In this document: in pieces, positions 1-64,000 of the stretch
How positions within the stretch are numbered: the stretch's first letter is position 1
Layout: each line of letters begins with the position of its first letter
Virus record (IMG/VR): IMGVR_UViG_3300030450_001823
Location: 33,236 to 97,235 of that record
Origin: a virus
Length of the DNA stretch: 64,000 bases
Direction: 5' to 3' (one strand)
Translations under genes and position numbers: made by a program
The notes under the pieces: generated by a model
What the model was told of the DNA's origin: nothing
The model's database searches: none
The model's input: the letters and a program-made list of their open reading frames with translations, nothing else

Positions 1-1
1 A

Positions 2-193
2 GAAAAACACAGTGATATGATTGTAGATTACATACGCTCTTTGCAATGGGCTGACTTTGACGAAGGTACTACTCGTTATCAAGTTGGTACAATTGTAGGT
101 ACAGACTACCCTCAGACATGTAAAATGTTATGGAGTAAAGGTCTCTGCCTTGGAAAGTGCCGTTACTGGGACAAGACGGGGGCGATAATTTGA
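2..193 (+). CDS. priL: Archaeal-type DNA primase large subunit, C-terminal Fe-S domain (5'-truncated by window edge)
   Basis: Not in the ORF track. Manual translation of frame 2 gives ...WADFDEGTTRYQVGTIVGTDYPQTCKMLWSKGLCLGKCRYW...; the DFDExxTRYQV and Y..C..L...GLC...C pattern matches the PriL C-terminal domain. Stop TGA at 191-193. Confidence 0.75.
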   Translation, partial: EKHSDMIVDYIRSLQWADFDEGTTRYQVGTIVGTDYPQTCKMLWSKGLCLGKCRYWDKTGAII

Positions 194-417
194 AGCAACA
201 CTCATTTCATGGCGCTGAGTGCGCCATATGCAAAAAGGGCATCAAAGTGAACAATAGGACCAAGCGCAGCATATGCTTTCAATGTAACAACAAATACCCG
301 CCGCCTCAAGAATACAGGTGTAAAGGGATTAATGCTAAAGGTGAACAGTGCGGCCAATGGGCTAAAGTTGAACTCGATTGGTGCGGCCTCCATATACCAA
401 AGGAGGGTAATAAATGA
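190..417 (+). CDS. Small double Zn-finger protein
   Basis: CAIC...CFQC plus a C-x8-C-x9-C-x2-H finger (RCKGINAKGEQC...WCGLH). TTG at 190 overlaps the priL stop and is a more likely start than 157. Confidence 0.55.
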   Translation: MKQHSFHGAECAICKKGIKVNNRTKRSICFQCNNKYPPPQEYRCKGINAKGEQCGQWAKVELDWCGLHIPKEGNK

Positions 418-530
418 AAGACAATGTGTGGGTACAGACCGCAGAGGCTATACTAATAATAGCCATTCTACTACCTATTGTAGTGGTACTATACCCTATT
501 TACTGGTTAAAAGAGAAGGTGTTTGGATGA
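414..530 (+). CDS. 38-aa single-pass membrane protein
   Basis: Manual translation MKDNVWVQTAEAILIIAILLPIVVVLYPIYWLKEKVFG*. It is preceded by GGAGG, overlaps the upstream stop, and its stop overlaps the next ATG (ATGA at 527-530). Confidence 0.6.
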   Translation: MKDNVWVQTAEAILIIAILLPIVVVLYPIYWLKEKVFG

Positions 531-1252
531 AGATACCTAACCTAATCATAGACTCTAACGAGCGGGGGCCTCTACGAGACTCTGTCATCCGTTTGTCTGA
601 AAAACAAGGCTTTGCAGTTAGTCAAGAGCATTTACAAGGACTAGGCGATTACAAGGTAGGCGCGGGTCATGTTGAGTGCAAGAGCCTAAGTGACTTTTTC
701 CAGTCAAGTCACAGTGGTCATCTTATGAGACAAATGGAAAACCTTGACTCTAATTGCGAGCGAGTTTTCCTAGTGGTACACGGCGACCTCGCTAAGTATG
801 TAGCCATGAGTAAAAAACAAGGTCGCAACATTTCCTATTCCAAAGTAATGAATGAACTACTAGGTACATTCGCAAGAATCATGGCAGACTTCGATTGCCA
901 TATCTATAGAGCGAAGGACCACTCAGAAGCGGGTATGTTCATCACTAAGTTACATTCCAAACTACACAAGCCCGCAAGTAGGCACGGTGCAAGGGCAGTT
1001 ACTCGTGTAAGTACAAACGATGTCCGAGCAGACATGCTTTTAACGGTGCCCGGATTCGGACCTGAGTTAGTCGAGCGGACACTTGAGAAATGCGGGTCGA
1101 TAGAAGAGATGTTATTCCAAGAATCACTAAAGCAAGTAAAGGGTATGGGGGCTACATTGAGGAAAAGATTACTAGATGTACTGACATCAGAAGAGCCGGT
1201 TAAGATTCAGAGGAAATACAATAAGAGAGGGAATTACAATGATGGAACATAG
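527..1252 (+). CDS. ERCC4/XPF-Mus81 family structure-specific nuclease with C-terminal HhH
   Basis: IIDSNER, GDY and VECKSLSDF (ERKxxxD-like) motifs; HhH motifs VPGFGPEL and VKGMGATL. The true start is probably ATG 527 (MKIPNL), not 332. Confidence 0.85.
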   Translation: MKIPNLIIDSNERGPLRDSVIRLSEKQGFAVSQEHLQGLGDYKVGAGHVECKSLSDFFQSSHSGHLMRQMENLDSNCERVFLVVHGDLAKYVAMSKKQGRNISYSKVMNELLGTFARIMADFDCHIYRAKDHSEAGMFITKLHSKLHKPASRHGARAVTRVSTNDVRADMLLTVPGFGPELVERTLEKCGSIEEMLFQESLKQVKGMGATLRKRLLDVLTSEEPVKIQRKYNKRGNYNDGT

Positions 1253-2663
1253 AGCAGATAACTACGAATGCGTGCATAGATACCCAATTCTAAAGGGTTA
1301 CTTAGAACACTTTAACCAAGTGTCAAAAAATAATGAAATACCGGGGCTACTGTCCTTCTTTTTCATACAAGGTCAGGCGGCCATACCTTATGTCCGCATC
1401 CCTGTGGGTGGTAGTAACCTTGACCCTCGTGTGAGTATGTTTTGGATTCAAGGTACTCGTACCGGTAAATCAGCAGCATACCAAGTGATAGAGCAGGTAC
1501 TGAAAGGCGCTGGCTTACAGTCCACTGACTATGCGTCGGGTAACGATGCTGCACTTGTCGGTACGCTTGTAGACGACCCCGAATCAGAAGATAGGAGAAA
1601 CCCTGACCAAATAGTAAGAGCAGGTCTACTGGCAGGTAGAAAGGGACTTAACTTTGACGAAGGGTCCATTTTGCTGAAAACCGGCCAGCACAATGAGAAT
1701 ACAACACTGTTCCTTCAAACGGCGCTGAACTCATCAGGTACAGGTCGTAACATACTGGTCAAACACATGGCTAGAGACACATTTGAAATCAAATCCGAAG
1801 TATCTCTTTGGATTACCACATACCCGCCTAACGGTATCAAAGAGCATGTACTTGACAAAGGTATTTTCCAAAGAGTACTGACCTACTGGCGACATTGGAC
1901 TCTTGAAATGAAAAGAGAAATCGCCCACGAATTAGCAGACGCTGTGCACAGTAAGCCCGACTTCACTATGTCATTTGAAAAGGTCATAGAACATTTCATC
2001 AACATTCAGAAGAACCTCAAGCAGAGGGTATTCAAGTTGACTGGATTGAACGATATGGAGTGGAATGACATGAATGAAGAAGACCAAGACTCTACGGTTT
2101 TGGCAATAATGGATGATTTGTTCACAGTACACCCCTCTTTCCACCCAGCGCTACACTTGGCAATAGACGACTACTATGATTCAATAGAAGACATGGACCC
2201 GCAAAAACAAGGCGTATGTGCTTCTTTCATCATGGGTCTACAGAATTACACAAATGTATTGGCGCATCACATGGCTATGATAGAAGGCGTTTGGGTAGTC
2301 ACTGGTGAACATGTAGACATGGCTAAGGAAATCCTTTACGACCTATATCAGAACTTGATACACTGGCTAGAATCAGAAGTGAAAGTCGGTATGGTTGGTA
2401 AGGAAAAGCAGAAATTAGAAGGTGCTTGGAAAGAGGCATTCAAGCGATGTGAAAAGTTTGACTTTGACGATAACAGAGGAGTAGGCTGGGTCAGAAAGAG
2501 TTCGATGATGAAGCAATTCGGAGTCATTGCTAACTTGAGTTCAGATAGCGCTATCAACAACAAGTACAATTCATTCGGTGCCAAGGTGTTTGAAGAGACA
2601 AACGAAGGCGTCAGAAAATACGCTAGACTAAGGGCTGATTACAGAGACAATAAGAAAGCGTGA
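1239..2663 (+). CDS. MCM-like AAA+ ATPase, putative replicative helicase
   Basis: Walker A GTRTGKS, Walker B LNFDEGS, MCM-like AGLLAG, arginine finger GIFQRVL and C-terminal VTGEHVDMAKEIL helix; lies in the replication block. Confidence 0.65.
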   Translation: MMEHRADNYECVHRYPILKGYLEHFNQVSKNNEIPGLLSFFFIQGQAAIPYVRIPVGGSNLDPRVSMFWIQGTRTGKSAAYQVIEQVLKGAGLQSTDYASGNDAALVGTLVDDPESEDRRNPDQIVRAGLLAGRKGLNFDEGSILLKTGQHNENTTLFLQTALNSSGTGRNILVKHMARDTFEIKSEVSLWITTYPPNGIKEHVLDKGIFQRVLTYWRHWTLEMKREIAHELADAVHSKPDFTMSFEKVIEHFINIQKNLKQRVFKLTGLNDMEWNDMNEEDQDSTVLAIMDDLFTVHPSFHPALHLAIDDYYDSIEDMDPQKQGVCASFIMGLQNYTNVLAHHMAMIEGVWVVTGEHVDMAKEILYDLYQNLIHWLESEVKVGMVGKEKQKLEGAWKEAFKRCEKFDFDDNRGVGWVRKSSMMKQFGVIANLSSDSAINNKYNSFGAKVFEETNEGVRKYARLRADYRDNKKA

Positions 2664-2701
2664 TAGGTGTCTACTTACTGGGAATACAATAGAGGGATGA
2701 T

Positions 2702-3310
2702 ATGAATAAGATGCTGGCACTTGATATAGAGACTGCAAATTACTCTCATGAAATAGGAGGCTGGGGTCAAACTCACTTGTTTGAACCTAGCGTAGTCGCT
2801 ACATGGGATGGTAACGAGGGTGTAGTTTACGCGAATGAAAATGTAGAAAAATATCTACCCGAAGGTACTATCATCAAGTCACTCCATCCTAAAACACTCG
2901 GAGAGGACCTTGCCAAGCATGTATCTGATGGAGGAATGGTACTCGGTCATAACTTGAAAATGTTTGACCTACCTATACTCCGAGACGCTTTGGATTGCTG
3001 GACTGCAAGAGACATTATGAACAAATCAGCCGAGCAAGTTTTTGACACATCTGCTTTGCTCAAAGGTATAGTCGGTCACGCTGTCCCATTGTCAGATGCC
3101 TGTTACCATACTCTTGGTAAAGGTAAACTCATGACTAGTCACGACGCCCCAATAGAGTGGAGAAAGGGTAATCACAGCAAAGTTGCTGAGTATTGCCTCA
3201 AAGATGCGGAATTAGTTTATGAACTATGGCGTCACGGCGTAGACGAGGGACTCATAAAAGCCCGGTGCAGGTCATCGGGCGAAGTCAAAGAATACGAAGT
3301 AGATTGGTGA
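2702..3310 (+). CDS. DEDD/RNase H-like 3'-5' exonuclease
   Basis: ExoI ALDIET, Exo[12 protein letters not shown], Exo[12 protein letters not shown]. Confidence 0.85.
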
Positions 3311-3338
3311 TTCAAATAACAAAAAGAGAGGGAAATAT

Positions 3339-4835
3339 ATGCAAGATAATGATACGAGCGCAAGTGCAGTAGTGCACAATATAAGAGCAGCGAAACGAAC
3401 AGTTGACACCGTGAAAACAACCCTTGGTCCTATGGGAATGGATAAGATGATGGTTGACGGAGGTGGCAATGTCATTGTAACAAATGACGGGGCTACTATC
3501 CTACAGCAATTAGACATCGGCCACCCAGCGGCCAAGATGGTGGTAGAGGCCGCTAACACTCAAGAGAATATGTGTTATGACGGTACGACAAGTACAGTCG
3601 TATTAGCAGGGGAATTGCTAGGAAATAGCGAACTTCTGTTCAACAAGGGTCTACACGCTAATGTGATATGCAGAGGTTATAGAAAGGCCAGTAGATGGGC
3701 TATTGAGCACCTTGAATCACTAAAAGTGAAGTCCAAGGATAACCTACTACATGTGGCGACCACTTCAATTACAGGCAAAGCGCTGGAATCTAGTATGCAT
3801 CATGTAGGTGAACTGTGCGTCGACGCTGTCGAGAATGCCAAGGGTGACTACGAGCGAATCCGTGTACTATGTCAGCCGGGAGGAGCGCTGGATGACTCTT
3901 CTTGCTTTTCAGGTGTAGTGCTACACAAGGAGTTCATGTTACCCGCAATGCCGCTCAAGCCTAACGGCGATACTATCCTAATCAACACCGGTATGAGCGA
4001 CATTAAGTCCGATGATAATGTACAGTTAAACTTAGGCTCTGCTGCCGAATATCAGCAATATAAGCGACAATCTTCAAGGGATAACTGGGTCGACAAGGCA
4101 CAGCAAATCGCCTCACTTTTACCCAAAGGTGGAACTGTACTCGTTAGAGACAGTGTAAATGAGGTAATTGCTGCTACTCTTGCTAAACAAGGTATTTCTG
4201 TAGTACAGCGTATCCCTCAAAGCGACATGACTGCTCTATGTAAACTACTGGGTGCTACTATCGCACATACCCCCGATGACTTGATTGAAGCAGTAGATGC
4301 AGACATCGAATGTACCACTATTGGTGACATGAAGTACATTGTAGTAAAGGGCGCTGGAGAGGTAACCACGCTCATTCTAAGAGGTGCTACTAAGCAGACA
4401 TTGGATGAAACCGAGCGTGGATTTGAAGACGCATTGGGAGTAGTTTGCCTCGCTTATCAGACCAAGGGAGTGGTACCCGGCGGAGGCTCTTCATATCAGA
4501 ACATTGCACTTCATTTGCGCTCTCGTGCAGCAGAAGCGGGCGGTCGTGAACAGATGGCAATTGATGCATTTGCCGACTCACTGGAGTCTATACCCGCTAC
4601 TATCGCAGAGAATGCCGGTCACGATGCATTAGACACTGTATTGATGCTAAGGAATGAACATCAGCAAGGTAACTCTGATGCAGGTCCTGATATTGAGAAT
4701 GGCGGCGCTTGCTCTATGTCTAAGGCGAATGTATGGGAGCCGCTGGCTCTTGTTCGTCAGGCTATACAATCTGCTAGTGAAGTTACAATCAGTATCCTAC
4801 GAATAGATGACATAATCGGCAAGAAGAGTGAATGA
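3339..4835 (+). CDS. ths: Group II chaperonin (thermosome-like)
   Basis: [44 protein letters not shown] and ILRIDDII, all characteristic of thermosome/CCT subunits. Confidence 0.95.
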
Positions 4836-5090
4836 TTACAACTTCTTAGCCATTTCCCTGAGATATTGGGATAATCTACCGTTAGCCCGTTTAGCAACCC
4901 TTTTGCTCTTACGCTTGCGTAAACCCAGTAAACCTAATTGGCCGTGAAATCGTAGGTAACCGCAATGAGAGCACTCGTGCAGTACAGCGGTTTCTCCTGA
5001 AATATATCTCCCTGAAATTGAGCGAGGCAGTGCAACTTTAGTGCAACTTTCACACTTTTGCTTGAGCATGTCAATGAGTCTACCCATCAA
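4836..5090 (-). CDS. Small basic Zn-ribbon protein
   Basis: CESC...CSHC with a Lys/Arg-rich C-terminus; last gene of the - strand block. Confidence 0.6.
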   Translation of the reverse strand: MMGRLIDMLKQKCESCTKVALPRSISGRYISGETAVLHECSHCGYLRFHGQLGLLGLRKRKSKRVAKRANGRLSQYLREMAKKL

Positions 5091-6286
5091 CTACTCACCG
5101 TGTTTAAGTTCACTTTATGCCAATCTGCACCATCGTACACGAACTTGCCGCATTCTCCATTAGCGACATCTTGGTTAATCTTAGTGTTAGTACTATGCCC
5201 TCCACTCGTAGAATCGAAGTGGAGAGTATGCGCCCCAGCCTTATGGTAAATCTCGACAGTATGACCTGCTGGGAATGTACCAGTTGGATTGAGTTTGCGA
5301 GCAGCGTCAGTAGTAATAATCCAAATGTTAGGCTCATCGAACTTGAATGTAACATCTGCTCCTGACATTGTTAGTACTTTTACTTCATCAGGCCCTAGTC
5401 TATGGGTATGCATGGCCTTAGTGCCCCCTAGAGTACGAGAGGCGGCGTAATAGAGCATAGAATGAGAATCAGGCGTATGGCTCTGCCAAACTGCGCCAAA
5501 CTCACTATTAGTCAAATCTCCACCTTCATTACTAGCATAAAGTGCATTCAAATCAGTGTGTAACCTCACTGCATTAGCAGCCGTATGAAAACTAGTACCG
5601 GTGGTTATTCCACCCTTTGTCATGTGCTGTATATACATGGGGCTATTTCTGATAAACACACGCCTGTCATGCAAAACAGGAGTGTCATTGAGTGCGTCTA
5701 TTAAGTTACCAGCGGTTTGGTCTAAACTGTACCTAAGTATACCCAATACAATAGATTGGTGATTGCTACGAGTATTGTCTATCGAAGGGTCAGCGAGGAA
5801 ACTAGACGGGATTAGGGGAGTACCTACAGCGGGCGCTACAGGTGTACCAACTTCGTATCTAATCCTACCAGTTAGGGTATCGTCGGAGCATATGTAAACT
5901 ACGACATAGACATCGCTTGCTGCGGTGGGTACCGCCGGTAATTCGCCATTGAAATTAGCAGTACCAGTGGTACCTACAACTATCGCTTGGCTTGAACCCG
6001 GACCACCTGCGAACTTGTACAGAACTCCATCTAATACGCACCATCCACCGTGTATTGTCAGCGCACCCGAAGCACCTACTTCGATGTAACCCGGAGTACT
6101 TGCGACTAGGCTATTTCTAAGACTAGTCCCAATAGCGGTGTCAGACATACGGATTATACCATTACCATGTAGACCTTCGTATAAGTTAGTCAAACTTGGA
6201 GAAGACAAGCCATCTCCGTCTCTTAGTCCTTCGGCACTAGTGCCCATTCCGGTTGCGTTTGTATGCCCTGCTATAGGATTCGTCAT
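5087..6286 (-). CDS. Tail tip/baseplate-associated structural protein
   Basis: Gly/Thr-rich beta composition with GWCVLDG, VYVVVY and DRRVF motifs typical of tail-fibre anchor domains; terminal position in the tail operon. Confidence 0.5.
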   Translation of the reverse strand: MTNPIAGHTNATGMGTSAEGLRDGDGLSSPSLTNLYEGLHGNGIIRMSDTAIGTSLRNSLVASTPGYIEVGASGALTIHGGWCVLDGVLYKFAGGPGSSQAIVVGTTGTANFNGELPAVPTAASDVYVVVYICSDDTLTGRIRYEVGTPVAPAVGTPLIPSSFLADPSIDNTRSNHQSIVLGILRYSLDQTAGNLIDALNDTPVLHDRRVFIRNSPMYIQHMTKGGITTGTSFHTAANAVRLHTDLNALYASNEGGDLTNSEFGAVWQSHTPDSHSMLYYAASRTLGGTKAMHTHRLGPDEVKVLTMSGADVTFKFDEPNIWIITTDAARKLNPTGTFPAGHTVEIYHKAGAHTLHFDSTSGGHSTNTKINQDVANGECGKFVYDGADWHKVNLNTVSS

Positions 6287-6639
6287 GCGTTCACCTCAAT
6301 AATTGCTGAGAAAATAACTTCATTGTCGTTAGTCTTAGTAATTGAGTCGTATGTATACCTAAGTAAAGCGGTAGTATCGGTGGCATCGCTTGGATTCTTA
6401 TACTGCACAACTACTTCCCTCAAAGGACTCGTAAAAGAACTATCTAATGACAATTTGGCTTCAATTGCCAAACTATGGTCGTCAATTACCTTAACTGTGG
6501 GCGTAACAACGATTGCTGGCTGCGATGCGCCCGTATCGTCTTGGCTGGCAAGATTGCCACCGAATCCGAATATAACTTCGTTAATTCTACCTTTTAGCGT
6601 GTCTATCATGTATCTAGTTCCTTGGTTTAATAATGGCAT
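6283..6639 (-). CDS. Small tail/baseplate protein
   Basis: 118 aa; LREVVV...LLRYTYDSITKTND pattern resembles tail-collar/fibre N-terminal domains; translationally coupled to neighbours. Confidence 0.45.
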   Translation of the reverse strand: MPLLNQGTRYMIDTLKGRINEVIFGFGGNLASQDDTGASQPAIVVTPTVKVIDDHSLAIEAKLSLDSSFTSPLREVVVQYKNPSDATDTTALLRYTYDSITKTNDNEVIFSAIIEVNA

Positions 6640-6640
6640 A

Positions 6641-8350
6641 TCAGCCTCTCCTTCTACTTGAGTATGTTCCTTTGTTCAGCCCTATAGTTAAGTGGTTATT
6701 GTAAGATTCGGGCAAACTATCTATGGATATTTGGAATAACTCTTCATTATCCTTGACTAAATCAGGTGATTTTTTAGTAATTACGACTTGGTTAGCACTA
6801 GCAGAACTGAGTTTACCTAACAAGTTACCATTGGACCTGTAGACAAAGGCATCTGCCTTACCTGCGCTAATTATACTTGATGTGAATATATCGTCAGCAT
6901 CCGTACCATCAGTTGCAAATGTAGTAGTATTAACTGCATAACCTCCTCCGTTGTTAATCAAAATACCTGTACTTTTCAAATGCCTACCGCCGTGTATGGT
7001 AGATTTACTAGGTATACCTATTGCCATACCTTTTGTTGGATTCCTGATACTGCGCTCTTCTACTTGCCAAGACACCTTGATATTGAAACCAAACGATGTA
7101 AAGAAGTCTTCTTTGCCAAATTGTCGGTTACGCTCTTCGTTATCCTTTGTACTAGAACTGATGTCTACTTCTTGGAATCTTTGTAAAATATCCTCTAAAG
7201 AGCCATCTACTGAGTTGATATTGATTTCAGACTTAGCGTTTATCAAGTCGTGTTTAGTAGAAAGTACTACTTGTCTTTGTGAATCGGTCAATGTGTCGTA
7301 TGAAATCACATCTCCGGGCTGAACATTAGAAGCGTGAACTACTCCCATCAATTTTTCACCACCAGTCGCTCTTTTAGACATAGAAAGCACCCTACGACCG
7401 ATATTTCTAGCACTTGCTTTGGTAACAGCAGTAGGTGCGTATATACCGCCCGGTATTTCATTGACACCATCTACTTGAGGGCCTAAGTCATCTATTTGTA
7501 CCGTATTGTCATCGTTATTAGCCCTTGATTTGCCCCTTACTATGACACGATTAGGTGTGTTTTTACTGGCATTTTTAACAGAGCCTTCTGTCACCATAGA
7601 TTGGGTAACATAGTGCTCCCTGTTGTGCTTCTTTTGGTGAGAATAATGCAAGTTTCCAAACTGGTCGGTAGTAGTGTTATACCCGTCGTGTTTAGACAAG
7701 AACCTCATAGCAGTTATGCCATCTACGCCGTAGAAATCCTGTGCTACGAATGTGCCACTTGGGTTATTTATGCTCAATCCGTTGAGCGAGTTGGTAGTAC
7801 CCTTGGCAAGCCTAGCAACGAGGTCAGTTGTACGCAATCCGACATTGACTTTCTGACCTATGTGAACCGTTTTGCTAGTAAATCCAACCTGTTTCAATTC
7901 TTTACCTTTCATATTACCAATTCGATAACGAGTACCGTCGGTGGCACTCAACACATCGTCTAACTCGGTTTGAGGTGAAACTAATGCCGAGACAACAAGT
8001 GACTGTGAAGGGTCATCTCCGCCGATTAACAAAGGAGGCAAGGTGTAACGATTGAGTGAAACTTCGTCGCTATCAAAGAATATACTACCCGTATACTTAT
8101 GACCGTCGCTTACCTTATGAGTCAAACGGATAGTATCTTCTTCTTCTACAAGTGTGTACTTACGGTCATGCGTCGGTACAAAGTCCGTTGCAGTGGGTGC
8201 TTTTACAGAAAACCCACTTTGTACCTTGTTATATTCAGCATGGCGCATACCGTTATCCACAAACTTAGGCTTACGCACGCGCTTCATGACGGGTGTTTGG
8301 CTCGCATTGGAACGACCAGTGATTGTGTTCTTACCTAGTGCCATACTCAC
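6641..8350 (-). CDS. Baseplate hub-like tail protein
   Basis: DQFGNLHY, NRVIVRGK, A..IGRRVL and VQPGDVI motifs typical of hub/Tal proteins; carries one copy of beta module B near the C-terminus. Confidence 0.55.
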   Translation of the reverse strand: MSMALGKNTITGRSNASQTPVMKRVRKPKFVDNGMRHAEYNKVQSGFSVKAPTATDFVPTHDRKYTLVEEEDTIRLTHKVSDGHKYTGSIFFDSDEVSLNRYTLPPLLIGGDDPSQSLVVSALVSPQTELDDVLSATDGTRYRIGNMKGKELKQVGFTSKTVHIGQKVNVGLRTTDLVARLAKGTTNSLNGLSINNPSGTFVAQDFYGVDGITAMRFLSKHDGYNTTTDQFGNLHYSHQKKHNREHYVTQSMVTEGSVKNASKNTPNRVIVRGKSRANNDDNTVQIDDLGPQVDGVNEIPGGIYAPTAVTKASARNIGRRVLSMSKRATGGEKLMGVVHASNVQPGDVISYDTLTDSQRQVVLSTKHDLINAKSEININSVDGSLEDILQRFQEVDISSSTKDNEERNRQFGKEDFFTSFGFNIKVSWQVEERSIRNPTKGMAIGIPSKSTIHGGRHLKSTGILINNGGGYAVNTTTFATDGTDADDIFTSSIISAGKADAFVYRSNGNLLGKLSSASANQVVITKKSPDLVKDNEELFQISIDSLPESYNNHLTIGLNKGTYSSRRRG

Positions 8351-8781
8351 TCTCCCCTTAACATACCAATGGCCTTGTTGTATCTCCGAGCGAGACTCTC
8401 ATGTGGTTGCCTCTTTAGATTAGCATGTAAGTCGGCCAATTTCACTTGCCTTGCTTCGGGGTGTTCGTTGGCTCGTTGAATGAAATCAAAGTATTGTTCT
8501 CCTTCACGACGAGTCAAAGCATCAATTGCTGAGCCTACTTCGGGACCAAAGCGTTCATGGATTTCGTCTAAACTCACTCCCGTATCTTCTACCACATCAT
8601 GTAAGTAAGCGATGCGCTGTAGGTACGGGTCAGTGAAACCACTGGCAACATCCTCTACATGCGTCATGTAAGGTTGGTCTCCGTATAGTTGGTCACCGTG
8701 TGCTTGAGTAGCAAACTCGCGGGCTTCTTGGGGCATTTTCAGAATCCTCCAAGCCTTATCCATTGGTGTCATGCCACTCAC
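8347..8781 (-). CDS. HD-domain hydrolase, SpoT/Mesh1 ((p)ppGpp hydrolase)-like, with N-terminal AWxxLK tag
   Basis: AHGDQ..G..PYMTH, AYLHDVVEDT, FGPEV...IDALTR and VKLADLHAN are hallmark RelA/SpoT HD motifs. Confidence 0.85.
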   Translation of the reverse strand: MSGMTPMDKAWRILKMPQEAREFATQAHGDQLYGDQPYMTHVEDVASGFTDPYLQRIAYLHDVVEDTGVSLDEIHERFGPEVGSAIDALTRREGEQYFDFIQRANEHPEARQVKLADLHANLKRQPHESLARRYNKAIGMLRGE

Positions 8782-11700
8782 TCCCCGCTATGGTCTCCTG
8801 TATTATAAGATGCATCACCGTCACTACCCTTTGGATGCAATGTTTGACTGTACCTTGGCTGTACGCTGTAATCGCCTTCTTCATCATCAGGTGATTTACG
8901 ACTTGCATCTGCTCTAAAGTGTTCAAGTGTATTTTCAGTCATAACTACTCTCGCCACAGGTGAGCGTATGTCAGCCTTGTTATATCCTGTTACATCTACA
9001 CCCTGAATCTTAGGACCTTGGCTTGTAGGTACAGTTGTACTGGAAGTAGGGGTAATTGAGTAAACAGGTGCATACGGCGGGCTACTCGGAGTACCCGTTA
9101 ACGCACCCGGAGCATCACTTGTGAATAGCCCGTATTTACCTCCGGCTGTCGCTCTGTAAAAGTTAGAGCCGCCCTGTATAGTGTCATCCCCGTCAGTATC
9201 GTCAGCACTTATCACAGGCGCTGGTCTGAATAGTTGTACATGCTTGTTATCCAGCACTTGAGCAGGGCGATAAAGGAAATCAATTGTAGAATCAGTAGCA
9301 TTTGTATTTTGGAGAGTAGAGTCGTGGGCGGCGTTTTGATAAGGATTAGATGATGAAGAGGCCCCTGCTTGCCCCCAGCCCTTGACATCAAGTACACCTG
9401 CGTATCTGCTCCATTCCATAGCATATGTACCGCCCAAAGGCCAATAGGCATGCGCGTTGGAAATCCTAGTTATACCTGCCTTTGGATTAGATGAAAAGTT
9501 AAGGGCAGTTAAGTCAAAGTCAGTCAAAGTTCTACTTGCACCATCCATAGCCCCTCTTACGGTAGTTCTCTGACCTATTTCCCTGTCAGTGTGTAAACTC
9601 ACAGCCTCAGTTGACATAATTACATACTCTCTACTAACGCCTTCGTTCAGTTCTCCTATTGTATCTACATCAAGTCCTATTCTAACATCGTCTCTGCCAA
9701 CAGGCTCGGCCAAACGAGTATCAGCAGTGATAGTTTCAGTACCTTCTGCAACAGAAGCGCTTGGCTTGAGCAACCCATCTTCGCTAGCGACATCTAATCT
9801 AGCACTGATTCCTCTTTCAATCTCACCTGACTGCAAAGCCAAGTTACTTGGCCTCACCAAACCTTGGCCGAAGGCTGGCTCTGCTGTGCTATGAGACAAT
9901 ACTAGTCCGGTAGCCTCATGTGTTTCGCTGACATCCATTAGCATACTTTCATTGAATACTGTAGGCCAGCGGACCCCTCTACCATCTCCTCTGTCACCTA
10001 CTCTGAGAGCGCTGGCTGGGTTGAACCAATCCGCTACTCCCATGTTACTAGCGTCATTATTAGCGGTGTTAGCATTTCCACTTTGACGGTCGTTACCATC
10101 CCCTCCAAACAACGCATTAGCAGCAGGTCGGTGAGCGATATTAGTATCTGTATAAGCGTCTTCGGGGTCCCAAGCAGGGCGTATACCAAACCCTCTTACA
10201 GGGAAGCGCCTGACATCTTCTCCACGAGTATTGCCCCACCAGTCGACCATATAGTAGCGATGAGCATTAGCCAATTCGGATATATCTTTACCGGCATTGT
10301 CACCCGGATATTCTCTTCTGACAGTAGATGCATTTCTGATAGTTCTAACAGCACAGCCAAACGGTTGAGTCATTCTGCGACCATCGCTGTACCTTACTTG
10401 GCGACCAATTTGGTCTTGGTTGAGTAATGCACTAACTTGTGTTAACCTTTCCAAGATGCCGACATAAGAAGCGACAAAACTGACATCGCCCAAAGCAGTA
10501 TCGCTACCTACATAGTCCCAGCCGTTAGTCTTGTTATCTTGCTGTATAAGCGGGCCGTGATAATAGCCTAGTAGAGCGTTAGAATTAGCGACTTCTAACC
10601 AACCTCGGACATATTGCCCCCATCGTGGTCTATTATACGCCTGTCTAACTCCGAATCTATAACCAAAGCAATGGTTACGAGCATAAGGTGAAGCCACAGT
10701 AGCCTCATTGTATGTGCGGGTTCTGATACCTGTATTGTCATCAAATGTACCACAGTCCATACCGTATGTCTCCCCGCCCCAACCAATCAAAGAATCTCCA
10801 TATGCCTCTAATCGACTGACTGCTCCTCCTCCATGAGAGCCGCCCGGCCAAAAGCCAGCGAAGTTATATTTTTCACTAAGATAGAGTGCTTCGTTGTTTG
10901 TCAAAACCACTAATGTTCCGCCACCAAATGTGACTCCGTATGGAGCACTGCCGTCAACAGCCGTAAGTACACCGACTAAGATTCCAGCGGAATTGTATAC
11001 GCTATCACCTACTTGGAACTTAGTAGTAGGGTCAACTGCGTCTACAGGAATAGCGCTAGTAGTGTTAACGCTGTAGGTATTACTGGCACCTGACGGGTGA
11101 TTAATCAAAACACCACTACTTTCTGTACTACTTTCTACTCCACCTTGGTGTTTCAGATTAGTATCGAGGTCAATGACTGCGGCTGTATGAACTATGCCGT
11201 CAGCAGCGTTTGTAGGACTGGTGCCCCCTCCGGGTGGCGCTATCCAACTCATAGCGAATCCAAATGGACCTTTGCTCGCTACATAATTGAAATCTTGATA
11301 ATGAATTGTCTCAAAGTGCTCAGGTAGCATATTGTAAGGCTTCTTATCCAAAGGTGTATCTGCTGCTCCAGCCTTGGTATAGAAATTACGAGTACCACCG
11401 TCAGCAGTGTCACTATACCAAGTGAATGGTCTGCCGAGATTCGGATGCCACATGCATAAATATGCATCAGGTACATGTAGGCTGTTTGTATCTCTACTGC
11501 CGTTAGATATTTGAGGCAAAGCCCTTGTAATTATACTAGATAACGAATTAGTGAATACTTTGTCAGAGGAATGGTTGTCATAAGGTCTAGTCAGTTTTAT
11601 GATAGTGCCTGTTGCAATGTTAGCCCAAAACTCACCACTACCGCTGACAGTTGAGAATGTAACAGATGCACCTAATGTTGCATAAGCAAGAGTACCTGTT

Positions 11701-14700
11701 CTGTTTCCATAAGTAGCAGTGTACCGTACACCATCTTTGGTGTATTCTAACTTTTCACCATAATAAGGTACTACTGGGAATAAAGAGTTATCATCGACTG
11801 TTATTGTAGAGGAGCCGTTGTTAGATATTACTACACAAGTAGGATTTAGACTTCTGTTGCGCTTATGGACTTCGTAAATGTCTAGGAAAGAAGTTGGATA
11901 ACCACCTAGGGTTAACTGTGCGCCTACGCAACCGTATGATGCTCTGCAAAGTTCGTAGTAATTATCAGGCTTATGCCATTCTAGGTGTCTAAACTTGTCA
12001 GCACCACTTGCACCTGCTCCATCTTTGTGCAATATACCCCACCAAGGTACAGTAAGTGTATATCCGGGCGTAGCACTGCTAAACATACCCGGTCTGTAAG
12101 GTAGGCTTCTACGAGTAAGCGAAGGTGAACTAGTCTCTTGAACTCCAAGTGGGTTGTAAAGTGCCAAAGTAGGTAAATTAGTGAAATGGCTACCCGAATC
12201 AGGTTCAATGTCAAGTATAACTTCGTTTATTATTACTTCACAACCTCTGACATCTGCCATTATTGCATCTGCTAAAATCAGACTGTATGCGCCGTTTGTG
12301 TCAACATCTTGCTCAATGGCAATTACAGTATTCACTTGCTGCCCTGTTAATTCTACAACTTTAGTGCCGCTTTCAGAAGGTGCTTTGTTCTCAGTACTAT
12401 GGTTTAAGTGGAAACCTTTGATTTGCTGAGCAAATACATTCGGCTGTATCACAATCTGATAGGCCCCGACCTCCATAGGGTCAGGGAAATGGTTGTTGAG
12501 AGTATAAGTCCCACCTGCTTCTAATACAAGTTCGTGCCCACCTGCTGCGTTAGTAGTACCAGCAGCACCTAGAGACGCAGCAACTCCGTAACCTTCGTAT
12601 TTGATTTTAGTCTCAGTCAATAGAGTGAATGCCCCGCCGTGTATATCAGATGGTGAGAATGCAGCGGTTGGACCGGAGAAGTAAATGTAAGGGTCACGGC
12701 CCGATTCATGAGTGGTGGATGTAGCAGTTGTACTGGTTCTAGTACCTTCGTTGGTACCAATGAGGCTGTCAATCAAAGGTGCATTGTTAGAAGTTCTACA
12801 ACTTTGGTTTAACTCGTACAAGCGTTGGTAGGCCGGGTGAGCATAATGTCCGGGCATGAGTGCCATTGTCGGGCTAATGTAATGGTGACCCATACGAGGT
12901 ATAGGCATAGGTGTCATCTTAGGAGTCATTATGTGATTATAAGGTATAGAAGGATTAGTAGTCGCACCTGTATTCGCAGGTAAAGCAGCATATAGCGCGT
13001 ACCAATCAATTATCTTCATATCAGGACTAGCACCGCTGTACTCACTATGGTCCCTTAGTCGTCTTGCGCCAAAGAACCTAGTGCTACCCGCTGGCATATA
13101 GTAAGAAGGTACTATTTTCAGCAATGTACCCTCTGATATTTCCTTTTCTACAAATGTAGTAAAGTCAGGGCTATACACGACGCCTGTAAACTTACCACTA
13201 CCTATACCTGTATAAGAAACCAATACTCCTTCGTTAGTGGTATCATTGTACACTCTTAGGAAATATCTACCACCGCTTAATTCACTACTGTCAGTCCACA
13301 CACCTGTTTCAGGTGTAGCACTTACTGTTATTTCTGTACCACTATGACTTTGGTAATTTAACAACTGCGATGTCTCACGGTTAGTCATAGATACACCCAT
13401 ACGGGTGACATGGAAATACAAGTTTCTATCATGAGGCTCGTATGCTGTCTTAAGAGGAGAATTACTAGTATGGTCTTGCCACCCTTCTACAGTTGAAGCC
13501 GGGAACTTCAAGCGATTATCGCTCTTGGCCAAAGATACATCTACTCCGTCTTGACTTAAATGCTCCCAGCCGTTATTTTCCCAAGTAGGCCATAGTCTAG
13601 GACCTGAATACTTGTTATCGAACATGTCAGTAATATGCTGCACAGGCTGTGACGGGTGCTGTAGACCTCCTGAGCCTATAGTTTCACTTTGATACGCTTG
13701 TATACGGTCGAATCCGGGCCTAACGATAATGTTACCCGGTATTTCATCAGGGTTAGGTAATCTGATTTTCATATTAGGTGAAACACCTGTACCAGCAAGT
13801 GCAGGTGCCAGCCCCTCTATTTCCCTGTCACTTACATGTCTGAAATCCATGATAACGGTACCTAGAGGAGAGCCACCCTCAAGTCGGTGCTCTTGACCAG
13901 TATCGTCTATCACCATCATGCTTTGGAATTGCTTTTCCTCATTTGGTAACATTAGTGCGTTGCGGATTTCCATAGGGTGCTGCTCTGCTAATTGAGGGTG
14001 GGATAGTTCTTGGGCCTGTATGATTGGAAACATCGCTGCGTTAGTTGATTCAAAACTAAACCTAACATTACCAAGTACTTTTTCACCTTCAAGTAAGTAT
14101 TGCCCAGTAGAGGCTTTTCTCCTAACCCAAGGTATAGCACCGAGTCCTCTTGCATTAGCGGCTGGCATAGTTAGACTACCGCCATCCATTCGTTTCCAAA
14201 CCACATGTTCTGCTGAGAAATTACGAGCAGCAGAGCGAGTATTGTAATAGCCGAATAATCCATTATGCGGCATAGCAGTGCTCGACGCACCGGGGTTCAA
14301 GTAATCATCACTACCACTTACCCCTATACATTCTTTGCCATAAGTACCAAAGTCTTCATGGAAATTAGAGCCTTTAACAACGCTCTCATCCCAAAATAAA
14401 TCACCAGTAGGATTTAGACAGGCGTTGGCTTGTACCATTTTGCCCGACGCTATTGTATCGTGCCACTTATTGGCTGCTACGGCTGCGCTAGTGGCGGGAT
14501 AATCCCCTGCAACAGTTGGTCTCACAAAGTCCGAATGCACTTGTGCTTCTACACGAGGACCACCAGTTGCAGGGCCTAAGTAACGAGATTTGTTGTGAAC
14601 TTTAGAAGTGTCCCATTGTATTGTACCTGCATTGATAATGTTACTAGTCTCCTTCGTCATCAACCAGTCACCTGCACAAGTTACTCCGTCTCTGTCAGCC

Positions 14701-17700
14701 TTAGCGATAAGAGGCAATTCACTTTCGTGAGTAATCGCAATCAAGTGTCGAGAAGACAAGCCGTTTACGCAATAATCTGAAAATGTAGCAGTAGCAGTAT
14801 CACCTGTTCCGACTGGAGATGATGCCGCTAAACAAGTTTCAGCAGCACCGTATGGATTGAAACCAAGGGATGGGTGCCAAGCACCTAATCCAGCAGGGTA
14901 AACACCTGAGCCGACTTGTGTACCTGTATAGGAGTTCATGTAAGAGTAGGCTTCTCCAGCCCAGCCTACTGCTCCTACAGGCTTGGTACGGTCTATTGCA
15001 TCAATTAACCCATTGTAGTGAACTTGGGTAATATGGTCTCTTGTTGTAACCGTGTTATCATTATTCAATCGGTGTGTACCGGATTTAGCCCAAACATACG
15101 CCTTGAAATCACTGGTGGCGGTAACTTCTCTATCATTGGTAGGATTGATGAAAGAAGTACTTTTTGCACAGTCTACTAGAAGTATTCTTGCAGCACCGTC
15201 ACCACCTGCCGGTATCACCAACTCTCCGGGCTGATAACCTGAACCGGCGGTAGCAATACTAATTCCAGTTATTTCACCGGAGCCTCCGACTGTGAGAGCC
15301 AGCGTTAGCCCAGTACCACTACCGCCGCTTGTAGAAACAGTTGCTGCACTATAACCTGCACCGGGCACTGCGACAGCAGCCACTGACGGTACGGTTGAGT
15401 TAACACTTTTTCCTAAAAAGATTGAGCCAGTATTCCCATTAAACCCGGCAATCGTAAGGTTTGCGACATCTTCTGTAATCGTAGTATTGCCTGAAATACC
15501 AGCAACTGCGTTGGTTAAAGTAAAAATACTCGTACTTGTTTCAGTTACTGTAATTTTACCAGCATGCCCGTTAGCGTGCTCTATTGCAGCCTTGATTTGC
15601 TCCAAATACTGATGCTGAGTAGCACTTGAAAAGTTGATACCAACCGCTATGCCTCCTGTTAGACTATCTCCGGCTGTACCTGCACCTGTGTCTGAATTAG
15701 AAACTAATACTGTTCCAGTAGCAACCCCTCCAGCGTTAGTATCTGTCAATACATATACTCTTACCGTGCCATCTGCTGCGGTAATAGTCACCTTTTGTTT
15801 CTCAGTCATACCGTGTGCGCTACCTTGAGCCGCAACCGTAAGTGTAGCAGTAGTAGTTATGTCAGTATAAGGTGCATATCCAGCGGTATTGCCGTCACTA
15901 ATGCGAATCCAACCATATTTAGGTAAAGTTTCAAGGGATGCATTGTTAGTGACAACCAGTTTATTCGCTGGCTCAAAAGAAGCAATATCCAACTGTACCC
16001 AGCCGTACCTATCTTGTTTGTGAGCATTCTGCATTGAAGGCAAAAAGGTACCACCTATTGCCTTGAGTGGGTCTTTACCGGGGAATGTGTTGATAGACGC
16101 ACTGATGACTGCTCCTAATTCTTCTGCGTTTTGTACACGAGTAGCGTCTATCAATACTACATTGTCATCATTCGCTTGATTATCAGGTGAACCTCCATAC
16201 TGAGTTAAATATGCTTTAGCCAAAAGTCCACAAGGTCTGAAAGCAGATACATTATGCTTATTGGTACCACCTGTAGCAAGTCTACCACCTTCTACAGCGT
16301 GTTTAGGATTTATGTTAACATGGTTATCAAGGAAATGTCCGCCGGGATGATAGCCTCCATCCATGTGCCAAATTACAGAAGACTTCTTTGTAGCAGGGTG
16401 ACTACTTGATTCAAGAGCGTTACCACTTGAGTCAGTAAATATATGACTAAATGGATGAGCGCTTGGTGGTAACGCTACTCCAAATGTAAAGGGAGAGCCT
16501 TCGTAATAAAATGCCCTATCGTAAGTTTGTGCAAATGTAGTACTACCACTTACAGCAACGCTTGGGAATCCTTTAGTAGGCTCCCAGTTCATATCGTAAT
16601 TAAAGGCTGAAAGTTTATTGATTTGGAAAAATGTAGTTCTAGGTAAATGTCCGATAACGGCACCACTAGCATGGTTTATCAAACCGGCAACGGTGCTATC
16701 TCCATTAGTCAATGAGTTAGGTAAAAATGTTTCAAGACTGACAGTGCTACCATCAGTATAAATTGGCACTGCACTGTAACCATTACCGCTCGTAACTATA
16801 TTGGCACCCTGTGGCTCAAAAGCAGCAGAATTGTGCGGGAATGCTTGGCCGGGACCAAATACCATGTAGATAGTTTGGTCAGCAGTATTACCCGTAGCAC
16901 TATATCTAGCGTGAGGGTGAGCAAATCTAAGTACAATTGGACTAGGTAAATTAGCGTGGACTGCGTTGCTACCATCTGTATAAGTAAGTCCAGTGAACTT
17001 AGTATTAGCACCCTTCGCCATGTCAAATGGTAATAGGCTATCTTGATTAAACAAAGGAGGATTATTTTTACCTTTATGGTCGTCTAAGTAAGGTGTACCG
17101 GGAAACATAGCCAGCATAGCGTTAGTATCGAGTAACGCGTAGGAGCCAGCGATTTCTCCTACATTTTGAAGACCAGCAGAACCTGTAGGGCCACCTGCGT
17201 ATGGGTGCGTGTAAAAATCACCATAGTCGTTTTGAGTACCGTCGTTAATATCCATAACAACGCCACTGAAACCACCACCGAAGTAAAGTGGTACCCAATG
17301 GTCGGGACTATCTCTACCTCCTCTAAAGTAGAGGAACGGACTAGACATTTTGCTACCAGCCCTACGAATACCATCTGTTTTCATGCCATTCTTGACATCA
17401 CCGTTTCGCATAAGAACTTCATCGTCGCTGTCGTGACAGAAAGAAGCAAAGTTGGCACTAACACCTGTACCTGCCCCGTAAGTAAGTTTAGTTTCAACTG
17501 CTGCTCCGGGCGTACTAGCAACCTCTGCGTATTCTTCTGAACCCCACCAAATTGTAAATCGCTCGCCCCAAGCCTGTGCATGGTCTGAACCCGGTACACA
17601 TATCGAATACAAGTAAGTGCTACTTGCGGTTGTTATTAGAGTACCACTATCAGTGGTTTTCAAAATCATAGGGCTGTCTACCTTTGGTATAATGTGGTCG

Positions 17701-20700
17701 CCCGCTACACTTGTGTAATTGTCACCACGAAGGTTCCTCTGCCATGTAGATATGTCAACAGGGTTATTCTGATTATCAACTAGAATAGGAGTAGCGGTGT
17801 TAGCATTAGTACCCTTGTAACGGGTAGTAATGTGCAACACTGTTTCAGGAATATAACCTACATCTAACCTTGTACCTGCGTCTCTTTCAACATCGCTTAA
17901 CCCACCAGTGTGTTTAGAAGATACAACGGCGTCACTACTTGCACCTTCGACCAACCCCCAATCTTTGTTCCTTGATACTTGGAATAATTTACTTAGAGGC
18001 GTTTTGCTCTTACTACTGGCTTTAACTCGTATTGCAGTAGGGCTAACTCCCCATTCTCCCAATGTTTTACCATCAGGTGCAAACATACCTGTGCAATCAA
18101 AACTAGTCGCTGCTATACTATCGTCTGTCGGGTCAGGCATAGCCATCGCAAACTCAACTGCTGCTGCAATCACTTCGTCAGTGAGTACGCTTGTGAAGTT
18201 GATTCTTGGGCTAATTAGCATACCTTCGTTAGTAGTTAGTGCACGACCACCTGTGCAGCCATAGAAGTAATGCTTGTTAGATGCACCAGTGTCACCGTCG
18301 TGGTCGTAATGAGAACGACTGGTATAATGAATAGTAATCCCTTGGTCACCACTAGTACCTGCATCATCTGTCAATTGTAATACTCCCGACTCAGGGAATC
18401 CGAGATAACCTAGTACATCAGGGTGGGTTAGCGTGTCTCCTGTACTGTAAGGTGCAGTGAAAGTTACATCCATAGTTACTCCGGTATCAGTAGCCTTGTT
18501 ACCAGTCACATGTATTCCTACAGCAGGTGAAGGGTAATTGTTCCAAAGATTACCTTTGTATGGCTTAGCAGTACCTCCACTCTTTTCACCGCAGACTTCT
18601 CCTGTACCTACCATGTGCTTACCAATTGTGAATCCACCTTGTGCTACATCTCTATCGTCAAAGTGAATAACAATCTCTTCGTCAATCGTAGGAGGTACTA
18701 TTGTCAAATCATTTGCAAAAGACTTACCATACTGCTTGTATATCATCCTAACAGTATGATTATCACCTCGATGGTCTACTAAACGAATACCATAAATGTT
18801 ACCGTCACCTATATTACGGGGCTTCATATCATCTTTAGGAATATAACCAACTTTGTTATCGGTATCGTATATTGTACTATTTAGCATAGCAGTAGCGGCG
18901 TTAGAAGCGTTACCGTATACTGATTGGTAACGAGAGTCTTCTCCGTCTCTGCCCATCCCCCATTTACCAGCATCAGGAGACCAGCCGGGTATACCTGCTT
19001 GAGTCATACCGCCGAAGTTAATACGAGACTTAGCAGAAGTACCTGTTCTCAACCCATCGACAAGTGTAGATGATGGACTCTTGGTTTCAAACGATTCATC
19101 TATAACTGTATTACTATTCCTACCCGAAGCGTTTTCTCTAAAGGTATCAGCAGACTGTGTTGAACCAATCACTATTTCAGGACCTATACTCAGATTATTA
19201 CTAAAAGAAGCAAGAGTCTCTTCGGGAGGTAAGTATTCTTTCAAAGTTGTAATTGGTGCGAACGGTCTACCGAATCTATTGATAGGCATAGGTGCAGGGT
19301 GCATGTTTTCACCAGTCATTTCATCAGGTTGGCACCAATAATTACGGAATCTACCACCGTGCCCAATGAGGTACTGAGGGCGATAAGGTGTTTGAGCACG
19401 GCTGTTATCTAACCAAGTACAGAAGTTTCTACCTTCTGCGCCCGGTATTGTAGAATGTATAACGATAGAGTAACCCTTGTTACCGTCAGAATCAAGGACT
19501 ACTCTACCAAGATGAGCACGGACATACCCCATATGCGTACCTCTGTCGTGACTTGAGAATCCTCTTTTAATGTCCCAAAACGGAGCCGGGTCGTGTGTAG
19601 AACCGGTTGCTGCAAAGTCAGCGTTGATGTGAGCAGCACTTGGGTCAAAGCCCATACTGAATCCGCCAGCCTTTACGCCGGGTGAAGATAAATCAAACTT
19701 TTCACTTTCGCCTAAATACTGGTCAGCAGGTCTTCTAGCGTGAGTACGACCATTCTTTGCACCCGCTTGGTTAACTAAGCGAACAACTTCTCTTGCCGCT
19801 GCTTCTATGTCTGTTACACCGTCTCTAAGTGCTACCTCTCCAAAGTCTACTGTTAACCGGCGCACGAAGTCCATCTGAGTCCAATGGTCTAGTTCATTCA
19901 ATCTTGCCTCTTCATGCCCACTTAAGTCAGCAGTACTGCTTCTAATCCCTTTCAGTGCAAGGAATGCTGGTATCGCTCTTGTACCATCGGGAGTATCAAA
20001 GAATGTCGAGGCTTCTCTTGAGTCTTTGTCAATCTGCTTATGCTTTAGAACAGCGTCGTCAGAATTGATAACAGCATCATTAGTCCTTGGCATAGCGCCA
20101 TTTGTTGCATACTTTGTACCTACATCGGGTGCATGTGGTGAAAGTATAGTACCTGTACTAGCATTCCATGTACTCTTATGAGAATAAGCAGCCTCCATAA
20201 AATCGGAGCCATTAGTTGCTGCTAGATATTTACTTTCGCTTGGGAAACCGGCGGCTACATCTATCCAAGAACCTGAATTGTCATCATCGTGCACAATTGC
20301 ACCGGCAGTGTGGGCTGGTGCAGCCCCTATCTTGGTGGCATCAGCGCTACTCTGTACCTGCATCCATAGGTCTTGGAAAGCGATAAACTCACGGTCATGG
20401 GCCACATCATAAAGTAATACACGAGCGTGCTCTTCTGTAGATTGATAAGGGTCTAGGTAAGCGACAGTCGGTGCAGGTGTATTAGATGTAAATGTCAAAG
20501 TTTGACTAGACTTAGAGCCGCCAGTGGTAGCCTCAGATAACTCAAAGTGAGTAGCGTCGGTTACTGTAGCCACAGTAGCGCCGTCAGGTATACCACTACC
20601 ACTTACTCCCATACCTACCACAATTGCAGTAGAAGAAGTGTGAGTAATTGTCGGGTCGTTATTATACGAAGCGCCACCTACTGTGAACTCGGCGTATAAT

Positions 20701-23700
20701 CCAAGTGCTTCGTAATTTAACTCAATCGTTTTGTTAACATGTTGAACAAAGTTCTGAGCCGTTTCTGTACAACTATTGCCTATCAAGAAGTTCTCCATAG
20801 GTATACTGTTCCTTGGATTAGCAGCAAACGCTCCCTCCCCTCCATTAAACCCAGTCCATACTTCGCCTTCGTTGAGTGTGCCTCTGCTCTTAGCAAACAG
20901 TCCCTCAATCGCATGAGGGTTGGTGTAATGCATGTTCATCCAAACGGTGTCACCGTCACGCAATCCACCCGGAGCATACGGATAAGCCCAAGATTTGTTT
21001 AAGAATACACCTTCTTTGACTTCGGGATATATCGTAGTAGGACTTGCATGCATATCTACTAGTGTAACTTCGTCACCGGATGCTGGTTGAAAAGCGTCAT
21101 CTCGCTGAGTCAAAGTTAGCAAATTGTCAGATTTTATATCATAATGAGCATGAGTTATAACTCCGTTTGAAGTAATTGTCAAAGTCTTACTACTCAAAGA
21201 GCCGCCGGTTGTAGCGACCGATAAATCAAAAGTAGTATTACTGATAACTGCTTCAACTGTTGCTCCAACAGGTATACCATCTCCACTCACAGCCATACCG
21301 ACTGCGACCAAGGTAGACGACGAATGTGTTATGAGTTTAGCATTGTTATAGGAACAACCAGTCAAACTAAAGTCACTTGGTGCCCAAGCAAGACGGTAGC
21401 GATAATTGCTATAGCCATCTACTCCGGCTATGTTATCAGGAAATAAACTGGCATCTTTCATATACAAAAGGGTCGGAGCACCACTAGCCCAAGCCTGTAC
21501 TACCCCTTTGGCTCTACCGCTTTGTATTCTATCGAGATGAGGGTTAACACGAGGCCCTGCTCTAAACTCTACTGCACTAACATATTGCCTCATACCATAG
21601 TCTACATTACCACCTTGTGTCATTACATTGGAGCGGTCATAGTAGAAAGAGCGCCTACCTTCATATCCAGCACTCTTAAGCAGAGGGTTGTCAGCAATAG
21701 GAGTGTAATTCATATCTTGGTAGCCCGGAGCCGGAGTAAGTTGTGCACCAACTGCAAACTCCTTGACGAAGTTCTTACTCATTGCCCAGTTGCCACCAGC
21801 AGTAGACGCAGAGGCCGCTGTAATTGTGTTAGCACTTGTGTCTCTAGCAGTGTAGAGCACCCATTCTCCGCTCGGCAAGAATGCCCTACGATACCTTGCA
21901 CTGCCGTCAACACCAGCAACGGTGACAGGGGCAGCATCAGGTATAGGGAATATACTAGCATCTTCTACAGAGATTGTAGTACCAGTAAAAGGCTTGGTAA
22001 TCTTAGTTCCTGACCTGTGACTGTCACTAGATATACTGTAGGAAAATGCACCAAAGATTTCAGGGTCTTGTGTTGCAATTTCGTCATGTCTTCTACCTAC
22101 TGGGTTTGGTGCCCAGTTACTTGCAGTATGTGTAGCGTCGACATGTATTTTCATACTGTTATCAGGGCCGGGGAATATACCCTTGTCAGGGTTGTCAAAG
22201 AAGAACTCTTCAAACAAAGGTATCTCTACTAAAGCACGAGTACTGGCGTACTGTGTACCCAATTGGTAATCGTGCTGTACGCTGTCTAATGTTTGGAATA
22301 GTCTATCATTGACAGTAGTACCGTCGTTACACATGGATTCCTCAAGGAACTTATCATCAACATGTAATTTATGACCTGTGCTTATTCCAGTAGCACTGGC
22401 CCAAGCAGCAAAGCCTACTGCTTCACTACCGTCGGCCAATACAAACTTACCTGAACCTAAGTGAGTAGTGCCTGATGCAAAGTTAAACAAAACCCCTGTC
22501 TTTGAAGAATACTCTGCCGAAGCAAATCTAATCGGCTCGTTTACATCAGTCCTTGGTAATTCAAGATATATTCTACCGACTTTAGGGAAACAGTATGTAC
22601 CCCAAGATTGTAAATCAGTAGAGCGGTTGTTAAGAGGTAAAGTCGTTACAGTGCGACTACTTGTGTCGACTGCGCTTACTTCGGTAACACAATCACGCCT
22701 TGTATTCCAAGCAAGGCGAGCGGTAGGGCTAGGCTCCCAAGTCTCTTTCGTGTTGATTGCACCTTGACCCGGACCACCTAGCATCATTGTTACGACAGGT
22801 GCACCGGGCATTATTTCCTTAACAATGTGAGAATCAGGAGCGCCGTCACCTTTTGCACTGACACTAGCACCCGCTATATCGGATATAATACCATAAGCGA
22901 GTAGGTTTGAGTTACCGTTATCATCTTCATTGAATGAAAGTACACGGCCCCTTGACATCAAGTATTCTACTGACAAATGGTTAGATGAATCTTCATCTAT
23001 CTTTAGTCTAGCCAGTTGTGTAAATCTTCTACGGTCGCTTGGTTGAACAGTTAAAGTTACTATATCTCCACTCATCTGATGCTCAATGATGTCAAATATC
23101 TCATGAACAGAAGTAGATTGGTTAGTAGTACCTGTACCTATGTTAATAGACTGGTTGTAGAGTTCTTCATTGTCTACCAAAGACGCAGTAATTCCAGCAG
23201 ACACTCCGATGGCTGTTTCTGCAACAGAAGTAATTGTACCTAATACGGTCCCATCAATCTTATACAAACTCTGACCTGTTGAGAACTTAGTACGAGCGTC
23301 TACTGCATCAACGGTGATACTGGTAGCAGTTGCTGAATAACCACTGCCATTATTTACCAACACACCAGTTCTTTGCCGGTCATACTGAGAACTTTGTCTA
23401 ATTATATCTGCTGTCTCTTCTAAAGTGTCTTCATAAGTAGCGGTTTTAATTATTATTTTACTAAACTGTGAACTCTTAGTAGATAAGTTAGAATCAGATA
23501 CCGCTATACCTTGAGGTGTAGTTTGCGGTGGGTCAGTAGATGCCAAAGGTAAGTAATTATCAGGGCACAGCGTTGTGTCTAAAGTTGTCTCTGCAACAGT
23601 GCCTTCTTCTGTATCTCCTTCTAAGTCTCCGCTTTTGAAAGGAAACATACCGGGTGCTTTGAACTCTACTATACCACCGGGAGAAAGTATATCCAAGTCT

Positions 23701-25949
23701 GCACTAGCCATATCAGTGTGTATCAAATCAAGTATAGATGTACTACCAGTCACTATTGTACTGACATCAGGTAATGTCTTACTAACCATTAGGCAAGGCC
23801 CATCCATCGCTAGTTTAACAATCGCTCCTGTAGTATCGACTGCTTGAAAACCGGAGTCTGTATTCGCACTAAATGTAATCTTATTGTCACTATGGTTTAG
23901 AGTAGCAGTAATGTCAGGGTTAGTAGTTGCAACTACTCCTCCTATTGAAATAGAGGTTGCTGGCAAAACTGCTCCGGTTTTGCCAAAAGACTTGATACTT
24001 TGTAATTTAATAATAGTAGCGGTACTGGTAAATGAAGAGTCTATCCTAGATACAGCCGCAGTAGGGAAATCTACAGAGTTGTGACAAATTGCATTGTAGT
24101 GAATCTGTACAAAGGGAGCATAGTCGTAACTAGCCAAAGAAGGTACGCTCAGTATAGCAATCCTAGACTCGTCAGAAGGCACCAGTTGTGCCTTTGAGTT
24201 TTCAGCAACAGTATCGGCACCCAATGCTTTCAATGCAAATGCACTAGGGTCAAATGAAGTCCCACCTATCGCAAGTAGACCTCTCTGAGTATCAGAAATG
24301 TCACTCATTCCATTTTCTACGATTGTGTTAACTTTGGTCGAATAAAAAGTATTTTCTAACTTGACAGGTTCGTGAGAATCAAATGCAGATATTTTAGAGT
24401 TTAGAGGCACAGTTCCTCTTATATCAGAATACTGTGATGAAAAAGATGCGGATATTACATCAGCCGAAGCATCTAACTTCTTATCAACTACTAAGTCAGA
24501 TGCGGGAGGCAAATAGCCCATGAAAGGATGGCTCTTTACATGATTGAGAATGTGTCTACCGCTATGTCCTAAGTAAAAACCAGCACCGGGGTTAGTAGTA
24601 AATGCAGCAAACTTGTTGTGAACCGTGTTGTCAACGGCCATGCTCATTGAAAACATAATCCCATGATTTTCAAAATTACTTTCATCTATACACACTTGGC
24701 CCTGCCTGTGTGAAAATTGAGTACCGCTACCTTGTGGCTGATACACATTACCGTTACCCCCGTCAACTAGGCAATCGCCTGTTACTACTACGAAGCGACC
24801 AGCATCATGTGCCTGTAATGCACCTCTACGACCAGTAGAAGCATTCGATGCAAAGTCAAGGTGAATTGACTCAACCGTGATAGTGCCAGCATCACCGTCA
24901 ACTGCCATGAGTCTTAGTCGTTCAGGGGCTTTATTGGTAGGCTTACCAGTAGTAGAGACATAGCCTAGTGGGTTAACGATTATATTGTAAGGGACTTTTG
25001 GTATAGTTGCATCACTAGAAGATGTAGCACCGTGCACTTTTATTTTGTAAGAGCCTTGAGAACTCCAAGGGCTTTGAGTTGCAAAATTGATAGTATTACC
25101 GATTACAACTGAGATTCCGTTCTTAAACCGATTAACCAAAGCAGTAGCGGCTGCTACGCCTATATTGATACTTGAACTAGCGCTAGTAGAAGCAGATATA
25201 GAAGGCGTAGTAGTTATTAGAGAAATAGGCTCAATAGGCTCTTCAAATCTCCAAAGTCCGATTGTGTCATCGCTTTTGACAGGAGCAAACTCACTCCTAC
25301 CTGATTTCTTTTCACCTCTTGACAGATGGATAGCCTCAATTGTACCTCTGTACTCTCCACCTTTGCCTCCTAAGTACATATTTGAAGGAGACAAAACTAT
25401 CTGCTGATTCTCTTCAAACTCCTTAGTAACGACCAAGTCACCATTGATGTGCATTGATAGATAGCGGCGATTAAATGTAACAGTTACATTGAGTAACTCT
25501 CTATGCCCGTCGTTCAGTGCAGTAGAGTCATTTACAGCAGCGTCTGTCGCAATGTAAGAATTGTGCATATTGAGCGCAGGTTGTGGGAATAGTATACCAT
25601 CCCAGTAAGCAAAATCTCCGTTAATCTTGTTAACAGGCTTTGCACTACTGATTGTATGTACGCTTTTTGTTCCAGCCGCTACATTTTCTAAATTAATCTC
25701 AAAAGTAGCAGGGGCGGGACTAGAAGGACTACCTACCGTTAGTCGCATCATATTTTCATACTCATAGACAATACCACCACAGTCAGGCATAATCCATGTT
25801 TCAAGTGTAAATGAATGCAAGGCGGCAGGTAAAGACTTTCTACCTTCGTCACTTTTACCATGTATCACATTTTGATTACTAGGTACCAAGACACCGTCAG
25901 TTACCCCATTGAAGGAAAGGGCGTATCCGGGGTCAATTACTATACTCAT
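8778..25949 (-). CDS. Giant (5723 aa) virion adhesin/tail-tip protein with N-terminal LamG/concanavalin-like domain
   Basis: Single 17.2-kb ORF. The N-terminus (ALSFNG, FTLETWI, HINGDLV, YLGG, IGLWRFEE) is LamG-like; Gly/Ser/Thr-rich beta composition; located in the tail operon. Confidence 0.65.
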   Translation of the reverse strand: MSIVIDPGYALSFNGVTDGVLVPSNQNVIHGKSDEGRKSLPAALHSFTLETWIMPDCGGIVYEYENMMRLTVGSPSSPAPATFEINLENVAAGTKSVHTISSAKPVNKINGDFAYWDGILFPQPALNMHNSYIATDAAVNDSTALNDGHRELLNVTVTFNRRYLSMHINGDLVVTKEFEENQQIVLSPSNMYLGGKGGEYRGTIEAIHLSRGEKKSGRSEFAPVKSDDTIGLWRFEEPIEPISLITTTPSISASTSASSSINIGVAAATALVNRFKNGISVVIGNTINFATQSPWSSQGSYKIKVHGATSSSDATIPKVPYNIIVNPLGYVSTTGKPTNKAPERLRLMAVDGDAGTITVESIHLDFASNASTGRRGALQAHDAGRFVVVTGDCLVDGGNGNVYQPQGSGTQFSHRQGQVCIDESNFENHGIMFSMSMAVDNTVHNKFAAFTTNPGAGFYLGHSGRHILNHVKSHPFMGYLPPASDLVVDKKLDASADVISASFSSQYSDIRGTVPLNSKISAFDSHEPVKLENTFYSTKVNTIVENGMSDISDTQRGLLAIGGTSFDPSAFALKALGADTVAENSKAQLVPSDESRIAILSVPSLASYDYAPFVQIHYNAICHNSVDFPTAAVSRIDSSFTSTATIIKLQSIKSFGKTGAVLPATSISIGGVVATTNPDITATLNHSDNKITFSANTDSGFQAVDTTGAIVKLAMDGPCLMVSKTLPDVSTIVTGSTSILDLIHTDMASADLDILSPGGIVEFKAPGMFPFKSGDLEGDTEEGTVAETTLDTTLCPDNYLPLASTDPPQTTPQGIAVSDSNLSTKSSQFSKIIIKTATYEDTLEETADIIRQSSQYDRQRTGVLVNNGSGYSATATSITVDAVDARTKFSTGQSLYKIDGTVLGTITSVAETAIGVSAGITASLVDNEELYNQSINIGTGTTNQSTSVHEIFDIIEHQMSGDIVTLTVQPSDRRRFTQLARLKIDEDSSNHLSVEYLMSRGRVLSFNEDDNGNSNLLAYGIISDIAGASVSAKGDGAPDSHIVKEIMPGAPVVTMMLGGPGQGAINTKETWEPSPTARLAWNTRRDCVTEVSAVDTSSRTVTTLPLNNRSTDLQSWGTYCFPKVGRIYLELPRTDVNEPIRFASAEYSSKTGVLFNFASGTTHLGSGKFVLADGSEAVGFAAWASATGISTGHKLHVDDKFLEESMCNDGTTVNDRLFQTLDSVQHDYQLGTQYASTRALVEIPLFEEFFFDNPDKGIFPGPDNSMKIHVDATHTASNWAPNPVGRRHDEIATQDPEIFGAFSYSISSDSHRSGTKITKPFTGTTISVEDASIFPIPDAAPVTVAGVDGSARYRRAFLPSGEWVLYTARDTSANTITAASASTAGGNWAMSKNFVKEFAVGAQLTPAPGYQDMNYTPIADNPLLKSAGYEGRRSFYYDRSNVMTQGGNVDYGMRQYVSAVEFRAGPRVNPHLDRIQSGRAKGVVQAWASGAPTLLYMKDASLFPDNIAGVDGYSNYRYRLAWAPSDFSLTGCSYNNAKLITHSSSTLVAVGMAVSGDGIPVGATVEAVISNTTFDLSVATTGGSLSSKTLTITSNGVITHAHYDIKSDNLLTLTQRDDAFQPASGDEVTLVDMHASPTTIYPEVKEGVFLNKSWAYPYAPGGLRDGDTVWMNMHYTNPHAIEGLFAKSRGTLNEGEVWTGFNGGEGAFAANPRNSIPMENFLIGNSCTETAQNFVQHVNKTIELNYEALGLYAEFTVGGASYNNDPTITHTSSTAIVVGMGVSGSGIPDGATVATVTDATHFELSEATTGGSKSSQTLTFTSNTPAPTVAYLDPYQSTEEHARVLLYDVAHDREFIAFQDLWMQVQSSADATKIGAAPAHTAGAIVHDDDNSGSWIDVAAGFPSESKYLAATNGSDFMEAAYSHKSTWNASTGTILSPHAPDVGTKYATNGAMPRTNDAVINSDDAVLKHKQIDKDSREASTFFDTPDGTRAIPAFLALKGIRSSTADLSGHEEARLNELDHWTQMDFVRRLTVDFGEVALRDGVTDIEAAAREVVRLVNQAGAKNGRTHARRPADQYLGESEKFDLSSPGVKAGGFSMGFDPSAAHINADFAATGSTHDPAPFWDIKRGFSSHDRGTHMGYVRAHLGRVVLDSDGNKGYSIVIHSTIPGAEGRNFCTWLDNSRAQTPYRPQYLIGHGGRFRNYWCQPDEMTGENMHPAPMPINRFGRPFAPITTLKEYLPPEETLASFSNNLSIGPEIVIGSTQSADTFRENASGRNSNTVIDESFETKSPSSTLVDGLRTGTSAKSRINFGGMTQAGIPGWSPDAGKWGMGRDGEDSRYQSVYGNASNAATAMLNSTIYDTDNKVGYIPKDDMKPRNIGDGNIYGIRLVDHRGDNHTVRMIYKQYGKSFANDLTIVPPTIDEEIVIHFDDRDVAQGGFTIGKHMVGTGEVCGEKSGGTAKPYKGNLWNNYPSPAVGIHVTGNKATDTGVTMDVTFTAPYSTGDTLTHPDVLGYLGFPESGVLQLTDDAGTSGDQGITIHYTSRSHYDHDGDTGASNKHYFYGCTGGRALTTNEGMLISPRINFTSVLTDEVIAAAVEFAMAMPDPTDDSIAATSFDCTGMFAPDGKTLGEWGVSPTAIRVKASSKSKTPLSKLFQVSRNKDWGLVEGASSDAVVSSKHTGGLSDVERDAGTRLDVGYIPETVLHITTRYKGTNANTATPILVDNQNNPVDISTWQRNLRGDNYTSVAGDHIIPKVDSPMILKTTDSGTLITTASSTYLYSICVPGSDHAQAWGERFTIWWGSEEYAEVASTPGAAVETKLTYGAGTGVSANFASFCHDSDDEVLMRNGDVKNGMKTDGIRRAGSKMSSPFLYFRGGRDSPDHWVPLYFGGGFSGVVMDINDGTQNDYGDFYTHPYAGGPTGSAGLQNVGEIAGSYALLDTNAMLAMFPGTPYLDDHKGKNNPPLFNQDSLLPFDMAKGANTKFTGLTYTDGSNAVHANLPSPIVLRFAHPHARYSATGNTADQTIYMVFGPGQAFPHNSAAFEPQGANIVTSGNGYSAVPIYTDGSTVSLETFLPNSLTNGDSTVAGLINHASGAVIGHLPRTTFFQINKLSAFNYDMNWEPTKGFPSVAVSGSTTFAQTYDRAFYYEGSPFTFGVALPPSAHPFSHIFTDSSGNALESSSHPATKKSSVIWHMDGGYHPGGHFLDNHVNINPKHAVEGGRLATGGTNKHNVSAFRPCGLLAKAYLTQYGGSPDNQANDDNVVLIDATRVQNAEELGAVISASINTFPGKDPLKAIGGTFLPSMQNAHKQDRYGWVQLDIASFEPANKLVVTNNASLETLPKYGWIRISDGNTAGYAPYTDITTTATLTVAAQGSAHGMTEKQKVTITAADGTVRVYVLTDTNAGGVATGTVLVSNSDTGAGTAGDSLTGGIAVGINFSSATQHQYLEQIKAAIEHANGHAGKITVTETSTSIFTLTNAVAGISGNTTITEDVANLTIAGFNGNTGSIFLGKSVNSTVPSVAAVAVPGAGYSAATVSTSGGSGTGLTLALTVGGSGEITGISIATAGSGYQPGELVIPAGGDGAARILLVDCAKSTSFINPTNDREVTATSDFKAYVWAKSGTHRLNNDNTVTTRDHITQVHYNGLIDAIDRTKPVGAVGWAGEAYSYMNSYTGTQVGSGVYPAGLGAWHPSLGFNPYGAAETCLAASSPVGTGDTATATFSDYCVNGLSSRHLIAITHESELPLIAKADRDGVTCAGDWLMTKETSNIINAGTIQWDTSKVHNKSRYLGPATGGPRVEAQVHSDFVRPTVAGDYPATSAAVAANKWHDTIASGKMVQANACLNPTGDLFWDESVVKGSNFHEDFGTYGKECIGVSGSDDYLNPGASSTAMPHNGLFGYYNTRSAARNFSAEHVVWKRMDGGSLTMPAANARGLGAIPWVRRKASTGQYLLEGEKVLGNVRFSFESTNAAMFPIIQAQELSHPQLAEQHPMEIRNALMLPNEEKQFQSMMVIDDTGQEHRLEGGSPLGTVIMDFRHVSDREIEGLAPALAGTGVSPNMKIRLPNPDEIPGNIIVRPGFDRIQAYQSETIGSGGLQHPSQPVQHITDMFDNKYSGPRLWPTWENNGWEHLSQDGVDVSLAKSDNRLKFPASTVEGWQDHTSNSPLKTAYEPHDRNLYFHVTRMGVSMTNRETSQLLNYQSHSGTEITVSATPETGVWTDSSELSGGRYFLRVYNDTTNEGVLVSYTGIGSGKFTGVVYSPDFTTFVEKEISEGTLLKIVPSYYMPAGSTRFFGARRLRDHSEYSGASPDMKIIDWYALYAALPANTGATTNPSIPYNHIMTPKMTPMPIPRMGHHYISPTMALMPGHYAHPAYQRLYELNQSCRTSNNAPLIDSLIGTNEGTRTSTTATSTTHESGRDPYIYFSGPTAAFSPSDIHGGAFTLLTETKIKYEGYGVAASLGAAGTTNAAGGHELVLEAGGTYTLNNHFPDPMEVGAYQIVIQPNVFAQQIKGFHLNHSTENKAPSESGTKVVELTGQQVNTVIAIEQDVDTNGAYSLILADAIMADVRGCEVIINEVILDIEPDSGSHFTNLPTLALYNPLGVQETSSPSLTRRSLPYRPGMFSSATPGYTLTVPWWGILHKDGAGASGADKFRHLEWHKPDNYYELCRASYGCVGAQLTLGGYPTSFLDIYEVHKRNRSLNPTCVVISNNGSSTITVDDNSLFPVVPYYGEKLEYTKDGVRYTATYGNRTGTLAYATLGASVTFSTVSGSGEFWANIATGTIIKLTRPYDNHSSDKVFTNSLSSIITRALPQISNGSRDTNSLHVPDAYLCMWHPNLGRPFTWYSDTADGGTRNFYTKAGAADTPLDKKPYNMLPEHFETIHYQDFNYVASKGPFGFAMSWIAPPGGGTSPTNAADGIVHTAAVIDLDTNLKHQGGVESSTESSGVLINHPSGASNTYSVNTTSAIPVDAVDPTTKFQVGDSVYNSAGILVGVLTAVDGSAPYGVTFGGGTLVVLTNNEALYLSEKYNFAGFWPGGSHGGGAVSRLEAYGDSLIGWGGETYGMDCGTFDDNTGIRTRTYNEATVASPYARNHCFGYRFGVRQAYNRPRWGQYVRGWLEVANSNALLGYYHGPLIQQDNKTNGWDYVGSDTALGDVSFVASYVGILERLTQVSALLNQDQIGRQVRYSDGRRMTQPFGCAVRTIRNASTVRREYPGDNAGKDISELANAHRYYMVDWWGNTRGEDVRRFPVRGFGIRPAWDPEDAYTDTNIAHRPAANALFGGDGNDRQSGNANTANNDASNMGVADWFNPASALRVGDRGDGRGVRWPTVFNESMLMDVSETHEATGLVLSHSTAEPAFGQGLVRPSNLALQSGEIERGISARLDVASEDGLLKPSASVAEGTETITADTRLAEPVGRDDVRIGLDVDTIGELNEGVSREYVIMSTEAVSLHTDREIGQRTTVRGAMDGASRTLTDFDLTALNFSSNPKAGITRISNAHAYWPLGGTYAMEWSRYAGVLDVKGWGQAGASSSSNPYQNAAHDSTLQNTNATDSTIDFLYRPAQVLDNKHVQLFRPAPVISADDTDGDDTIQGGSNFYRATAGGKYGLFTSDAPGALTGTPSSPPYAPVYSITPTSSTTVPTSQGPKIQGVDVTGYNKADIRSPVARVVMTENTLEHFRADASRKSPDDEEGDYSVQPRYSQTLHPKGSDGDASYNTGDHSGE

Positions 25950-25951
25950 AT

Positions 25952-27937
25952 CTATACCCCAATCACAAAGTCAGAAGCCATTAATTTAAGATTAAAGGCG
26001 TAGTAGTTGTTGCCAGCATCATACCGTACATGTAGTTTTTCAGGTATAATCCTAATACCACCGTCATTACCATGACCTACTGTTTGTAAAGTTACTAATG
26101 TATCACCGATAAGATTGCCTACAAAGTTAGTCAAAGTGCCAACAGCGCTTGCTAATTCTCCTAAAAAGAACTTTTCTGACCAATCTTCATCTGTTTCGTC
26201 AACAGGGTCACCACCAAGGTCATAGGGTAGCAAAGAAGGAACCATCTTTTTAGATGCGCTGATAGTATTAGCCAACGAACCTTTGTCGTCAATTGACTGC
26301 GCTCCAAATGTAAGGAAAAAGTTTCTCGCAACTCCGGTCACACCTGAACTCTGAATGAGGCTGTCGTAAGGTATCTGTATACCTCTTATCAAATCTTTAT
26401 TCTTTTTGGCATTAGAAACAAGCCCTAGTAAGTCTTGTACTTTGTCACCAGCAGATTTACTTTTGTTACTAATTGACAGGTTTTCAGCATCTGCTCCAAA
26501 GTATTCAAACCTAGCCTTGTTTGAACTTAAATTAGAATTAAAAGGATTACAAGGTCGCTTAGTCTGAGTATAACCATCTAGCGCTTTGTCTTTTTGAGTG
26601 ACTGAAATCAAAGGTCCACTTACGGTTGTATCAAATGCAGATAAAATACTATTACCGTTTGTAGAAGTTATGTAATCGTTACTATTTACCATTGCATTAT
26701 CGGAGATTTCCAAAGCATCCTGTACCATAAGTGCTAATTGTGCAGCAGGGTTACCACCAGCCGCTTTGGTACTAAGGTCCTTGATGGGTAATTCTACAAT
26801 TATATCTTGTTTATTAACCGCCATACCTAGGTTAAAGATACCGCTTTGTATAATCCTTGGTTCTTCTCCATCGGTACTTGCTGTAGTATAGGTATTGTGT
26901 GCTACTTCGTTAGCATTAAATCGAAGTATTACATTAAGAGGAGTGCGAGTTATGTTACTAAGATAACCGCTTGTATACGCACGGCAAAAGTTAGGAAAAA
27001 AGTGCAATTCTTTATCGTGCAATGTTGCTTCAAAGATACTCATACCGAATGCGTCAATGAAGTATCTTTCTGAGTCATTTATAGGCACATCTATTGTATC
27101 TAAAGTAATAGTCGTAACTTTACTTGAATCGCTATTCAGAGTAATGTCAGTTATGTGACCCACTAATTGACCTTGTCTAGTAAAAAGTGCTGCTCTGAAA
27201 CACAATATATTTTCATCATCTGCAAGTGTAACTCTAGCACTATCTACTGTAATGACATTTGTAGTTAAGTTAGTTACTGTTCCAATCAACGCACCTGAAC
27301 TTTTGTGTATCCTATCGCCTATTCTAATTAATGTATCACCGTTGCTGTTTAGTAAATTACCATTAGATATAGAATGAGAAGATAAACCATCATATGCAAT
27401 TGCCGTGGCTCCTACCGAGATACCTGAGCCATTGTTAACTTGTGCGCCAATATAAGAGCCTGTTCCGACCAACGGGGCGGAAAAGGTAACTGCTTGTTCT
27501 AAATTACCAACATTCGGAGTATCAAAGTCTATTATATCTACAACTGTGCTAGAACTAGTTGTTCCAAATTGTGCATTTACTGAACTCCTTAACTTGATGT
27601 TATCATAAAAGCCAATAATACCTTGAGTGTTACGAATGACTTCGTCACCAAACTTAGAAACAGTTGTTGGAAAATTAGAAGCAAAGTTAATCATAACTGA
27701 GCCGCCTAAATTAGAAGAAGTAGTAGATTCCGATTCAAAAGAAGGCTCGTCGTCTTGTAAAATACCTGCAATTTCAATCTCAATCGAAGGTGTATTTGTA
27801 TCAATTGCGAATCTTTCCATATTAGGAGTAGGAATAGTACTTGCCTTTCTATCAACTGCAATGTCAATAGATTGCGCCTCCAATGGTATTTCTATCCCCC
27901 CTTTGGGACCTACCAGTAATCTAATTGGTAACGCCAT
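25952..27937 (-). CDS. Distal-tail-like structural protein (paralog 2)
   Basis: Shares the N-terminal PIRL...SID..V.R, KSAGDKVQD.LG, IRGIQIPY.S and C-terminal Y.F.LK..A.D blocks with 27947-30433. Confidence 0.55.
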   Translation of the reverse strand: MALPIRLLVGPKGGIEIPLEAQSIDIAVDRKASTIPTPNMERFAIDTNTPSIEIEIAGILQDDEPSFESESTTSSNLGGSVMINFASNFPTTVSKFGDEVIRNTQGIIGFYDNIKLRSSVNAQFGTTSSSTVVDIIDFDTPNVGNLEQAVTFSAPLVGTGSYIGAQVNNGSGISVGATAIAYDGLSSHSISNGNLLNSNGDTLIRIGDRIHKSSGALIGTVTNLTTNVITVDSARVTLADDENILCFRAALFTRQGQLVGHITDITLNSDSSKVTTITLDTIDVPINDSERYFIDAFGMSIFEATLHDKELHFFPNFCRAYTSGYLSNITRTPLNVILRFNANEVAHNTYTTASTDGEEPRIIQSGIFNLGMAVNKQDIIVELPIKDLSTKAAGGNPAAQLALMVQDALEISDNAMVNSNDYITSTNGNSILSAFDTTVSGPLISVTQKDKALDGYTQTKRPCNPFNSNLSSNKARFEYFGADAENLSISNKSKSAGDKVQDLLGLVSNAKKNKDLIRGIQIPYDSLIQSSGVTGVARNFFLTFGAQSIDDKGSLANTISASKKMVPSLLPYDLGGDPVDETDEDWSEKFFLGELASAVGTLTNFVGNLIGDTLVTLQTVGHGNDGGIRIIPEKLHVRYDAGNNYYAFNLKLMASDFVIGV

Positions 27938-27946
27938 TTTTTCACC

Positions 27947-30433
27947 TCATATTGTTATATCAGCCGCTACAAACTTTAGAGAAAACTCATACGCTTTCAT
28001 CTCCGCATCTCTATGCACATTGAAGTCAGTCACTATGCCGCTTATTCCATTCATACGGCTACCTGTAGCCCAAGGTGCAAATAAATTAGACGCATGGGTA
28101 TTGTTAGACATTGCTAATTTACTAGCAGTTAAAGTGGTACCTGTTGTCAAAAAGTGGTTACGCTGCGCTACTTGAGAATCAAGACCACTTTCACCTTTGG
28201 TAACTTTGCTATTGTAAGGTATTTGTATGCCACGGATATAATCGCCTGATTCTACTTCACTGTAAAGGCTCTCTTGTATATAGTCTACAAAGTTTCCAAC
28301 AAAACTACCCAATCCACTTGTGTTTGCTGTTCTAAAGTTATTACTATTGGCAAGTATACCTAATATATCTTGTACCTTGTCACCAGCAGACTTTACCTTT
28401 TTACCGGACTTGCCGCCAGTAAAGCCTTGTACTAAGGGCATGTTACCGGGACTCAAAGTATAATTTATTGTCTCGTTAACACGACCAAGAGAAGTAGCAT
28501 ATAGTTGAGTTATAGTTAGTCTTGTTTGGTGACCGTGGCTAGATTCTCCAATGTCTATGCTGAAAACTTTATCTAAAGTAAAACTACCCAACGCATCTAC
28601 AGGTCTGTCTCCTAATTTGAGCGTAGATGTTAACAAGTTCTTTACTAAAAAAGCAATGTACTCGTCGCTTCTTTCGTATACAGTTGACCCCGCTCTTGCA
28701 GTAGAGCCGTCTTGGTGAGTAGTGAACTCAGGACCACCATAACTAGCACCAGCGTCTGTACCAGCACCTATGTTCTTTATCGTAGCCATTAGACATGGAC
28801 CTGCGTAACTAGAACTTTGAAGGTCGCCTGATAAATTATCACTGGCTGCTATCCAAACCTTATCATTAGTAGCAGGTAAAGTCCCACTAAATGTACAAGT
28901 TATTGTACTGCTATTAACTGCGATTACTGTTGCTATTGTATTAGTGCCGTTACTGCCAACAAAGCCGTTGCTATTTCTAAATATAATTTTATATGTAGAA
29001 GAACTACTAAGTTCAAAGTAATGTTGTGGATTTGCACCTGAAACTGTTAACACCCCAGTGCTACTATTGACATTTGTAATCGTCATGTCTGTTTCTCTGT
29101 TTCTATTCACATAGCCATAAGGTTCCTTAATAGACCCTAACTTCGTAGTATCAAATCCTAATCTAATTCTATTACTGTCGTCTGTATAACTAAAGTGAGC
29201 GTAAGGATGCGCTCCTCCACTTGAACCTGTTACTGGAATGTTATATTTTTTAGAAAGATAGCCTTCTACTTGCTGTCTTTCTACTTGAGTTAATACTCTG
29301 CTATAGAGTAAGATTTCGTAAATACCTCCAATGAACTTTTGAGCATTATTAAAGGCCCCAATTTGAGATGCACCACTACTAGGTACAGGGGCGTAACCAT
29401 CTCCAGTATCTGTGTCTTCTAAAACACCTTTATTGTAAGTCTTAGTAGTATAGTCACTGCCAGTGAAGTCCACTGTATGAGCGTGTAACTGTAATGCATT
29501 TGCTGCTAAAGCACTGGTAGTGAAGGAATAATCTTTTGCACTACCGGCTTCGTACAAAGTTAACACAATGTCATCATTGGTAGAATGACGGTAGCGTAGG
29601 TTCCAACCGTTGTTATAAGGAGAAGGAGAAGTGTTGATTATATATTGAGTGGCATTAGTAGTACTGGTGCTTGTTGCAACTACAAACAAAGTAAACTCAC
29701 TAGGATTTAATGCAGCATTAAAGGGAATATCAAACTTAGCAGAGCCGTCAAGGTAGACATAAGGCTGCCCATTAGCACCTGCTGTTCTATATCGAGGAGA
29801 GCCGGACTTTGTGCCTGTTATCCCATTTCCACTAGAGTCGACCCAAGTATTTACAACTGAATTGAATGAAAGAGTACTAGTATCGACATTGTCAGCAGTG
29901 ATAGCATCTGCCTTGAACCAAGTACTAATTCCCGAAGTAACTGGGTTATTATCAGTTGTAGCAGTTTTTTCAGTCCAATATCCTACTGGTAAGTCAATGT
30001 ACTTGTCTTTCCAATTTCCATAATTCAATATAGAAGGGGCGACAGAAACCATGCCTCCAAAGTTAGTACCTGTATTAGTGCCAAAGCCAACTGTGTTGAA
30101 CAAACCAAAACCGGGTTGAGTTAACCCGTCACCATCAGTAGGTCCACCTTCGTCATCGGGCAAAGTAAGGTCTTGTGGTTGATAAAAGTCTATTACGGCC
30201 TGTGCTTGTGAAGAAGTCTCTTGACCTTCATCGTCAGTGAATACCCCTTGTATTTCAAAAGCAACTGCGGCTTGGTTTAGGTCAATCCCCATCTTTTTAG
30301 CCTGTAGTAAAGGGATAGCAAAGTTAGATTGTATACGCTCAACAACCATGTCTATGCTAGTCGCATCTAAGGAAAGTGTATCTCCGTTCTCTTGTACAAG
30401 ACGGATTGGTACTCTTTCCCCTGCTTCTGCCAA
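27947..30433 (-). CDS. Distal-tail-like structural protein with inserted LamG-like domain (paralog 1)
   Basis: Directly follows the TMP-like gene; internal WFKADAI...WVDSSGNG...IYEILLYSRVLT...VEGYLSKKYNI LamG-like domain. Confidence 0.55.
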   Translation of the reverse strand: MAEAGERVPIRLVQENGDTLSLDATSIDMVVERIQSNFAIPLLQAKKMGIDLNQAAVAFEIQGVFTDDEGQETSSQAQAVIDFYQPQDLTLPDDEGGPTDGDGLTQPGFGLFNTVGFGTNTGTNFGGMVSVAPSILNYGNWKDKYIDLPVGYWTEKTATTDNNPVTSGISTWFKADAITADNVDTSTLSFNSVVNTWVDSSGNGITGTKSGSPRYRTAGANGQPYVYLDGSAKFDIPFNAALNPSEFTLFVVATSTSTTNATQYIINTSPSPYNNGWNLRYRHSTNDDIVLTLYEAGSAKDYSFTTSALAANALQLHAHTVDFTGSDYTTKTYNKGVLEDTDTGDGYAPVPSSGASQIGAFNNAQKFIGGIYEILLYSRVLTQVERQQVEGYLSKKYNIPVTGSSGGAHPYAHFSYTDDSNRIRLGFDTTKLGSIKEPYGYVNRNRETDMTITNVNSSTGVLTVSGANPQHYFELSSSSTYKIIFRNSNGFVGSNGTNTIATVIAVNSSTITCTFSGTLPATNDKVWIAASDNLSGDLQSSSYAGPCLMATIKNIGAGTDAGASYGGPEFTTHQDGSTARAGSTVYERSDEYIAFLVKNLLTSTLKLGDRPVDALGSFTLDKVFSIDIGESSHGHQTRLTITQLYATSLGRVNETINYTLSPGNMPLVQGFTGGKSGKKVKSAGDKVQDILGILANSNNFRTANTSGLGSFVGNFVDYIQESLYSEVESGDYIRGIQIPYNSKVTKGESGLDSQVAQRNHFLTTGTTLTASKLAMSNNTHASNLFAPWATGSRMNGISGIVTDFNVHRDAEMKAYEFSLKFVAADITI

Positions 30434-30435
30434 AC

Positions 30436-30918
30436 TTAACCACTCCTACTAAATCCGCTACTACTAAGCGGTCCACCGATTTTAGAACGAAGTTCTTTAG
30501 TTACCATAGCGCTAATTTCCTTGGCTAATGCTCGCTTATCTGTTCTGTCAGTTATTCCGCTGACATCTATCTTTAGATTAACTGTAACATTATTTTGCTC
30601 TTCTTGTGCGCCCGCCTTAGTTGGTAATCGTCTTTCTGCACTAGGTGCCTGTGGCGCTTGCCGAGCAGTCATAGTTTTTTCAAGACCTTCTTGGACTCCT
30701 TTGATAGATTCCTCCATTTGCTTGAAAGGCTCTATACCACCCATCTGTCTAAGTGATTCTCTAAGGTCAGTGCTGTGTGACTTTGTCATAGACATACTGT
30801 TAGTGAACTTATCCATTTGGGTTTGAAGTGCTTTCATATTTTTCTGTGCTTCTTCACTATATTTCTTAAAGTTCTCCATCGCATCGACGGACCTTGGGTC
30901 AATTTCTCCATCTACCAT
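30436..30918 (-). CDS. Very short tape-measure-like protein
   Basis: Lies directly after the chaperone pair; helical/coiled-coil N-terminus; TMP-type C-terminus NVTVNLKIDVSG..D.RALAKEIS..V.KEL. Confidence 0.45.
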   Translation of the reverse strand: MVDGEIDPRSVDAMENFKKYSEEAQKNMKALQTQMDKFTNSMSMTKSHSTDLRESLRQMGGIEPFKQMEESIKGVQEGLEKTMTARQAPQAPSAERRLPTKAGAQEEQNNVTVNLKIDVSGITDRTDKRALAKEISAMVTKELRSKIGGPLSSSGFSRSG

Positions 30919-31187
30919 TGGCTCCCCTCCAGTGGTGGGACAGTGTCATACCCCAAGTAGACTTTGTTTTCTGAGACCTGTTCTTCTCCCTGCATAGCCT
31001 GTGCCCAATACAAAAGTTGCTTAGCATCATCTATCTCCAAATCTCTAACCTCCTTTATTCCCATTCCGTAGTGTGTCATTAGTAGATATTCCATTCCTTC
31101 TTTTTGAAAGCGAAGCCGGTCAGTTACTGTTCTCCCGTAGACGAACCGCTTGATGTTGCCGACTTCGCTTCCTGAAAAACTAGCCAA
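30912..31187 (-). CDS. Tail assembly chaperone, frameshift extension (gpT-like)
   Basis: Overlaps the upstream ORF in the -1 frame and has only a TTG start; YLLMTHYGMGIKEVRDL resembles the gpT-type 'W/Y...E...L' signature. Confidence 0.5.
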   Translation of the reverse strand: MASFSGSEVGNIKRFVYGRTVTDRLRFQKEGMEYLLMTHYGMGIKEVRDLEIDDAKQLLYWAQAMQGEEQVSENKVYLGYDTVPPLEGSQW

Positions 31188-31438
31188 CCCATAACTTCGC
31201 TAGGTTCAGGTAGCAGCGCAGTAAGGCTTTGGCCTTCACTAGGCGTTAATCCTTCGATGTCTATGTAGTCGTCGCAGACTAACCACTTTTCAAAAGCATG
31301 TCTCCAGTATTGTGAGAAATCCATTGTACCATCCATAAGTAACGGCGCAACTGCTTGTACATCAAAGAATGTCAAGCGTTTTGCTGTAATTTCTAAAGGT
31401 CGGCCATTTATTTTTATTTTATTCTTCTTCGGTGACAT
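31124..31438 (-). CDS. Tail assembly chaperone (gpG-like)
   Basis: 104 aa, between the tail tube and TMP-like genes; IEGLTPSEGQSL-type C-terminal helix. Confidence 0.5.
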   Translation of the reverse strand: MSPKKNKIKINGRPLEITAKRLTFFDVQAVAPLLMDGTMDFSQYWRHAFEKWLVCDDYIDIEGLTPSEGQSLTALLPEPSEVMGWLVFQEAKSATSSGSSTGEQ

Positions 31439-31622
31439 ACTTACTCACTTCTTTATCATTCGATGCAGCCTCTTCTGAGGGGGCATCATTAGCAAGGTGG
31501 GCGAACGGGTCGTCGCTGGCTTTCCCTGCTTCGGGGTCAAAGAGGTATTCTCCTCCTTCTTCTTCTTCTTCTGCCAAATCTACTACAGGCGAGTGAAGGT
31601 TTTTCCAAATCTTCAACGGCAT
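31419..31622 (-). CDS. Small acidic hypothetical protein
   Basis: 67-aa Glu-rich ORF filling the gap between the tail tube and chaperone genes. Confidence 0.5.
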   Translation of the reverse strand: MPLKIWKNLHSPVVDLAEEEEEGGEYLFDPEAGKASDDPFAHLANDAPSEEAASNDKEVSKYVTEEE

Positions 31623-31631
31623 AGTATCATC

Positions 31632-33704
31632 TCAACAGTGGTAAAGCGTATCTTCGCTTATGACTTTTAGGTTCCTAGGCTCTAGCCTAATTTTAGAATG
31701 CAACAATCCCTTGTCATCAGGGACAGGTATAGGTGCTGCGGTAATAATATAATCATCTAATAATATCCTCATAGACTGTACAGCGGTGTTATCAGAAGAT
31801 AAATCAGCGGTAGCAGTCGCCGGTTTAGTGAAGTAAAGGTGGATTAAGTTTCCAGTGGAACCTACTGTGCCGCTCTGTTCAATGTGAGTTCTTAATTGGT
31901 GGAATAGTGTAGCATCAGTTAAGACTACATCTATTTCCATCTCAAACTCTTCACGACCTTCACGAATAATAGAAGCGTTTCTAGTACCACCATAAGGTAC
32001 TTGCTTGAGACTTAGTCCTGTACCGGTATCTGTGCTCTCTGCAACTGGGTTGCTTTGGATTGTATGAAATACTTCTACACCAGTTTTGCCTCTTAATTCA
32101 AAAGCACTGATAAATCCTAGACTAGAGCCAAATGCTTCTACACTACCATTGTAAAACATAAACGGCTTTTCAGTTCCAGTAGCAATACCCGATGCTTTCC
32201 TTGAAGTTTCATCAGTAGCCGTGTTTTGGAACATGCGGTGAGAATTATAACGGTCACCTTGATTTGCAGATTCTAAACGACCTGTATCTGTATAACAGGA
32301 AAGCGCATCAAAGATACACCTATACTTTAATTCAGCATCAACGGTAGATGATAATTCCCATTCTACTACTTTGCAGCCTCTAAAGATACGAGTCAATTGT
32401 TTACTATCTGTCGAGCCGCCCGGTGCATTTACGCCAGCACCTGTTTCAGCAGAATAAGAACCTACATCTCTGTTTCTAATACTATGCTCTACGCAGAAAG
32501 AAGGAATGGTGTCTGCTGAAAAGAACAATTTTCTCACAGGCCATTTGATTAATTTAGAAGATAATATGTGAGGGCCTTGGTCTCCCGTTGCGTCGTATAC
32601 TCTAATTCCAACAGGGTCGTTTGAGTGAGCAAATTGCCAAGGGTCATCTACGAATACTCTAAAGCCACTGGCTAAAGCCTCAACTGCAACTATGCGTCTG
32701 CACTCGCTTGTTTCTGCCCACTCAAAGTGATGAGCATCGGAGGCTAAACTACCACCACTGGCAGGGGGCCAATACTTGTTAGTATCTAATTCAGGAGCCT
32801 TGTATGTCGTAGTAGGGCTTCTCGTAGTGTCTTTGATTAGAATGTATTTACCGATTATGTAATCCGGGTCACCTGCTGTAAGATTGAAAGCGCTTGCGCC
32901 GGAAGGGAGGCTACCAAACCCTAAGTCAGGAATGTCAATGTAGGTTTGACCCGGAGACACTGTGTAAGTGAAATCTGTTTGGTCTGTACCTTGAAGCCTA
33001 CCGCAGTTGTAAGCGTCTACGACTTCTCTACCGAGACTGTAGTATAACCAACGAGGGCTATGTAATGGCATTTCAAGCGCACCGCCCATATGATGCACCT
33101 TGCCCGTTTGCTGTACCGCCGCCTGTCTACCAAGCCCTACAACATGGTATTTGTGAATATCAACTGTGGTATCAGGTAGTGTCATAAACGAAGCCAATCC
33201 TACGAATTGGTCTATTAGACTAAACTCTTTGGATAATTTAGCCTGAGCATTTATAGAAAAATCAGTACTTGCTGTAATAGTAGGCATGCCCAAAGAGTGA
33301 ATAGAAATTATGTCATTAGTTGCACCAGTAACAGCCGCACCAAGTGCAGGTACAATTTTTATTTTAGTAACAGTGTCAAGCGTATGGTCTACTATACTGT
33401 GTATTCTACCATTAAGTGCTTCGTAGTAATAAGGAGAAAAGCCTCCTGATGTATTACTACCATGGAAAGTCAACTTTGCTCCAATCAACATACCGACTGG
33501 TACAGACAAAATACCTGTAGTACTGTGGCGACCCACCGTACCATTTACACTACCGATTGCAGTTGCGAATACAATTTCTGTATAGTCTGTGTAGTTAGTG
33601 GCATTGAATGTCAAAGGTTGACCATGCTCTAAGTGCAAGCCTGTCTCATGTCCCATAGTAACTTCTGAGACATCTCCTTTGTAATGCGCTCCAAACCCAC
33701 TCAT
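31632..33704 (-). CDS. Major tail (tube) protein with insertions
   Basis: Follows the terminator; N-terminal GDVSEVTMGHET, PSFCVEH, FRGCKVVEWELS, KPFMFYNG and IREGREEFEMEIDV fit a tail-tube fold pattern. Confidence 0.6.
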   Translation of the reverse strand: MSGFGAHYKGDVSEVTMGHETGLHLEHGQPLTFNATNYTDYTEIVFATAIGSVNGTVGRHSTTGILSVPVGMLIGAKLTFHGSNTSGGFSPYYYEALNGRIHSIVDHTLDTVTKIKIVPALGAAVTGATNDIISIHSLGMPTITASTDFSINAQAKLSKEFSLIDQFVGLASFMTLPDTTVDIHKYHVVGLGRQAAVQQTGKVHHMGGALEMPLHSPRWLYYSLGREVVDAYNCGRLQGTDQTDFTYTVSPGQTYIDIPDLGFGSLPSGASAFNLTAGDPDYIIGKYILIKDTTRSPTTTYKAPELDTNKYWPPASGGSLASDAHHFEWAETSECRRIVAVEALASGFRVFVDDPWQFAHSNDPVGIRVYDATGDQGPHILSSKLIKWPVRKLFFSADTIPSFCVEHSIRNRDVGSYSAETGAGVNAPGGSTDSKQLTRIFRGCKVVEWELSSTVDAELKYRCIFDALSCYTDTGRLESANQGDRYNSHRMFQNTATDETSRKASGIATGTEKPFMFYNGSVEAFGSSLGFISAFELRGKTGVEVFHTIQSNPVAESTDTGTGLSLKQVPYGGTRNASIIREGREEFEMEIDVVLTDATLFHQLRTHIEQSGTVGSTGNLIHLYFTKPATATADLSSDNTAVQSMRILLDDYIITAAPIPVPDDKGLLHSKIRLEPRNLKVISEDTLYHC

Positions 33705-34174
33705 GGTATCAACTCCGCAAGTACTACGACTTCTACTTGGAATGTGTGACGGAATAATTTTTTAGTCCTGTCGCTTAAATCAGTGCGTGTTTTCATAACC
33801 ATGCGGTCAAAATTAACACCATCTCCTTTTCGACTGTTATGGATTACTCTTCTCATTTCATTTTCCATTTTACGCAAACGAGAACGGCCTTTGGATGTAC
33901 GAATATCTACTGTGATATTAGTACGAGTTGTTGTGAAGTTATAGAATAAGTCAGGTACTTCTTCATTAAGGGCTGTTTCATAACATACTATGTAATCGCT
34001 ACGCTGCAAGTCTAAACGCTTACCACGCTCAGGCCCTTCGTCTGCTACATCAATTACTACTGGTCGAATGTTATCAGTATTTGCTCTGTTCCAAGAACCA
34101 GTGTTGCTAGAAGAGTAGTTATCTTTGAGTACATCAATAACGACATCGAGTGCTTCTTTCCATGTCGCCGTCAT
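33701..34174 (-). CDS. Tail terminator/completion protein
   Basis: 157 aa; ITVDIRT...MENEMRRVI...RHTFQVEV pattern; position between adaptor and tail tube genes. Confidence 0.55.
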   Translation of the reverse strand: MTATWKEALDVVIDVLKDNYSSSNTGSWNRANTDNIRPVVIDVADEGPERGKRLDLQRSDYIVCYETALNEEVPDLFYNFTTTRTNITVDIRTSKGRSRLRKMENEMRRVIHNSRKGDGVNFDRMVMKTRTDLSDRTKKLFRHTFQVEVVVLAELIP

Positions 34175-36270
34175 GCAAACACCACTATTTCCTTATATCT
34201 TTGCAAAATAGTCTCTGCCTCCTTGCGGTAAAGTTGAATCTTAGAGCCGAGGTCTACATTCTGAGAGCCTTCGGGAATAAGTACAGAACGGTCATCGGAC
34301 ATAAGTAAGTCAGCAGCCACTAACTTAGTAGCGGCCTCTTCAATTGCTTTCTCAAGATAGCGTTCGCCATAGATATAAGAGACCTTAACTGCATTCCACT
34401 CAAAGAACGGGTATGAGTTGTTGAAGTAAATGATACCCATCTCTGAATCTAACCACCAGTCCCTAAGACGGGCTTGGTCACCACCAGCGTCAGAGTACTG
34501 CCCTATATCAGTTCCAAATGCCAATTGATTGGCGCTTTTTGTACCAGTATCCAATGTACTAATTCCGTCAAAAGCCCCGTTAGCATTTAACGGGGTACCA
34601 TGTAACTCTTGGCAACCGGTTAGTGTAGAGCCGGATTTACCAGTATAGCCAATAACTTCTTGCGAGGTCCCACTACCTAGTGTCAAAACCCCAAAGTTTT
34701 TGAAACCGCTGACATCAGTTCCAGTGATAACACCATCCGTAATTACCCTGATAGTAAGCGTTTTACCACCTGAGCCGCCAGTTATGGTTATGACATCGCC
34801 GCTTGTATATCCACTACCTACATTATTTATTGCCACCGTTGCTAATGCTCCCCCGATGGCAGTAGTGTCTACAGTCATGCCAGTACCAGTCCCACCAGTA
34901 GTGGCAAGCGTAGCAGTACCAAAGCCTGAGCCGCCCGAATCATGACTTATTACCATAACAGGTGAAAATGTCAAAGTTTGCCCGCTTTTAGAGCCGCCTG
35001 TCGTTGAAACATTTAATTCAAACTCAGTAGCACTAGTTATACTTTGTACTATTGCATTATTAGGAATACCTGAGCCGCTAACTCTCATACCTAGTTTGAT
35101 TAAACTTGAAGAAGTATGCGTGATAGTAGGGTCATCATTATACGCACCGCCACCTACTGTAAAGTCAGCAGTTTGAACTTTACTAAAGGTAGTAGTGGCC
35201 GAGCCTGTGTCCGATACTACCATACTGGTAGCGTCACTTACCGCTATAGTAGCGCTTTCTCCACCTTTGGTCTGTTGCATGCTAGTAATTTTTACATTAC
35301 CGTTACCATAATCCGCATTAGCAGTTGTAATAAACTCATCATGAACATGAACATTACTAACGCCGGTTGATGAGGAGCCATTTGGCTGAGTATAAGTAGT
35401 TCCGCTTGGACTGGTAGCATCAGTAGTAAAGGTAACTGTGCCTCGGTTAGTACGGTCCTCTTTGTTTATCAAATCCGCTAGATTCTGAGCAGTTGTTACA
35501 TTATTAAAATTAGATTCCCATTGCTGAGTACCGGTTCCAACTGCTAATTTAGCAAAGCCCCCTCCACCGGGAGATAAATAAATCGCATCTCCCGACAATC
35601 CTGTATAATCAACAATCTCTAACCTCGCTTCTGCACCAGCCAGTTCTCTATAATCATCACCTTGCCATACTTCAAGCCTCAAGATTTGCTGAACATTCCT
35701 AAACAATAGGGGGGTAGTACCTACATAATCAGTATAGTATCGTCTTCTATAAGGCTTGTAAGTATCAAAGTTGACATACTCTGCGCTTACGAGATAAGGT
35801 CTCCAAGCATTGTGAGTGATATTATCAATGCGGTCTTGTACTTCAAGAATACGCTGCTCGACTATAGACTTCTTCATTCCACGAGTCTTGCCGTTGGTGA
35901 ATGATGCTTGGTTTTGAATATAGGTATTGTCAGCAGTTTGAAAGTCAGTAACATTGGATATATTACTACCAGTAAAATATAAAGCAACTCCGTTAGCACC
36001 GCCTTCGGCTATTGATGTAATGTCCTTTTCAACACCCAAAGCCTGTGCATCGCTGTAAATAAGAATAGTATCTCCTACAGCAAACCCATGTGCTCTGTAA
36101 TCAGAACCTGTGACATAAACTCTGTCAGCCTCTGTATCAGCACTAGCCAACACTGCTTCACTCGGTCCAATACCAAGTAAGTCTGCTACTTTCTGAGCAC
36201 TAGTATATACAATTCCAGCAGGGTCAAGAGGCCGAGTCTCAGGCTCGCCGGGTGAAAATACTGCTGGCAT
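34171..36270 (-). CDS. Head-tail adaptor with large inserted beta domains
   Basis: N-terminal YTSAQKVADLLG and IDNITHNAWR; C-terminal VKVSYIYG..IEEAATKLVAAD (SPP1 gp15/gp6-like pattern); interior contains modules A and C. Confidence 0.65.
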   Translation of the reverse strand: MPAVFSPGEPETRPLDPAGIVYTSAQKVADLLGIGPSEAVLASADTEADRVYVTGSDYRAHGFAVGDTILIYSDAQALGVEKDITSIAEGGANGVALYFTGSNISNVTDFQTADNTYIQNQASFTNGKTRGMKKSIVEQRILEVQDRIDNITHNAWRPYLVSAEYVNFDTYKPYRRRYYTDYVGTTPLLFRNVQQILRLEVWQGDDYRELAGAEARLEIVDYTGLSGDAIYLSPGGGGFAKLAVGTGTQQWESNFNNVTTAQNLADLINKEDRTNRGTVTFTTDATSPSGTTYTQPNGSSSTGVSNVHVHDEFITTANADYGNGNVKITSMQQTKGGESATIAVSDATSMVVSDTGSATTTFSKVQTADFTVGGGAYNDDPTITHTSSSLIKLGMRVSGSGIPNNAIVQSITSATEFELNVSTTGGSKSGQTLTFSPVMVISHDSGGSGFGTATLATTGGTGTGMTVDTTAIGGALATVAINNVGSGYTSGDVITITGGSGGKTLTIRVITDGVITGTDVSGFKNFGVLTLGSGTSQEVIGYTGKSGSTLTGCQELHGTPLNANGAFDGISTLDTGTKSANQLAFGTDIGQYSDAGGDQARLRDWWLDSEMGIIYFNNSYPFFEWNAVKVSYIYGERYLEKAIEEAATKLVAADLLMSDDRSVLIPEGSQNVDLGSKIQLYRKEAETILQRYKEIVVFA

Positions 36271-36282
36271 ATCTCATTCCCC

Positions 36283-36726
36283 TCACCTTAGCCAAGCGTT
36301 ACCACTTGAATAACCCTGTTGTTTCAAAATAGACCAAGCGTCATCAAACGACTTGCGATACATAAAGTCAGGGTGACCTCCGTGAGGAGGCTCGCTTGGA
36401 GCAGGTGCCGCTGCTTCGGGTGGATAGCCTTGCTCTATTGCGGTTTGTTCTTCACCTGTGACATTAGGTTGATTCATTTGTGGTTCTTGGGCACCTTCGG
36501 GCACTCCATCTAAGAACTCAATACCGTGTGCTTGTGGATTAGCCATCGCTTCTTGGATTAAATTATCACGAGCCATTTGCCAGTCAGGACCTGCACGGTC
36601 TCCTCCAAGTTCTCCAACAGCCTCTGCTGCTTTTCTATTAGCCCACTTTCCTAATCTAGTTTGCTCACCGTCGACTAATATCTTTTGACGGTGTGGATTG
36701 GGTTGTTTCAAAATATAAACTGTCAT
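36283..36726 (-). CDS. Hypothetical protein with C-terminal AWxxLK tag
   Basis: 147 aa, Pro/Gln-rich; ends ...YRKSFDDAWSILKQQGY. Confidence 0.6.
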   Translation of the reverse strand: MTVYILKQPNPHRQKILVDGEQTRLGKWANRKAAEAVGELGGDRAGPDWQMARDNLIQEAMANPQAHGIEFLDGVPEGAQEPQMNQPNVTGEEQTAIEQGYPPEAAAPAPSEPPHGGHPDFMYRKSFDDAWSILKQQGYSSGNAWLR

Positions 36727-37007
36727 TGTTCTCTACTCCCTAAATTAAAATCTACTTGCTTACCACATGTTCTACAGGTATCTACCCAGCAGAAATAAAG
36801 CATCCCACAACCTTTACAACGAGTGCCACTACCAATGTTTAACACATCGCCAGCGTTCTTATTACGGTTGCGTTGCTTTAATGTCAAACCTGCAAGTGGA
36901 TTATCTTCATCAGTTCTTACCGATGCTCCATAAGACTCGTTAAGCCTAATACCACGCTTCTGCAAGCGCTCGATGTCATTCAAGTCAAGGTTGTCGTTAG
37001 ACTCCAT
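36723..37007 (-). CDS. Zn-ribbon protein
   Basis: CKGC...CRTC near the C-terminus. Confidence 0.6.
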   Translation of the reverse strand: MESNDNLDLNDIERLQKRGIRLNESYGASVRTDEDNPLAGLTLKQRNRNKNAGDVLNIGSGTRCKGCGMLYFCWVDTCRTCGKQVDFNLGSREQ

Positions 37008-37017
37008 ATTATCCCAC

Positions 37018-37224
37018 TCAAGACTTGTAAATGATTACCAAATAAGCATTTCCCAAGACATTGAGCATTTCAATACCGACTATCGTATCTGCTGTATTAG
37101 CATCTGTCACTGCGTCAAAACCTGCATCAAGTGCAGTTTGGATTGCTGTAGCGCCTGAAAAGTCAGCCGGTGATAGAGGTCCTACCACTTTAGACTTCAA
37201 TGCTGCTAAGTTTGCACTTCCCAT
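37018..37224 (-). CDS. Small virion protein
   Basis: 68 aa, Ala-rich, in the post-capsid cluster with a GAGGTGA SD upstream. Confidence 0.55.
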   Translation of the reverse strand: MGSANLAALKSKVVGPLSPADFSGATAIQTALDAGFDAVTDANTADTIVGIEMLNVLGNAYLVIIYKS

Positions 37225-37235
37225 CAGTCGTCACC

Positions 37236-37559
37236 TCAAGAGCGGCGACCTATTACTAAGAATGTTCCACCAGTGGTACCGTGTCCTACTGCACCGGAAC
37301 TTATAGTAATTGTAGTGCCACTAAAGGTAGCCATGTCTCCGGGTAAAGTCAAATCTACTGCTGCGTATGATGTGCCGCCAGCGATGTCTAAATGCTGAAC
37401 TTTTGCAAGGTTACCTGCTGCTGTCGGATTAACTATTACTGCGTCAATGCTTGCGAGCAAACTGCCCAAAACTATTGATGTGTCCGTTGCTGCGTAACTT
37501 CCCGTTACTATCATTCTATCACCAAAATAACTTGGTCTTGCGTCTATTGTTACTGCCAT
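37236..37559 (-). CDS. Putative capsid decoration protein
   Basis: 107 aa, small beta-rich, downstream of MCP. Confidence 0.45.
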   Translation of the reverse strand: MAVTIDARPSYFGDRMIVTGSYAATDTSIVLGSLLASIDAVIVNPTAAGNLAKVQHLDIAGGTSYAAVDLTLPGDMATFSGTTITISSGAVGHGTTGGTFLVIGRRS

Positions 37560-37957
37560 TATTCTTCATCTCCTATTATATCTTGTTCTTCAACTGCCTC
37601 TTCGACTGGGACTTCTTCGACTACTGGTTCCGGCTCAGGAGCAGGTGGGTTGAGAGTGGTCTTTACCATGTCGAGCAACTTGCTCTTGGTAGTATATCCA
37701 CTTACAACTTCACCTTTTCCTTTAAGCCATGCGCCTATGTCTTTTTTAGTCCAGCCACTATCAGGGAGTCCGTCGTTACCAGCGTCTACTGTTACACCTT
37801 CGTCTCCTTCTATCTTGAAGGTTTTAGGTGACATTCTGACTCTGTGTTTATTTAGCCATTCCTGACTAACTTCAACAGGCTCTCCCCTTATCCATTGACC
37901 TGATACACCGCTCTTACGACGATACATCATTGGTCCTAGAAAAGTTACTGTAGGCAA
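37559..37957 (-). CDS. Head-associated protein with HeH/Rho-N-like motif
   Basis: WTKKDIGAWLKGKG....TKSKLLDMV pattern, common in genes following MCP. Confidence 0.5.
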   Translation of the reverse strand: MPTVTFLGPMMYRRKSGVSGQWIRGEPVEVSQEWLNKHRVRMSPKTFKIEGDEGVTVDAGNDGLPDSGWTKKDIGAWLKGKGEVVSGYTTKSKLLDMVKTTLNPPAPEPEPVVEEVPVEEAVEEQDIIGDEE

Positions 37958-37968
37958 GTTGAATCACC

Positions 37969-38412
37969 TCAAGCCGCTATAAATGTTAGCAAAACAACAT
38001 CGTCATCAGTAGCAATATCAAAAGTAATTGTCCCTGCTTCATGTGCTATTGTTGTTGCTGCTGCTAAAACGCTTTCGTCTGTGTCACTATTATTAACTAT
38101 AGATACAAGCGCTAATACATAATTTAGACTACTATCGTATGCGTTAACATCAAATGTTGTTGCTGCATCTTCATCAGTACAAGTTACCGCTAAAGAAATT
38201 AATCTTGTTTGTGCTGGTGTTTCATTACTACTTGTGTTAACCGCTTGGAATCCAGTTATAGCGCCGGGATATGTCCCTGCTGCTGCTGTTCCACTCAACC
38301 AAGCAGTGTTAGCGCTTGCAACGCCATCTGCACTTGGGTAGTTATTCGGTGCTCCGTTGTGTATTCCTATATCTAGGTATGTCTGTGCTACTGTTAGATT
38401 TACATGTGCCAT
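37969..38412 (-). CDS. Putative capsid decoration/minor head protein
   Basis: 147 aa, Ala/Thr-rich, immediately after MCP. Confidence 0.45.
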   Translation of the reverse strand: MAHVNLTVAQTYLDIGIHNGAPNNYPSADGVASANTAWLSGTAAAGTYPGAITGFQAVNTSSNETPAQTRLISLAVTCTDEDAATTFDVNAYDSSLNYVLALVSIVNNSDTDESVLAAATTIAHEAGTITFDIATDDDVVLLTFIAA

Positions 38413-38447
38413 ATTTATTCATCTCCTTTATTTTCCACCATTAATCC

Positions 38448-39626
38448 TCACTGTAGGTCACGAATTGAACCTTGACCTCCAAAGAAAGTAGTCCAAACTT
38501 CACCCATTGTGCGGTAAAGTCCTTCTTGCCCTAGTCTGTTAACAGCGAATGGGTCTCCAGTTTCGATACCGGACTCAAAGTATTGAGTTGGTTTCGCAGT
38601 ACTGTAGTATAGGTAGTCAGTGTCAAGCATGTAGATTCTGCTAATGCCGTCTGTCTGTACATCTTTAGATGGAATGATTGGGACACCGTTGTAAGTTGCG
38701 ACTATAAATCCAGCCTCAACACCCGGTACACCTTTTACACCGTTGTAAGTTGGTACAACACGCTTTTCCTCCATGAATCTCTGTTGAGATTGTAGAAGTT
38801 GCTGAATACGCATTAGAGTGTCATATCCTGTTAGCATAACCTTCGGGTTACCACCACGAATCCAAACCTTTTGGAAGATGGTATCCAAGTGGTCAAGACT
38901 TAGAGTACGGCGGTTACCTGCTGCTCTGTCACTACCACAGTCAACTTCTGCGTTAGACCAAGAGTTTGCTGCTTCACCTCGGTCAATGCTGTAGATGTCT
39001 AAATCGCTAGCGCCACAGTGGTCTGTACCTGATGATGCACCAGTTTCCATAGATGTTAGTCCACCGCTTGCTCCACCGTCGTTACCAGTAACTCTGTCAA
39101 GAGACTCGATGTTGTTACCTGCTGGTGTTTCACTGTCTTCTGTTAGCATTTGGTTGATGTGCTCTGCGTGGTGCTTACCCATTTCCTCTTTAAGGACTGA
39201 GCGAATGTCACCTAGACCGTCATCCTTGTCATTAAGGAAAATAGCGGTTTCGGACATATCGAATGTGTGTGCAATAGTCTTAGGCTTTGCTGCAACATGC
39301 TGGAATGTAGGCTTGGTTGTGTCCGGTAGGGTTGCATTTTCTGCAACTCCGCCACCAACAGATGTTGACGGCTTAGCGGTAACTACTCTCCAACCACTTC
39401 TGTCCCAAGGCTTCTTAGGCAGAATGGAGAATGCGTTGAACTCTTGGTTCAATTGACTCCAAACTTTGCGGCCATAAATTGCTTGGTATGTACCTGCGGT
39501 TGTGCTCAGCATTGGTGCATCTGCCTTTAGTAGTTCTGAACCACTGTAGGAATATCCCATGCTCTGTCCCGCGCCATAATAATAGCGCTCCATATCGTTT
39601 ACTGTTCTCATATAATTTCTTGCCAT
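38448..39626 (-). CDS. Major capsid protein (HK97 fold)
   Basis: 392 aa directly after the protease; GGVAENATLP, KPKTIAHTFDMSE, GGNPKVMLT, VATYNGVPIIPS and IYMLDTDYL fit the HK97 MCP pattern. Confidence 0.9.
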   Translation of the reverse strand: MARNYMRTVNDMERYYYGAGQSMGYSYSGSELLKADAPMLSTTAGTYQAIYGRKVWSQLNQEFNAFSILPKKPWDRSGWRVVTAKPSTSVGGGVAENATLPDTTKPTFQHVAAKPKTIAHTFDMSETAIFLNDKDDGLGDIRSVLKEEMGKHHAEHINQMLTEDSETPAGNNIESLDRVTGNDGGASGGLTSMETGASSGTDHCGASDLDIYSIDRGEAANSWSNAEVDCGSDRAAGNRRTLSLDHLDTIFQKVWIRGGNPKVMLTGYDTLMRIQQLLQSQQRFMEEKRVVPTYNGVKGVPGVEAGFIVATYNGVPIIPSKDVQTDGISRIYMLDTDYLYYSTAKPTQYFESGIETGDPFAVNRLGQEGLYRTMGEVWTTFFGGQGSIRDLQ

Positions 39627-39641
39627 ATTTCATTCCCCCAA

Positions 39642-41036
39642 TTAATTCCATACACTCCCTGCTAGAGCGTGTACCTCATCCCAGTTCATGTTACCGAGTT
39701 CCTCTGTTGAAGGAATCTCTACGGTGGAGTTGTCTGTTGCTTTACGGATTTCTATACCTGCTGGTTTTGTAGCAAGGTCGTCAATTCTAGCACCGAGGTC
39801 AGCAATTGCTTTCTCGATGTTACTTAGTGGTGCACGAGCGTCAAACTCTGATGCTGCGCGAGCCTCTGCTTCGTAGTTAAGTTCCTTTGCAAGGCGGTCT
39901 GAAAATACATTGTTCAAGGAACCCTTGAATTGTTCTTCAAGAGCAGCAGCCTTGTAGACTTCGTATGCAGCCTCGATGTCAGTTGAACTGACATTGCTTG
40001 GGTGCAAGTAACCTTTCGATACACTCTTACCGGAATTAATCTTACCAAGTGCGCCAGTAGATGGGTTGCCACCTTCTTGCTCACGGTTCGCTGTCTGTCC
40101 CGACATTTGTGCCGTATCTATTTGCTCAGGTGTACTACCAAGGTTAGCCTTAGCGACATCGTCAAAGTGACTTCTTGCCGCACCAGTGTCAACGCCTTGT
40201 GATTTCAAGGTGTTTTCCATCCAGTTTAGGTATTCACTTGATATTACATCAGAGTATTCGCTCTTTTCCATATCATCGTATGCCTTTTTCTCTTCGTCTT
40301 TCATATCTTTCGCCTCATCTTTAGGTGCGTCATCTTTCTCATCCTTAGACTCGTCTTTAGCATCATCTTTGGATTCCATAAAAGGAGGAAGGTCGCCCTT
40401 CTCCATTGAATCCATATGTTTGCTCATTCGGTCTAAGACACTAGAAAGTTCTGCTAATGTTTCTGTTTCACTTGTCATATCTGTGTCCTCCTTCAATATA
40501 CGGAATGTCGCCTCCGGGTTAATACCTTTTTCACAAATAGTAACTTCATGCAGTTCCAACTTGGAGATTTCTGTATAGTCTCCGTGTTTATCATCGGCCT
40601 TACGCATTCTCTTAAACGCTTGACCTCCGATGCTGAAACCAGTTAGGTTACCTTTGCGAATATCATTGGCTACTTCACGAGCCTTTTCGATGTCATCTCT
40701 TAGTTGAATGACTACGAACATACCGGCGTCATCGACACCGGATTTCCACACACGACCGTCAGAGTCAGTGTATTGTGGTATTACACTACCAACCTGTATG
40801 TTAGAGTGTGCGAGTTGTACATTTCTAAAATCTTCTGCTTTCATAAAGTTACCAAAAGCGTCTTTTAGTGCTCCACGAGTGATTAGGTCTCCTTGCTTGT
40901 CAACCATTTCAACACTGGCATAACCAGCGATTACAAGGTCGTTACCTGCCTTAATGATACTGATATTCCCCTCGTGATGAACGGGGGAGGTTCTCAGTGA
41001 AAGTGAGGCGACCATGCTTCTATAGAGAATGACCAT
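39642..41036 (-). CDS. HK97-type prohead protease fused to scaffold
   Basis: IAGYASVEMVDKQGDLI, VQLAH (His), GFSIGG (Ser), ELHEVTICEKGINPEA; acidic/helical C-terminal scaffold. The start may be ATG at 41015. Confidence 0.9.
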   Translation of the reverse strand: MVILYRSMVASLSLRTSPVHHEGNISIIKAGNDLVIAGYASVEMVDKQGDLITRGALKDAFGNFMKAEDFRNVQLAHSNIQVGSVIPQYTDSDGRVWKSGVDDAGMFVVIQLRDDIEKAREVANDIRKGNLTGFSIGGQAFKRMRKADDKHGDYTEISKLELHEVTICEKGINPEATFRILKEDTDMTSETETLAELSSVLDRMSKHMDSMEKGDLPPFMESKDDAKDESKDEKDDAPKDEAKDMKDEEKKAYDDMEKSEYSDVISSEYLNWMENTLKSQGVDTGAARSHFDDVAKANLGSTPEQIDTAQMSGQTANREQEGGNPSTGALGKINSGKSVSKGYLHPSNVSSTDIEAAYEVYKAAALEEQFKGSLNNVFSDRLAKELNYEAEARAASEFDARAPLSNIEKAIADLGARIDDLATKPAGIEIRKATDNSTVEIPSTEELGNMNWDEVHALAGSVWN

Positions 41037-41046
41037 ACTATATAAT
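41037..41046 (-). promoter_or_regulatory. Candidate archaeal TATA box for the protease-capsid operon
   Basis: TTATATAG on the - strand about 25 nt upstream of ATG 41015, the spacing expected for a leaderless archaeal transcript. Confidence 0.4.
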
Positions 41047-44000
41047 CAAGTACGGAATGAAGCAGTGTCTCTTGTTACTTCTAAAGTACCACCTTCTACC
41101 GGTACTACCAAGTGCTTTGTATCTTCGGAGTCCTCTGTTTTTGGTTCTATAGAATAATCTTCTCCCGGTCTCTTTTTGTTATCATAGTCCGGCATTGTCT
41201 TAGAGTCGTTTAGATTTGTCGGACCAGTAGGTGATTCTATAGGAGTAGCATAATCTATTCCTAGGCCCATAGTACCTGTACTAGATTGCCCGACTAAACC
41301 TGCTCCACTTTTCATCATCCTTTCAAGTAACATTGCACCTTTAACTAGAATCTTCTGCTTCTTTTGTTTATTCCAAAAATCAGTACCTTCGACCTTTTTA
41401 GGCGGAATGAGTGGCTTTGAGTCTCCTTCTGTTTCATGAACTTCTTCTTTTTCTGCAATTTCCAAGTTAGCCTTGAGCATTGCTCCAGCCACAGGTGACC
41501 AGTATTGTCTTTGACTTTCAGACAAACGAATGAGATAATGATTAGGTGCCAAAGGACTATGCACAGTCCAAATCGAACCTGTTTGAGTAGTCTTGTAAAT
41601 GACATCACCTTGTGGCATAGTTATTCTAACACCCGAAGGAGACCTTGAAACTTCACATAACCATTGTTCTGTTTCAGACTTAGCGAGTATTCCAAGCGTC
41701 TCTTGGCTTACTAACCCTTCTCCTTCTGCTTCTTCTTGTATTTCAGAGCCGCTTACATTGTATAACTTCTGACCGCTAGTAGTTTCTGTAACACCTACAT
41801 TACTGACATTGACTCTTACATGGTCACCTTCTTTGTACTTTTCAGAACTGTCAAAGGCCGCTCCCATATCCATATATGTATCTCCGTTCAATTCAACCCC
41901 ACGAGAGCCTAATTCTTCTTCTTGAGTAATTGGACCTGTACCTAGTCTATATGTGTAAGGTCCATTTCCTCTACGCTCAAGTACTACAAGTACGACATCA
42001 TTACCCGGAGATAACAAAACCCACTTAGGATGTCGCATTTCACCTACCATGTAGGTAGACTTAGCATCACGCATCAATAATTGCTCGTTATCTTCTTGTA
42101 AGTTTTCAACAGTAAGTTCTAAACCAGCGTCGTCTGTTAAACGAGTATCACTTGCAGAAGGGACATGTATATTTTCAATACCCTCCATTCCGCCTCTTAG
42201 TATCTTAATACGGTCGTCAAGTAAAGTATCATGAACTTCTTTACCATCGTATTCTATTACATCAAAGATATAGTAACCTTCTTCTGTCTTTACTACATCT
42301 ACTTGGAAATCTTTATCGGTGACTTTTCCAAAGTTAGTTTTATCTTCATCTGATAGCGTGAACGAAGGAGATGTAATGTCATCATCTTCTTTTTTAACAA
42401 AGCCCCTTTCACCCTTTGGCATTGCAGAAACAATCCAGTCTCCTGTAAATCCACGAAGGTGTTCAAGGTCTTCGATTTCAAAAATGCGATGCATTGGTTG
42501 TAACAAAGGTATATCTTTGCCAAGTTCCTTGCGAATTACATCAGGGTTAGTCAATGCAGCAAGGTCCATATTGGACTTAGCAATGTCTACTGGGTTTTGT
42601 AACCTTCGATAACCAAGACTGTTTAACCAAAAGTTAGGTGCCATTCTGTGTAATCCGTGAAGTTTTTTTGTCTCCTCTGTATGCAATATAGGTTTCAAAT
42701 GAGGTACTGCTAAATCATAAAAGTCCTCAGTAGGTTGTACAAGGTTAAACGGAGCATCATTAGGAAATACCTCAACTTTACCATCCTTGTGTATTCTATA
42801 ATCAAATGTAGGGTACAAATCTGCTTGGTCTCCTAACTCGTGTTTGAAACCAGTCGAATTATAGATACTTTGTACTGAATAAGAATTAGGCCCGAATCTA
42901 TCAACAGGAACTGGCCCAAGACCCATGCGGGTAGCATCAACCGAAGTTATCTCTTTTGGCTCTACTCGCGGGTCACTGATTAAAACAGAATCTAAGTTTT
43001 GCAATGTTCTATAGATTTTAGATTGTAACTTTGCAGTTTTGTTATTAGTAATGTTAGGAGGTCGTATATCAGTTTCTGACCTTGGGTCAGAATGATGAGC
43101 AGTATGCCAATCAAGTCCAAGTCCAGCCATGAGTTCTCCTACACCTTCTTTTGCAGTTCTACCTTTACCTTTGAGCCGAGGGTCATAAGTACTTAAGTCG
43201 CGGTTAACTCTTTGTATAGTTCTTACTAGTGCTTCATTCCGGTCTTTCGCACGCAGTCTTTCAAAGCCTCTAACCTTGTCTCTTAAATCACCTGAAAAGT
43301 CTCCATAGTGATTACTAGTTCCTAACATTTGTGCAACTGTCATAACTGGAAACTCTAAAGTCCCATCTCCACTCTCTTGAACTTTGCCTTTTATTTTTTC
43401 TAATAGGCTATCCACTGTTTCCTTAGCATGCGGTTGGTCATAGTCTAAGCCAAGTATGTCAGCAACTTCTTCTGCCGAATCTTGCACATTGATAGTATTA
43501 GGACTATTGTGTATGTGCGCTTTTACTTTAGAAGGTATATTCCCACTTGTGACACCTTTGGTTTGAGTATGTTCTGAACTAGGACCTATCGTACTGATAC
43601 CGTGCATTTCGTGTGGTACTATTTGCAATAAGTCATTACCCATGCGGGCTAGTTGCCTAACATTAGCGTCAATTTGTTCTAAAGATAAGACATCGGGATT
43701 AAACGCATCGGGCATGGCCTCCTCAACTACTCCTCTTGAAATACCACCCGCTTGCCCAATTGCCTTTACATCACCTCTTAATTTATCTGCAAAGGTATCT
43801 TGCTGAGTACCCTCCATGCCAATAAGTGAGCCTTCTTGACTTTCTGATGCATAACTTTGTGCTTCTAGGTCTTTGTACTCTTGTTGTAAGTTTTCTAACA
43901 TATGACGCATATGTTCTCTTTTTTGAGGACTTTGTTCTTCTTGCATTTGTGTTTGTAAATGCATAACTTCATCGAATAAATCAGCAAGTTCCATTTCATC

Positions 44001-46496
44001 TACACCTTCGTGAGGTGTGGCATCTCTAGCAAGGGAGTTTACTACATCTACAGAGTGGGCTGTAGGAATAGTTTCAGGTCGAGGTGAAGTCAGATTATGA
44101 ACTCCTCTACCCGGACTAAGTGGCGGAGAACCCATATGTAACATGGTACCGACTGTATGGAACTTAGACGCTCGTTTTCTCCTTTGTCGCTCAAAAGCCA
44201 GCGCTCCTCCTTTACTAGCAAATGCATGAGACCAAGGTAAAGTTCCACTCCTATTACCTGCTATTCTTAGTTTCATCTCGTTCATAGTTTTATTATCGTC
44301 ATTCATAAACGCATCATAATGACCTCTTGCTGCCTCATTATGAAACGGACCATTAGCAGAAGCAGCGTGCCTTTCATAACTAGCACGATTCCCTTGCCCT
44401 GTCATAAACACATTATGGGGATGCAAGTTAGATTCCGCATCTCTAATATCGCCTGTCTCCCTGCGCTTTACATCTCTATAAATAGGACTACCGCTTTCGT
44501 CTTTTTTTCCAGTCTTCACCCTAGTGTCTGTTAACTCAGGCTCGGCTTGCCCAAATGGTCCTAATAGATTTAGTACACCGTGGTTATAGATTTCTCCTTT
44601 TCTATTACTGCCATGCCTTATTCCTATATTTTGTGAAACTCGCAAAGGAGTCTTTGCAGTAAATTGCTCTCCACCTATAGAAACAGGTTGGTTTTCTAAC
44701 TCAGTACCTGTGTTTTTTTGAAAGAATAAACTTAGTTCATTAGCCCTGTCATCTACGCTTATTCCACCTTTTTCATCTTCTTCTAAGTTTGCATAAGGGT
44801 CATTAAACCCTTCATCAGAGCCAAAACTACTATGACGCTCTAACTTGCCTTTTCCTCCGTATAATAAACTATGTTCGTGTAATAAGTTATAGAGAGTATT
44901 AGGGTGTTTGCCCATCCCCCCTTTTCCAAAAAATGGCTCATGCCAATGAGTAGCCAAAGTTCTATTTTCACCTTCGGTTAATTCTTCGGGCCAATGGGTA
45001 GGGTCTAAAAATGTACCATAATGAAAAATACTATTATTACGGGCTATTCTCCCTGCTTGAGTTTGTAAAGTTCTTTTTTGAGAGTTACCTAATATAGACT
45101 TTATTTCTTCATCTGTAAAAGGAGACTCGCTTTTTTTCCAATCGTCATAATAAGGGTGTTCATTATCATTGTACATTTCACCGGTATTGACATCTAAGTT
45201 TAACAAATGCATTAGCATATTTCTACGCATTCTTCCTACATTGTCTTGGCTATTAGAAAAATTAACTTTACCTGTTTTGCTATCTATGTAAGGCATGCCA
45301 TCAGGTAAGTCTTCATAACCTTCCATAGATTCTTGTAAAAAAGAATCGTCTACTAGCGCTCGCTCTTTCATATGATTCAATGCCCTAGAGTAACCATTAG
45401 GTACAGCACTAAATGCATGAAAATTATCTTCAAGTTTAGGTACTGTCTTTTTACTAAGATTTTTTGGCCTAGCAAGTATAGGTTCTCCCGGCTCATCAGG
45501 GTCCCTTATCCAATGGTTATACATGCCTGAAAATCTTTGGTGAAAGTTTCTAATTAATCTAGGAACAGTAAATGCAGAGTGACCTATGTTTAATCTAAGC
45601 GAATCATGTGGGTCACTGGTACCTTTGTGCGATATATGTTCGTATACTTCGTGTCGTTGAGAAGGAGTTAACCATTCAAGTCCAAGTAAATAATCCATCA
45701 AGCCTAGACCTTGTGGAATACCATTTTCGTCTACCGCATCAGAAGACCAACCTTGCCTTGCTTCTTCCATGTGTCTTTTTTTACATTCATGGTCTATTTC
45801 ATCATCAGTAGCGTTTGGAAATTGTTCTTTGATTTGTTCTTTTAACCCGTCGTTAGACTTTATCCAATCATCATAATGACTTTGATAAAGACTATGATTT
45901 GTCATTTCTCCACTTAACTTACCATAATGATGAGGGTTACGCAAAAAATCATGAGGGCCTTCTGCATGGTGGTCCTCCCAAGCCATCTCTTTTCTACCAT
46001 CAATTTGACTTCTTGATTCTACATAAGCATCAGAAGGTAAATAAAAATCTGAAATAGTTTGGTGCATCTGAGGACCTGCTTCTGATTGAGCACCATGCAT
46101 TAATGGCAAAAACCTGTAATCAAAGTAATTGTGATTTTTATGTGCATCGTCTACATCACCTTGTGCCATTTCTAAGTTTCTACCTGTTAAACTTTGGTCA
46201 GGTCTAGGATTGATTACCCGTTGGTCATCATAAGCACCACCTGACATTAACTCTTGACCGGCTTCTTGATGATAGGTTCCGTAGGGTGATTCTTCTTGCA
46301 TCTCTTCTTTGATAATCAAACAAGACATCTTAAACAAACTTTCATCTTCTGATTTGATAATATAACCGGCTCGTTCAGCACTTAGTACAGAGAAAAAATA
46401 ATCAGCACTTGCGTCGTGCTTTCCTATATTGTCGCCTATAGATTCTAATAGCGTTTTACGAGACCTATTCAAAATGTCAATGGGACTTTCTCGCAC
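41046..46496 (-). CDS. 1816-aa head-module protein with C-terminal degenerate ATP-dependent DNA ligase-like domain
   Basis: ~41700-42510 carries ligase-like motifs LQPM, WIVSAMPKGER, YIFDVIEYDG..V.D..L.DRIKIL, EQLLMRDAKSTY..G.R..KW and an OB-fold-like region. The first ~1300 aa are unrecognised. Confidence 0.65.
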   Translation of the reverse strand: MRESPIDILNRSRKTLLESIGDNIGKHDASADYFFSVLSAERAGYIIKSEDESLFKMSCLIIKEEMQEESPYGTYHQEAGQELMSGGAYDDQRVINPRPDQSLTGRNLEMAQGDVDDAHKNHNYFDYRFLPLMHGAQSEAGPQMHQTISDFYLPSDAYVESRSQIDGRKEMAWEDHHAEGPHDFLRNPHHYGKLSGEMTNHSLYQSHYDDWIKSNDGLKEQIKEQFPNATDDEIDHECKKRHMEEARQGWSSDAVDENGIPQGLGLMDYLLGLEWLTPSQRHEVYEHISHKGTSDPHDSLRLNIGHSAFTVPRLIRNFHQRFSGMYNHWIRDPDEPGEPILARPKNLSKKTVPKLEDNFHAFSAVPNGYSRALNHMKERALVDDSFLQESMEGYEDLPDGMPYIDSKTGKVNFSNSQDNVGRMRRNMLMHLLNLDVNTGEMYNDNEHPYYDDWKKSESPFTDEEIKSILGNSQKRTLQTQAGRIARNNSIFHYGTFLDPTHWPEELTEGENRTLATHWHEPFFGKGGMGKHPNTLYNLLHEHSLLYGGKGKLERHSSFGSDEGFNDPYANLEEDEKGGISVDDRANELSLFFQKNTGTELENQPVSIGGEQFTAKTPLRVSQNIGIRHGSNRKGEIYNHGVLNLLGPFGQAEPELTDTRVKTGKKDESGSPIYRDVKRRETGDIRDAESNLHPHNVFMTGQGNRASYERHAASANGPFHNEAARGHYDAFMNDDNKTMNEMKLRIAGNRSGTLPWSHAFASKGGALAFERQRRKRASKFHTVGTMLHMGSPPLSPGRGVHNLTSPRPETIPTAHSVDVVNSLARDATPHEGVDEMELADLFDEVMHLQTQMQEEQSPQKREHMRHMLENLQQEYKDLEAQSYASESQEGSLIGMEGTQQDTFADKLRGDVKAIGQAGGISRGVVEEAMPDAFNPDVLSLEQIDANVRQLARMGNDLLQIVPHEMHGISTIGPSSEHTQTKGVTSGNIPSKVKAHIHNSPNTINVQDSAEEVADILGLDYDQPHAKETVDSLLEKIKGKVQESGDGTLEFPVMTVAQMLGTSNHYGDFSGDLRDKVRGFERLRAKDRNEALVRTIQRVNRDLSTYDPRLKGKGRTAKEGVGELMAGLGLDWHTAHHSDPRSETDIRPPNITNNKTAKLQSKIYRTLQNLDSVLISDPRVEPKEITSVDATRMGLGPVPVDRFGPNSYSVQSIYNSTGFKHELGDQADLYPTFDYRIHKDGKVEVFPNDAPFNLVQPTEDFYDLAVPHLKPILHTEETKKLHGLHRMAPNFWLNSLGYRRLQNPVDIAKSNMDLAALTNPDVIRKELGKDIPLLQPMHRIFEIEDLEHLRGFTGDWIVSAMPKGERGFVKKEDDDITSPSFTLSDEDKTNFGKVTDKDFQVDVVKTEEGYYIFDVIEYDGKEVHDTLLDDRIKILRGGMEGIENIHVPSASDTRLTDDAGLELTVENLQEDNEQLLMRDAKSTYMVGEMRHPKWVLLSPGNDVVLVVLERRGNGPYTYRLGTGPITQEEELGSRGVELNGDTYMDMGAAFDSSEKYKEGDHVRVNVSNVGVTETTSGQKLYNVSGSEIQEEAEGEGLVSQETLGILAKSETEQWLCEVSRSPSGVRITMPQGDVIYKTTQTGSIWTVHSPLAPNHYLIRLSESQRQYWSPVAGAMLKANLEIAEKEEVHETEGDSKPLIPPKKVEGTDFWNKQKKQKILVKGAMLLERMMKSGAGLVGQSSTGTMGLGIDYATPIESPTGPTNLNDSKTMPDYDNKKRPGEDYSIEPKTEDSEDTKHLVVPVEGGTLEVTRDTASFRT

Positions 46497-46511
46497 ACCA
46501 TCACCCGCCGA

Positions 46512-46967
46512 TTAGTTAAAATGGCGGTCAAGTCGCTGTGCAGATTTCTTTATGTCTTGTAGGTTTAGTTTTTCCTCGGAGCCGCCTAGCGATTTCTGAA
46601 TTGGAGTACTACCGCCCTTTTCGTTCACACGATATGATTGTTGGTCATCGAATGCATCAGGAAATTGCGTTGGTTTGTCAAGTATGTTACTTTTTTCTGA
46701 GGTTGCACCTGCGTTTTTGACATCTTCTACTTCGGGTATAACATTATTTGTGTTGTAAAATACATTAGGAACTTTACCCGGTTGTGTTTCAAATCTTTCA
46801 ACTCCTTGTGTAGAGCCTTCTTTTTGATTACCATAATCAGGTACAGCCTTGGTAAGCCTTTCCTCTAATTCTTTTGCTTCTTTTAGCAAACTGTCATATT
46901 CTTCATCACGAGGTTCGTATCTTGGTTTCATATTATCAATCCATTCCAATGTTATTTCCAATCGCAC
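46512..46967 (-). CDS. Hypothetical head-module protein
   Basis: ORF between portal and protease with LTKA, IQKS and IKKS sites. The real start is probably MKPRYEP (~46931). Confidence 0.55.
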   Translation of the reverse strand: MRLEITLEWIDNMKPRYEPRDEEYDSLLKEAKELEERLTKAVPDYGNQKEGSTQGVERFETQPGKVPNVFYNTNNVIPEVEDVKNAGATSEKSNILDKPTQFPDAFDDQQSYRVNEKGGSTPIQKSLGGSEEKLNLQDIKKSAQRLDRHFN

Positions 46968-47310
46968 CTACACTTTTAGCCTTATCAGCAAGTGCATGAA
47001 TATCGGCCCATTCCATAGTATGGAAATCGGCGTTGTTTGTAGGTACTGATATTTCATGCCCGTCTTCACCCTTGATTATCATTTCATCAGAGTTTCCTCT
47101 AAACTCATCAGGCATCAAATCTTCGGGTGCACTGTTACTTGCTCTTACAAAACCTGCCTTCTTTAGCAAAGTCATTGGGTTATTGAGCATAGATTTTAAT
47201 TGTTTATTCTCTGCTTTGATTAATTGGATACTATTATCCATGTTTTCCATTTTACTAATGAGCGCGCCCATTAGTTTTTCTGCGGTGTTAGTTTCCCCCT
47301 CGTCTGTCAT
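46936..47310 (-). CDS. Scaffold-like coiled-coil protein
   Basis: N-terminal heptads; C-terminal MEWADIHALA resembles the protease/scaffold C-terminus MNWDEVHALA. Confidence 0.55.
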   Translation of the reverse strand: MTDEGETNTAEKLMGALISKMENMDNSIQLIKAENKQLKSMLNNPMTLLKKAGFVRASNSAPEDLMPDEFRGNSDEMIIKGEDGHEISVPTNNADFHTMEWADIHALADKAKSVGAIGNNIGMD

Positions 47311-47319
47311 CTAATCACC

Positions 47320-47697
47320 TCAAAGAGTGCGGTTACTTTGCTTTCTCATTATTGAGCCGATGCGATTAGTTCTAATGGTGCCCGGTAAGACATCATTAGA
47401 AGAAGGGTGAATCTTTTCAATGTTATTGTAACGCATGACTGGTACACCGCCAGCATAGACATCGTTGACTCCCGTTGGGTTAGATTCTCCCTTTAGGATT
47501 GCCTTTTCTACATCGTTGGATAAGTATTCTGCATACTTTGTTATTTCATTGATATTAAGACGAGCATTTGAAGCATCATTGTCTTCTAGCGCTTTGTAAA
47601 AAGCATCAATATGAGTACGCATTTTTCTAGCCATTGGGTCAAGTTTCAACAAGTCCATGCGCCAGTCCACTACTCCCCTTGACTTTAACCTTGTCAT
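47320..47697 (-). CDS. Hypothetical helical head-module protein
   Basis: ORF directly after portal; the likely start is MDLLKLDP. Confidence 0.55.
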   Translation of the reverse strand: MTRLKSRGVVDWRMDLLKLDPMARKMRTHIDAFYKALEDNDASNARLNINEITKYAEYLSNDVEKAILKGESNPTGVNDVYAGGVPVMRYNNIEKIHPSSNDVLPGTIRTNRIGSIMRKQSNRTL

Positions 47698-49460
47698 GCG
47701 CCCTTAAAATTACGAGCGTCTAATATATTCCGAGAAGCCTGTTGAACTCCGCCCATTGGCATGCCTCTTTGTTGCACACTGGAAACAGGAGAGCCTGAAC
47801 CCATTGTGCTTCTGTTCTGAGGGCTTGCTGGGCTACTCGGAGTGCGTATTCCCATACCTTCGCCACCCGGTTGACCCATCTGCGCTTGTCTTGCCATCTG
47901 CGCTGCACCTTGTGGACTTATGTTACGGCCCGGCAAAGCGCCGGGAGTGCCCATTCCTCCACCCATTTGCATACCCGGCATCATTCCGCCCGGAGGCATA
48001 CCACCCGGAGGAGGTTGCTGCATCCCGGCTTCGGCAGGGTCAGGTTGCTTGTATATGAAACGAATATCTCGGTTAGCAGAATCTTCTACTAAGTCAGGCT
48101 TGTAACCTAGCATCATCATACGCTGCGCTATATTGACCTCCATCTCATCACGGCGTAGTCTTGTAACTTCGTCTTCTTCTTCATTTGGATACAGGGTTAT
48201 TTTCCAATCCGTAATATCCATCTCTTCATTTAATCGGGGGAATAGATGCTCGGCATATACCTTGTGCCCAAACTCAACCGCACGGTTAGTAACAAGAATC
48301 TGCATACCTTCATTGTTTAGACCGCCGGACTTACCAGTATCCATCATAAATACATTCGATACACCATAGAATGCAGCGATACGCTGTCTCATTTCATCTC
48401 TTGCAGGTATGTATTGCATCTCTTCTAATGTGTCCATAAACTTGACCCAGTTGACACCACCTCTGCCGGAATTAGACTCTATTCCTATCTTAGGGATATA
48501 ATGAGGGTCACGCTCTAACTTTTCATCCATACTCTTGAAAAACGACTTCATTGATTCTAAGTTGTCAGTTGTTACAGAAATCATACCTTTAGGAGTTCTA
48601 CGCTTGCTATAAGAAGTATACATATAATTATCCATAGCAGTCAAAGTCATAGCCTGTCGCCAAAGTGTAGAAACAGGAGAGCGACCGTATAACTTAGAAG
48701 GTTGGTACTTACTTACATGTATTACTTCTCCCTTAAGGTAGTATTGAGTTTTTCCTGAACCAGCAGTATTGACATGATGTACATCTTCTAAGTCGTAACC
48801 GCATGTTTGGCAAGTCTTTTCTTCTTCGCTGTAAGACCTAACTTGGTCTCTATGAACTGGGCATACCCTAAATCTACCACCACGGACTCCTCTTTTGTCA
48901 GCAATTATACGCATAAAGATAGGGTCACCTCTAAGTATCTCTTTGACTCTGTAAAACATTAGTTCGTTAGTATCAGGGTCCATGTAGTATTCTTTGATAA
49001 GTACAAGGAATGCGTCGTCGGTAATGTTCAAGTCATATTCAATTTCTCTAAGAACATCCATAAAGGTCTGCTCCATTGAGTTTCTCTGCTCAAGTAACCA
49101 GCGAGGATATACTAACTGGTTCACATCAGGCTCTGCTAAATTAGAATTATTACATCTTTTGCATATTTCAACATCATGTTGGAACTCAGCATCGCAATCA
49201 AGACATTTCTTTGCAAACTTCTTTTCCCAATAATAACCTCTACGGAATATCTCTTGTTGAAGAGTAGTCAAAACTGTGCGGAGAATAAGATTTTCATTAG
49301 CAACTGCATACAAAGCAGGGATTGTAATACCTTGTACGAGAACTGGCTCTTGAATACCTGTAGTCCAAAGCGGCATTTGTGGCTCAGGAGTTCTTCTTTT
49401 TCTAAATGGATTTGTAATTGATTCTAGTATTCGACCTACTCTGCTTTTTTGCTCTGCCAT
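47694..49460 (-). CDS. Portal protein
   Basis: DLNITDDAFLVL, EVIHV, YGRSPV, TPKGMISV and RIAAFYGVS are HK97-family portal motifs; lies between TerL and the protease. Confidence 0.9.
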   Translation of the reverse strand: MAEQKSRVGRILESITNPFRKRRTPEPQMPLWTTGIQEPVLVQGITIPALYAVANENLILRTVLTTLQQEIFRRGYYWEKKFAKKCLDCDAEFQHDVEICKRCNNSNLAEPDVNQLVYPRWLLEQRNSMEQTFMDVLREIEYDLNITDDAFLVLIKEYYMDPDTNELMFYRVKEILRGDPIFMRIIADKRGVRGGRFRVCPVHRDQVRSYSEEEKTCQTCGYDLEDVHHVNTAGSGKTQYYLKGEVIHVSKYQPSKLYGRSPVSTLWRQAMTLTAMDNYMYTSYSKRRTPKGMISVTTDNLESMKSFFKSMDEKLERDPHYIPKIGIESNSGRGGVNWVKFMDTLEEMQYIPARDEMRQRIAAFYGVSNVFMMDTGKSGGLNNEGMQILVTNRAVEFGHKVYAEHLFPRLNEEMDITDWKITLYPNEEEDEVTRLRRDEMEVNIAQRMMMLGYKPDLVEDSANRDIRFIYKQPDPAEAGMQQPPPGGMPPGGMMPGMQMGGGMGTPGALPGRNISPQGAAQMARQAQMGQPGGEGMGIRTPSSPASPQNRSTMGSGSPVSSVQQRGMPMGGVQQASRNILDARNFKGA

Positions 49461-49461
49461 A

Positions 49462-50769
49462 TCATAATCCCTCCGACCAACTCATGACCGTATCTTTATC
49501 CACTCCCCAATCTTTCAAAGACTCTTCTGCTTTTCTAGTACCTTCTCTGTTAGAGAATTGAACAAATCTCTTTAGTTCTGTTTTACGCATAGGGTCTTTT
49601 TCATTTATGAAAGCAGCAACCGCTTTGGCTTGCATATCTTTCATTCTTAGGTGTGGAGTAATCTTTTTCAATAACTTAGTCAAGTCATCTTTGGAATAAA
49701 AACTAACACGGTGCTGGCTACGCTGCCCATCTTTGTACACTTTTTGGTCTAACTGTAACTTACCTGCACCTATGTTTTTGTGAAGTTGTTCACAGTGCAT
49801 ACGACCTCTATCGCCTGTAGCAATAAAACCTGCACGAGGTTCTCCTCTTTCTGTAATAGTAATGTAACCGTCAGCATCAAGGAACCCTGCTGCATAAGCC
49901 CAAGGGTCTTTGATGATAAGCCCAGTACGGTTTAGAGTCATATATTCACCTTTACGAGGCGCTTTGATAATGTTAATCTCTTCACCATACATTTTGAGTA
50001 ACTTTGCTATTCTATTTACATTCAAGCGAGGTACGCCTTTGTGAATCAAGTTTTCAGTTATTCCTCTTGCGTTTATCGAACCATGTTCTTCTATCTCAGC
50101 CTTAGCCATGTTAAGCCATTTTTGCTGCTCTTTGTTTAGATTGTCAAACTGATTGAGAGTGTTTTTCCACATTTTACGAGCATCTTTACGCATTTGCATA
50201 GCATTAACCCAAGACTGCCTCTCTTCATCACCCCATACATCTTGAAACTCATCAAGTGTTTTAAGTGTGCTTTCTGCATTTTCCCAAGTATTACATGCTC
50301 TAATTAGACTATTTTCTCGACTATTACCGAATAATCTAAGCGACTTAAGTGACTTGTCGTCAAGACCTATGCTTCTAATAGTATCTTCATAAGAAGAAGC
50401 CCAATCTAATTTGGCTAATGTAGCCTCGGTTTCTAACGCCTTTAGATTTCTAACAGCAGTAATCATTTTATCAATATCACCTTTAGAATCTTTCATAACT
50501 CTACGGGCTTTTCTAAGTTCTTTGATAACATTACTTGCGCTCTTTCCAAGAGATGACTCAAACCAACTGTCACCGGTAGGGCAAAATGGAGCATATGTCA
50601 CTTGTGGAATGTCATCTTCTTTGATAATAACAGTCTGAGATGCAATAGACTTAGCAATGTTAGAATCTACAAGAGGATGACTGGTTAAACTAGAGGCAAT
50701 TATAGACAAAACATCATTGCCCATATCCAAACTTTGGACTGGCTCTCCTACCCCTAATGATGCCCACAT
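49462..50769 (-). CDS. LAGLIDADG-domain protein with long N-terminal extension
   Basis: WAYAAGFLDADGYITI motif and ITPHLRMKDMQA C-terminal signature; ~285 aa of helical/wHTH-like sequence precede it. Confidence 0.8.
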   Translation of the reverse strand: MWASLGVGEPVQSLDMGNDVLSIIASSLTSHPLVDSNIAKSIASQTVIIKEDDIPQVTYAPFCPTGDSWFESSLGKSASNVIKELRKARRVMKDSKGDIDKMITAVRNLKALETEATLAKLDWASSYEDTIRSIGLDDKSLKSLRLFGNSRENSLIRACNTWENAESTLKTLDEFQDVWGDEERQSWVNAMQMRKDARKMWKNTLNQFDNLNKEQQKWLNMAKAEIEEHGSINARGITENLIHKGVPRLNVNRIAKLLKMYGEEINIIKAPRKGEYMTLNRTGLIIKDPWAYAAGFLDADGYITITERGEPRAGFIATGDRGRMHCEQLHKNIGAGKLQLDQKVYKDGQRSQHRVSFYSKDDLTKLLKKITPHLRMKDMQAKAVAAFINEKDPMRKTELKRFVQFSNREGTRKAEESLKDWGVDKDTVMSWSEGL

Positions 50770-50807
50770 GATTGTCTCCCCTTTTTGGTGTCATAAAACA
50801 CTTGCTA

Positions 50808-52289
50808 TCAAGCGACGAACCAAGCCCCTGCTACATTATTTTGTTCAGACTCACCAAACAGGCTATCAAATCCGGGCATGTAGTCATCTAGCGCAACTAC
50901 ATTTCCTCGGAACTCTTTGGTAGCCCAATTAGCCAGTGCTAGGCTCATAGCCAAGTCATCATGGGAGCCTACAGATTCAAGTCTGCCGTTTTTCTGCATT
51001 CCAAATCGACTAAGTTGAGTCTCAAGAGTACGAGTATATTCTTTACTTTGTTCATTGCCCCAAGGAGTTTTAATCTTACCTTGCTCAAATGCCATCAATA
51101 ATGACATAAACATACTTTCCTTGCGTTGCTTTGTTGTCATAAAGGTCTTGATAGGTATATCATCCCTCATCTCTTGTAACTCAGCGGCAAACATTCTTTG
51201 AAAGTTATTACCTTCAAGTTCAATTAAGTCAGGTTGAAAACGATTATTCAGTAAAACTATTTGTCGCTTTTGAGCAGCACCGCCTAGTCCTTTTTCATTC
51301 AAAGCATAAATGACTTGTTTATCTTCGCTATCCGGCAATGTTCTAAGTATAGTCATAGCAGTGTAGTCAGCATTAGCATCAGATGCAATTGCAGGGTCCC
51401 ATCCGATAAAGTGCTGACCAAATACACCAGCCGCTTCTCCTTCTTCATCAAACTCTTCTTCTGCTCTGTCTAATAATATCAGTTCGCTATCTCTTGCTTT
51501 TTCAAGAAGTGACATAGGAAACATACTAGACATGTCGTGGATAGGCTCACAAAGATATTCACGAGCGAATCTAATCGCTGGCATAGATTGTTCACGAACT
51601 TTCAGTGCATCTAAAGGCCATCTAGTAGGCCAAAGAGGTTCTCCCAATGCATTTATTGCAGGGTATGTCTCAACTCTAAAGGCATCTTTGTCTTCCAGTT
51701 CTGCATACAAGTCGTTGTAACTAAAAGGAGTACCGACCATCATAAGACGACCTGTGTGGTGCAGAACTGGAAGTAAGACAGTATAGAACCAATCTGCTGC
51801 TCTTTGTAATTCAGAAGCAGTGGTACCCCAAAGAATATCGTCACATACAACTACATCAGGGTGAAACCCACGAGTTGCTCCACCAACGGACTTAGCCATC
51901 ATACGGCTACCGTTAGTGAACTCAAAGTAAGACTTAGCCCAAGGTTTTCCACCACTGGGTTTCAAATGCCTAAGAACATCGCTACTTTCTATGTTATTAC
52001 GGATAAACCGCATGTGTTCAAGGGTCTGTTCTAAACTGTGACTGAATATCATAATGTGGGTTTTAGGATTAAAGGCAGCAATCCAAAGAGCATAACTCAT
52101 AAAAAATACAGACTTGCCGTGGTCACGACTTGCCTTTACACAATATCTGTTACTTTCTACTAATCCTTCTTCCCAGCACTGGTGGTGGTCCGAGTAGTCG
52201 AATTGTAAAATCTCAGTAAAGAAGTATTTGAATGACTTTTTGCACATTTGTATGTCAATGTCGTTGACGAGTTCATCCACATTTCCCAC
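50808..52289 (-). CDS. terL: Terminase large subunit
   Basis: Walker A ASRDHGKS, Walker B VVVCDDI, motif III VGTP, FAREYLC, nuclease IGWDPA and HDDLAMSLALA. Confidence 0.95.
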   Translation of the reverse strand: MGNVDELVNDIDIQMCKKSFKYFFTEILQFDYSDHHQCWEEGLVESNRYCVKASRDHGKSVFFMSYALWIAAFNPKTHIMIFSHSLEQTLEHMRFIRNNIESSDVLRHLKPSGGKPWAKSYFEFTNGSRMMAKSVGGATRGFHPDVVVCDDILWGTTASELQRAADWFYTVLLPVLHHTGRLMMVGTPFSYNDLYAELEDKDAFRVETYPAINALGEPLWPTRWPLDALKVREQSMPAIRFAREYLCEPIHDMSSMFPMSLLEKARDSELILLDRAEEEFDEEGEAAGVFGQHFIGWDPAIASDANADYTAMTILRTLPDSEDKQVIYALNEKGLGGAAQKRQIVLLNNRFQPDLIELEGNNFQRMFAAELQEMRDDIPIKTFMTTKQRKESMFMSLLMAFEQGKIKTPWGNEQSKEYTRTLETQLSRFGMQKNGRLESVGSHDDLAMSLALANWATKEFRGNVVALDDYMPGFDSLFGESEQNNVAGAWFVA

Positions 52290-52295
52290 ATCTCA

Positions 52296-53333
52296 TCACT
52301 CCATATCCTTAACCGTCTGCCATAACTCAGCATATTGCGGAGTATTTTCTCTACCTTGAGCGCGCCACTGGTTTAACTTAGCCATCATAGCCGCTTTTCC
52401 TTTAGCGGGGTCTCCACCAGCAATGACACTTCCTTGGTTAGCATTAAGTCTACTCGTTTGTTGCTCTATCCCTGCTTGCTGTTCTGCACTAGGGTCCGTA
52501 TAAGATTCATCCTTAAGATTAAACCCATCAGGTGTTTCGCTGGCACTTTCTATGTCATTAATTTCATCAGCGGCACCACCTTCTCTGCTACCCATACCCA
52601 CCGGTTGGACTATATTATTAGTAGCAGCAGGTGATGCACTAGCCAAAGTTTGTACCGGTTGCCCAGCAGCATTTTGTCCGACCATAGGAGGAGAAGGATT
52701 GGGGTTAGAAGATTGACTTACCGCAACCATAGGAGGAGAAGGATTGGGGTTAGAAGATTGACTTACCGCAACCATAGGAGGAGAAGGATTGGGTATAGGT
52801 ACAGGAGGTTGCGGTGGCGAAGGTGGAACTTGAGGTGGTTTGTAAGGAGTAACCACTGGATTTGCATTTCTACGATTTACTGCAACCAAGTTTGCGTCTG
52901 CTGCATCTTTAACGGCTGTATTTTTACGACGCATAGCGGCCATTGGATTAAACCTACTCATAGGACCTTGCCCTCTTGAACGGGCCTGTTCTGCAAGTTT
53001 AGCATTCTGTACTGCTACTTTTTGTTTATTATCCTCTCGTATGTTTGCTCTTGCTTGACCTTCTCTAGTTACGGTAGAGCGACCTAGACCTTGCCCAAGT
53101 TGTTTACCTTGAACTCCGCCTGAAATTGCTGACTGGGCCAAGCCTCCCAAACTACGATGCTGACCCGCTAAAGAACCAAGGGCACCGAGGACACCACCTG
53201 CCATACCGCCTAGTTTTTCTCTAAAAGTTTTACCTCTTGCTTTTTCATTTCCACCACCACTGGCTACCATAATTGGAGGCCCGCCACTTGCTGGATACTG
53301 TGCACCTATTCCTTTAACGAGTACTTTACCCAT
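52296..53333 (-). CDS. Low-complexity Gly/Pro/Gln-rich protein (possible internal/ejection protein)
   Basis: Gly-rich hydrophobic helix GGMAGGVLGALGSLAG, Pro-rich middle and an internal tandem repeat. Confidence 0.55.
   Translation of the reverse strand: MGKVLVKGIGAQYPASGGPPIMVASGGGNEKARGKTFREKLGGMAGGVLGALGSLAGQHRSLGGLAQSAISGGVQGKQLGQGLGRSTVTREGQARANIREDNKQKVAVQNAKLAEQARSRGQGPMSRFNPMAAMRRKNTAVKDAADANLVAVNRRNANPVVTPYKPPQVPPSPPQPPVPIPNPSPPMVAVSQSSNPNPSPPMVAVSQSSNPNPSPPMVGQNAAGQPVQTLASASPAATNNIVQPVGMGSREGGAADEINDIESASETPDGFNLKDESYTDPSAEQQAGIEQQTSRLNANQGSVIAGGDPAKGKAAMMAKLNQWRAQGRENTPQYAELWQTVKDME
52681..52793. repeat. 45-bp in-frame tandem repeat, 2.5 copies
   Basis: accataggaggagaaggattggggttagaagattgacttaccgca at 52681 and 52726, with a partial copy at 52771; encodes PNPSPPMVAVSQSSN. 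Confidence 0.95.
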
Positions 53334-55450
53334 CAGAATACACCTCCAAATGCGACTTTAACAGCCTTTACTATCTCAGGTTTAACACTCCATTCGTCAG
53401 CAACTTTGTACCAATCACCTTGGCTTTGATAAAGACCGTGCACATCTACTCCGGTGAGGCCGAGGCTTTTAGCAATGTCTTGTACATCCCAATAAGAATC
53501 AATTGAAAGCGCACGATTAGGTATCATTTTTGTAATATCTTTATCTTGACGAGCATCCATTATCTGAACTAACTCAATCTTTTTGCGTATTTCGTCTAAA
53601 TTAACCAAAATATCATCTGAGCGCTGTACCAAAGCACCGGAGCCAATATCCCAAAGTTGTTGCCTAGGGTCCATCCCTAACCTATTACCGAAGTATTGTT
53701 CTTCAAAAGGAGCGGCAGGTCTTGTAGGATAAGCAGCAGGGGCTGCTGCTGTAGGAGTAGGCATTACTTGTTGAGGCATAGGTGCAGCAGGTGCAGGTGC
53801 AGGTGTAGGTGCAAGAGGACCGACTGCTACTTTTTCTCGTTGAGGAACTGGCATTTCTCTACGAGCATTAGAAGCAGGTGCTAGGTCACTAGTACCTACG
53901 ATTCTTTTTTGCCAGTGCTCAGGTACTTCTGTATGGGTTTCGCCAAAGCCGTGTGGCAAACCACCAGCAATATGCTCAGTAGGAACTGAGCCAAGATTAA
54001 ACTTTTCATGACCTTGTGCCCCCATAATTCTACCAATTAGGTCTTCTGTTTTTTCACGCAGTCCTTCTACCGGAGCGTATCTTGACTTTTGACTTTCGTG
54101 CGCTCTTAAATTAGTAGCCGCTTGCTCAAGTGCCTGTTCTTCACTCATACCTTGTTGCATATACTTACCTGCAAGGTTACTCAAATGACCGACAATATCG
54201 GCTGCTCTGATATTAGCAGTTTTATGATAAGAAGGACCTTCGGTAGAAACAGCGGCTTTAGCATTAGAGCGGTGTAATTTATATTCTTCATCAGTATGAT
54301 GACTACCTAATTCTCTAAAGGTGTTATTAATAGCAGTTTTAACAGCACCTCCGCCACTACCTTCTAGGTTATGAGTTCGACTAAAAAATAACTTCATAGC
54401 CATTGTACCAGCCATTTGGTTTAACTCTTCGGGAGAATAGCCTTCTGTACTAACACCTGCTTGTTGCATAACACTTGCTAGTTGTTCACCAGCAGAAACA
54501 GGGTCCTCTTCACCTCCCTTTGGTCTACCTCCACCACTACCAGTAGCACCGTGATAAAATACATCAGGTAAAAGATGAGCGACTTGATGAGCATGTATGT
54601 CGCCGTGAGTTCTTTGAGAATCTAACTGACTTCTAACTTCGGGATGTAAATAATTATCAGGAGAAGTACCACTTAATCCAGCCTTTGCTGCGTCTGTTTT
54701 GTTCCAAGATACTACCAAATCATTTGTTAAATAGTTAGGCTTGAGTACAGAGTACTTAACATAAGGTAACCTTTTGTACTCATTTGGTGGCACACCTGCT
54801 GCTGCTAATTCTTCTCCAATCTCTTTGTGAAAATGAATGTGCCCACCATCAATCCAAGAACCTTGGTCTGCGCCGGTTTCAGGGTCTACATTTCCCATGT
54901 TCATTGAATATGTAACTAAAGGTCTAGGTCCTCCTTCGTAAAGAGGGGTGTCGCCTCTAATTTGCCTTTCCTCGGCGGGAGTCTTAGGGTCGATGTAATC
55001 ACCGGCAAATGTTTTTCTCCATTCAGGACTTTCAAATGGAGGCAAACCATGATTTGTATCACGAGGGTGTTTCATATTATATCTGTCAATAGCATTGTTA
55101 ATAATTTGAGTAGCAGATTCAGGTCCGTATTTTTCAGACAAGTCCTTGTGCACATAATCAATCGGGTGATGACCAAAGGCAGTACCGTCTTGATTATTTA
55201 TCAACTGCCCAGTTTGAGGATTATGCGACCAAGGAGGGTGGTCGGGTTCATTTGGGTCAGGATTAATTGCATCTTCGGGTGCCCATGAGTGAACAAACCC
55301 TCTGTTATTTTCACCACCTACTCGATAATGTAACAAACCACTCTTGCGAATATCCATTGACTCAAGATAAGCCTTTAGAAAAATACCTGAGCCGTAAGTC
55401 TTGGCTTGCTTTTTGAAATAACTATGGGCAGGTTGGTGAACTCTAAACAT
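53333..55450 (-). CDS. Hypothetical 705-aa protein (possible internal virion protein)
   Basis: Long ORF with a Pro/Ala linker and a small helical C-terminal domain; IRKSG site near the N-terminus. Confidence 0.6.
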   Translation of the reverse strand: MFRVHQPAHSYFKKQAKTYGSGIFLKAYLESMDIRKSGLLHYRVGGENNRGFVHSWAPEDAINPDPNEPDHPPWSHNPQTGQLINNQDGTAFGHHPIDYVHKDLSEKYGPESATQIINNAIDRYNMKHPRDTNHGLPPFESPEWRKTFAGDYIDPKTPAEERQIRGDTPLYEGGPRPLVTYSMNMGNVDPETGADQGSWIDGGHIHFHKEIGEELAAAGVPPNEYKRLPYVKYSVLKPNYLTNDLVVSWNKTDAAKAGLSGTSPDNYLHPEVRSQLDSQRTHGDIHAHQVAHLLPDVFYHGATGSGGGRPKGGEEDPVSAGEQLASVMQQAGVSTEGYSPEELNQMAGTMAMKLFFSRTHNLEGSGGGAVKTAINNTFRELGSHHTDEEYKLHRSNAKAAVSTEGPSYHKTANIRAADIVGHLSNLAGKYMQQGMSEEQALEQAATNLRAHESQKSRYAPVEGLREKTEDLIGRIMGAQGHEKFNLGSVPTEHIAGGLPHGFGETHTEVPEHWQKRIVGTSDLAPASNARREMPVPQREKVAVGPLAPTPAPAPAAPMPQQVMPTPTAAAPAAYPTRPAAPFEEQYFGNRLGMDPRQQLWDIGSGALVQRSDDILVNLDEIRKKIELVQIMDARQDKDITKMIPNRALSIDSYWDVQDIAKSLGLTGVDVHGLYQSQGDWYKVADEWSVKPEIVKAVKVAFGGVF

Positions 55451-57057
55451 CAGCCGACCCTCCCACTACCTCTTGCTGCAAACATAGTAGAAGGTGCGCC
55501 CCAGTTCTTAGGGTCATTTTCCATATCTTCTGTGGCACCTTCGTTTCTAGTAGTACTATCTTGGCCTTCTCGATGCCCTGCCTCTCTATTTTGACCGGGA
55601 CCTGCTGAAACAGCAGCCTTGTTATGTCTATCTCTATTTTCCATAGATTCTTTCATGCGTCTAAGTAACCTACGCATTTGGGCAAAGTGCATGTAATCCA
55701 TTTTTTTAGAAACTTCATCTAGTTGTTTTTTAACTTTAGTCAAGTCATCTGACTTAGCCAAAGACTGACCCATTAATTTAGGAGCAGTTGGTGCTCTAAT
55801 ACTCAACCCTTCTCCAGTACTTATCTTAGGAGGTTTAGGATTATATGTTCTTTCAGAACTTAAGCCGTGACCTGACATCGGTTGAGGTATGTTACCCATT
55901 AATTTACGACGAGCCACAGTACCCATTTGGTGTCTATACTTTTCAGGAAATAACTTGAGAGGTTGCTTTGTAGAAACACCAAGGTGGCTCATATGAACAG
56001 AAAGAGGACTACGCATAAGTCCATGCTTTTTACTGGGTTGTAAATATCTTGAGTGTAACTTAGAGCGACGAGAAGTAGCAGTAGATATGTTAGCACCACC
56101 GGGCTGAATACGGAATAGCGGCTGAGTCCAAGGTTTCAATTCTTTGCCACCAACTTTGTCAAGTCTACTTTTTATCAAACTACTCCAAGCGTCATCAATT
56201 GGCTCGCCTGTAGAAACCGTATTGTCATGAGCCGTACCAGCAAGTGGAGAAGCAGGTGCGCCACAATCAGGGCAAGGTTGGCTTAGAATCTTACCTTGAC
56301 AAGTAGGGCATTGTGGAAGGAGTGGGTTAATAGTCTGTACAGGAGGTCTTTTGTACCTACGCATAGTAGGTGACTCGTCTACTCTGTCTTTCATCAAACT
56401 CGACCAAGCGTTATCAATTGGCTCGCCTGTTGTAAAATAATCAGGGTCACCGTGAGCATCGCGTCTAATCATTCCCCGCCTTTGCTCACTTTCTCGCATT
56501 TCTATTACAGGCTCAGCAGCCAATCTCCTAAGTCTGTTAATTTCTGCTTGAGGGTCAATAGGAGGAGGTCTTCTACTAAACTTCTCGTCAGGAACTTCGT
56601 CATCTTTTTCTTCATTATCGTCTTCTTTCATAAGACTAGACCAAGCATCCTCCATCGGCTCACCTGTAGCAAGCATGCCGCCCGGTGCTGGCATTGTACC
56701 CGTTGCGTTACCAATACTGAGATTACCAGTATCAGGCATACCGGTCATTGCGCTGAGTTGATTACCTTCTTGATATTGGTCAGCCATAGGGTCTTCTTCT
56801 TCTTCCTCTTCCATACCCGGCATCATAGGTGGCATCTCAGGCTCAGGTTTAGGAACTTCAATAGTAAGATGTGGTAAATCAGAAGCCTGTGTTTCTGCAT
56901 CTTTTTCAGCAATGCGCTTATCCTTCGCTGCCTCCATCGCTTCGGGGTCACCTATACCATAAGTGTAATCGTCTTCATCCTTGGTATAACCAAGCATAGA
57001 CTCAGAACGAGGACTATACATCCTTGTATCAGAACCTGTACTCATATTACCCGGCAT
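55450..57057 (-). CDS. 535-aa modular protein with three TGEP.D.AWSSL.K repeats
   Basis: Acidic N-terminus, three tag copies, a CxxC...CxxC cassette and a basic C-terminal half. Confidence 0.65.
   Translation of the reverse strand: MPGNMSTGSDTRMYSPRSESMLGYTKDEDDYTYGIGDPEAMEAAKDKRIAEKDAETQASDLPHLTIEVPKPEPEMPPMMPGMEEEEEEDPMADQYQEGNQLSAMTGMPDTGNLSIGNATGTMPAPGGMLATGEPMEDAWSSLMKEDDNEEKDDEVPDEKFSRRPPPIDPQAEINRLRRLAAEPVIEMRESEQRRGMIRRDAHGDPDYFTTGEPIDNAWSSLMKDRVDESPTMRRYKRPPVQTINPLLPQCPTCQGKILSQPCPDCGAPASPLAGTAHDNTVSTGEPIDDAWSSLIKSRLDKVGGKELKPWTQPLFRIQPGGANISTATSRRSKLHSRYLQPSKKHGLMRSPLSVHMSHLGVSTKQPLKLFPEKYRHQMGTVARRKLMGNIPQPMSGHGLSSERTYNPKPPKISTGEGLSIRAPTAPKLMGQSLAKSDDLTKVKKQLDEVSKKMDYMHFAQMRRLLRRMKESMENRDRHNKAAVSAGPGQNREAGHREGQDSTTRNEGATEDMENDPKNWGAPSTMFAARGSGRVG
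56170..56667 (-). repeat. Three dispersed 42-bp in-frame repeats (56170-56211, 56389-56430, 56626-56667)
   Basis: Encode TGEPIDDAWSSLIK, TGEPIDNAWSSLMK and TGEPMEDAWSSLMK; DNA core ccaagcgt(c/t)atcaattggctcgcctgt is shared by two copies. Confidence 0.9.
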
Positions 57058-57066
57058 TTAATCAAC

Positions 57067-57768
57067 TCATATTATATCTAAAATGTCTTCACTAACTTCA
57101 CCATCAGCCTGTGACAAAAGTTTAGCCTTGACTCTTTTCCAAGTTTCAGGACTTTCCTTACCCAGTTCCACCTTTAAGACATTGATAGTATTATTGGCAA
57201 CATTAGTACTAGGTTCTGCCCATTTCTCTTGGTATTGGCTTAGGTCTTTGAGAGTTTCACGAACTTCTTTGTGCAATCTAACCATGTCAGAGATAACACC
57301 ATCGTCATGTATATTGGTCTCCTCCATAAATTGAGAAAGTTTTCCATTTAATCCTTCTACATTTTTACGAAGTATGTTAACTTCTTCTCCAACTTTGACT
57401 GAAACAATTGCAGTAGCACTTCTTTTGACCAAAGGCTGGAAATGATTTTTCATATGACGATAGACTAACTGTTCGCTGCAATCAAGTTCTGTTGCTATAT
57501 CTTCACTAGTTCTATCTCCTTCAAAGTAAGCAACTTCGTATTGCTTACGGTCATCACTTGTACATACTATACAACTATGGTTTGCACTATTATGATAATC
57601 CCCTGCGTGGTTATTCATATGTCGCTCGGATGTATTAGTTCTCCAACCCATATCTTTGTCTAACATCTTGATGTCAGCAATGCCATTAATTATGTTTTGT
57701 TCTAACTGGTCCCGCTCTTCGTGCTGGCAAAAGGGGCATGACCGCTTAGTTTGACGCTCACCGCCCAT
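57067..57768 (-). CDS. Putative terminase small subunit (tandem Zn/HTH domains plus coiled coil)
   Basis: Two CxxC...HTH...RHxxxH units followed by a helical oligomerisation region; upstream of terL. Confidence 0.5.
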   Translation of the reverse strand: MGGERQTKRSCPFCQHEERDQLEQNIINGIADIKMLDKDMGWRTNTSERHMNNHAGDYHNSANHSCIVCTSDDRKQYEVAYFEGDRTSEDIATELDCSEQLVYRHMKNHFQPLVKRSATAIVSVKVGEEVNILRKNVEGLNGKLSQFMEETNIHDDGVISDMVRLHKEVRETLKDLSQYQEKWAEPSTNVANNTINVLKVELGKESPETWKRVKAKLLSQADGEVSEDILDII

Positions 57769-57828
57769 AACGCTCCGAGAGCATGCACACGAATAACCCT
57801 TTTGAACAAAGACCGATTGCGTAGAGTA

Positions 57829-58167
57829 ATGAGATTACCTCGTTCTCCACCTAAAATAATGGGAGTTCCTGTTTCTATAGAGACTGCAAAAAGCCTAACA
57901 AGAGCCAGTAGAGATGTGTTTATGAGAAGGTTTGTAGGTAATGATATAAAACAAATAAGAATGGATATTTGCATGGTCTGCCCAAGTTGGGAGCACACTA
58001 GTAACCGATGTACTGAATGTGGTTGTCAAATGAGAGTAAAAGTCTCGCTTGCTTCTTCTGAGTGCCCATTAAAAAAATGGGGTAGGCATGTTGAATCGTC
58101 AAACGCTAGAGATTCGGCTATAGATACTACCGAGCATAAAGAAGGCACCAAAGAGTCCAGCGACTAA
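57829..58167 (+). CDS. Cys-rich small protein (DUF6171-like)
   Basis: RMDICMVC...RCTECGC.MRVK.....ECPLKKW pattern. It is the only convincing + strand gene in the late region; the start is likely ATG 57829. Confidence 0.7.
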   Translation: MRLPRSPPKIMGVPVSIETAKSLTRASRDVFMRRFVGNDIKQIRMDICMVCPSWEHTSNRCTECGCQMRVKVSLASSECPLKKWGRHVESSNARDSAIDTTEHKEGTKESSD

Positions 58168-58344
58168 GTAAGACATAGTGTCGCTACCTAATGTCCCTGA
58201 GCCTGTTACCATTACAATGCCCAATGTAACTATAATGGCTATTAGTTGAACCATCACCATATCTACTATTACGCTCTTCTTTGGTGCAAATATACTCATA
58301 GTACTACTTGCAAGTCCAATAATTGGTCCTTCTTTTGGTATCAT
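58099..58344 (-). CDS. Small two-TM membrane protein
   Basis: Two hydrophobic stretches: VIVDMVMVQLIAIIVTLGIVMV and YLVAGLFGAFFMLGSIY. Confidence 0.7.
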   Translation of the reverse strand: MIPKEGPIIGLASSTMSIFAPKKSVIVDMVMVQLIAIIVTLGIVMVTGSGTLGSDTMSYLVAGLFGAFFMLGSIYSRISSV

Positions 58345-58348
58345 AGTA

Positions 58349-59002
58349 TCACCGCATACCCATCATTCTGCCCATAAAGGAGCCAGCAGCACCACCGGCT
58401 TTATCCATAAAGCCTTCATTAGCCAAAGCAGCACTTAGTGCACCGCCCATCATAGACTGTTGTGCAAATGCCATAATTTGTTGTTGTTGCATTTCTGCTT
58501 GTTGAATGTTTTGCTGACTTGTCATTTGCAAATTACTAAATTGACCTGTTACATTTTCCGCACTCATAGTCTGTAAGTTAGAAGGGAGTGATGTAATGTC
58601 AAGTTTCATTGTACCTTCATCTTCATTGATAACAAAGGTAGCACCTTTTAGAATCTCTAAAACTGAAAATGATACTAGGTCATTGAGCATTGAAAGGAAA
58701 GTACCCATTTGTTGACTAATAATAAATCGGTCAGCAGGTGCTAGGCTTTTCATTAATGCCATTTGTATTTCTGCCTCAGAAGGAGGTTGCATAGATTGCT
58801 GGCCCATTTGCTGAGCATTCATACCCATGCCTCCGGCCATACCAGCCATGAAGGGATTTTGACCTGCTTGTTGCATCATTCCATTTTGAGTAGCAAAGGG
58901 ATTGGCAGATTGTTGCATACCCATACTACTAGCACCTAAATTAAGTGCCTGTCCGTTCTGTTGTTGTGCGTTGTTATTTGAAAATAGTCCCATTTTATTC
59001 AC
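58349..59002 (-). CDS. Gln/Met/Gly-rich protein
   Basis: Low-complexity ends around a short folded core; part of the GTPase operon. Confidence 0.65.
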   Translation of the reverse strand: MNKMGLFSNNNAQQQNGQALNLGASSMGMQQSANPFATQNGMMQQAGQNPFMAGMAGGMGMNAQQMGQQSMQPPSEAEIQMALMKSLAPADRFIISQQMGTFLSMLNDLVSFSVLEILKGATFVINEDEGTMKLDITSLPSNLQTMSAENVTGQFSNLQMTSQQNIQQAEMQQQQIMAFAQQSMMGGALSAALANEGFMDKAGGAAGSFMGRMMGMR

Positions 59003-59004
59003 CT

Positions 59005-60048
59005 TTATTGTTGCGGTAATGTCATCTGCTCTGCTTGTCCCACTACGCCGCTATTGATAACAGCATTGGGCTGAGCATTAGCCAAACCTACGCCCGTCGT
59101 TGCTTCTACAGCACCGTTATTATTCTGCATTTGCATTATGCCTAAATTACTAATCGCATCACTAAGAGTCGAACCTTGTTCTGCAATTTCCTTTTGAAAT
59201 AATCTAAGGTCAAATACAATCATAGTCACATCATTTATACCTGTTTCAGGATTTTTATAATGTAGTATGTTGATACCGTTCTGAACTTTACTGTCTTTTT
59301 CTAATTGCTCAAAGAATGGCTCATACTTTTTGAGCAACTCAGGGGTATTATCCTTCTTCTTAATAATAGCAATAGGTACAGCGATTGTACTAACGCCCTT
59401 CTTTACCATCTCTTTCATACCAGTCTTAGTCTTATTGTGGTCTTTGTCAGATTCATTCTGCCATTTGCAAAGTAAATGATAAAGATGTAAATGTTCAGGG
59501 CAATATGTACCCTTCATTAGTCTACCATTAGTTACTTGTTCTCTTGCAACAAAGGCTTCGGGAGCACCTGTTACCGGGTTTTTCCAATATAATTCCCAAA
59601 GACTTTTACCAGTCTCTTCATCACAAATCTTAGTATAAAGATTATCATATTTAATCAACTCTTCACAGTCACAACCGTCAATTACACAATGACTGGTTTG
59701 GCGATTATAACGATACTTGTTACCCCAAAGCCACCTAAAGGGGTTAAGTAGACTGCGCTTAGTTGGTGTAAGAAGCCTACTGGCTTGTTTAATGTCTTGC
59801 TTTCTTGCCTTTCTAGGGTCAGCGTGACGACTGGGGTAAAAGTTAACCTTGGGCACTTCTATATTTTGCTTACTAGCAGCCGCTGCCATCCCTTGTTGTG
59901 CACTTTGCATTTCTAATAACTGAGCGTGACTAGCACTACCTTGCTGACCTAACGCCATCAAATGTGCATCACTCATATTTGCCAAATTAGCATCGTTTCT
60001 AGGTACTCTACCTGAGCCGCCGAATCCAAAGTTCATTACCATATTCAT
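59005..60048 (-). CDS. Cys/His-containing hypothetical protein
   Basis: HCVIDGCDC...YCPEHLHLYH possible metal site with low-complexity termini; directly downstream of the GTPase. Confidence 0.65.
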   Translation of the reverse strand: MNMVMNFGFGGSGRVPRNDANLANMSDAHLMALGQQGSASHAQLLEMQSAQQGMAAAASKQNIEVPKVNFYPSRHADPRKARKQDIKQASRLLTPTKRSLLNPFRWLWGNKYRYNRQTSHCVIDGCDCEELIKYDNLYTKICDEETGKSLWELYWKNPVTGAPEAFVAREQVTNGRLMKGTYCPEHLHLYHLLCKWQNESDKDHNKTKTGMKEMVKKGVSTIAVPIAIIKKKDNTPELLKKYEPFFEQLEKDSKVQNGINILHYKNPETGINDVTMIVFDLRLFQKEIAEQGSTLSDAISNLGIMQMQNNNGAVEATTGVGLANAQPNAVINSGVVGQAEQMTLPQQ

Positions 60049-60055
60049 TTCCTCC

Positions 60056-60778
60056 TTACATTGTTAGTATATCAATTAATGTGTTTTCTACATTCCAACC
60101 AATTCTTGTAGCCATCATGCCTCTACGCGTAGGTATACCCGCTTTTTGCAAACGCACTAAGTCTTCTCTAAAAGGGTCAAACATCTTATGTTCACCAAGG
60201 CGCTGTTGCTGCCAAAGTACATTTGCATTATCATCCCACCAATTATCTGCTTTGTTAGCAACGAGCATGATTACTTTAGGACAGTACTTTTTACCTCTAA
60301 GCCAAGACCTAAACTTACGATAACGATACTGACGATGAAGAATTGCATCTACAAGATATTTGAAACCGCCTACTGACTGGATTGCATCACTGCCTCCTTT
60401 AGTTGCTCTATCGTCAAACATAAACAACACCGCTTCTACATTACGATTAACCATATCATCTATCCAAAGATTCCAAAAACGCTCATCGCCACCAATGTCA
60501 GAAGAATAAACCACGCGCTTGTCTCCTTTCCAACTTACACGCTTGCGTGTAGGGCGAGGGAGCAAAAAACGATTCATTCCGGGGATTCTAAAGTGCTTAG
60601 TGCGCTCACTTTCAGGTATTTCCTCCATTTCACCCGGAGTTGTCATGTACCTGTCAAGTGTAGTTTTACCAGTCATAGGTGGGCCATAGATACCTACTCT
60701 GCGAGGAATAAAGTAATGATAAAGTTCACGAGCAAATACCATTCCACCCACAAGTGCAGACCCTCCCATTGCTGACAT
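60056..60778 (-). CDS. Small Ras-superfamily GTPase, Arf/Sar-like
   Basis: G1 GPPMTGKTT, G2 candidate ERT, G3 DIGGDERFWNLW, AVLFMFD strand, G4 VANKAD; hydrophobic/amphipathic N-terminus. Confidence 0.85.
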   Translation of the reverse strand: MSAMGGSALVGGMVFARELYHYFIPRRVGIYGPPMTGKTTLDRYMTTPGEMEEIPESERTKHFRIPGMNRFLLPRPTRKRVSWKGDKRVVYSSDIGGDERFWNLWIDDMVNRNVEAVLFMFDDRATKGGSDAIQSVGGFKYLVDAILHRQYRYRKFRSWLRGKKYCPKVIMLVANKADNWWDDNANVLWQQQRLGEHKMFDPFREDLVRLQKAGIPTRRGMMATRIGWNVENTLIDILTM

Positions 60779-60786
60779 AATATCAC

Positions 60787-61035
60787 CTAATCAAAAATTG
60801 CATCGGACCAGCCTTGTAAAGTCTCTTTTAACCAATTACCAGTATCCTCCCAAAGATTCCAATCAGTATAATACTCATAAGCACTTACCACAAAGGCAGT
60901 TAATATAGAAAATGCAATCACCTTTAACCAACCCATTCCTCTTTCATAGGCTACATCAACCATGTTAGCGGTATGCATCATTCTCAAAGTCTCTTCTACT
61001 GTATCGTCAGAAGGGGTTTTGAAAATACGGCCCAA
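60787..61035 (-). CDS. Small membrane protein
   Basis: TM segment WLKVIAFSILTAFVVSAY followed by a Trp-rich amphipathic tail. Confidence 0.65.
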   Translation of the reverse strand: MGRIFKTPSDDTVEETLRMMHTANMVDVAYERGMGWLKVIAFSILTAFVVSAYEYYTDWNLWEDTGNWLKETLQGWSDAIFD

Positions 61036-61041
61036 AAAGAA

Positions 61042-61632
61042 TCACCCCTTCTTTTGATAACGCTTATCAGGCGTACCGTCTTTTTTAAGACGGGCAGTCT
61101 CTTTATCACCAAAGTCTAAACCTAGGCTAAGTGGCTCTTTAGAATCTGTTATAGAAGTGTTAGGTACAAAGTTAGAACTATCAAAGTCATTGTTGTACAA
61201 TCTTTCCTCTACCCAAGGCGGAGTCTTACCGGGGTTTTCCTCCATCCACTTTAACTCAGTCTCAAGTTGTGCTTCTTGCATACGCATTTCCATATCTTGG
61301 CGGCGACGGTCAAAAGTAAACTCCATGCTTCTATATCGGTTTCTGCGCTCTCGCTCTTGAGCAGCCATTCTTGCTTTATCATCCATACCCTGTTGGAAAA
61401 ACATCTTGAAAAGGTAGTAAGCAAGTCCCTGTACAGCAAATGCTGCCATAGAATAAGTTACTCCATTTACCACTGGGTCTTCTAAATCTATCCATAGATT
61501 AGCATCGAATAGTCCAATTGCCATTCCGATAGATACCGCTTGTGTTAAGATTAATCCCATCAAGCGTATTTCTGCTTGGTCATGCTCTCTGTATTGTTGG
61601 TCTTGTGCTGGCACCATAATAGTCCCTCTCAC
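61042..61632 (-). CDS. Two-TM membrane protein with coiled coil
   Basis: Two hydrophobic helices, then a charged coiled coil (AAQERERRNR...MEMRMQEAQLETELKW) and C-terminal RLKKDGTPDKRY. Confidence 0.7.
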   Translation of the reverse strand: MRGTIMVPAQDQQYREHDQAEIRLMGLILTQAVSIGMAIGLFDANLWIDLEDPVVNGVTYSMAAFAVQGLAYYLFKMFFQQGMDDKARMAAQERERRNRYRSMEFTFDRRRQDMEMRMQEAQLETELKWMEENPGKTPPWVEERLYNNDFDSSNFVPNTSITDSKEPLSLGLDFGDKETARLKKDGTPDKRYQKKG

Positions 61633-61697
61633 CTATCGGGAGATGGTACATGACATAAAGTGTTCTACTAATGATTTAAGTATCACTAAAGTAAGGC

Positions 61698-61734
61698 GGG
61701 TCGGAGAATGCGAGAGGGTTGCCCCCTCCGACCC
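61698..61734. terminator. GC-rich stem-loop in intergenic region (possible terminator or RNA structure)
   Basis: gggtcggag (61698-61706) is the perfect reverse complement of ctccgaccc (61726-61734); lies between the 442-aa gene and the GTPase operon. Confidence 0.45.
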
Positions 61735-61766
61735 ATGTAGGCCGAGAAGGAAAGGGGTCTTCAAAC

Positions 61767-63095
61767 TCACTCTTCTTTTTCGTCTTTTTCAGAGTCAAGT
61801 TTCATACGCTTACCATCCTTTGATGGTCCGGGTCCGGCTTTGCTACTAATTACAATAACCATACCATGAGCGGGCTTCTTACTATCTTCCTTTTTGTTCT
61901 TGTATTCTTTACAATTACAGTTCTTTTTACCACATGCAGGGCAAACTGCCTTGTACATTATATCTTCTGCTTGTTTTAACATTCTTTCTCCTATTTTCAT
62001 ATTCTCACCTTTTGTTGCCTTTTCACCCATGCCAAATCCTCCGCCAAATTGCATAGTGTTCTCTTTACCAGTCCAAATGTCTTGAAGACCAGTTCTGTTA
62101 CTGAATTGATTATCCACGCCACCAATGTCAGTACCTTCGCCAAAGCCACTAGCAGCACCGCCTGTATTACTTTGACCAAAACCACCGCTACTAGCACCAC
62201 CATAAGCACCAAAGCCGGAGGTATTTGGGTCAACTGAATAGTCATCTGCCATATTTTGTGCAAAGTAAGGTGCTAACAAACCTGCTACAGGTCCAGCCAA
62301 TTGCGTTGCTCTACCAGCAGCACCCATCACACGACCCATAGGCTGCGTAGGTCTGAAACTAGTAGGACTATTACCGTATGTGGTCAAACGATTACCTAAC
62401 TTACTTTCAAGAGGTGCTGTATAACGAGCGGCTTTATCAGAAACTTGTTGAACTTTTGCTTGGTGCTGCATAGCGGGAGTAACAGCGGGTTTAGTCATAA
62501 CCGTATTCCTTTGTAACCAAGTCGGGCCTCGCGTTCCTCTACCAATTCCATATTGAGCAGGTCTTCCACTAAACTGACTAACAGGACCAACATCGGCTGC
62601 TGCTTCTGCTCTTGCAGCCGCTATCCTACCCCGATTAATACCGTCTGTTCTTGCAGCGAGTCTACCACCTGCTGTTCTTGCAAGTGGTTTTGAAACTCCC
62701 GCAGCCCCTAGTCCTCTTGCTGCTGCACCTGCTCCTCTTACATAGGTAAAAGGATTAATCGCTTGGGTAGCACCAGTCGCCGCTCCACCGAGTAAATCAT
62801 ACCACTCAGGGTCTTCAACTTCATGCCTACCAAGATAGCCTCCTGTAATAGGGTCTTCATACCGAGCCTTTTCTCCAATACCACCAAAAAACTTCTTATC
62901 AGGGTCTCCCCAAGCGTCAAAGCCATGCATACCTGCGCCTCGTGCAGCACCGTATGCTCCAAACGCTAAAGGAATAAGGGGTAAAAACTTCTCAACCTTG
63001 TCAGGGTCATTTGTCTGTTTTAAGACAGCCCAAGCAGCGTCACTCGGTGACAAATCTGACTTCGACATGTACATTCCCACTGCCTCTGTTTTCAT
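61767..63095 (-). CDS. Gly/Ala-rich protein with N-terminal AWxxLK tag (possible ejection protein)
   Basis: SPSDAAWAVLKQ, then hydrophobic Gly/Ala helices; C-terminal CPACGKKNCNC. Confidence 0.65.
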   Translation of the reverse strand: MKTEAVGMYMSKSDLSPSDAAWAVLKQTNDPDKVEKFLPLIPLAFGAYGAARGAGMHGFDAWGDPDKKFFGGIGEKARYEDPITGGYLGRHEVEDPEWYDLLGGAATGATQAINPFTYVRGAGAAARGLGAAGVSKPLARTAGGRLAARTDGINRGRIAAARAEAAADVGPVSQFSGRPAQYGIGRGTRGPTWLQRNTVMTKPAVTPAMQHQAKVQQVSDKAARYTAPLESKLGNRLTTYGNSPTSFRPTQPMGRVMGAAGRATQLAGPVAGLLAPYFAQNMADDYSVDPNTSGFGAYGGASSGGFGQSNTGGAASGFGEGTDIGGVDNQFSNRTGLQDIWTGKENTMQFGGGFGMGEKATKGENMKIGERMLKQAEDIMYKAVCPACGKKNCNCKEYKNKKEDSKKPAHGMVIVISSKAGPGPSKDGKRMKLDSEKDEKEE

Positions 63096-63252
63096 AAGCC
63101 TGTCGCAAAAAACGATAATGGTCTACTGCATTCATCAATAATGAAATGTTTTCCCAAGAGTCTTTTTTGTCTACAAACGCATCAAGGTGCATAATATCTT
63201 TTTCTGACTGTTTTAACATATCAGTCAGTAGTATGCTCCACCAATCTTCCAC
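63040..63252 (-). CDS. Small hypothetical protein
   Basis: 70-aa ORF on the coding strand filling the gap between neighbours. Confidence 0.45.
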   Translation of the reverse strand: MEDWWSILLTDMLKQSEKDIMHLDAFVDKKDSWENISLLMNAVDHYRFLRQAYENRGSGNVHVEVRFVTE

Positions 63253-63272
63253 GCTTACCCTACCGTGTGATA

Positions 63273-63539
63273 TTACTTAAGCGTGCCTCGCTCTTTGAAA
63301 TGACGAGCACGGTTTGCATGAGGGTCTTCTGCGACCATAGTGCCTTCTTTGGTATGACTCATATCAGGACCACCTTGCCCATAAATACCACGCTTACGAC
63401 GCTCTTGGTTCAAAGACTCACGATATTTGACTCTTTCAGGATTAGATTCATATTTTTTATCATACTCTACTTTATGACGCAGTGCTTCGGGAGAAGAAGC
63501 ATGCTTTAACATACGCCAAGCGATGTCGAAGGCAGTCAT
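63273..63539 (-). CDS. Small HNH-like protein with N-terminal AWxxLK tag
   Basis: MTAFDIAWRMLKH..., then Y.KKY...R.K.R..LN..RR...G.D.SH......ED...NRAR, a minimal HNH-like pattern. Confidence 0.55.
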   Translation of the reverse strand: MTAFDIAWRMLKHASSPEALRHKVEYDKKYESNPERVKYRESLNQERRKRGIYGQGGPDMSHTKEGTMVAEDPHANRARHFKERGTLK

Positions 63540-63540
63540 C

Positions 63541-64000
63541 TCATTGTTCACCTTCACTCACCCCGACATGGCCTTCATCTTCCATTTGACTCCAAAATTG
63601 GTGAGCGTTGCCCTCGCCAAGTATTTCATCCCGACTCACATACGGCTTGAAATTAGGGTATCGGGCTTGTATCTCCGCAATCATTTCCAATAATCGTTCT
63701 CTCCCCAAACCTTGTCCTTGTAATTGATGTGGAATCCCAAAAGCATGAATCAATCCCTCTTTGGTTGCACTTCCTCTTGCATCATCCGGTTCAGAAGTCC
63801 AACCAATATCGCCTTCTTTTGTATTGCTAAGGTCATGCAGAAAATCATCCAAAACACCTTCTTGTGGGTGGGTCTGTTGATTCCATGTTTTAGGGGCCTT
63901 TTCGCCTCTTTCATACAAAGGCATCTTGAGCAACCGCCAAGCGAGGTCCATAGGTTCGCCTTTGTTGTAACCTCGTTTTTGTTGAAGGACAGGGACCGGA
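63541..64000 (-). CDS. GNAT acetyltransferase-like domain preceded by GEPMDLAWRLLK tag (ORF open to window edge)
   Basis: IHAFGIPHQLQGQGLGR (acetyl-CoA motif A) and AHQFW. The frame stays open upstream of ATG 63951 (...QQKRGYNKGEP-MDLAW). Confidence 0.6.
   Translation of the reverse strand, partial: PVPVLQQKRGYNKGEPMDLAWRLLKMPLYERGEKAPKTWNQQTHPQEGVLDDFLHDLSNTKEGDIGWTSEPDDARGSATKEGLIHAFGIPHQLQGQGLGRERLLEMIAEIQARYPNFKPYVSRDEILGEGNAHQFWSQMEDEGHVGVSEGEQ

What the first reader, a model, noticed from the sequence alone, without database searches (positions are those of the whole stretch)
8737..63960. Shared 'D-x-A-W-x-x-L-K' peptide tag on unrelated proteins: candidate capsid-loading and proteolytic-release system for effector cargo
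Seen: the same ~10-14-aa motif occurs 8 times in 6 non-homologous ORFs. The copies are PMDKAWRILK (HD hydrolase, 8737-8766), SFDDAWSILK (36322-36351), TGEPIDDAWSSLIK, TGEPIDNAWSSLMK and TGEPMEDAWSSLMK (56170-56667), PSDAAWAVLK (63018-63047), TAFDIAWRMLK (HNH-like, 63504-63539) and GEPMDLAWRLLK (GNAT-like, 63925-63960). In the HD, HNH-like and GNAT-like proteins it precedes the enzymatic domain, and it always ends in a Lys. The Trp-Ala core is ccaagc on the + strand in all eight. Known: T4 internal proteins use a short capsid-targeting sequence that the prohead protease removes. Inference: this amphipathic helix is a portable address label that docks unrelated enzymes in the prohead; cleavage after Lys would release them for injection as early host-takeover or anti-defence effectors. 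I know of no description of such a tag in archaeal viruses.
Basis: partly seen in the sequence, partly recalled or inferred. Interest (0 to 1): 0.92.

Follow-up and report, generated by a model that had tools for sequence, protein, structure and literature searches.

The report
Portable address tag on magrovirus proteins
This uncultured ocean virus of archaea (a magrovirus) puts the same ten-residue helix, ending in an invariant lysine, on seven unrelated proteins, and its relatives put it on more than a hundred protein families; it is most likely a label that loads fast-changing accessory proteins into the virus head, but neither loading nor cutting has been shown.

Summary
All 8 copies lie at the stated coordinates, and a 9th lies upstream of the window. 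That gives 9 copies in 7 proteins, against 0.5 expected from shuffles.

The motif is P-Φ-[D/E]-x-A-W-x-x-L-(Φ)-K. It is selected at the protein level: synonymous codons vary freely. It is widespread in related IMG/VR contigs, on 307 distinct tagged ORFs in about 142 BLAST-unlinked groups. It is essentially absent from 596 Gb of cellular genomes, and Lys is never replaced by Arg.

Tagged genes sit on the late strand, in variable slots of the head/tail block. They are not in replication genes or core head genes.

HD-hydrolase and GNAT-like homologues occur with and without the tag. The bacterial HD homologues have none.

More distant magroviruses use a second, mutually exclusive version (M-S-W-x-D-I-L-K). 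That version nearly copies the C-terminal tail of their own head protease/scaffold. In this virus the tail (M-x-W-x-[D/E]-V-H-A-L-A) shares only W-x-x-Φ with the tag.

Best reading (about 0.5): a T4-CTS-like capsid-loading tag, perhaps with a protease cut after Lys. Neither step is shown. No paper I searched describes it. This scan had already noted the same tag system in at least 21 other genomes.

The parts
8737..8766 (-). Tag copy 1 (P-M-D-K-A-W-R-I-L-K), N-terminus of the HD hydrolase
   Evidence: 20.3 bits. AlphaFold2 puts residues 3-12 in a helix continuous with helix 1 of the HD domain.
8347..8781 (-). Cargo 1: small HD_4 (RelA/SpoT-type hydrolase-like) protein. It sits in the variable slot just downstream of the 5723-aa adhesin gene.
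   Evidence: Pfam HD_4 on residues 20-110 and phrog_990. Viral homologues carry varied tags; bacterial homologues carry none. The same slot holds other tagged genes in G003 and G004.
36322..36351 (-). Tag copy 2 (S-F-D-D-A-W-S-I-L-K), 12 residues before the C-terminus of a 147-aa protein (ORF 36283-36726)
   Evidence: 14.6 bits. The gene lies in a variable slot of the connector block. Among 80 related head modules it was found only in the near-identical relative L092. G003 and G004 hold other tagged genes in this slot.
55450..57057 (-). Conserved 'multi-tag' protein (535 aa). It has an acidic N-terminal part, a Zn ribbon and a basic 239-aa C-terminal part (pI 10.6), and is predicted disordered.
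   Evidence: In the first survey its family had 28 members, all with internal tags. Orthologues in G001 and G003 lie between the TerS-like gene and TerL. pI values are. The ESM Atlas model has pLDDT 0.40.
56626..56658 (-). Tag copy 3 (P-M-E-D-A-W-S-S-L-M-K), internal, two-Φ form
56389..56421 (-). Tag copy 4 (P-I-D-N-A-W-S-S-L-M-K), internal
56170..56202 (-). Tag copy 5 (P-I-D-D-A-W-S-S-L-I-K), internal
63018..63047 (-). Tag copy 6 (P-S-D-A-A-W-A-V-L-K) near the N-terminus of a 442-aa G/A-rich basic protein (ORF 61767-63095)
   Evidence: 6.3 bits, the weakest copy
63504..63533 (-). Tag copy 7 (A-F-D-I-A-W-R-M-L-K), N-terminus of a 94-aa protein (ORF 63273-63557, probable start M-T-A-F-D)
   Evidence: 17.5 bits. 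The body (residues 21-90) matches phrog_6437, a family of unknown function, and the tag lies outside that profile match.
63925..63954 (-). Tag copy 8 (P-M-D-L-A-W-R-L-L-K) with the internal-type prefix K-G-E. It stands before a GNAT-like body (63541-63924). The ORF is open to the contig end.
   Evidence: Homologues are stand-alone proteins of 135-144 aa with the N-terminal form M-T-A-F-D-x-A-W-x-L-L-K, and one homologue has no tag. Weak fold matches are nearly all GNAT acetyltransferases.
39645..39689 (-). C-terminal tail of the S78 head protease/scaffold fusion (M-N-W-D-E-V-H-A-L-A-G-S-V-W-N), the presumed capsid-docking tail
   Evidence: The tail is conserved in the protease orthologues of the 80 related loci. 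In magroviruses with the other tag version the tail reads M-S-W-S-D-I-H-K, nearly the same as their tag.
46987..47016 (-). The same tail motif (M-E-W-A-D-I-H-A-L-A) near the C-terminus of a 124-aa scaffold-like protein (ORF 46936-47310)
   Evidence: conserved in orthologues
52296..53333 (-). Variable low-complexity protein in the slot just upstream of TerL. Its C-terminus (Y-A-E-L-W-Q-T-V-K-D-M-E) is only tag-like.
   Evidence: The protein in the same slot has a canonical C-terminal tag in G004 and a canonical N-terminal tag in G001.

Best explanation
The peptide P-Φ-[D/E]-x-A-W-x-x-L-(Φ)-K is a portable helical address tag. One virus-specified partner reads it late in infection and brings a fast-changing set of accessory proteins into the assembling head. 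This works like the capsid targeting sequence of phage T4 internal proteins or the C-terminal targeting tail of the HK97 protease. The invariant Lys that ends the tag probably serves a cargo-specific step. The most likely such step is cleavage by the S78 head protease, whose prototype in HK97 cuts after Lys.

Shown: the tag is real, portable, selected at the protein level, virus-specific, helical, and confined to late-strand accessory genes and two conserved disordered proteins next to the terminase gene.

For: 1. Portability. 307 distinct complete tagged ORFs fall into about 142 BLAST-unlinked groups after masking the tag. Conservation drops to background immediately after Lys.
2. The same bodies occur with and without the tag. 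Marine viral HD homologues carry varied tags and bacterial ones carry none. The GNAT-like body occurs with an N-terminal-type tag, with an internal-type tag, or with none.
3. Synonymous codons vary freely, so selection acts on the peptide.
4. The E-P-M-D-x-A-W-x-x-L-K pattern has 6 matches in 596 Gb of cellular genomes, about 4 expected by my own estimate, and at least one match is a mis-binned magrovirus contig. The 91 viral loci alone hold 38 matches.
5. Placement. All 9 copies are on the late strand, including the only - strand gene inside the early block. In G001, G003 and G004 the tags are on the late strand apart from one near-tag (A-W-Q-M-L-F-K) in G003. They lie in variable slots after the giant adhesin gene, in the connector block, just upstream of TerL and beyond the GTPase operon.
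6. Sister version. More distant magroviruses tag their accessory genes with M-[S/T]-W-x-[D/E]-I-L-K. The two versions never mix: 310 against 4 in one set of loci, 0 against 109 in the other. In those genomes the protease tails read M-S-W-S-D-I-H-K or M-D-W-[S/A]-D-I-H-K, a near copy of the tag. Their tagged genes are interleaved with TerL, portal and protease genes.
7. The two-Φ form here (A-W-S-[S/E]-L-[L/M]-K) is in register with that version.
8. Lys is invariant. It holds in all 73 distinct sister-version tags, and Arg never occurs among 138 distinct contexts of this version. The equivalent position in the protease tails varies (K, D, A, R, Q, S, N). Lys is therefore specific to the cargo tags.
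9. HK97 gp5 reads T-F-N-K-S-L-G-S at residues 100-107, and from my memory mature gp5 starts at Ser104. The S78 domain ends in Φ-K in HK97, HVTV-1 and this virus.
10. Precedent. The T4 CTS is the only conserved part of a diverse set of internal defence proteins and is enough to load foreign proteins (PMC3012670).
Against: - No virion proteome, structure or experiment exists for any magrovirus.
- In this virus the tag does not resemble the tail shared by the protease and the 124-aa scaffold-like protein beyond W-x-x-Φ. The tag profile scores those tails below zero.
- No core head protein within 10 kb of the protease in 80 relatives carries the tag.
- A third of the copies are internal and 15 are C-terminal, unlike the T4 CTS.
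- Lys at the putative site in the MCP N-arm is not conserved in the sister lineage.
- Late-strand position alone does not prove late expression. The tag arrays lie at the upstream end of the late-strand block and could be transcribed early.
- The version of the tag also tracks the type of viral chaperonin.
Confidence: 0.5

Rival explanations
1. The tag is a docking motif for a hub that is not the capsid. The hub could be the virus-encoded chaperonin (client selection), another viral late protein such as the nearby GTPase/membrane operon, or a host protein that the accessory proteins must be brought to.
For: - The tag behaves like a classical short helical motif: it can be N-terminal, internal or C-terminal, sits next to linkers, and has invariant A-W and L-K.
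- All eight near-complete genomes with this tag version that I checked encode a thermosome-type chaperonin. The two near-complete genomes with the other version have a much more divergent chaperonin, about 150 against 400-440 bits to PF00118.
- In this virus the tag differs from the protease/scaffold tail.
Against: - The link between chaperonin type and tag version is confounded by phylogeny, since there are only two lineages.
- The chaperonin gene lies in the replication block on the other strand. Philosof et al. suggest a role in folding replication proteins.
- From general knowledge, no chaperonin is known to pick clients by a defined peptide.
- The sister version copies the head protease tail, and its genes are interleaved with head genes.
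- The tag is absent from cellular genomes, so it does not mimic a host motif in this form.
Confidence: 0.25
2. The tag is mainly a processing signal. It marks junctions where the head protease, or another Lys-specific protease, cuts fused modules apart or activates zymogens, with no role in targeting.
For: - Lys is invariant and never Arg, and conservation ends sharply after Lys.
- Nearly all C-terminal copies keep at least 2 residues after Lys; one ends at Lys.
- 114 copies are internal and lie at module junctions. The multi-tag protein would be cut into acidic, Zn-ribbon and basic pieces.
- S78 domains end in Φ-K, and HK97 has Lys103 directly before the start of mature gp5, which I recall as Ser104.
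Against: - 209 of 338 copies sit at the extreme N-terminus. A cut there would remove only about 12 residues, which makes little sense without a function for those residues.
- Eight residues upstream of the scissile bond are conserved, including an invariant Trp, far more than known prohead protease sites need.
- The sister version resembles a docking tail, not a cleavage site.
Confidence: 0.12
3. The tags bind each other or the disordered multi-tag protein. The multi-tag protein would then act as a multivalent scaffold that gathers tagged proteins into an assembly or condensate (a virus factory), not necessarily inside the head.
For: A conserved, predicted-disordered protein carries 1-3 tags. 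A second low-complexity protein next to TerL is tagged in relatives.
Against: A ten-residue helix is short for self-association. There is no evidence for condensates in archaeal viruses. This reading does not explain the invariant Lys or the likeness of the sister version to the protease tail.
Confidence: 0.08
4. The shared peptide reflects chance, or common descent of the whole proteins from one paralogous family, or a DNA-level repeat.
For: All eight window copies share GCT-TGG. Some N-terminally tagged families share extra residues after Lys.
Against: Shuffles give 0.5 copies against 9 observed. The bodies are unrelated by BLAST. Synonymous sites vary. The HD body has tag-free bacterial homologues.
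Confidence: 0.01

Closest known systems
Capsid targeting sequence (CTS) of phage T4 internal proteins IPI-III and Alt, and the polymorphic ip loci of T-even phages
   Same: A peptide of about 10 residues is the only conserved part of a diverse, fast-changing set of accessory proteins. The genes sit in variable loci. The peptide ends at a residue that could be the P1 site of the head protease (PMC3012670).
   Different: - The sequence is unrelated.
- The protease family differs: S78 (HK97 type) here, against T4 gp21, which from memory cuts after Glu.
- The tag is also internal and C-terminal.
- Two mutually exclusive versions exist in sister lineages.
- The host is an archaeon.
- Loading and cleavage are not shown here.
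C-terminal capsid-targeting region of the HK97 maturation protease gp4 (Duda, Oh & Hendrix 2013, J Mol Biol 425:2765; only its reference entry was seen)
   Same: The protease family is the same (Pfam Peptidase_S78). A short C-terminal tail is conserved on the protease/scaffold fusion and on a second scaffold-like protein. In sister magroviruses the cargo tag is a near copy of that tail.
   Different: In this virus the cargo tag and the protease tail share only W-x-x-Φ. HK97 is not known to load extra cargo in this way. The docking role of the tail in magroviruses is inferred, not shown.
Encapsulin cargo-loading peptides
   Same: Short terminal peptides on unrelated enzymes, joined by flexible linkers, dock to the inside of an HK97-fold shell (from general knowledge).
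   Different: The shell here is a true virus capsid with portal, terminase and DNA. The peptide sequence is different and mostly N-terminal. It ends in an invariant Lys.
Phage P1 Dar anti-restriction proteins packaged in the head
   Same: Defence-countering proteins are incorporated into the head during morphogenesis and delivered with the DNA (PMC9024508 and PMC12810830; I saw only their titles and abstracts).
   Different: As far as I recall, incorporation in P1 follows a hierarchy of protein-protein dependencies and not one short peptide shared by all the proteins.

Membership tests
T4-type capsid targeting sequence system | One short peptide shared by otherwise unrelated accessory proteins | tested here: met
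   9 copies on 7 proteins in this genome. Relatives hold about 142 BLAST-unlinked tagged groups.
T4-type capsid targeting sequence system | The peptide is N-terminal and the prohead protease removes it at a defined site | tested here: inconclusive
   209 of 338 copies are N-terminal, 114 internal and 15 C-terminal. Cleavage cannot be tested here. The invariant Lys and the Lys-ended S78 precedents are only suggestive.
T4-type capsid targeting sequence system | Tagged proteins are present inside the capsid, and the tag is enough to load foreign proteins | not testable with these tools
   There is no virion proteome or expression system for magroviruses.
T4-type capsid targeting sequence system | Homology to the T4 CTS and to the gp21 protease | tested here: not met
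   The tag sequence is unrelated to the T4 CTS as I recall it. The protease is Peptidase_S78, the HK97 type.
HK97-type protease/scaffold targeting tail | Conserved short tail at the C-terminus of an S78 protease or scaffold protein | tested here: met
   M-x-W-x-[D/E]-V-H-x-L-A-G-S-V-[W/F] is conserved in the protease orthologues of the 80 related loci and recurs in the 124-aa scaffold-like protein.
HK97-type protease/scaffold targeting tail | The cargo tag has the same sequence as that tail | tested here: inconclusive
   This holds in the sister lineage: tag M-S-W-x-D-I-L-K against tail M-S-W-S-D-I-H-K. In this window only W-x-x-Φ is shared, and the tag profile does not score the tails.
PIP-box / clamp-binding peptides | Q-x-x-[L/I/M]-x-x-[F/Y]-[F/Y] on replication and repair proteins | tested here: not met
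   The tag has no Gln and has A-W where the two aromatic residues should be. No replication-block gene carries it.
Encapsulin cargo-loading peptide | Terminal peptide on cargo encoded next to a stand-alone HK97-fold shell gene that lacks portal and terminase | tested here: not met
   The genome encodes terminase, portal, protease, tail genes and a replication module.

The most novel reading that the evidence does not exclude
Magroviruses run a virus-encoded peptide code with at least two mutually exclusive versions. It selects more than a hundred fast-evolving protein families for one common fate, and its reader is not the capsid wall. One such reader would be the virus's own chaperonin, whose type (thermosome or GroEL-like) tracks the tag version. 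Alternatively, the invariant Lys is used for a covalent step and not for cleavage. Either case would be a client-selection mechanism with no described counterpart.
Probability: 0.12. Interest if true: 0.9.

Novelty: new variant of a known kind. Interest (0 to 1): 0.78.

Why it matters
Magroviruses are among the most abundant archaeal viruses of the surface ocean, and most of their genes have no known function. If the capsid-loading reading holds, a ten-residue tag that can be searched by sequence would pick out the likely virion cargo or effector set of each genome, about one gene in ten here. It would also show where these viruses evolve fastest against their uncultured hosts. The question then becomes testable: look for peptides starting just after Leu-Lys in particle metaproteomes, and co-express tag-GFP with the head genes. 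If the tag does load proteins into the head, it would be the first capsid-loading signal described in an archaeal virus and a ready handle for packaging foreign proteins.

Tried and rejected
- DNA-level repeat or recombination signal: rejected, because synonymous codons vary at every position.
- Host short-motif mimicry: the E-P-M-D form is absent from cellular genomes. Relatives cannot be drawn for a virus record, so no Poseidoniales-specific control was run.
- Degenerate tags in core head proteins: none found with a profile.
- Likeness of the tag to the end of the protease domain (A-T-F-R-I-L-K): that strand is a conserved part of the S78 fold, also Lys-ended in HK97 and HVTV-1. It is therefore weak evidence, not a tag.
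- MCP N-arm 'L-L-K|A-D' as a conserved cut site: Lys is not conserved in the sister lineage.
- The closest cultured relative, HVTV-1: no comparable tag in its 47-kb structural half, so published halovirus virion data cannot test the idea.
- Cataloguing cargo by Pfam and PHROGs: only 6 Pfam and 9 PHROG families hit among 81 representatives, one member each. 'Kinase-like' and 'HNH-like' have no database support.
- A whole-database profile search for single tags was not run. About 29 bits of motif information cannot reach significance against 1.8 billion proteins.
I could not check whether the two HD homologues called from the Met after Lys really lack the tag.
No multimer prediction was available.
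Full report
**What the window is.** The window is the last 64 kb of a single 97,235-bp contig. The contig encodes a large terminase, portal, S78 head protease fused to an acidic scaffold-like extension, HK97-type major capsid protein, a 5723-aa adhesin-like protein, a replication block on the opposite strand, and a thermosome-type chaperonin. This is the gene set described for magroviruses, viruses of Marine Group II archaea, and the thermosome points to group A (PMC5434244). The closest cultured relatives are haloarchaeal siphoviruses such as HVTV-1, with 34% MCP identity.

- A ninth copy starts the only - strand gene inside the early block, upstream of the window.
- Shuffled proteomes give 0.49 copies of the loose pattern (maximum 4 in 2000) against 9 observed.
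- A profile built from relatives' tags separates the nine copies (6.3-20.3 bits) from everything else (1.3 bits or less).
- The shared 'ccaagc' is only the preferred Ala codon before Trp. Every other position uses synonymous codons freely, here and in 158 distinct tags from relatives. Selection therefore acts on the peptide, not the DNA.

**The tag is a lineage-wide, portable module.**
- A back-translated G-E-P-[I/M]-D-x-A-W pattern found 91 IMG/VR stretches. In 60 of the 97 matches the peptide continues x-x-Φ(Φ)-K.
- The N-terminal form M-x-P-F-D-x-A-W-x-x-L-K found 53 more stretches, often 2-4 copies within 1-2 kb.
- Together these loci hold 307 distinct complete tagged ORFs, median length 180 aa.
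- With the tag masked, they fall into about 142 groups that BLAST does not link (85 groups in the first set).
- 209 copies are N-terminal, 114 internal and 15 C-terminal.
- Taking one tag per group, conservation covers P(-5) Φ(-4) [D/E](-3) x A(-1) W(0) x x L K. It falls to background at the residue after Lys.
- N-terminal copies read M-x-P-[F/L/I]-[D/E]. Internal and C-terminal copies read (T)-G-E-P-M-D.
- Lys is never replaced by Arg in 138 distinct contexts.
- Few cargo bodies can be named: 6 Pfam and 9 PHROG families hit among 81 representatives.

**Natural with-and-without comparisons.**
- The HD protein is an HD_4 (RelA/SpoT-hydrolase-like) domain.
- Its marine viral homologues (56-96% identical) keep the body and carry tags that differ at every non-consensus position. 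One has a 43-residue extension that makes the tag internal. One has a Zn-finger module between tag and body. Two are called from the Met right after Lys.
- Bacterial homologues (47% identity or less) start directly with helix 1 and have no tag.
- AlphaFold2 (pLDDT 94.9) models the tag as a helix that extends helix 1.
- The GNAT-like body at the contig end has stand-alone homologues with the N-terminal tag form, and one homologue without a tag. Here it carries the internal-type prefix, and its ORF is open to the contig end. Its fold matches are weak but almost all are GNAT acetyltransferases.

**The tag is viral, not cellular.** The E-P-M-D-x-A-W-x-x-L-K pattern has 6 matches in 596 Gb of genomes from 185,579 species. 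I estimate about 4 by chance. At least one match is a magrovirus multi-tag gene in a mis-binned marine MAG. The same pattern occurs 38 times in the 91 viral loci alone.

**Where tagged genes sit.**
- I fetched three whole relatives (G001, G003, G004; MCP 72-78% identical) and mapped them onto this genome.
- Tags are on the strand of the structural genes in all four genomes. The one exception is a near-tag, A-W-Q-M-L-F-K, in G003.
- No replication gene carries a tag.
- In 80 related head modules (protease plus or minus 10 kb), only three accessory ORFs carry one.
- Tagged genes fill variable slots: just after the giant adhesin gene (HD here, unrelated tagged genes in G003 and G004), in the connector block (the 147-aa protein here), just upstream of TerL, and in an array beyond the GTPase operon at the end of the block.
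- Two conserved carriers flank the terminase region. One is the predicted-disordered multi-tag protein. The other is a low-complexity protein just upstream of TerL. It carries a canonical tag in G004 (C-terminal) and G001 (N-terminal) and only a degenerate one here.

**A second version of the tag, and the protease tail.**
- Earlier notes of this scan gave the lead, and I checked it.
- More distant magroviruses carry arrays of genes that start M-[S/T]-W-x-[D/E]-I-L-K.
- The two versions exclude each other. Loci fetched for this version hold 310 of its tags and 4 of the other in 1.24 Mb. Loci fetched for the other version hold 109 of its tags and 0 of this one in 0.45 Mb.
- In four genomes with the other version, the head protease ends ...M-S-W-S-D-I-H-K-M-V-G-G...M-D-W-[S/A]-D-I-H-K... 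or ...M-S-W-E-E-[L/I]-N-D-L-V.... That is almost the tag itself.
- In G007 (95% complete) the tagged genes are interleaved with the TerS-like, TerL, portal and protease genes.
- In this virus the homologous tail is M-N-W-D-E-V-H-A-L-A-G-S-V-W-N, conserved across 80 related loci. The same motif ends the 124-aa scaffold-like protein.
- The tail is thus conserved across both lineages, while the cargo tag has two versions.
- The two-Φ form of the tag here (A-W-S-[S/E]-L-[L/M]-K, as in the multi-tag protein) is in register with the other version ([S]-W-x-[D/E]-I-L-K). I read the two as related, with this one extended at its N-terminal side.
- The direct likeness between tag and tail in this genome is still only W-x-x-Φ, and the tag profile does not score the tails.

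**The lysine.**
- Lys ends every tag in both versions: 73 of 73 in the other version, and never Arg in this one.
- The matching position in the protease tails varies (K, D, A, R, Q, S, N). Lys is therefore not needed for whatever the tail does, and it marks a step specific to cargo.
- Cleavage is the simplest candidate. HK97 gp5 reads T-F-N-K-S-L-G-S at residues 100-107, and from memory mature gp5 begins at Ser104.
- The S78 domain ends in Φ-K in HK97 (A-A-M-K), HVTV-1 (V-V-S-K) and here (R-I-L-K).
- Nearly all C-terminal tags keep at least two residues after Lys; one ends at Lys.
- This is suggestive only. The possible 'L-L-K|A-D' site in the MCP N-arm is not conserved in the sister lineage.

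**Verdict.** Capsid loading is the best explanation (about 0.5). It rests on gene position, on the tail mimicry in the sister lineage, and on the T4 and HK97 precedents (PMC3012670; Duda et al. 2013, seen only as a reference). Nothing shows packaging, cleavage or injection.

The main rival is a reader that is not the capsid. The viral chaperonin cannot be excluded, because its type tracks the tag version and every near-complete genome I checked has one. That link is confounded by phylogeny.

None of the three magrovirus papers I searched mentions such a motif. This scan has noted the same system at least 25 times in at least 21 other genomes, so this window is one more instance of a recurring, apparently undescribed feature.

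Noticed in passing
window 39645-39689 and 46987-47016: The head protease/scaffold fusion and a separate 124-aa scaffold-like protein share a second short motif, M-x-W-x-[D/E]-[I/V]-H-A-L-A. It is conserved in relatives and is probably their common capsid-docking tail.
   Followed up: yes
window 63273-63557; L175:4993-7716 (G004), G003 66938-69670, G001 5809-7251: The body of the 94-aa tagged protein is 71-80% identical to a segment inside proteins of 481-911 aa in three relatives. That is far more conserved than most proteins of these genomes. Here it stands alone behind a tag. It has no Pfam or PDB match.
   Followed up: partly
tags in the genome and in L001-L189: Ala before the invariant Trp is never coded GCC (0 of 158; GCT 101, GCA 31, GCG 26). 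GCC-TGG would create CCTGG, so a CCWGG site may be avoided.
   Followed up: no
G000 2560-2587, 9640-9660, 10820-10850, 17385-17410 (upstream of the window): A repeated TATA-like element (GGTTATAAATAAACAAGAGA) precedes several + strand early genes. One copy lies in the 93-bp gap shared with the tagged - strand gene at 16541-17353.
   Followed up: no
window 8347-8781: The tagged HD protein belongs to the RelA/SpoT-type HD_4 hydrolases that sources annotate as (p)ppGpp hydrolases. That is an unexpected activity for a virus of archaea.
   Followed up: partly
L193 (NZQM01000026.1, 'Parvibaculum sp.' MAG); also L191 and L194: A marine bacterial MAG contig encodes a homologue of the magrovirus multi-tag protein, so it is probably a mis-binned viral contig. 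Two other marine MAG contigs carry one tag-like peptide each.
   Followed up: partly
G010 (IMGVR_UViG_3300021958_000021, 184,733 bp): This record holds two protease genes and two chaperonin genes about 90 kb apart. It may be two related viruses joined in assembly.
   Followed up: no
window 63541-64000: The last ORF runs off the contig end, and complete relatives are 103-110 kb. About 10 kb, probably with more tagged genes, is missing from this record.
   Followed up: partly

Follow-up and report, generated by a model that had tools for sequence, protein, structure and literature searches.

What is an Arf-like small GTPase doing in a tailed virus of archaea, in the middle of a tight cluster of small membrane proteins? 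The question is raised by a six-gene cassette in the window (the 64,000-nt stretch of viral DNA analysed here), which comes from a magrovirus-like record of approximately 97 kb, a tailed virus of marine group II archaea. A sequence-only reading of the window had already proposed a tailed virus of archaea as the source, and the magrovirus-like character of the record supports it. Magroviruses rank with the most abundant surface-ocean viruses (PMC5434244, PMC11706807), and the main players in the egress of archaeal tailed viruses are completely uncharacterised (PMC10791045).

The six genes, g1 to g6 in reading order, are co-directional on the minus strand at positions 58099-61632, and are separated by gaps of 6, 8, 7, 2 and 4 nt. 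Each has a GGTGA or GGAGG ribosome site 4-8 nt ahead of its start. The tightly packed operon and the upstream stem-loop of the sequence-only reading are both present, with open reading frames for all six genes. The stem-loop is a GC-rich hairpin at 61698-61734 (minus strand), between an upstream gene of 442 aa and g1, and its 11-pair stem (GGGTCGGAGGG...CTCCGACCC) is apparent from the sequence and the fold. About half of the loci of the closest viral clade (clade 1) have a similar hairpin 60-120 nt upstream of g1, and the whole spacer that holds the hairpin has a folding z-score of just -1.07. Ahead of the cassette, the hairpin probably serves as a terminator-like element or transcript boundary. 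The cassette itself is not a chance pattern: the GTPase (g3) has homologues in 474 clusters at 90% identity, and g4 in 1059.

The third gene, g3 (60056-60778, minus strand), encodes the Arf/Arl-like small GTPase, of 240 aa. Its G1 (GPPMTGKT), G3 (DIGG, followed by D) and G4 (NKAD) motifs are intact, as had been claimed, and a G5 motif (MATR) can be added to them. Among homologues, G1 has the form GxxxxGKT in 156 of 156 family sequences, G4 is NK[AYHF]D in all, and DxGG is invariant; at the G5 column of the alignment, clade 1 has MAT[RK] and distant members have ISA[KRQL]. Switch II reads DIGGDERFWNLW, which retains the Trp at +7, has Arg at +2 instead of +4, and carries Asp in place of Gln. 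This Asp (D98) does occupy the catalytic Gln position after DxGG, as first noted, but the replacement is not special to this virus, because this site is free to vary among family members (Q, E, D, S, H, T or N, with Gln or His in many relatives). The hydrophobic N-terminal helix of the same reading is likewise recovered: a helix is predicted at residues 2-23, and hydropathy gives a hydrophobic stretch with a low moment at residues 3-15 and an amphipathic one at residues 11-25. The hydrophobic helix is kept family-wide, and in one member (P0199) it is a full-length transmembrane (TM) segment.

With G1, G3 and G4 in order, a G5-type motif and the corresponding fold, g3 is a genuine Ras-superfamily small GTPase (TRAFAC G domain). 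Its model is of middling confidence (pLDDT 65, pTM 0.68); it has at least 500 Foldseek matches at E ≤1e-3, those at the top all being G proteins, and reaches VIA Z values of up to 15.5 over 160-185 residues. When the family profile was compared with the PDB, the best match was GerdArfR1 (E 1.1e-7), followed by Arl8A/B, Arl1, Arl5 and Arf1; GerdArfR1 is an Asgard ArfR (PDB 8OUN/8OUM; bioRxiv 10.1101/2024.02.28.582541). The structural ranking places Arl8, Arl2, Arl1, GerdArfR1, Arf1 and Rag (Z 15.5-13.4) above Rab, Ras and Rho (≤13.3), and Arl8, Arl2, Arl1, GerdArfR1, Arl3, Arf1 and Arl6 (Z 15.4-14.0) are level with Rag/Gtr. After Arf/Arl, the nearest solved relatives are Rag, SRbeta and Galpha (Z 15.5 for Rag and 14.5 for SRbeta, with Sar1 at 13.3).

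Family databases place the protein less readily. In the Pfam search, g3 has no match at E ≤0.1 and does not reach the threshold of Arf (PF00025), and it does not match SRPRB (PF09439). Arf hits fall below the threshold in five distant family members and exceed it only in P0203 and P0204, the most remote of all (36 bits vs. 22.3); P0203 alone also passes SRPRB (26.2 bits vs. 25). One distant family member is annotated as SRP receptor beta by JGI, with a Pfam SRPRB match. We rejected assignment to Rag/Gtr, since g3 does not have the C-terminal roadblock domain and stops at residue 240 with the final helix of the G domain; no longer fused forms of the GTPase were found. Taken together, the profile and model comparisons support the Arf-like assignment of the sequence-only reading, and suggest that g3 is a very divergent Arf-type protein rather than a member of a TRAFAC family unrelated to membranes. 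Several traits link it to the Arf family (Arf1, Arl1, Arl2, Arl8 and Sar1, and Asgard GerdArfR1): its G domain is of the Ras type and carries G1-G5, its N-terminal helix is hydrophobic, and its switch II follows the pattern DxGG-x-xx-[FY]W-x-x-W, where Trp lies seven residues past the Gln position. Unlike solved Arf proteins, to which its identity is 12-17%, it is longer by approximately 20 residues from switch I to strand 2, has an insertion following helix 3, is virus-encoded, and is always found between the same orphan partners. In BFVD, structural matches among viral proteins are confined to the Rab, Ras and Ran proteins of giant viruses (mimivirus Rab, PDB 5XC5, Z 13.3). These are also viral Ras-superfamily GTPases, but they are recent captures of eukaryotic Rab/Ras in Nucleocytoviricota, whereas g3 is Arf-like, resides in a tailed archaeal virus, and is without a cellular counterpart among the hosts sampled.

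The partner proteins fall into membrane proteins and soluble proteins, and none of the six products has a Pfam, PHROG or NCBIfam match; the neighbouring genes likewise show no lysis family. For g1 (61042-61617, minus strand), the better-supported start is the ATG at 61617, which has a ribosome site, while the mechanical open reading frame runs to a GTG at 61632 (196 aa). This protein had been described as having two TM segments; one strong segment (residues 22-44) stands, while the second hydrophobic segment is weaker here, although both exceed the threshold in the clade-5 homologue. These segments lead into a long helix that is charged and rich in Arg and Glu, and then into a basic tail. Homologues of g1 are found in clades 3, 4 and 5 (HMM E 1e-12 to 4e-16; hhalign 4.8e-10), and the clade-2 counterpart is recognised by architecture only. 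The g2 protein (60787-61035, minus strand; 82 aa) is a single-pass membrane protein with acidic, Trp-rich ends, and is present in 79 of 80 clade-1 loci. Its sequence signal is weak in clades 3-5 (1e-3 to 1e-4), but every clade has a 1-TM protein of 69-79 aa at this position. The last gene, g6 (58099-58344, minus strand), encodes an 81-aa protein with two TM segments, and is found only in clades 1, 4 and 5. Hydropathy therefore agrees with the earlier description of the second and last products as 1-TM and 2-TM proteins.

The two remaining proteins also have the compositions first ascribed to them, Cys/His and Q/M/G-rich. The g4 product (59005-60048, minus strand; 347 aa) contains 6 Cys and 9 His, of which C121, C183 and H186 are conserved across clades in the alignment; these residues belong to a pair of zinc-type knuckles (C121 with a Cys close by, and C183-x2-H186). 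The g4 gene always directly follows the GTPase gene and has homologues in all clades. The g4 model has a pLDDT of 74 overall and of approximately 90 for residues 61-220, which makes it a confident one, and the fold search gave no match to a solved fold, and the sequence has no PDB or Pfam match. Residues 18-63 resemble the Ffh M domain at background level only (46 residues, Z 4.7). For g5 (58349-58993, minus strand), the better-supported start is the ATG at 58993, the same Met as in the Atlas record, with the mechanical frame extending to a GTG at 59002 (217 aa). The protein is 14% Q, 13% M and 11% G; its low-complexity N-terminal arm bears NPF-like repeats and is followed by a central domain of approximately 110 aa, a Q-rich helix and a G/A/M-rich C-terminal tail. 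It can be followed across clades by hhalign (clades 2-3, 9.7e-10; clades 1-2, 4e-5) and by HMM hits in clades 4 and 5.

Synteny, which the sequence-only reading had offered as a check, shows that five virus clades keep the operon together as a unit. Of 80 close viral contigs (clade 1), 79 carry the six genes in collinear order, and the core (two membrane proteins, the GTPase, g4 and g5) recurs in four further clades, in which the GTPase identity is 31-40%. When records were retrieved by large terminase (TerL), all seven spanning the site contained the cassette, among them all three with a completeness of 90% or more. The GTPase is conserved to nearly the same degree as TerL (median identity 75% vs. 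77%). The cassette is always co-directional with the structural genes and within the late/structural region, but its spot differs by clade: in clades 1 and 4 it directly precedes a small-terminase-like gene, TerL and portal; in clade 2 it lies between the capsid and tail genes; and in clade 3 it comes directly after the thermosome (virus chaperonin) gene. In clades 3 and 5, runs of small or tail-anchored membrane proteins directly follow it. As for the hosts, the viral GTPase was found in 1 of 121 Poseidoniales genomes, and that example is a viral contig in a single-cell genome; among 41 sampled genomes, none has a Pfam Arf match and none has ArvB/OapB. The absence of all three from the sampled hosts suggests that the virus brings the function itself.

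Two further known systems can be compared with the cassette. Vesicle formation in Euryarchaeota is driven by the small GTPase ArvA acting together with ArvB and ArvC, the latter a Zn-ribbon protein (PMC10927574). ArvABC (OapABC) of Haloferax volcanii and other Euryarchaeota and the virus cassette are both operons that combine a small GTPase bearing a hydrophobic or amphipathic N-terminal helix with a zinc-type protein and a third small protein. The role of ArvABC in archaeal membrane deformation is demonstrated. The cassette differs in gene order and in having extra membrane proteins. Judged by its partners, it does not appear to be an ArvABC operon: no OapB (PF09846) occurs anywhere in the virus record, although the Haloferax and Methanosarcina control genomes were positive, and neither g4 nor g5 has a Pfam-A match at E ≤0.1 (ArvC is a DUF2072 Zn ribbon).

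The second system is the phage lysis cassette of holin, endolysin and spanin. In phage lambda the lysis genes S-R-Rz lie before the terminase genes, and in P2 they lie between the head and tail genes; the virus cassette occupies these same two classic sites, shifts as one block among related genomes as phage lysis cassettes do, and is a similarly compact late unit rich in proteins with one or two TM segments. A holin-endolysin cassette in the usual sense was nevertheless rejected, as neither the six genes nor their neighbours encode a wall-degrading enzyme or lysis family by Pfam, PHROG or NCBIfam. The claim that no holin or endolysin is recognisable thus survives family searches, and extends to the whole 97-kb record for Amidase_2, Amidase_3 and Phage_lysozyme. 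The g2 and g6 proteins are of holin size, but the small membrane proteins appear to be without the strongly charged C-terminal tail of holins (g6 ends in YSRISSV, and g2 is acidic at its ends). The soluble proteins of the cassette are also far more conserved than is usual for phage lysis proteins. To our knowledge, no known lysis cassette contains a GTPase.

From these comparisons, we consider it likely that the cassette is a membrane-acting GTPase switch of some kind. A more specific reading, to which we give a little less than an even chance, is that it may be a virus-specific, GTP-switched module that acts late at the host cytoplasmic membrane, most plausibly to prime or set off virion release. 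The lysis, vesiculation or virus-factory function originally proposed is accordingly retained as a candidate, based on position, membrane-protein content and analogy. In such a module, g1 and g2 (plus g6 where present) would mark a site on the membrane, and the GTP form of the GTPase would dock there via its hydrophobic N-terminal helix. The zinc-type g4 could be an effector or GTPase-activating partner, while the Q/M-rich g5 might assemble on this platform through its low-complexity arms, and jointly the proteins would deform or destabilise the membrane.

In its strongest form, this reading makes the cassette the missing release machinery of tailed archaeal viruses, an Arf-like lysis or egress system that deforms and ruptures the membrane with timing by GTP, and here we are doubtful. 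Its parts would include the zinc-type partner, the small membrane proteins and g5 in the role of a low-complexity, coat-like protein, and no known phage lysis system would be comparable. We favour egress because the GTPase is Arf-like with its N-terminal helix kept, because three of the six products are small membrane proteins, and because the cassette is conserved as a unit yet shifts place, to sites comparable with those of the lambda and P2 lysis cassettes. The lack of a muralytic enzyme or known lysis family in the 97-kb record points the same way, as do the precedent of ArvABC (PMC10927574) and the lack of the viral GTPase, of Pfam Arf matches and of ArvB/OapB in the sampled hosts. Counting against egress are the TerL-like conservation of the GTPase, which is unusual for lysis genes, the apparent absence of holin-type charged tails, the lack of an attached envelope-degrading enzyme, the character of residues 3-15 of the N-terminal helix, which is more hydrophobic than amphipathic, the missed Pfam Arf cut-off, and the middling pLDDT of the g3 model. 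The positional argument is further weakened because a late position is compatible with any accessory late function.

Some of the same observations could be accounted for by a membrane-anchored assembly platform, which would initiate or control head assembly or DNA packaging at the cytoplasmic membrane, with the GTPase as a checkpoint switch. Phage T4 proheads, for example, begin on the inner membrane with a membrane-bound helper. The constant location within the structural/late block and the adjacency to the terminase and portal genes in clades 1 and 4 and to the chaperonin in clade 3 fit this reading, and the TerL-like conservation of a GTPase found in every record covering the site is what a core morphogenetic gene would show. 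We nonetheless find this unlikely: phage head and tail genes have a fixed order, against which the place of the cassette varies, a convergent opposite-strand gene lies between the cassette and the terminase block, and none of the six proteins has a known morphogenetic family (Pfam, PHROGs) or the AWxxLK peptide of the flanking virion-type genes.

Somewhat less likely still is a role in membrane-protein targeting, with an SRbeta/Sar-like GTPase and a Met-rich partner aiding the insertion of the many small or tail-anchored membrane proteins of the virus, or a device for building an intracellular membrane compartment or vesicles that do not serve release. SRbeta and Sar1 are among the close structural matches, the JGI-annotated distant member matches SRPRB, the tails of g5 are Met-rich, and runs of small or tail-anchored membrane proteins follow the cassette in clades 3 and 5; all of these would fit targeting. 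However, an SRX/longin or Sec-type partner is not present, g4 and g5 lack Pfam matches, the similarity of g4 to the Ffh M domain does not rise above background, and the late placement speaks against a replication compartment. Least probable, and in our view quite improbable, is a soluble regulatory switch of late transcription, translation or nuclease activity whose neighbours are merely co-expressed. It would agree with the variable site after DxGG, as in some partner-dependent signalling GTPases, and with Rag-type regulators being equally close by fold, but not with the hydrophobic helix kept throughout the family, the two membrane proteins ahead of the GTPase in every clade, or the absence of a roadblock or other C-terminal domain.

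In the searchable literature, no paper names both magrovirus and GTPase, and we found none that describes the cassette. Judging from BFVD, Ras-superfamily GTPases in viruses were previously confined to the giant-virus captures of Rab, Ras and Ran. In the present case, a lineage of prokaryotic viruses has an Arf-like GTPase among its core genes, with conservation at the level of the terminase and a fixed set of orphan partners. If the cassette is indeed membrane-acting, it would provide a compact, expressible system of five or six genes for GTPase-driven remodelling of archaeal lipids, and would extend the non-eukaryotic history of Arf-type GTPases by a viral branch.

The cassette consists of six minus-strand genes (g1-g6, 58099-61632), laid out as in the sequence-only reading and separated by gaps of 6, 8, 7, 2 and 4 nt. 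Genes g1, g2 and g6 encode small membrane proteins, g3 the Arf-like small GTPase (240 aa), g4 a Cys/His zinc-type protein, and g5 a Q/M/G-rich protein. Each of the six has a ribosome site (GGTGA or GGAGG) 4-8 nt ahead of its start codon, and because of the placement of these sites the ATG codons at 61617 (g1) and 58993 (g5) are favored as starts over GTG codons further upstream. The stem-loop reported ahead of the operon is an 11-pair GC-rich hairpin (61698-61734) between a 442-aa gene and g1, and about half of the close relatives have a comparable hairpin, placed 60-120 nt ahead of g1. By hydropathy, g2 has one transmembrane (TM) segment and g6 has two, as had been proposed, while g1, which was also credited with two, has one strong and one weaker hydrophobic segment. 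What looks like an empty stretch of 330 nt between g6 and the small-terminase-like gene holds a Cys-rich ORF on the plus strand (CxxC...CxxC...C; 57751-58167). Its 3' end overlaps the end of g6, and its protein sequence is conserved in 73 related loci (48-82% amino acid identity by tblastn). Since this convergent zinc-ribbon gene bounds the cassette and is itself conserved, g1-g6 form a unit of their own, apart from the terminase block. Scans for sigma-70 promoters and intrinsic terminators, using models that are ill-suited to archaea, gave results at the level of shuffled sequence. A short peptide, D/x-A-W-x-x-L-[KM]K, recurs near the N-terminus of three genes upstream of the cassette (63018-63047, 63504-63539 and about 63900) and in three copies within a 535-aa gene downstream (56170-56667), and is absent from all of g1-g6.

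The sequence-only reading had made its case depend on the operon being kept intact across related viruses, and the cassette is indeed conserved as a unit. Searching IMG/VR with the GTPase gave 80 loci (65-99% identity; clade 1, the close relatives of this virus); g3-g6 are present in all 80 and g1 and g2 in 79, the one exception being cut by a contig end. Gene order and strand are constant throughout, and the cassette is followed in each case by a zinc/HTH small-terminase-like gene, two variable genes and the large terminase gene (TerL). The GTPase has a median identity of 75%, compared with 77% for TerL; values for its partners are lower (63% for g4, 53-59% for the others). In an independent set, retrieved through TerL, the GTPase is found in all seven records that cover the cassette site, including 3/3 of those at least 90% complete; in each of the seven records that lack it, TerL is no more than 3 kb from the end of the contig on the side where the cassette would lie.

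Four more distant groups of viruses carry related cassettes. In clade 4 (loci L166 and L167; GTPase 38-40% identical) the six genes are all found, as is the terminase-like gene. In clade 5 (L172, L177 and L181; 36%), g1, g2, the GTPase, g4, g5 and g6 are present, with an additional gene inserted after that of the 1-TM protein and before that of the GTPase (L181:7217-7999, +); its 260-aa product is very acidic, the C-terminal half being extremely rich in Asp and Glu. Clade 3 (L161-L164 and L168; about 39%) has g1, g2, the GTPase, g4 and g5 directly after a thermosome gene, and in clade 2 (L081-L160; 375 loci; 31%) a cassette built of the same five parts lies between the capsid gene and those for the tail. 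Profile-profile comparison confirmed the homology of g4 in all clades (3.6e-69, 7.5e-8 and 8.7e-8), of g5 (9.7e-10, 4e-5 and 9e-4), and of g1 between clades 1 and 3 (4.8e-10), with mismatched control pairs at 0.09-0.7; the g1 protein of clade 2, and the g2 proteins, are positional and architectural counterparts only. Downstream of the clade 3 cassettes are proteins (L164:11741-12856 and L161:13611-14354, +) in which a basic run follows a C-terminal TM segment and which share a DPLxxF-like end; they look like tail-anchored membrane proteins, and several small signal-anchored proteins adjoin them.

The GTPase has 474 homologous clusters, and in an alignment of 28 of these the motifs noted previously, G1 (GxxxxGKT), G3 (DxGG) and G4 (NKAD), are invariant, as is a G5-like MAT[RK]. 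When 1.84 billion representatives were searched with a profile, only 87 proteins came back at E <= 1e-3, none of them an ordinary Ras or Arf protein, and by this measure the family is a small, self-contained one. The hydrophobic N-terminus is retained in full-length distant members (22-50% identity), many of which have DxGGQ or DxGGH together with a canonical G5, ISA[KRQL]. Longer fused forms were not found, which is weak evidence as lengths of 420-491 aa fell outside the coverage, and searches with two remote family members, P0129 (viral contigs) and P0199 (metagenome contigs), gave no matches. A few family members are labeled "GTPase SAR1 family protein" by JGI automatic annotation.

The proposed description of the protein as Arf-like stands in terms of profile and fold, though not by the Pfam Arf criterion. 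The GTPase of the window has no match in Pfam; several distant members match Pfam Arf below threshold, and the two most remote do so above it and over the whole length of the model. Against the PDB, the single sequence matched P-loop fragments only, and a profile of close homologs reached only Rab33B (E 0.3), so that a broader family profile (A2) was needed. With A2 the best solved match is GerdArfR1 (E 1.1e-7), an Asgard Arf-family protein (PDB 8OUN; bioRxiv 10.1101/2024.02.28.582541), followed by Arl8A/B, Rab33B, Arl1, KRas, Arl5 and Arf1. The AlphaFold model (pLDDT 65, pTM 0.68) aligns best with a Lokiarchaeal Rag-like protein, Arl8, Arl2, Arl1, GerdArfR1, Gtr/Rag, Arl3, Arf1 and Arl6 (Z 15.5-14.0), compared with Z values of 13.3 or less for Rab, Ras, Rheb and Rac, and is also structurally close to SRbeta, Sar1 and Galpha. 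Its viral structural relatives in BFVD are only giant-virus Rab/Ras/Ran proteins. Based on the Pfam, profile and fold comparisons, the GTPase belongs to the Arf/Arl/Sar-Rag-SRbeta-Galpha part of the superfamily and is nearest to Arf/Arl, and its sequence is, by the Pfam criterion, too divergent to be filed in the Arf family.

The residue that follows DxGG is Asp in this virus, in agreement with the sequence-only reading. Across 156 family sequences from the loci, Q, E, D, S, H and T are all seen at this position, and N is found as well in the 120 best database matches, while G1 and G4 never vary. Such free variation is not the constraint expected of a sole catalytic residue, and GTP hydrolysis may require a partner or a different residue. 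Arg59-Thr60-x-His62 in the switch I region (60590-60610, -) is invariant in the close family and mostly retained in the distant clades, and could provide a built-in catalytic Arg or His; we consider this a lead, nothing more.

The conserved core of g4 consists of C121 with a second Cys nearby, and C183-x2-H186, and looks like a pair of zinc knuckles split by a variable insert. Confidence in its model is high for residues 61-220 (about pLDDT 90). A Foldseek search with the model gave no matches at E <= 1e-3, and the best VIA score (Z 5.5, to connexin) is at background. The 1059 homologous clusters of g4 are all unnamed marine sequences. Three parts make up the g5 protein: an arm of low complexity (Q/G/M/N) that carries NPF-like repeats; a central domain, about 110 aa long, in which the motif [ST]-x-[ST]-x-EN-[IV] is conserved; and a Q-rich helix followed by a G/A/M-rich tail. 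PDB profile searches with g4 and g5 gave no matches, the ESM Atlas gave no usable ones, and Pfam, PHROGs and NCBIfam yielded nothing usable for any of the six proteins or their neighbors; a single weak match of g5 to ANAPC4 (E 0.04) was dismissed.

The whole record (97,235 bp, linear), of which the window covers bases 33236-97235, is listed in IMG/VR as a virus with an estimated completeness of 93%. On the minus strand of the window is the morphogenetic block of a tailed virus, with genes for TerL (50808-52289), the portal (47694-49460), a prohead protease (39642-41036), an HK97/SU10-type capsid protein (38448-39626) and a tail-tube-like protein (31632-33704). The plus strand encodes an ERCC4-type nuclease (332-1252) and a thermosome subunit, an archaeal-type chaperonin (3339-4835; Cpn60_TCP1, E 9e-131); thermosome genes mark the group A magroviruses (PMC5434244). 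All GTPase homologs come from metagenomes of marine origin, the contigs that carry them reaching about 100-150 kb, and a related cassette is present on a 106-kb contig (L167) of a Poseidoniales single-cell genome. In GenBank phages, the GTPase has no tblastn match and TerL has distant matches only (<30% identity). As this collection gave no close relative, our reading of the record as magrovirus-like, from a virus of marine group II archaea, relies on the indirect points above. In the literature searched, no paper joins "magrovirus" and "GTPase", and the three main magrovirus papers do not mention a GTPase. The viral GTPase profile matches one of 121 sampled Poseidoniales genomes, namely the single-cell genome with the viral contig, and neither Pfam Arf (E <= 1e-3) nor OapB/ArvB was found in those searched for them (0/41 each); all of these are samples of incomplete genomes. 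The window also has two giant ORFs, at 8778-25949 (-; 5723 aa) and, between the portal and protease genes, at 41046-46496 (-; 1816 aa), the latter with a weak match to an ATP-dependent DNA ligase domain (E 1.4e-4, under the Pfam cut-off). Between the cassette and the terminase is a 705-aa protein (53333-55450, -) with 33 His and no family match, which is poorly conserved (median identity 32% in close relatives).

The cassette has two main positions, one ahead of the terminase genes and one between those for head and tail, and it is in these places that lambda-like and P2-like phages have their lysis cassettes. As the sequence-only reading had it for holin and endolysin, no amidase, lysozyme or other recognizable lysis gene was found in the record. 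A precedent exists in Euryarchaeota, where vesicle formation is driven by the GTPase ArvA together with ArvB and the Zn-ribbon protein ArvC (PMC10927574). With its GTPase, its zinc-type protein and a third protein, the viral cassette has a set that is analogous to ArvABC but not demonstrably homologous to it. The cassette might serve egress, the likeliest of the specific readings, which we hold tentatively and at somewhat less than even odds. Against egress stand the conservation of the GTPase, which equals that of the terminase, the lack of holin-like charged tails on the small membrane proteins, and the absence of an envelope-degrading enzyme. That the cassette instead provides a membrane platform for assembly seems unlikely, and membrane-protein targeting or another form of membrane takeover is a doubtful proposition; we regard it as improbable that the GTPase is a soluble regulatory switch. 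A small part of the probability is assigned to none of these readings.

For the cassette as a whole, we favor a role that is late and directed at membranes. The arguments for this are that the hydrophobic N-terminal helix is conserved in the Arf-like GTPase, that every version of the cassette has two or three small membrane proteins, that it is always co-oriented with the structural genes, and that its position shifts between clades while the order of the head and tail genes is fixed.
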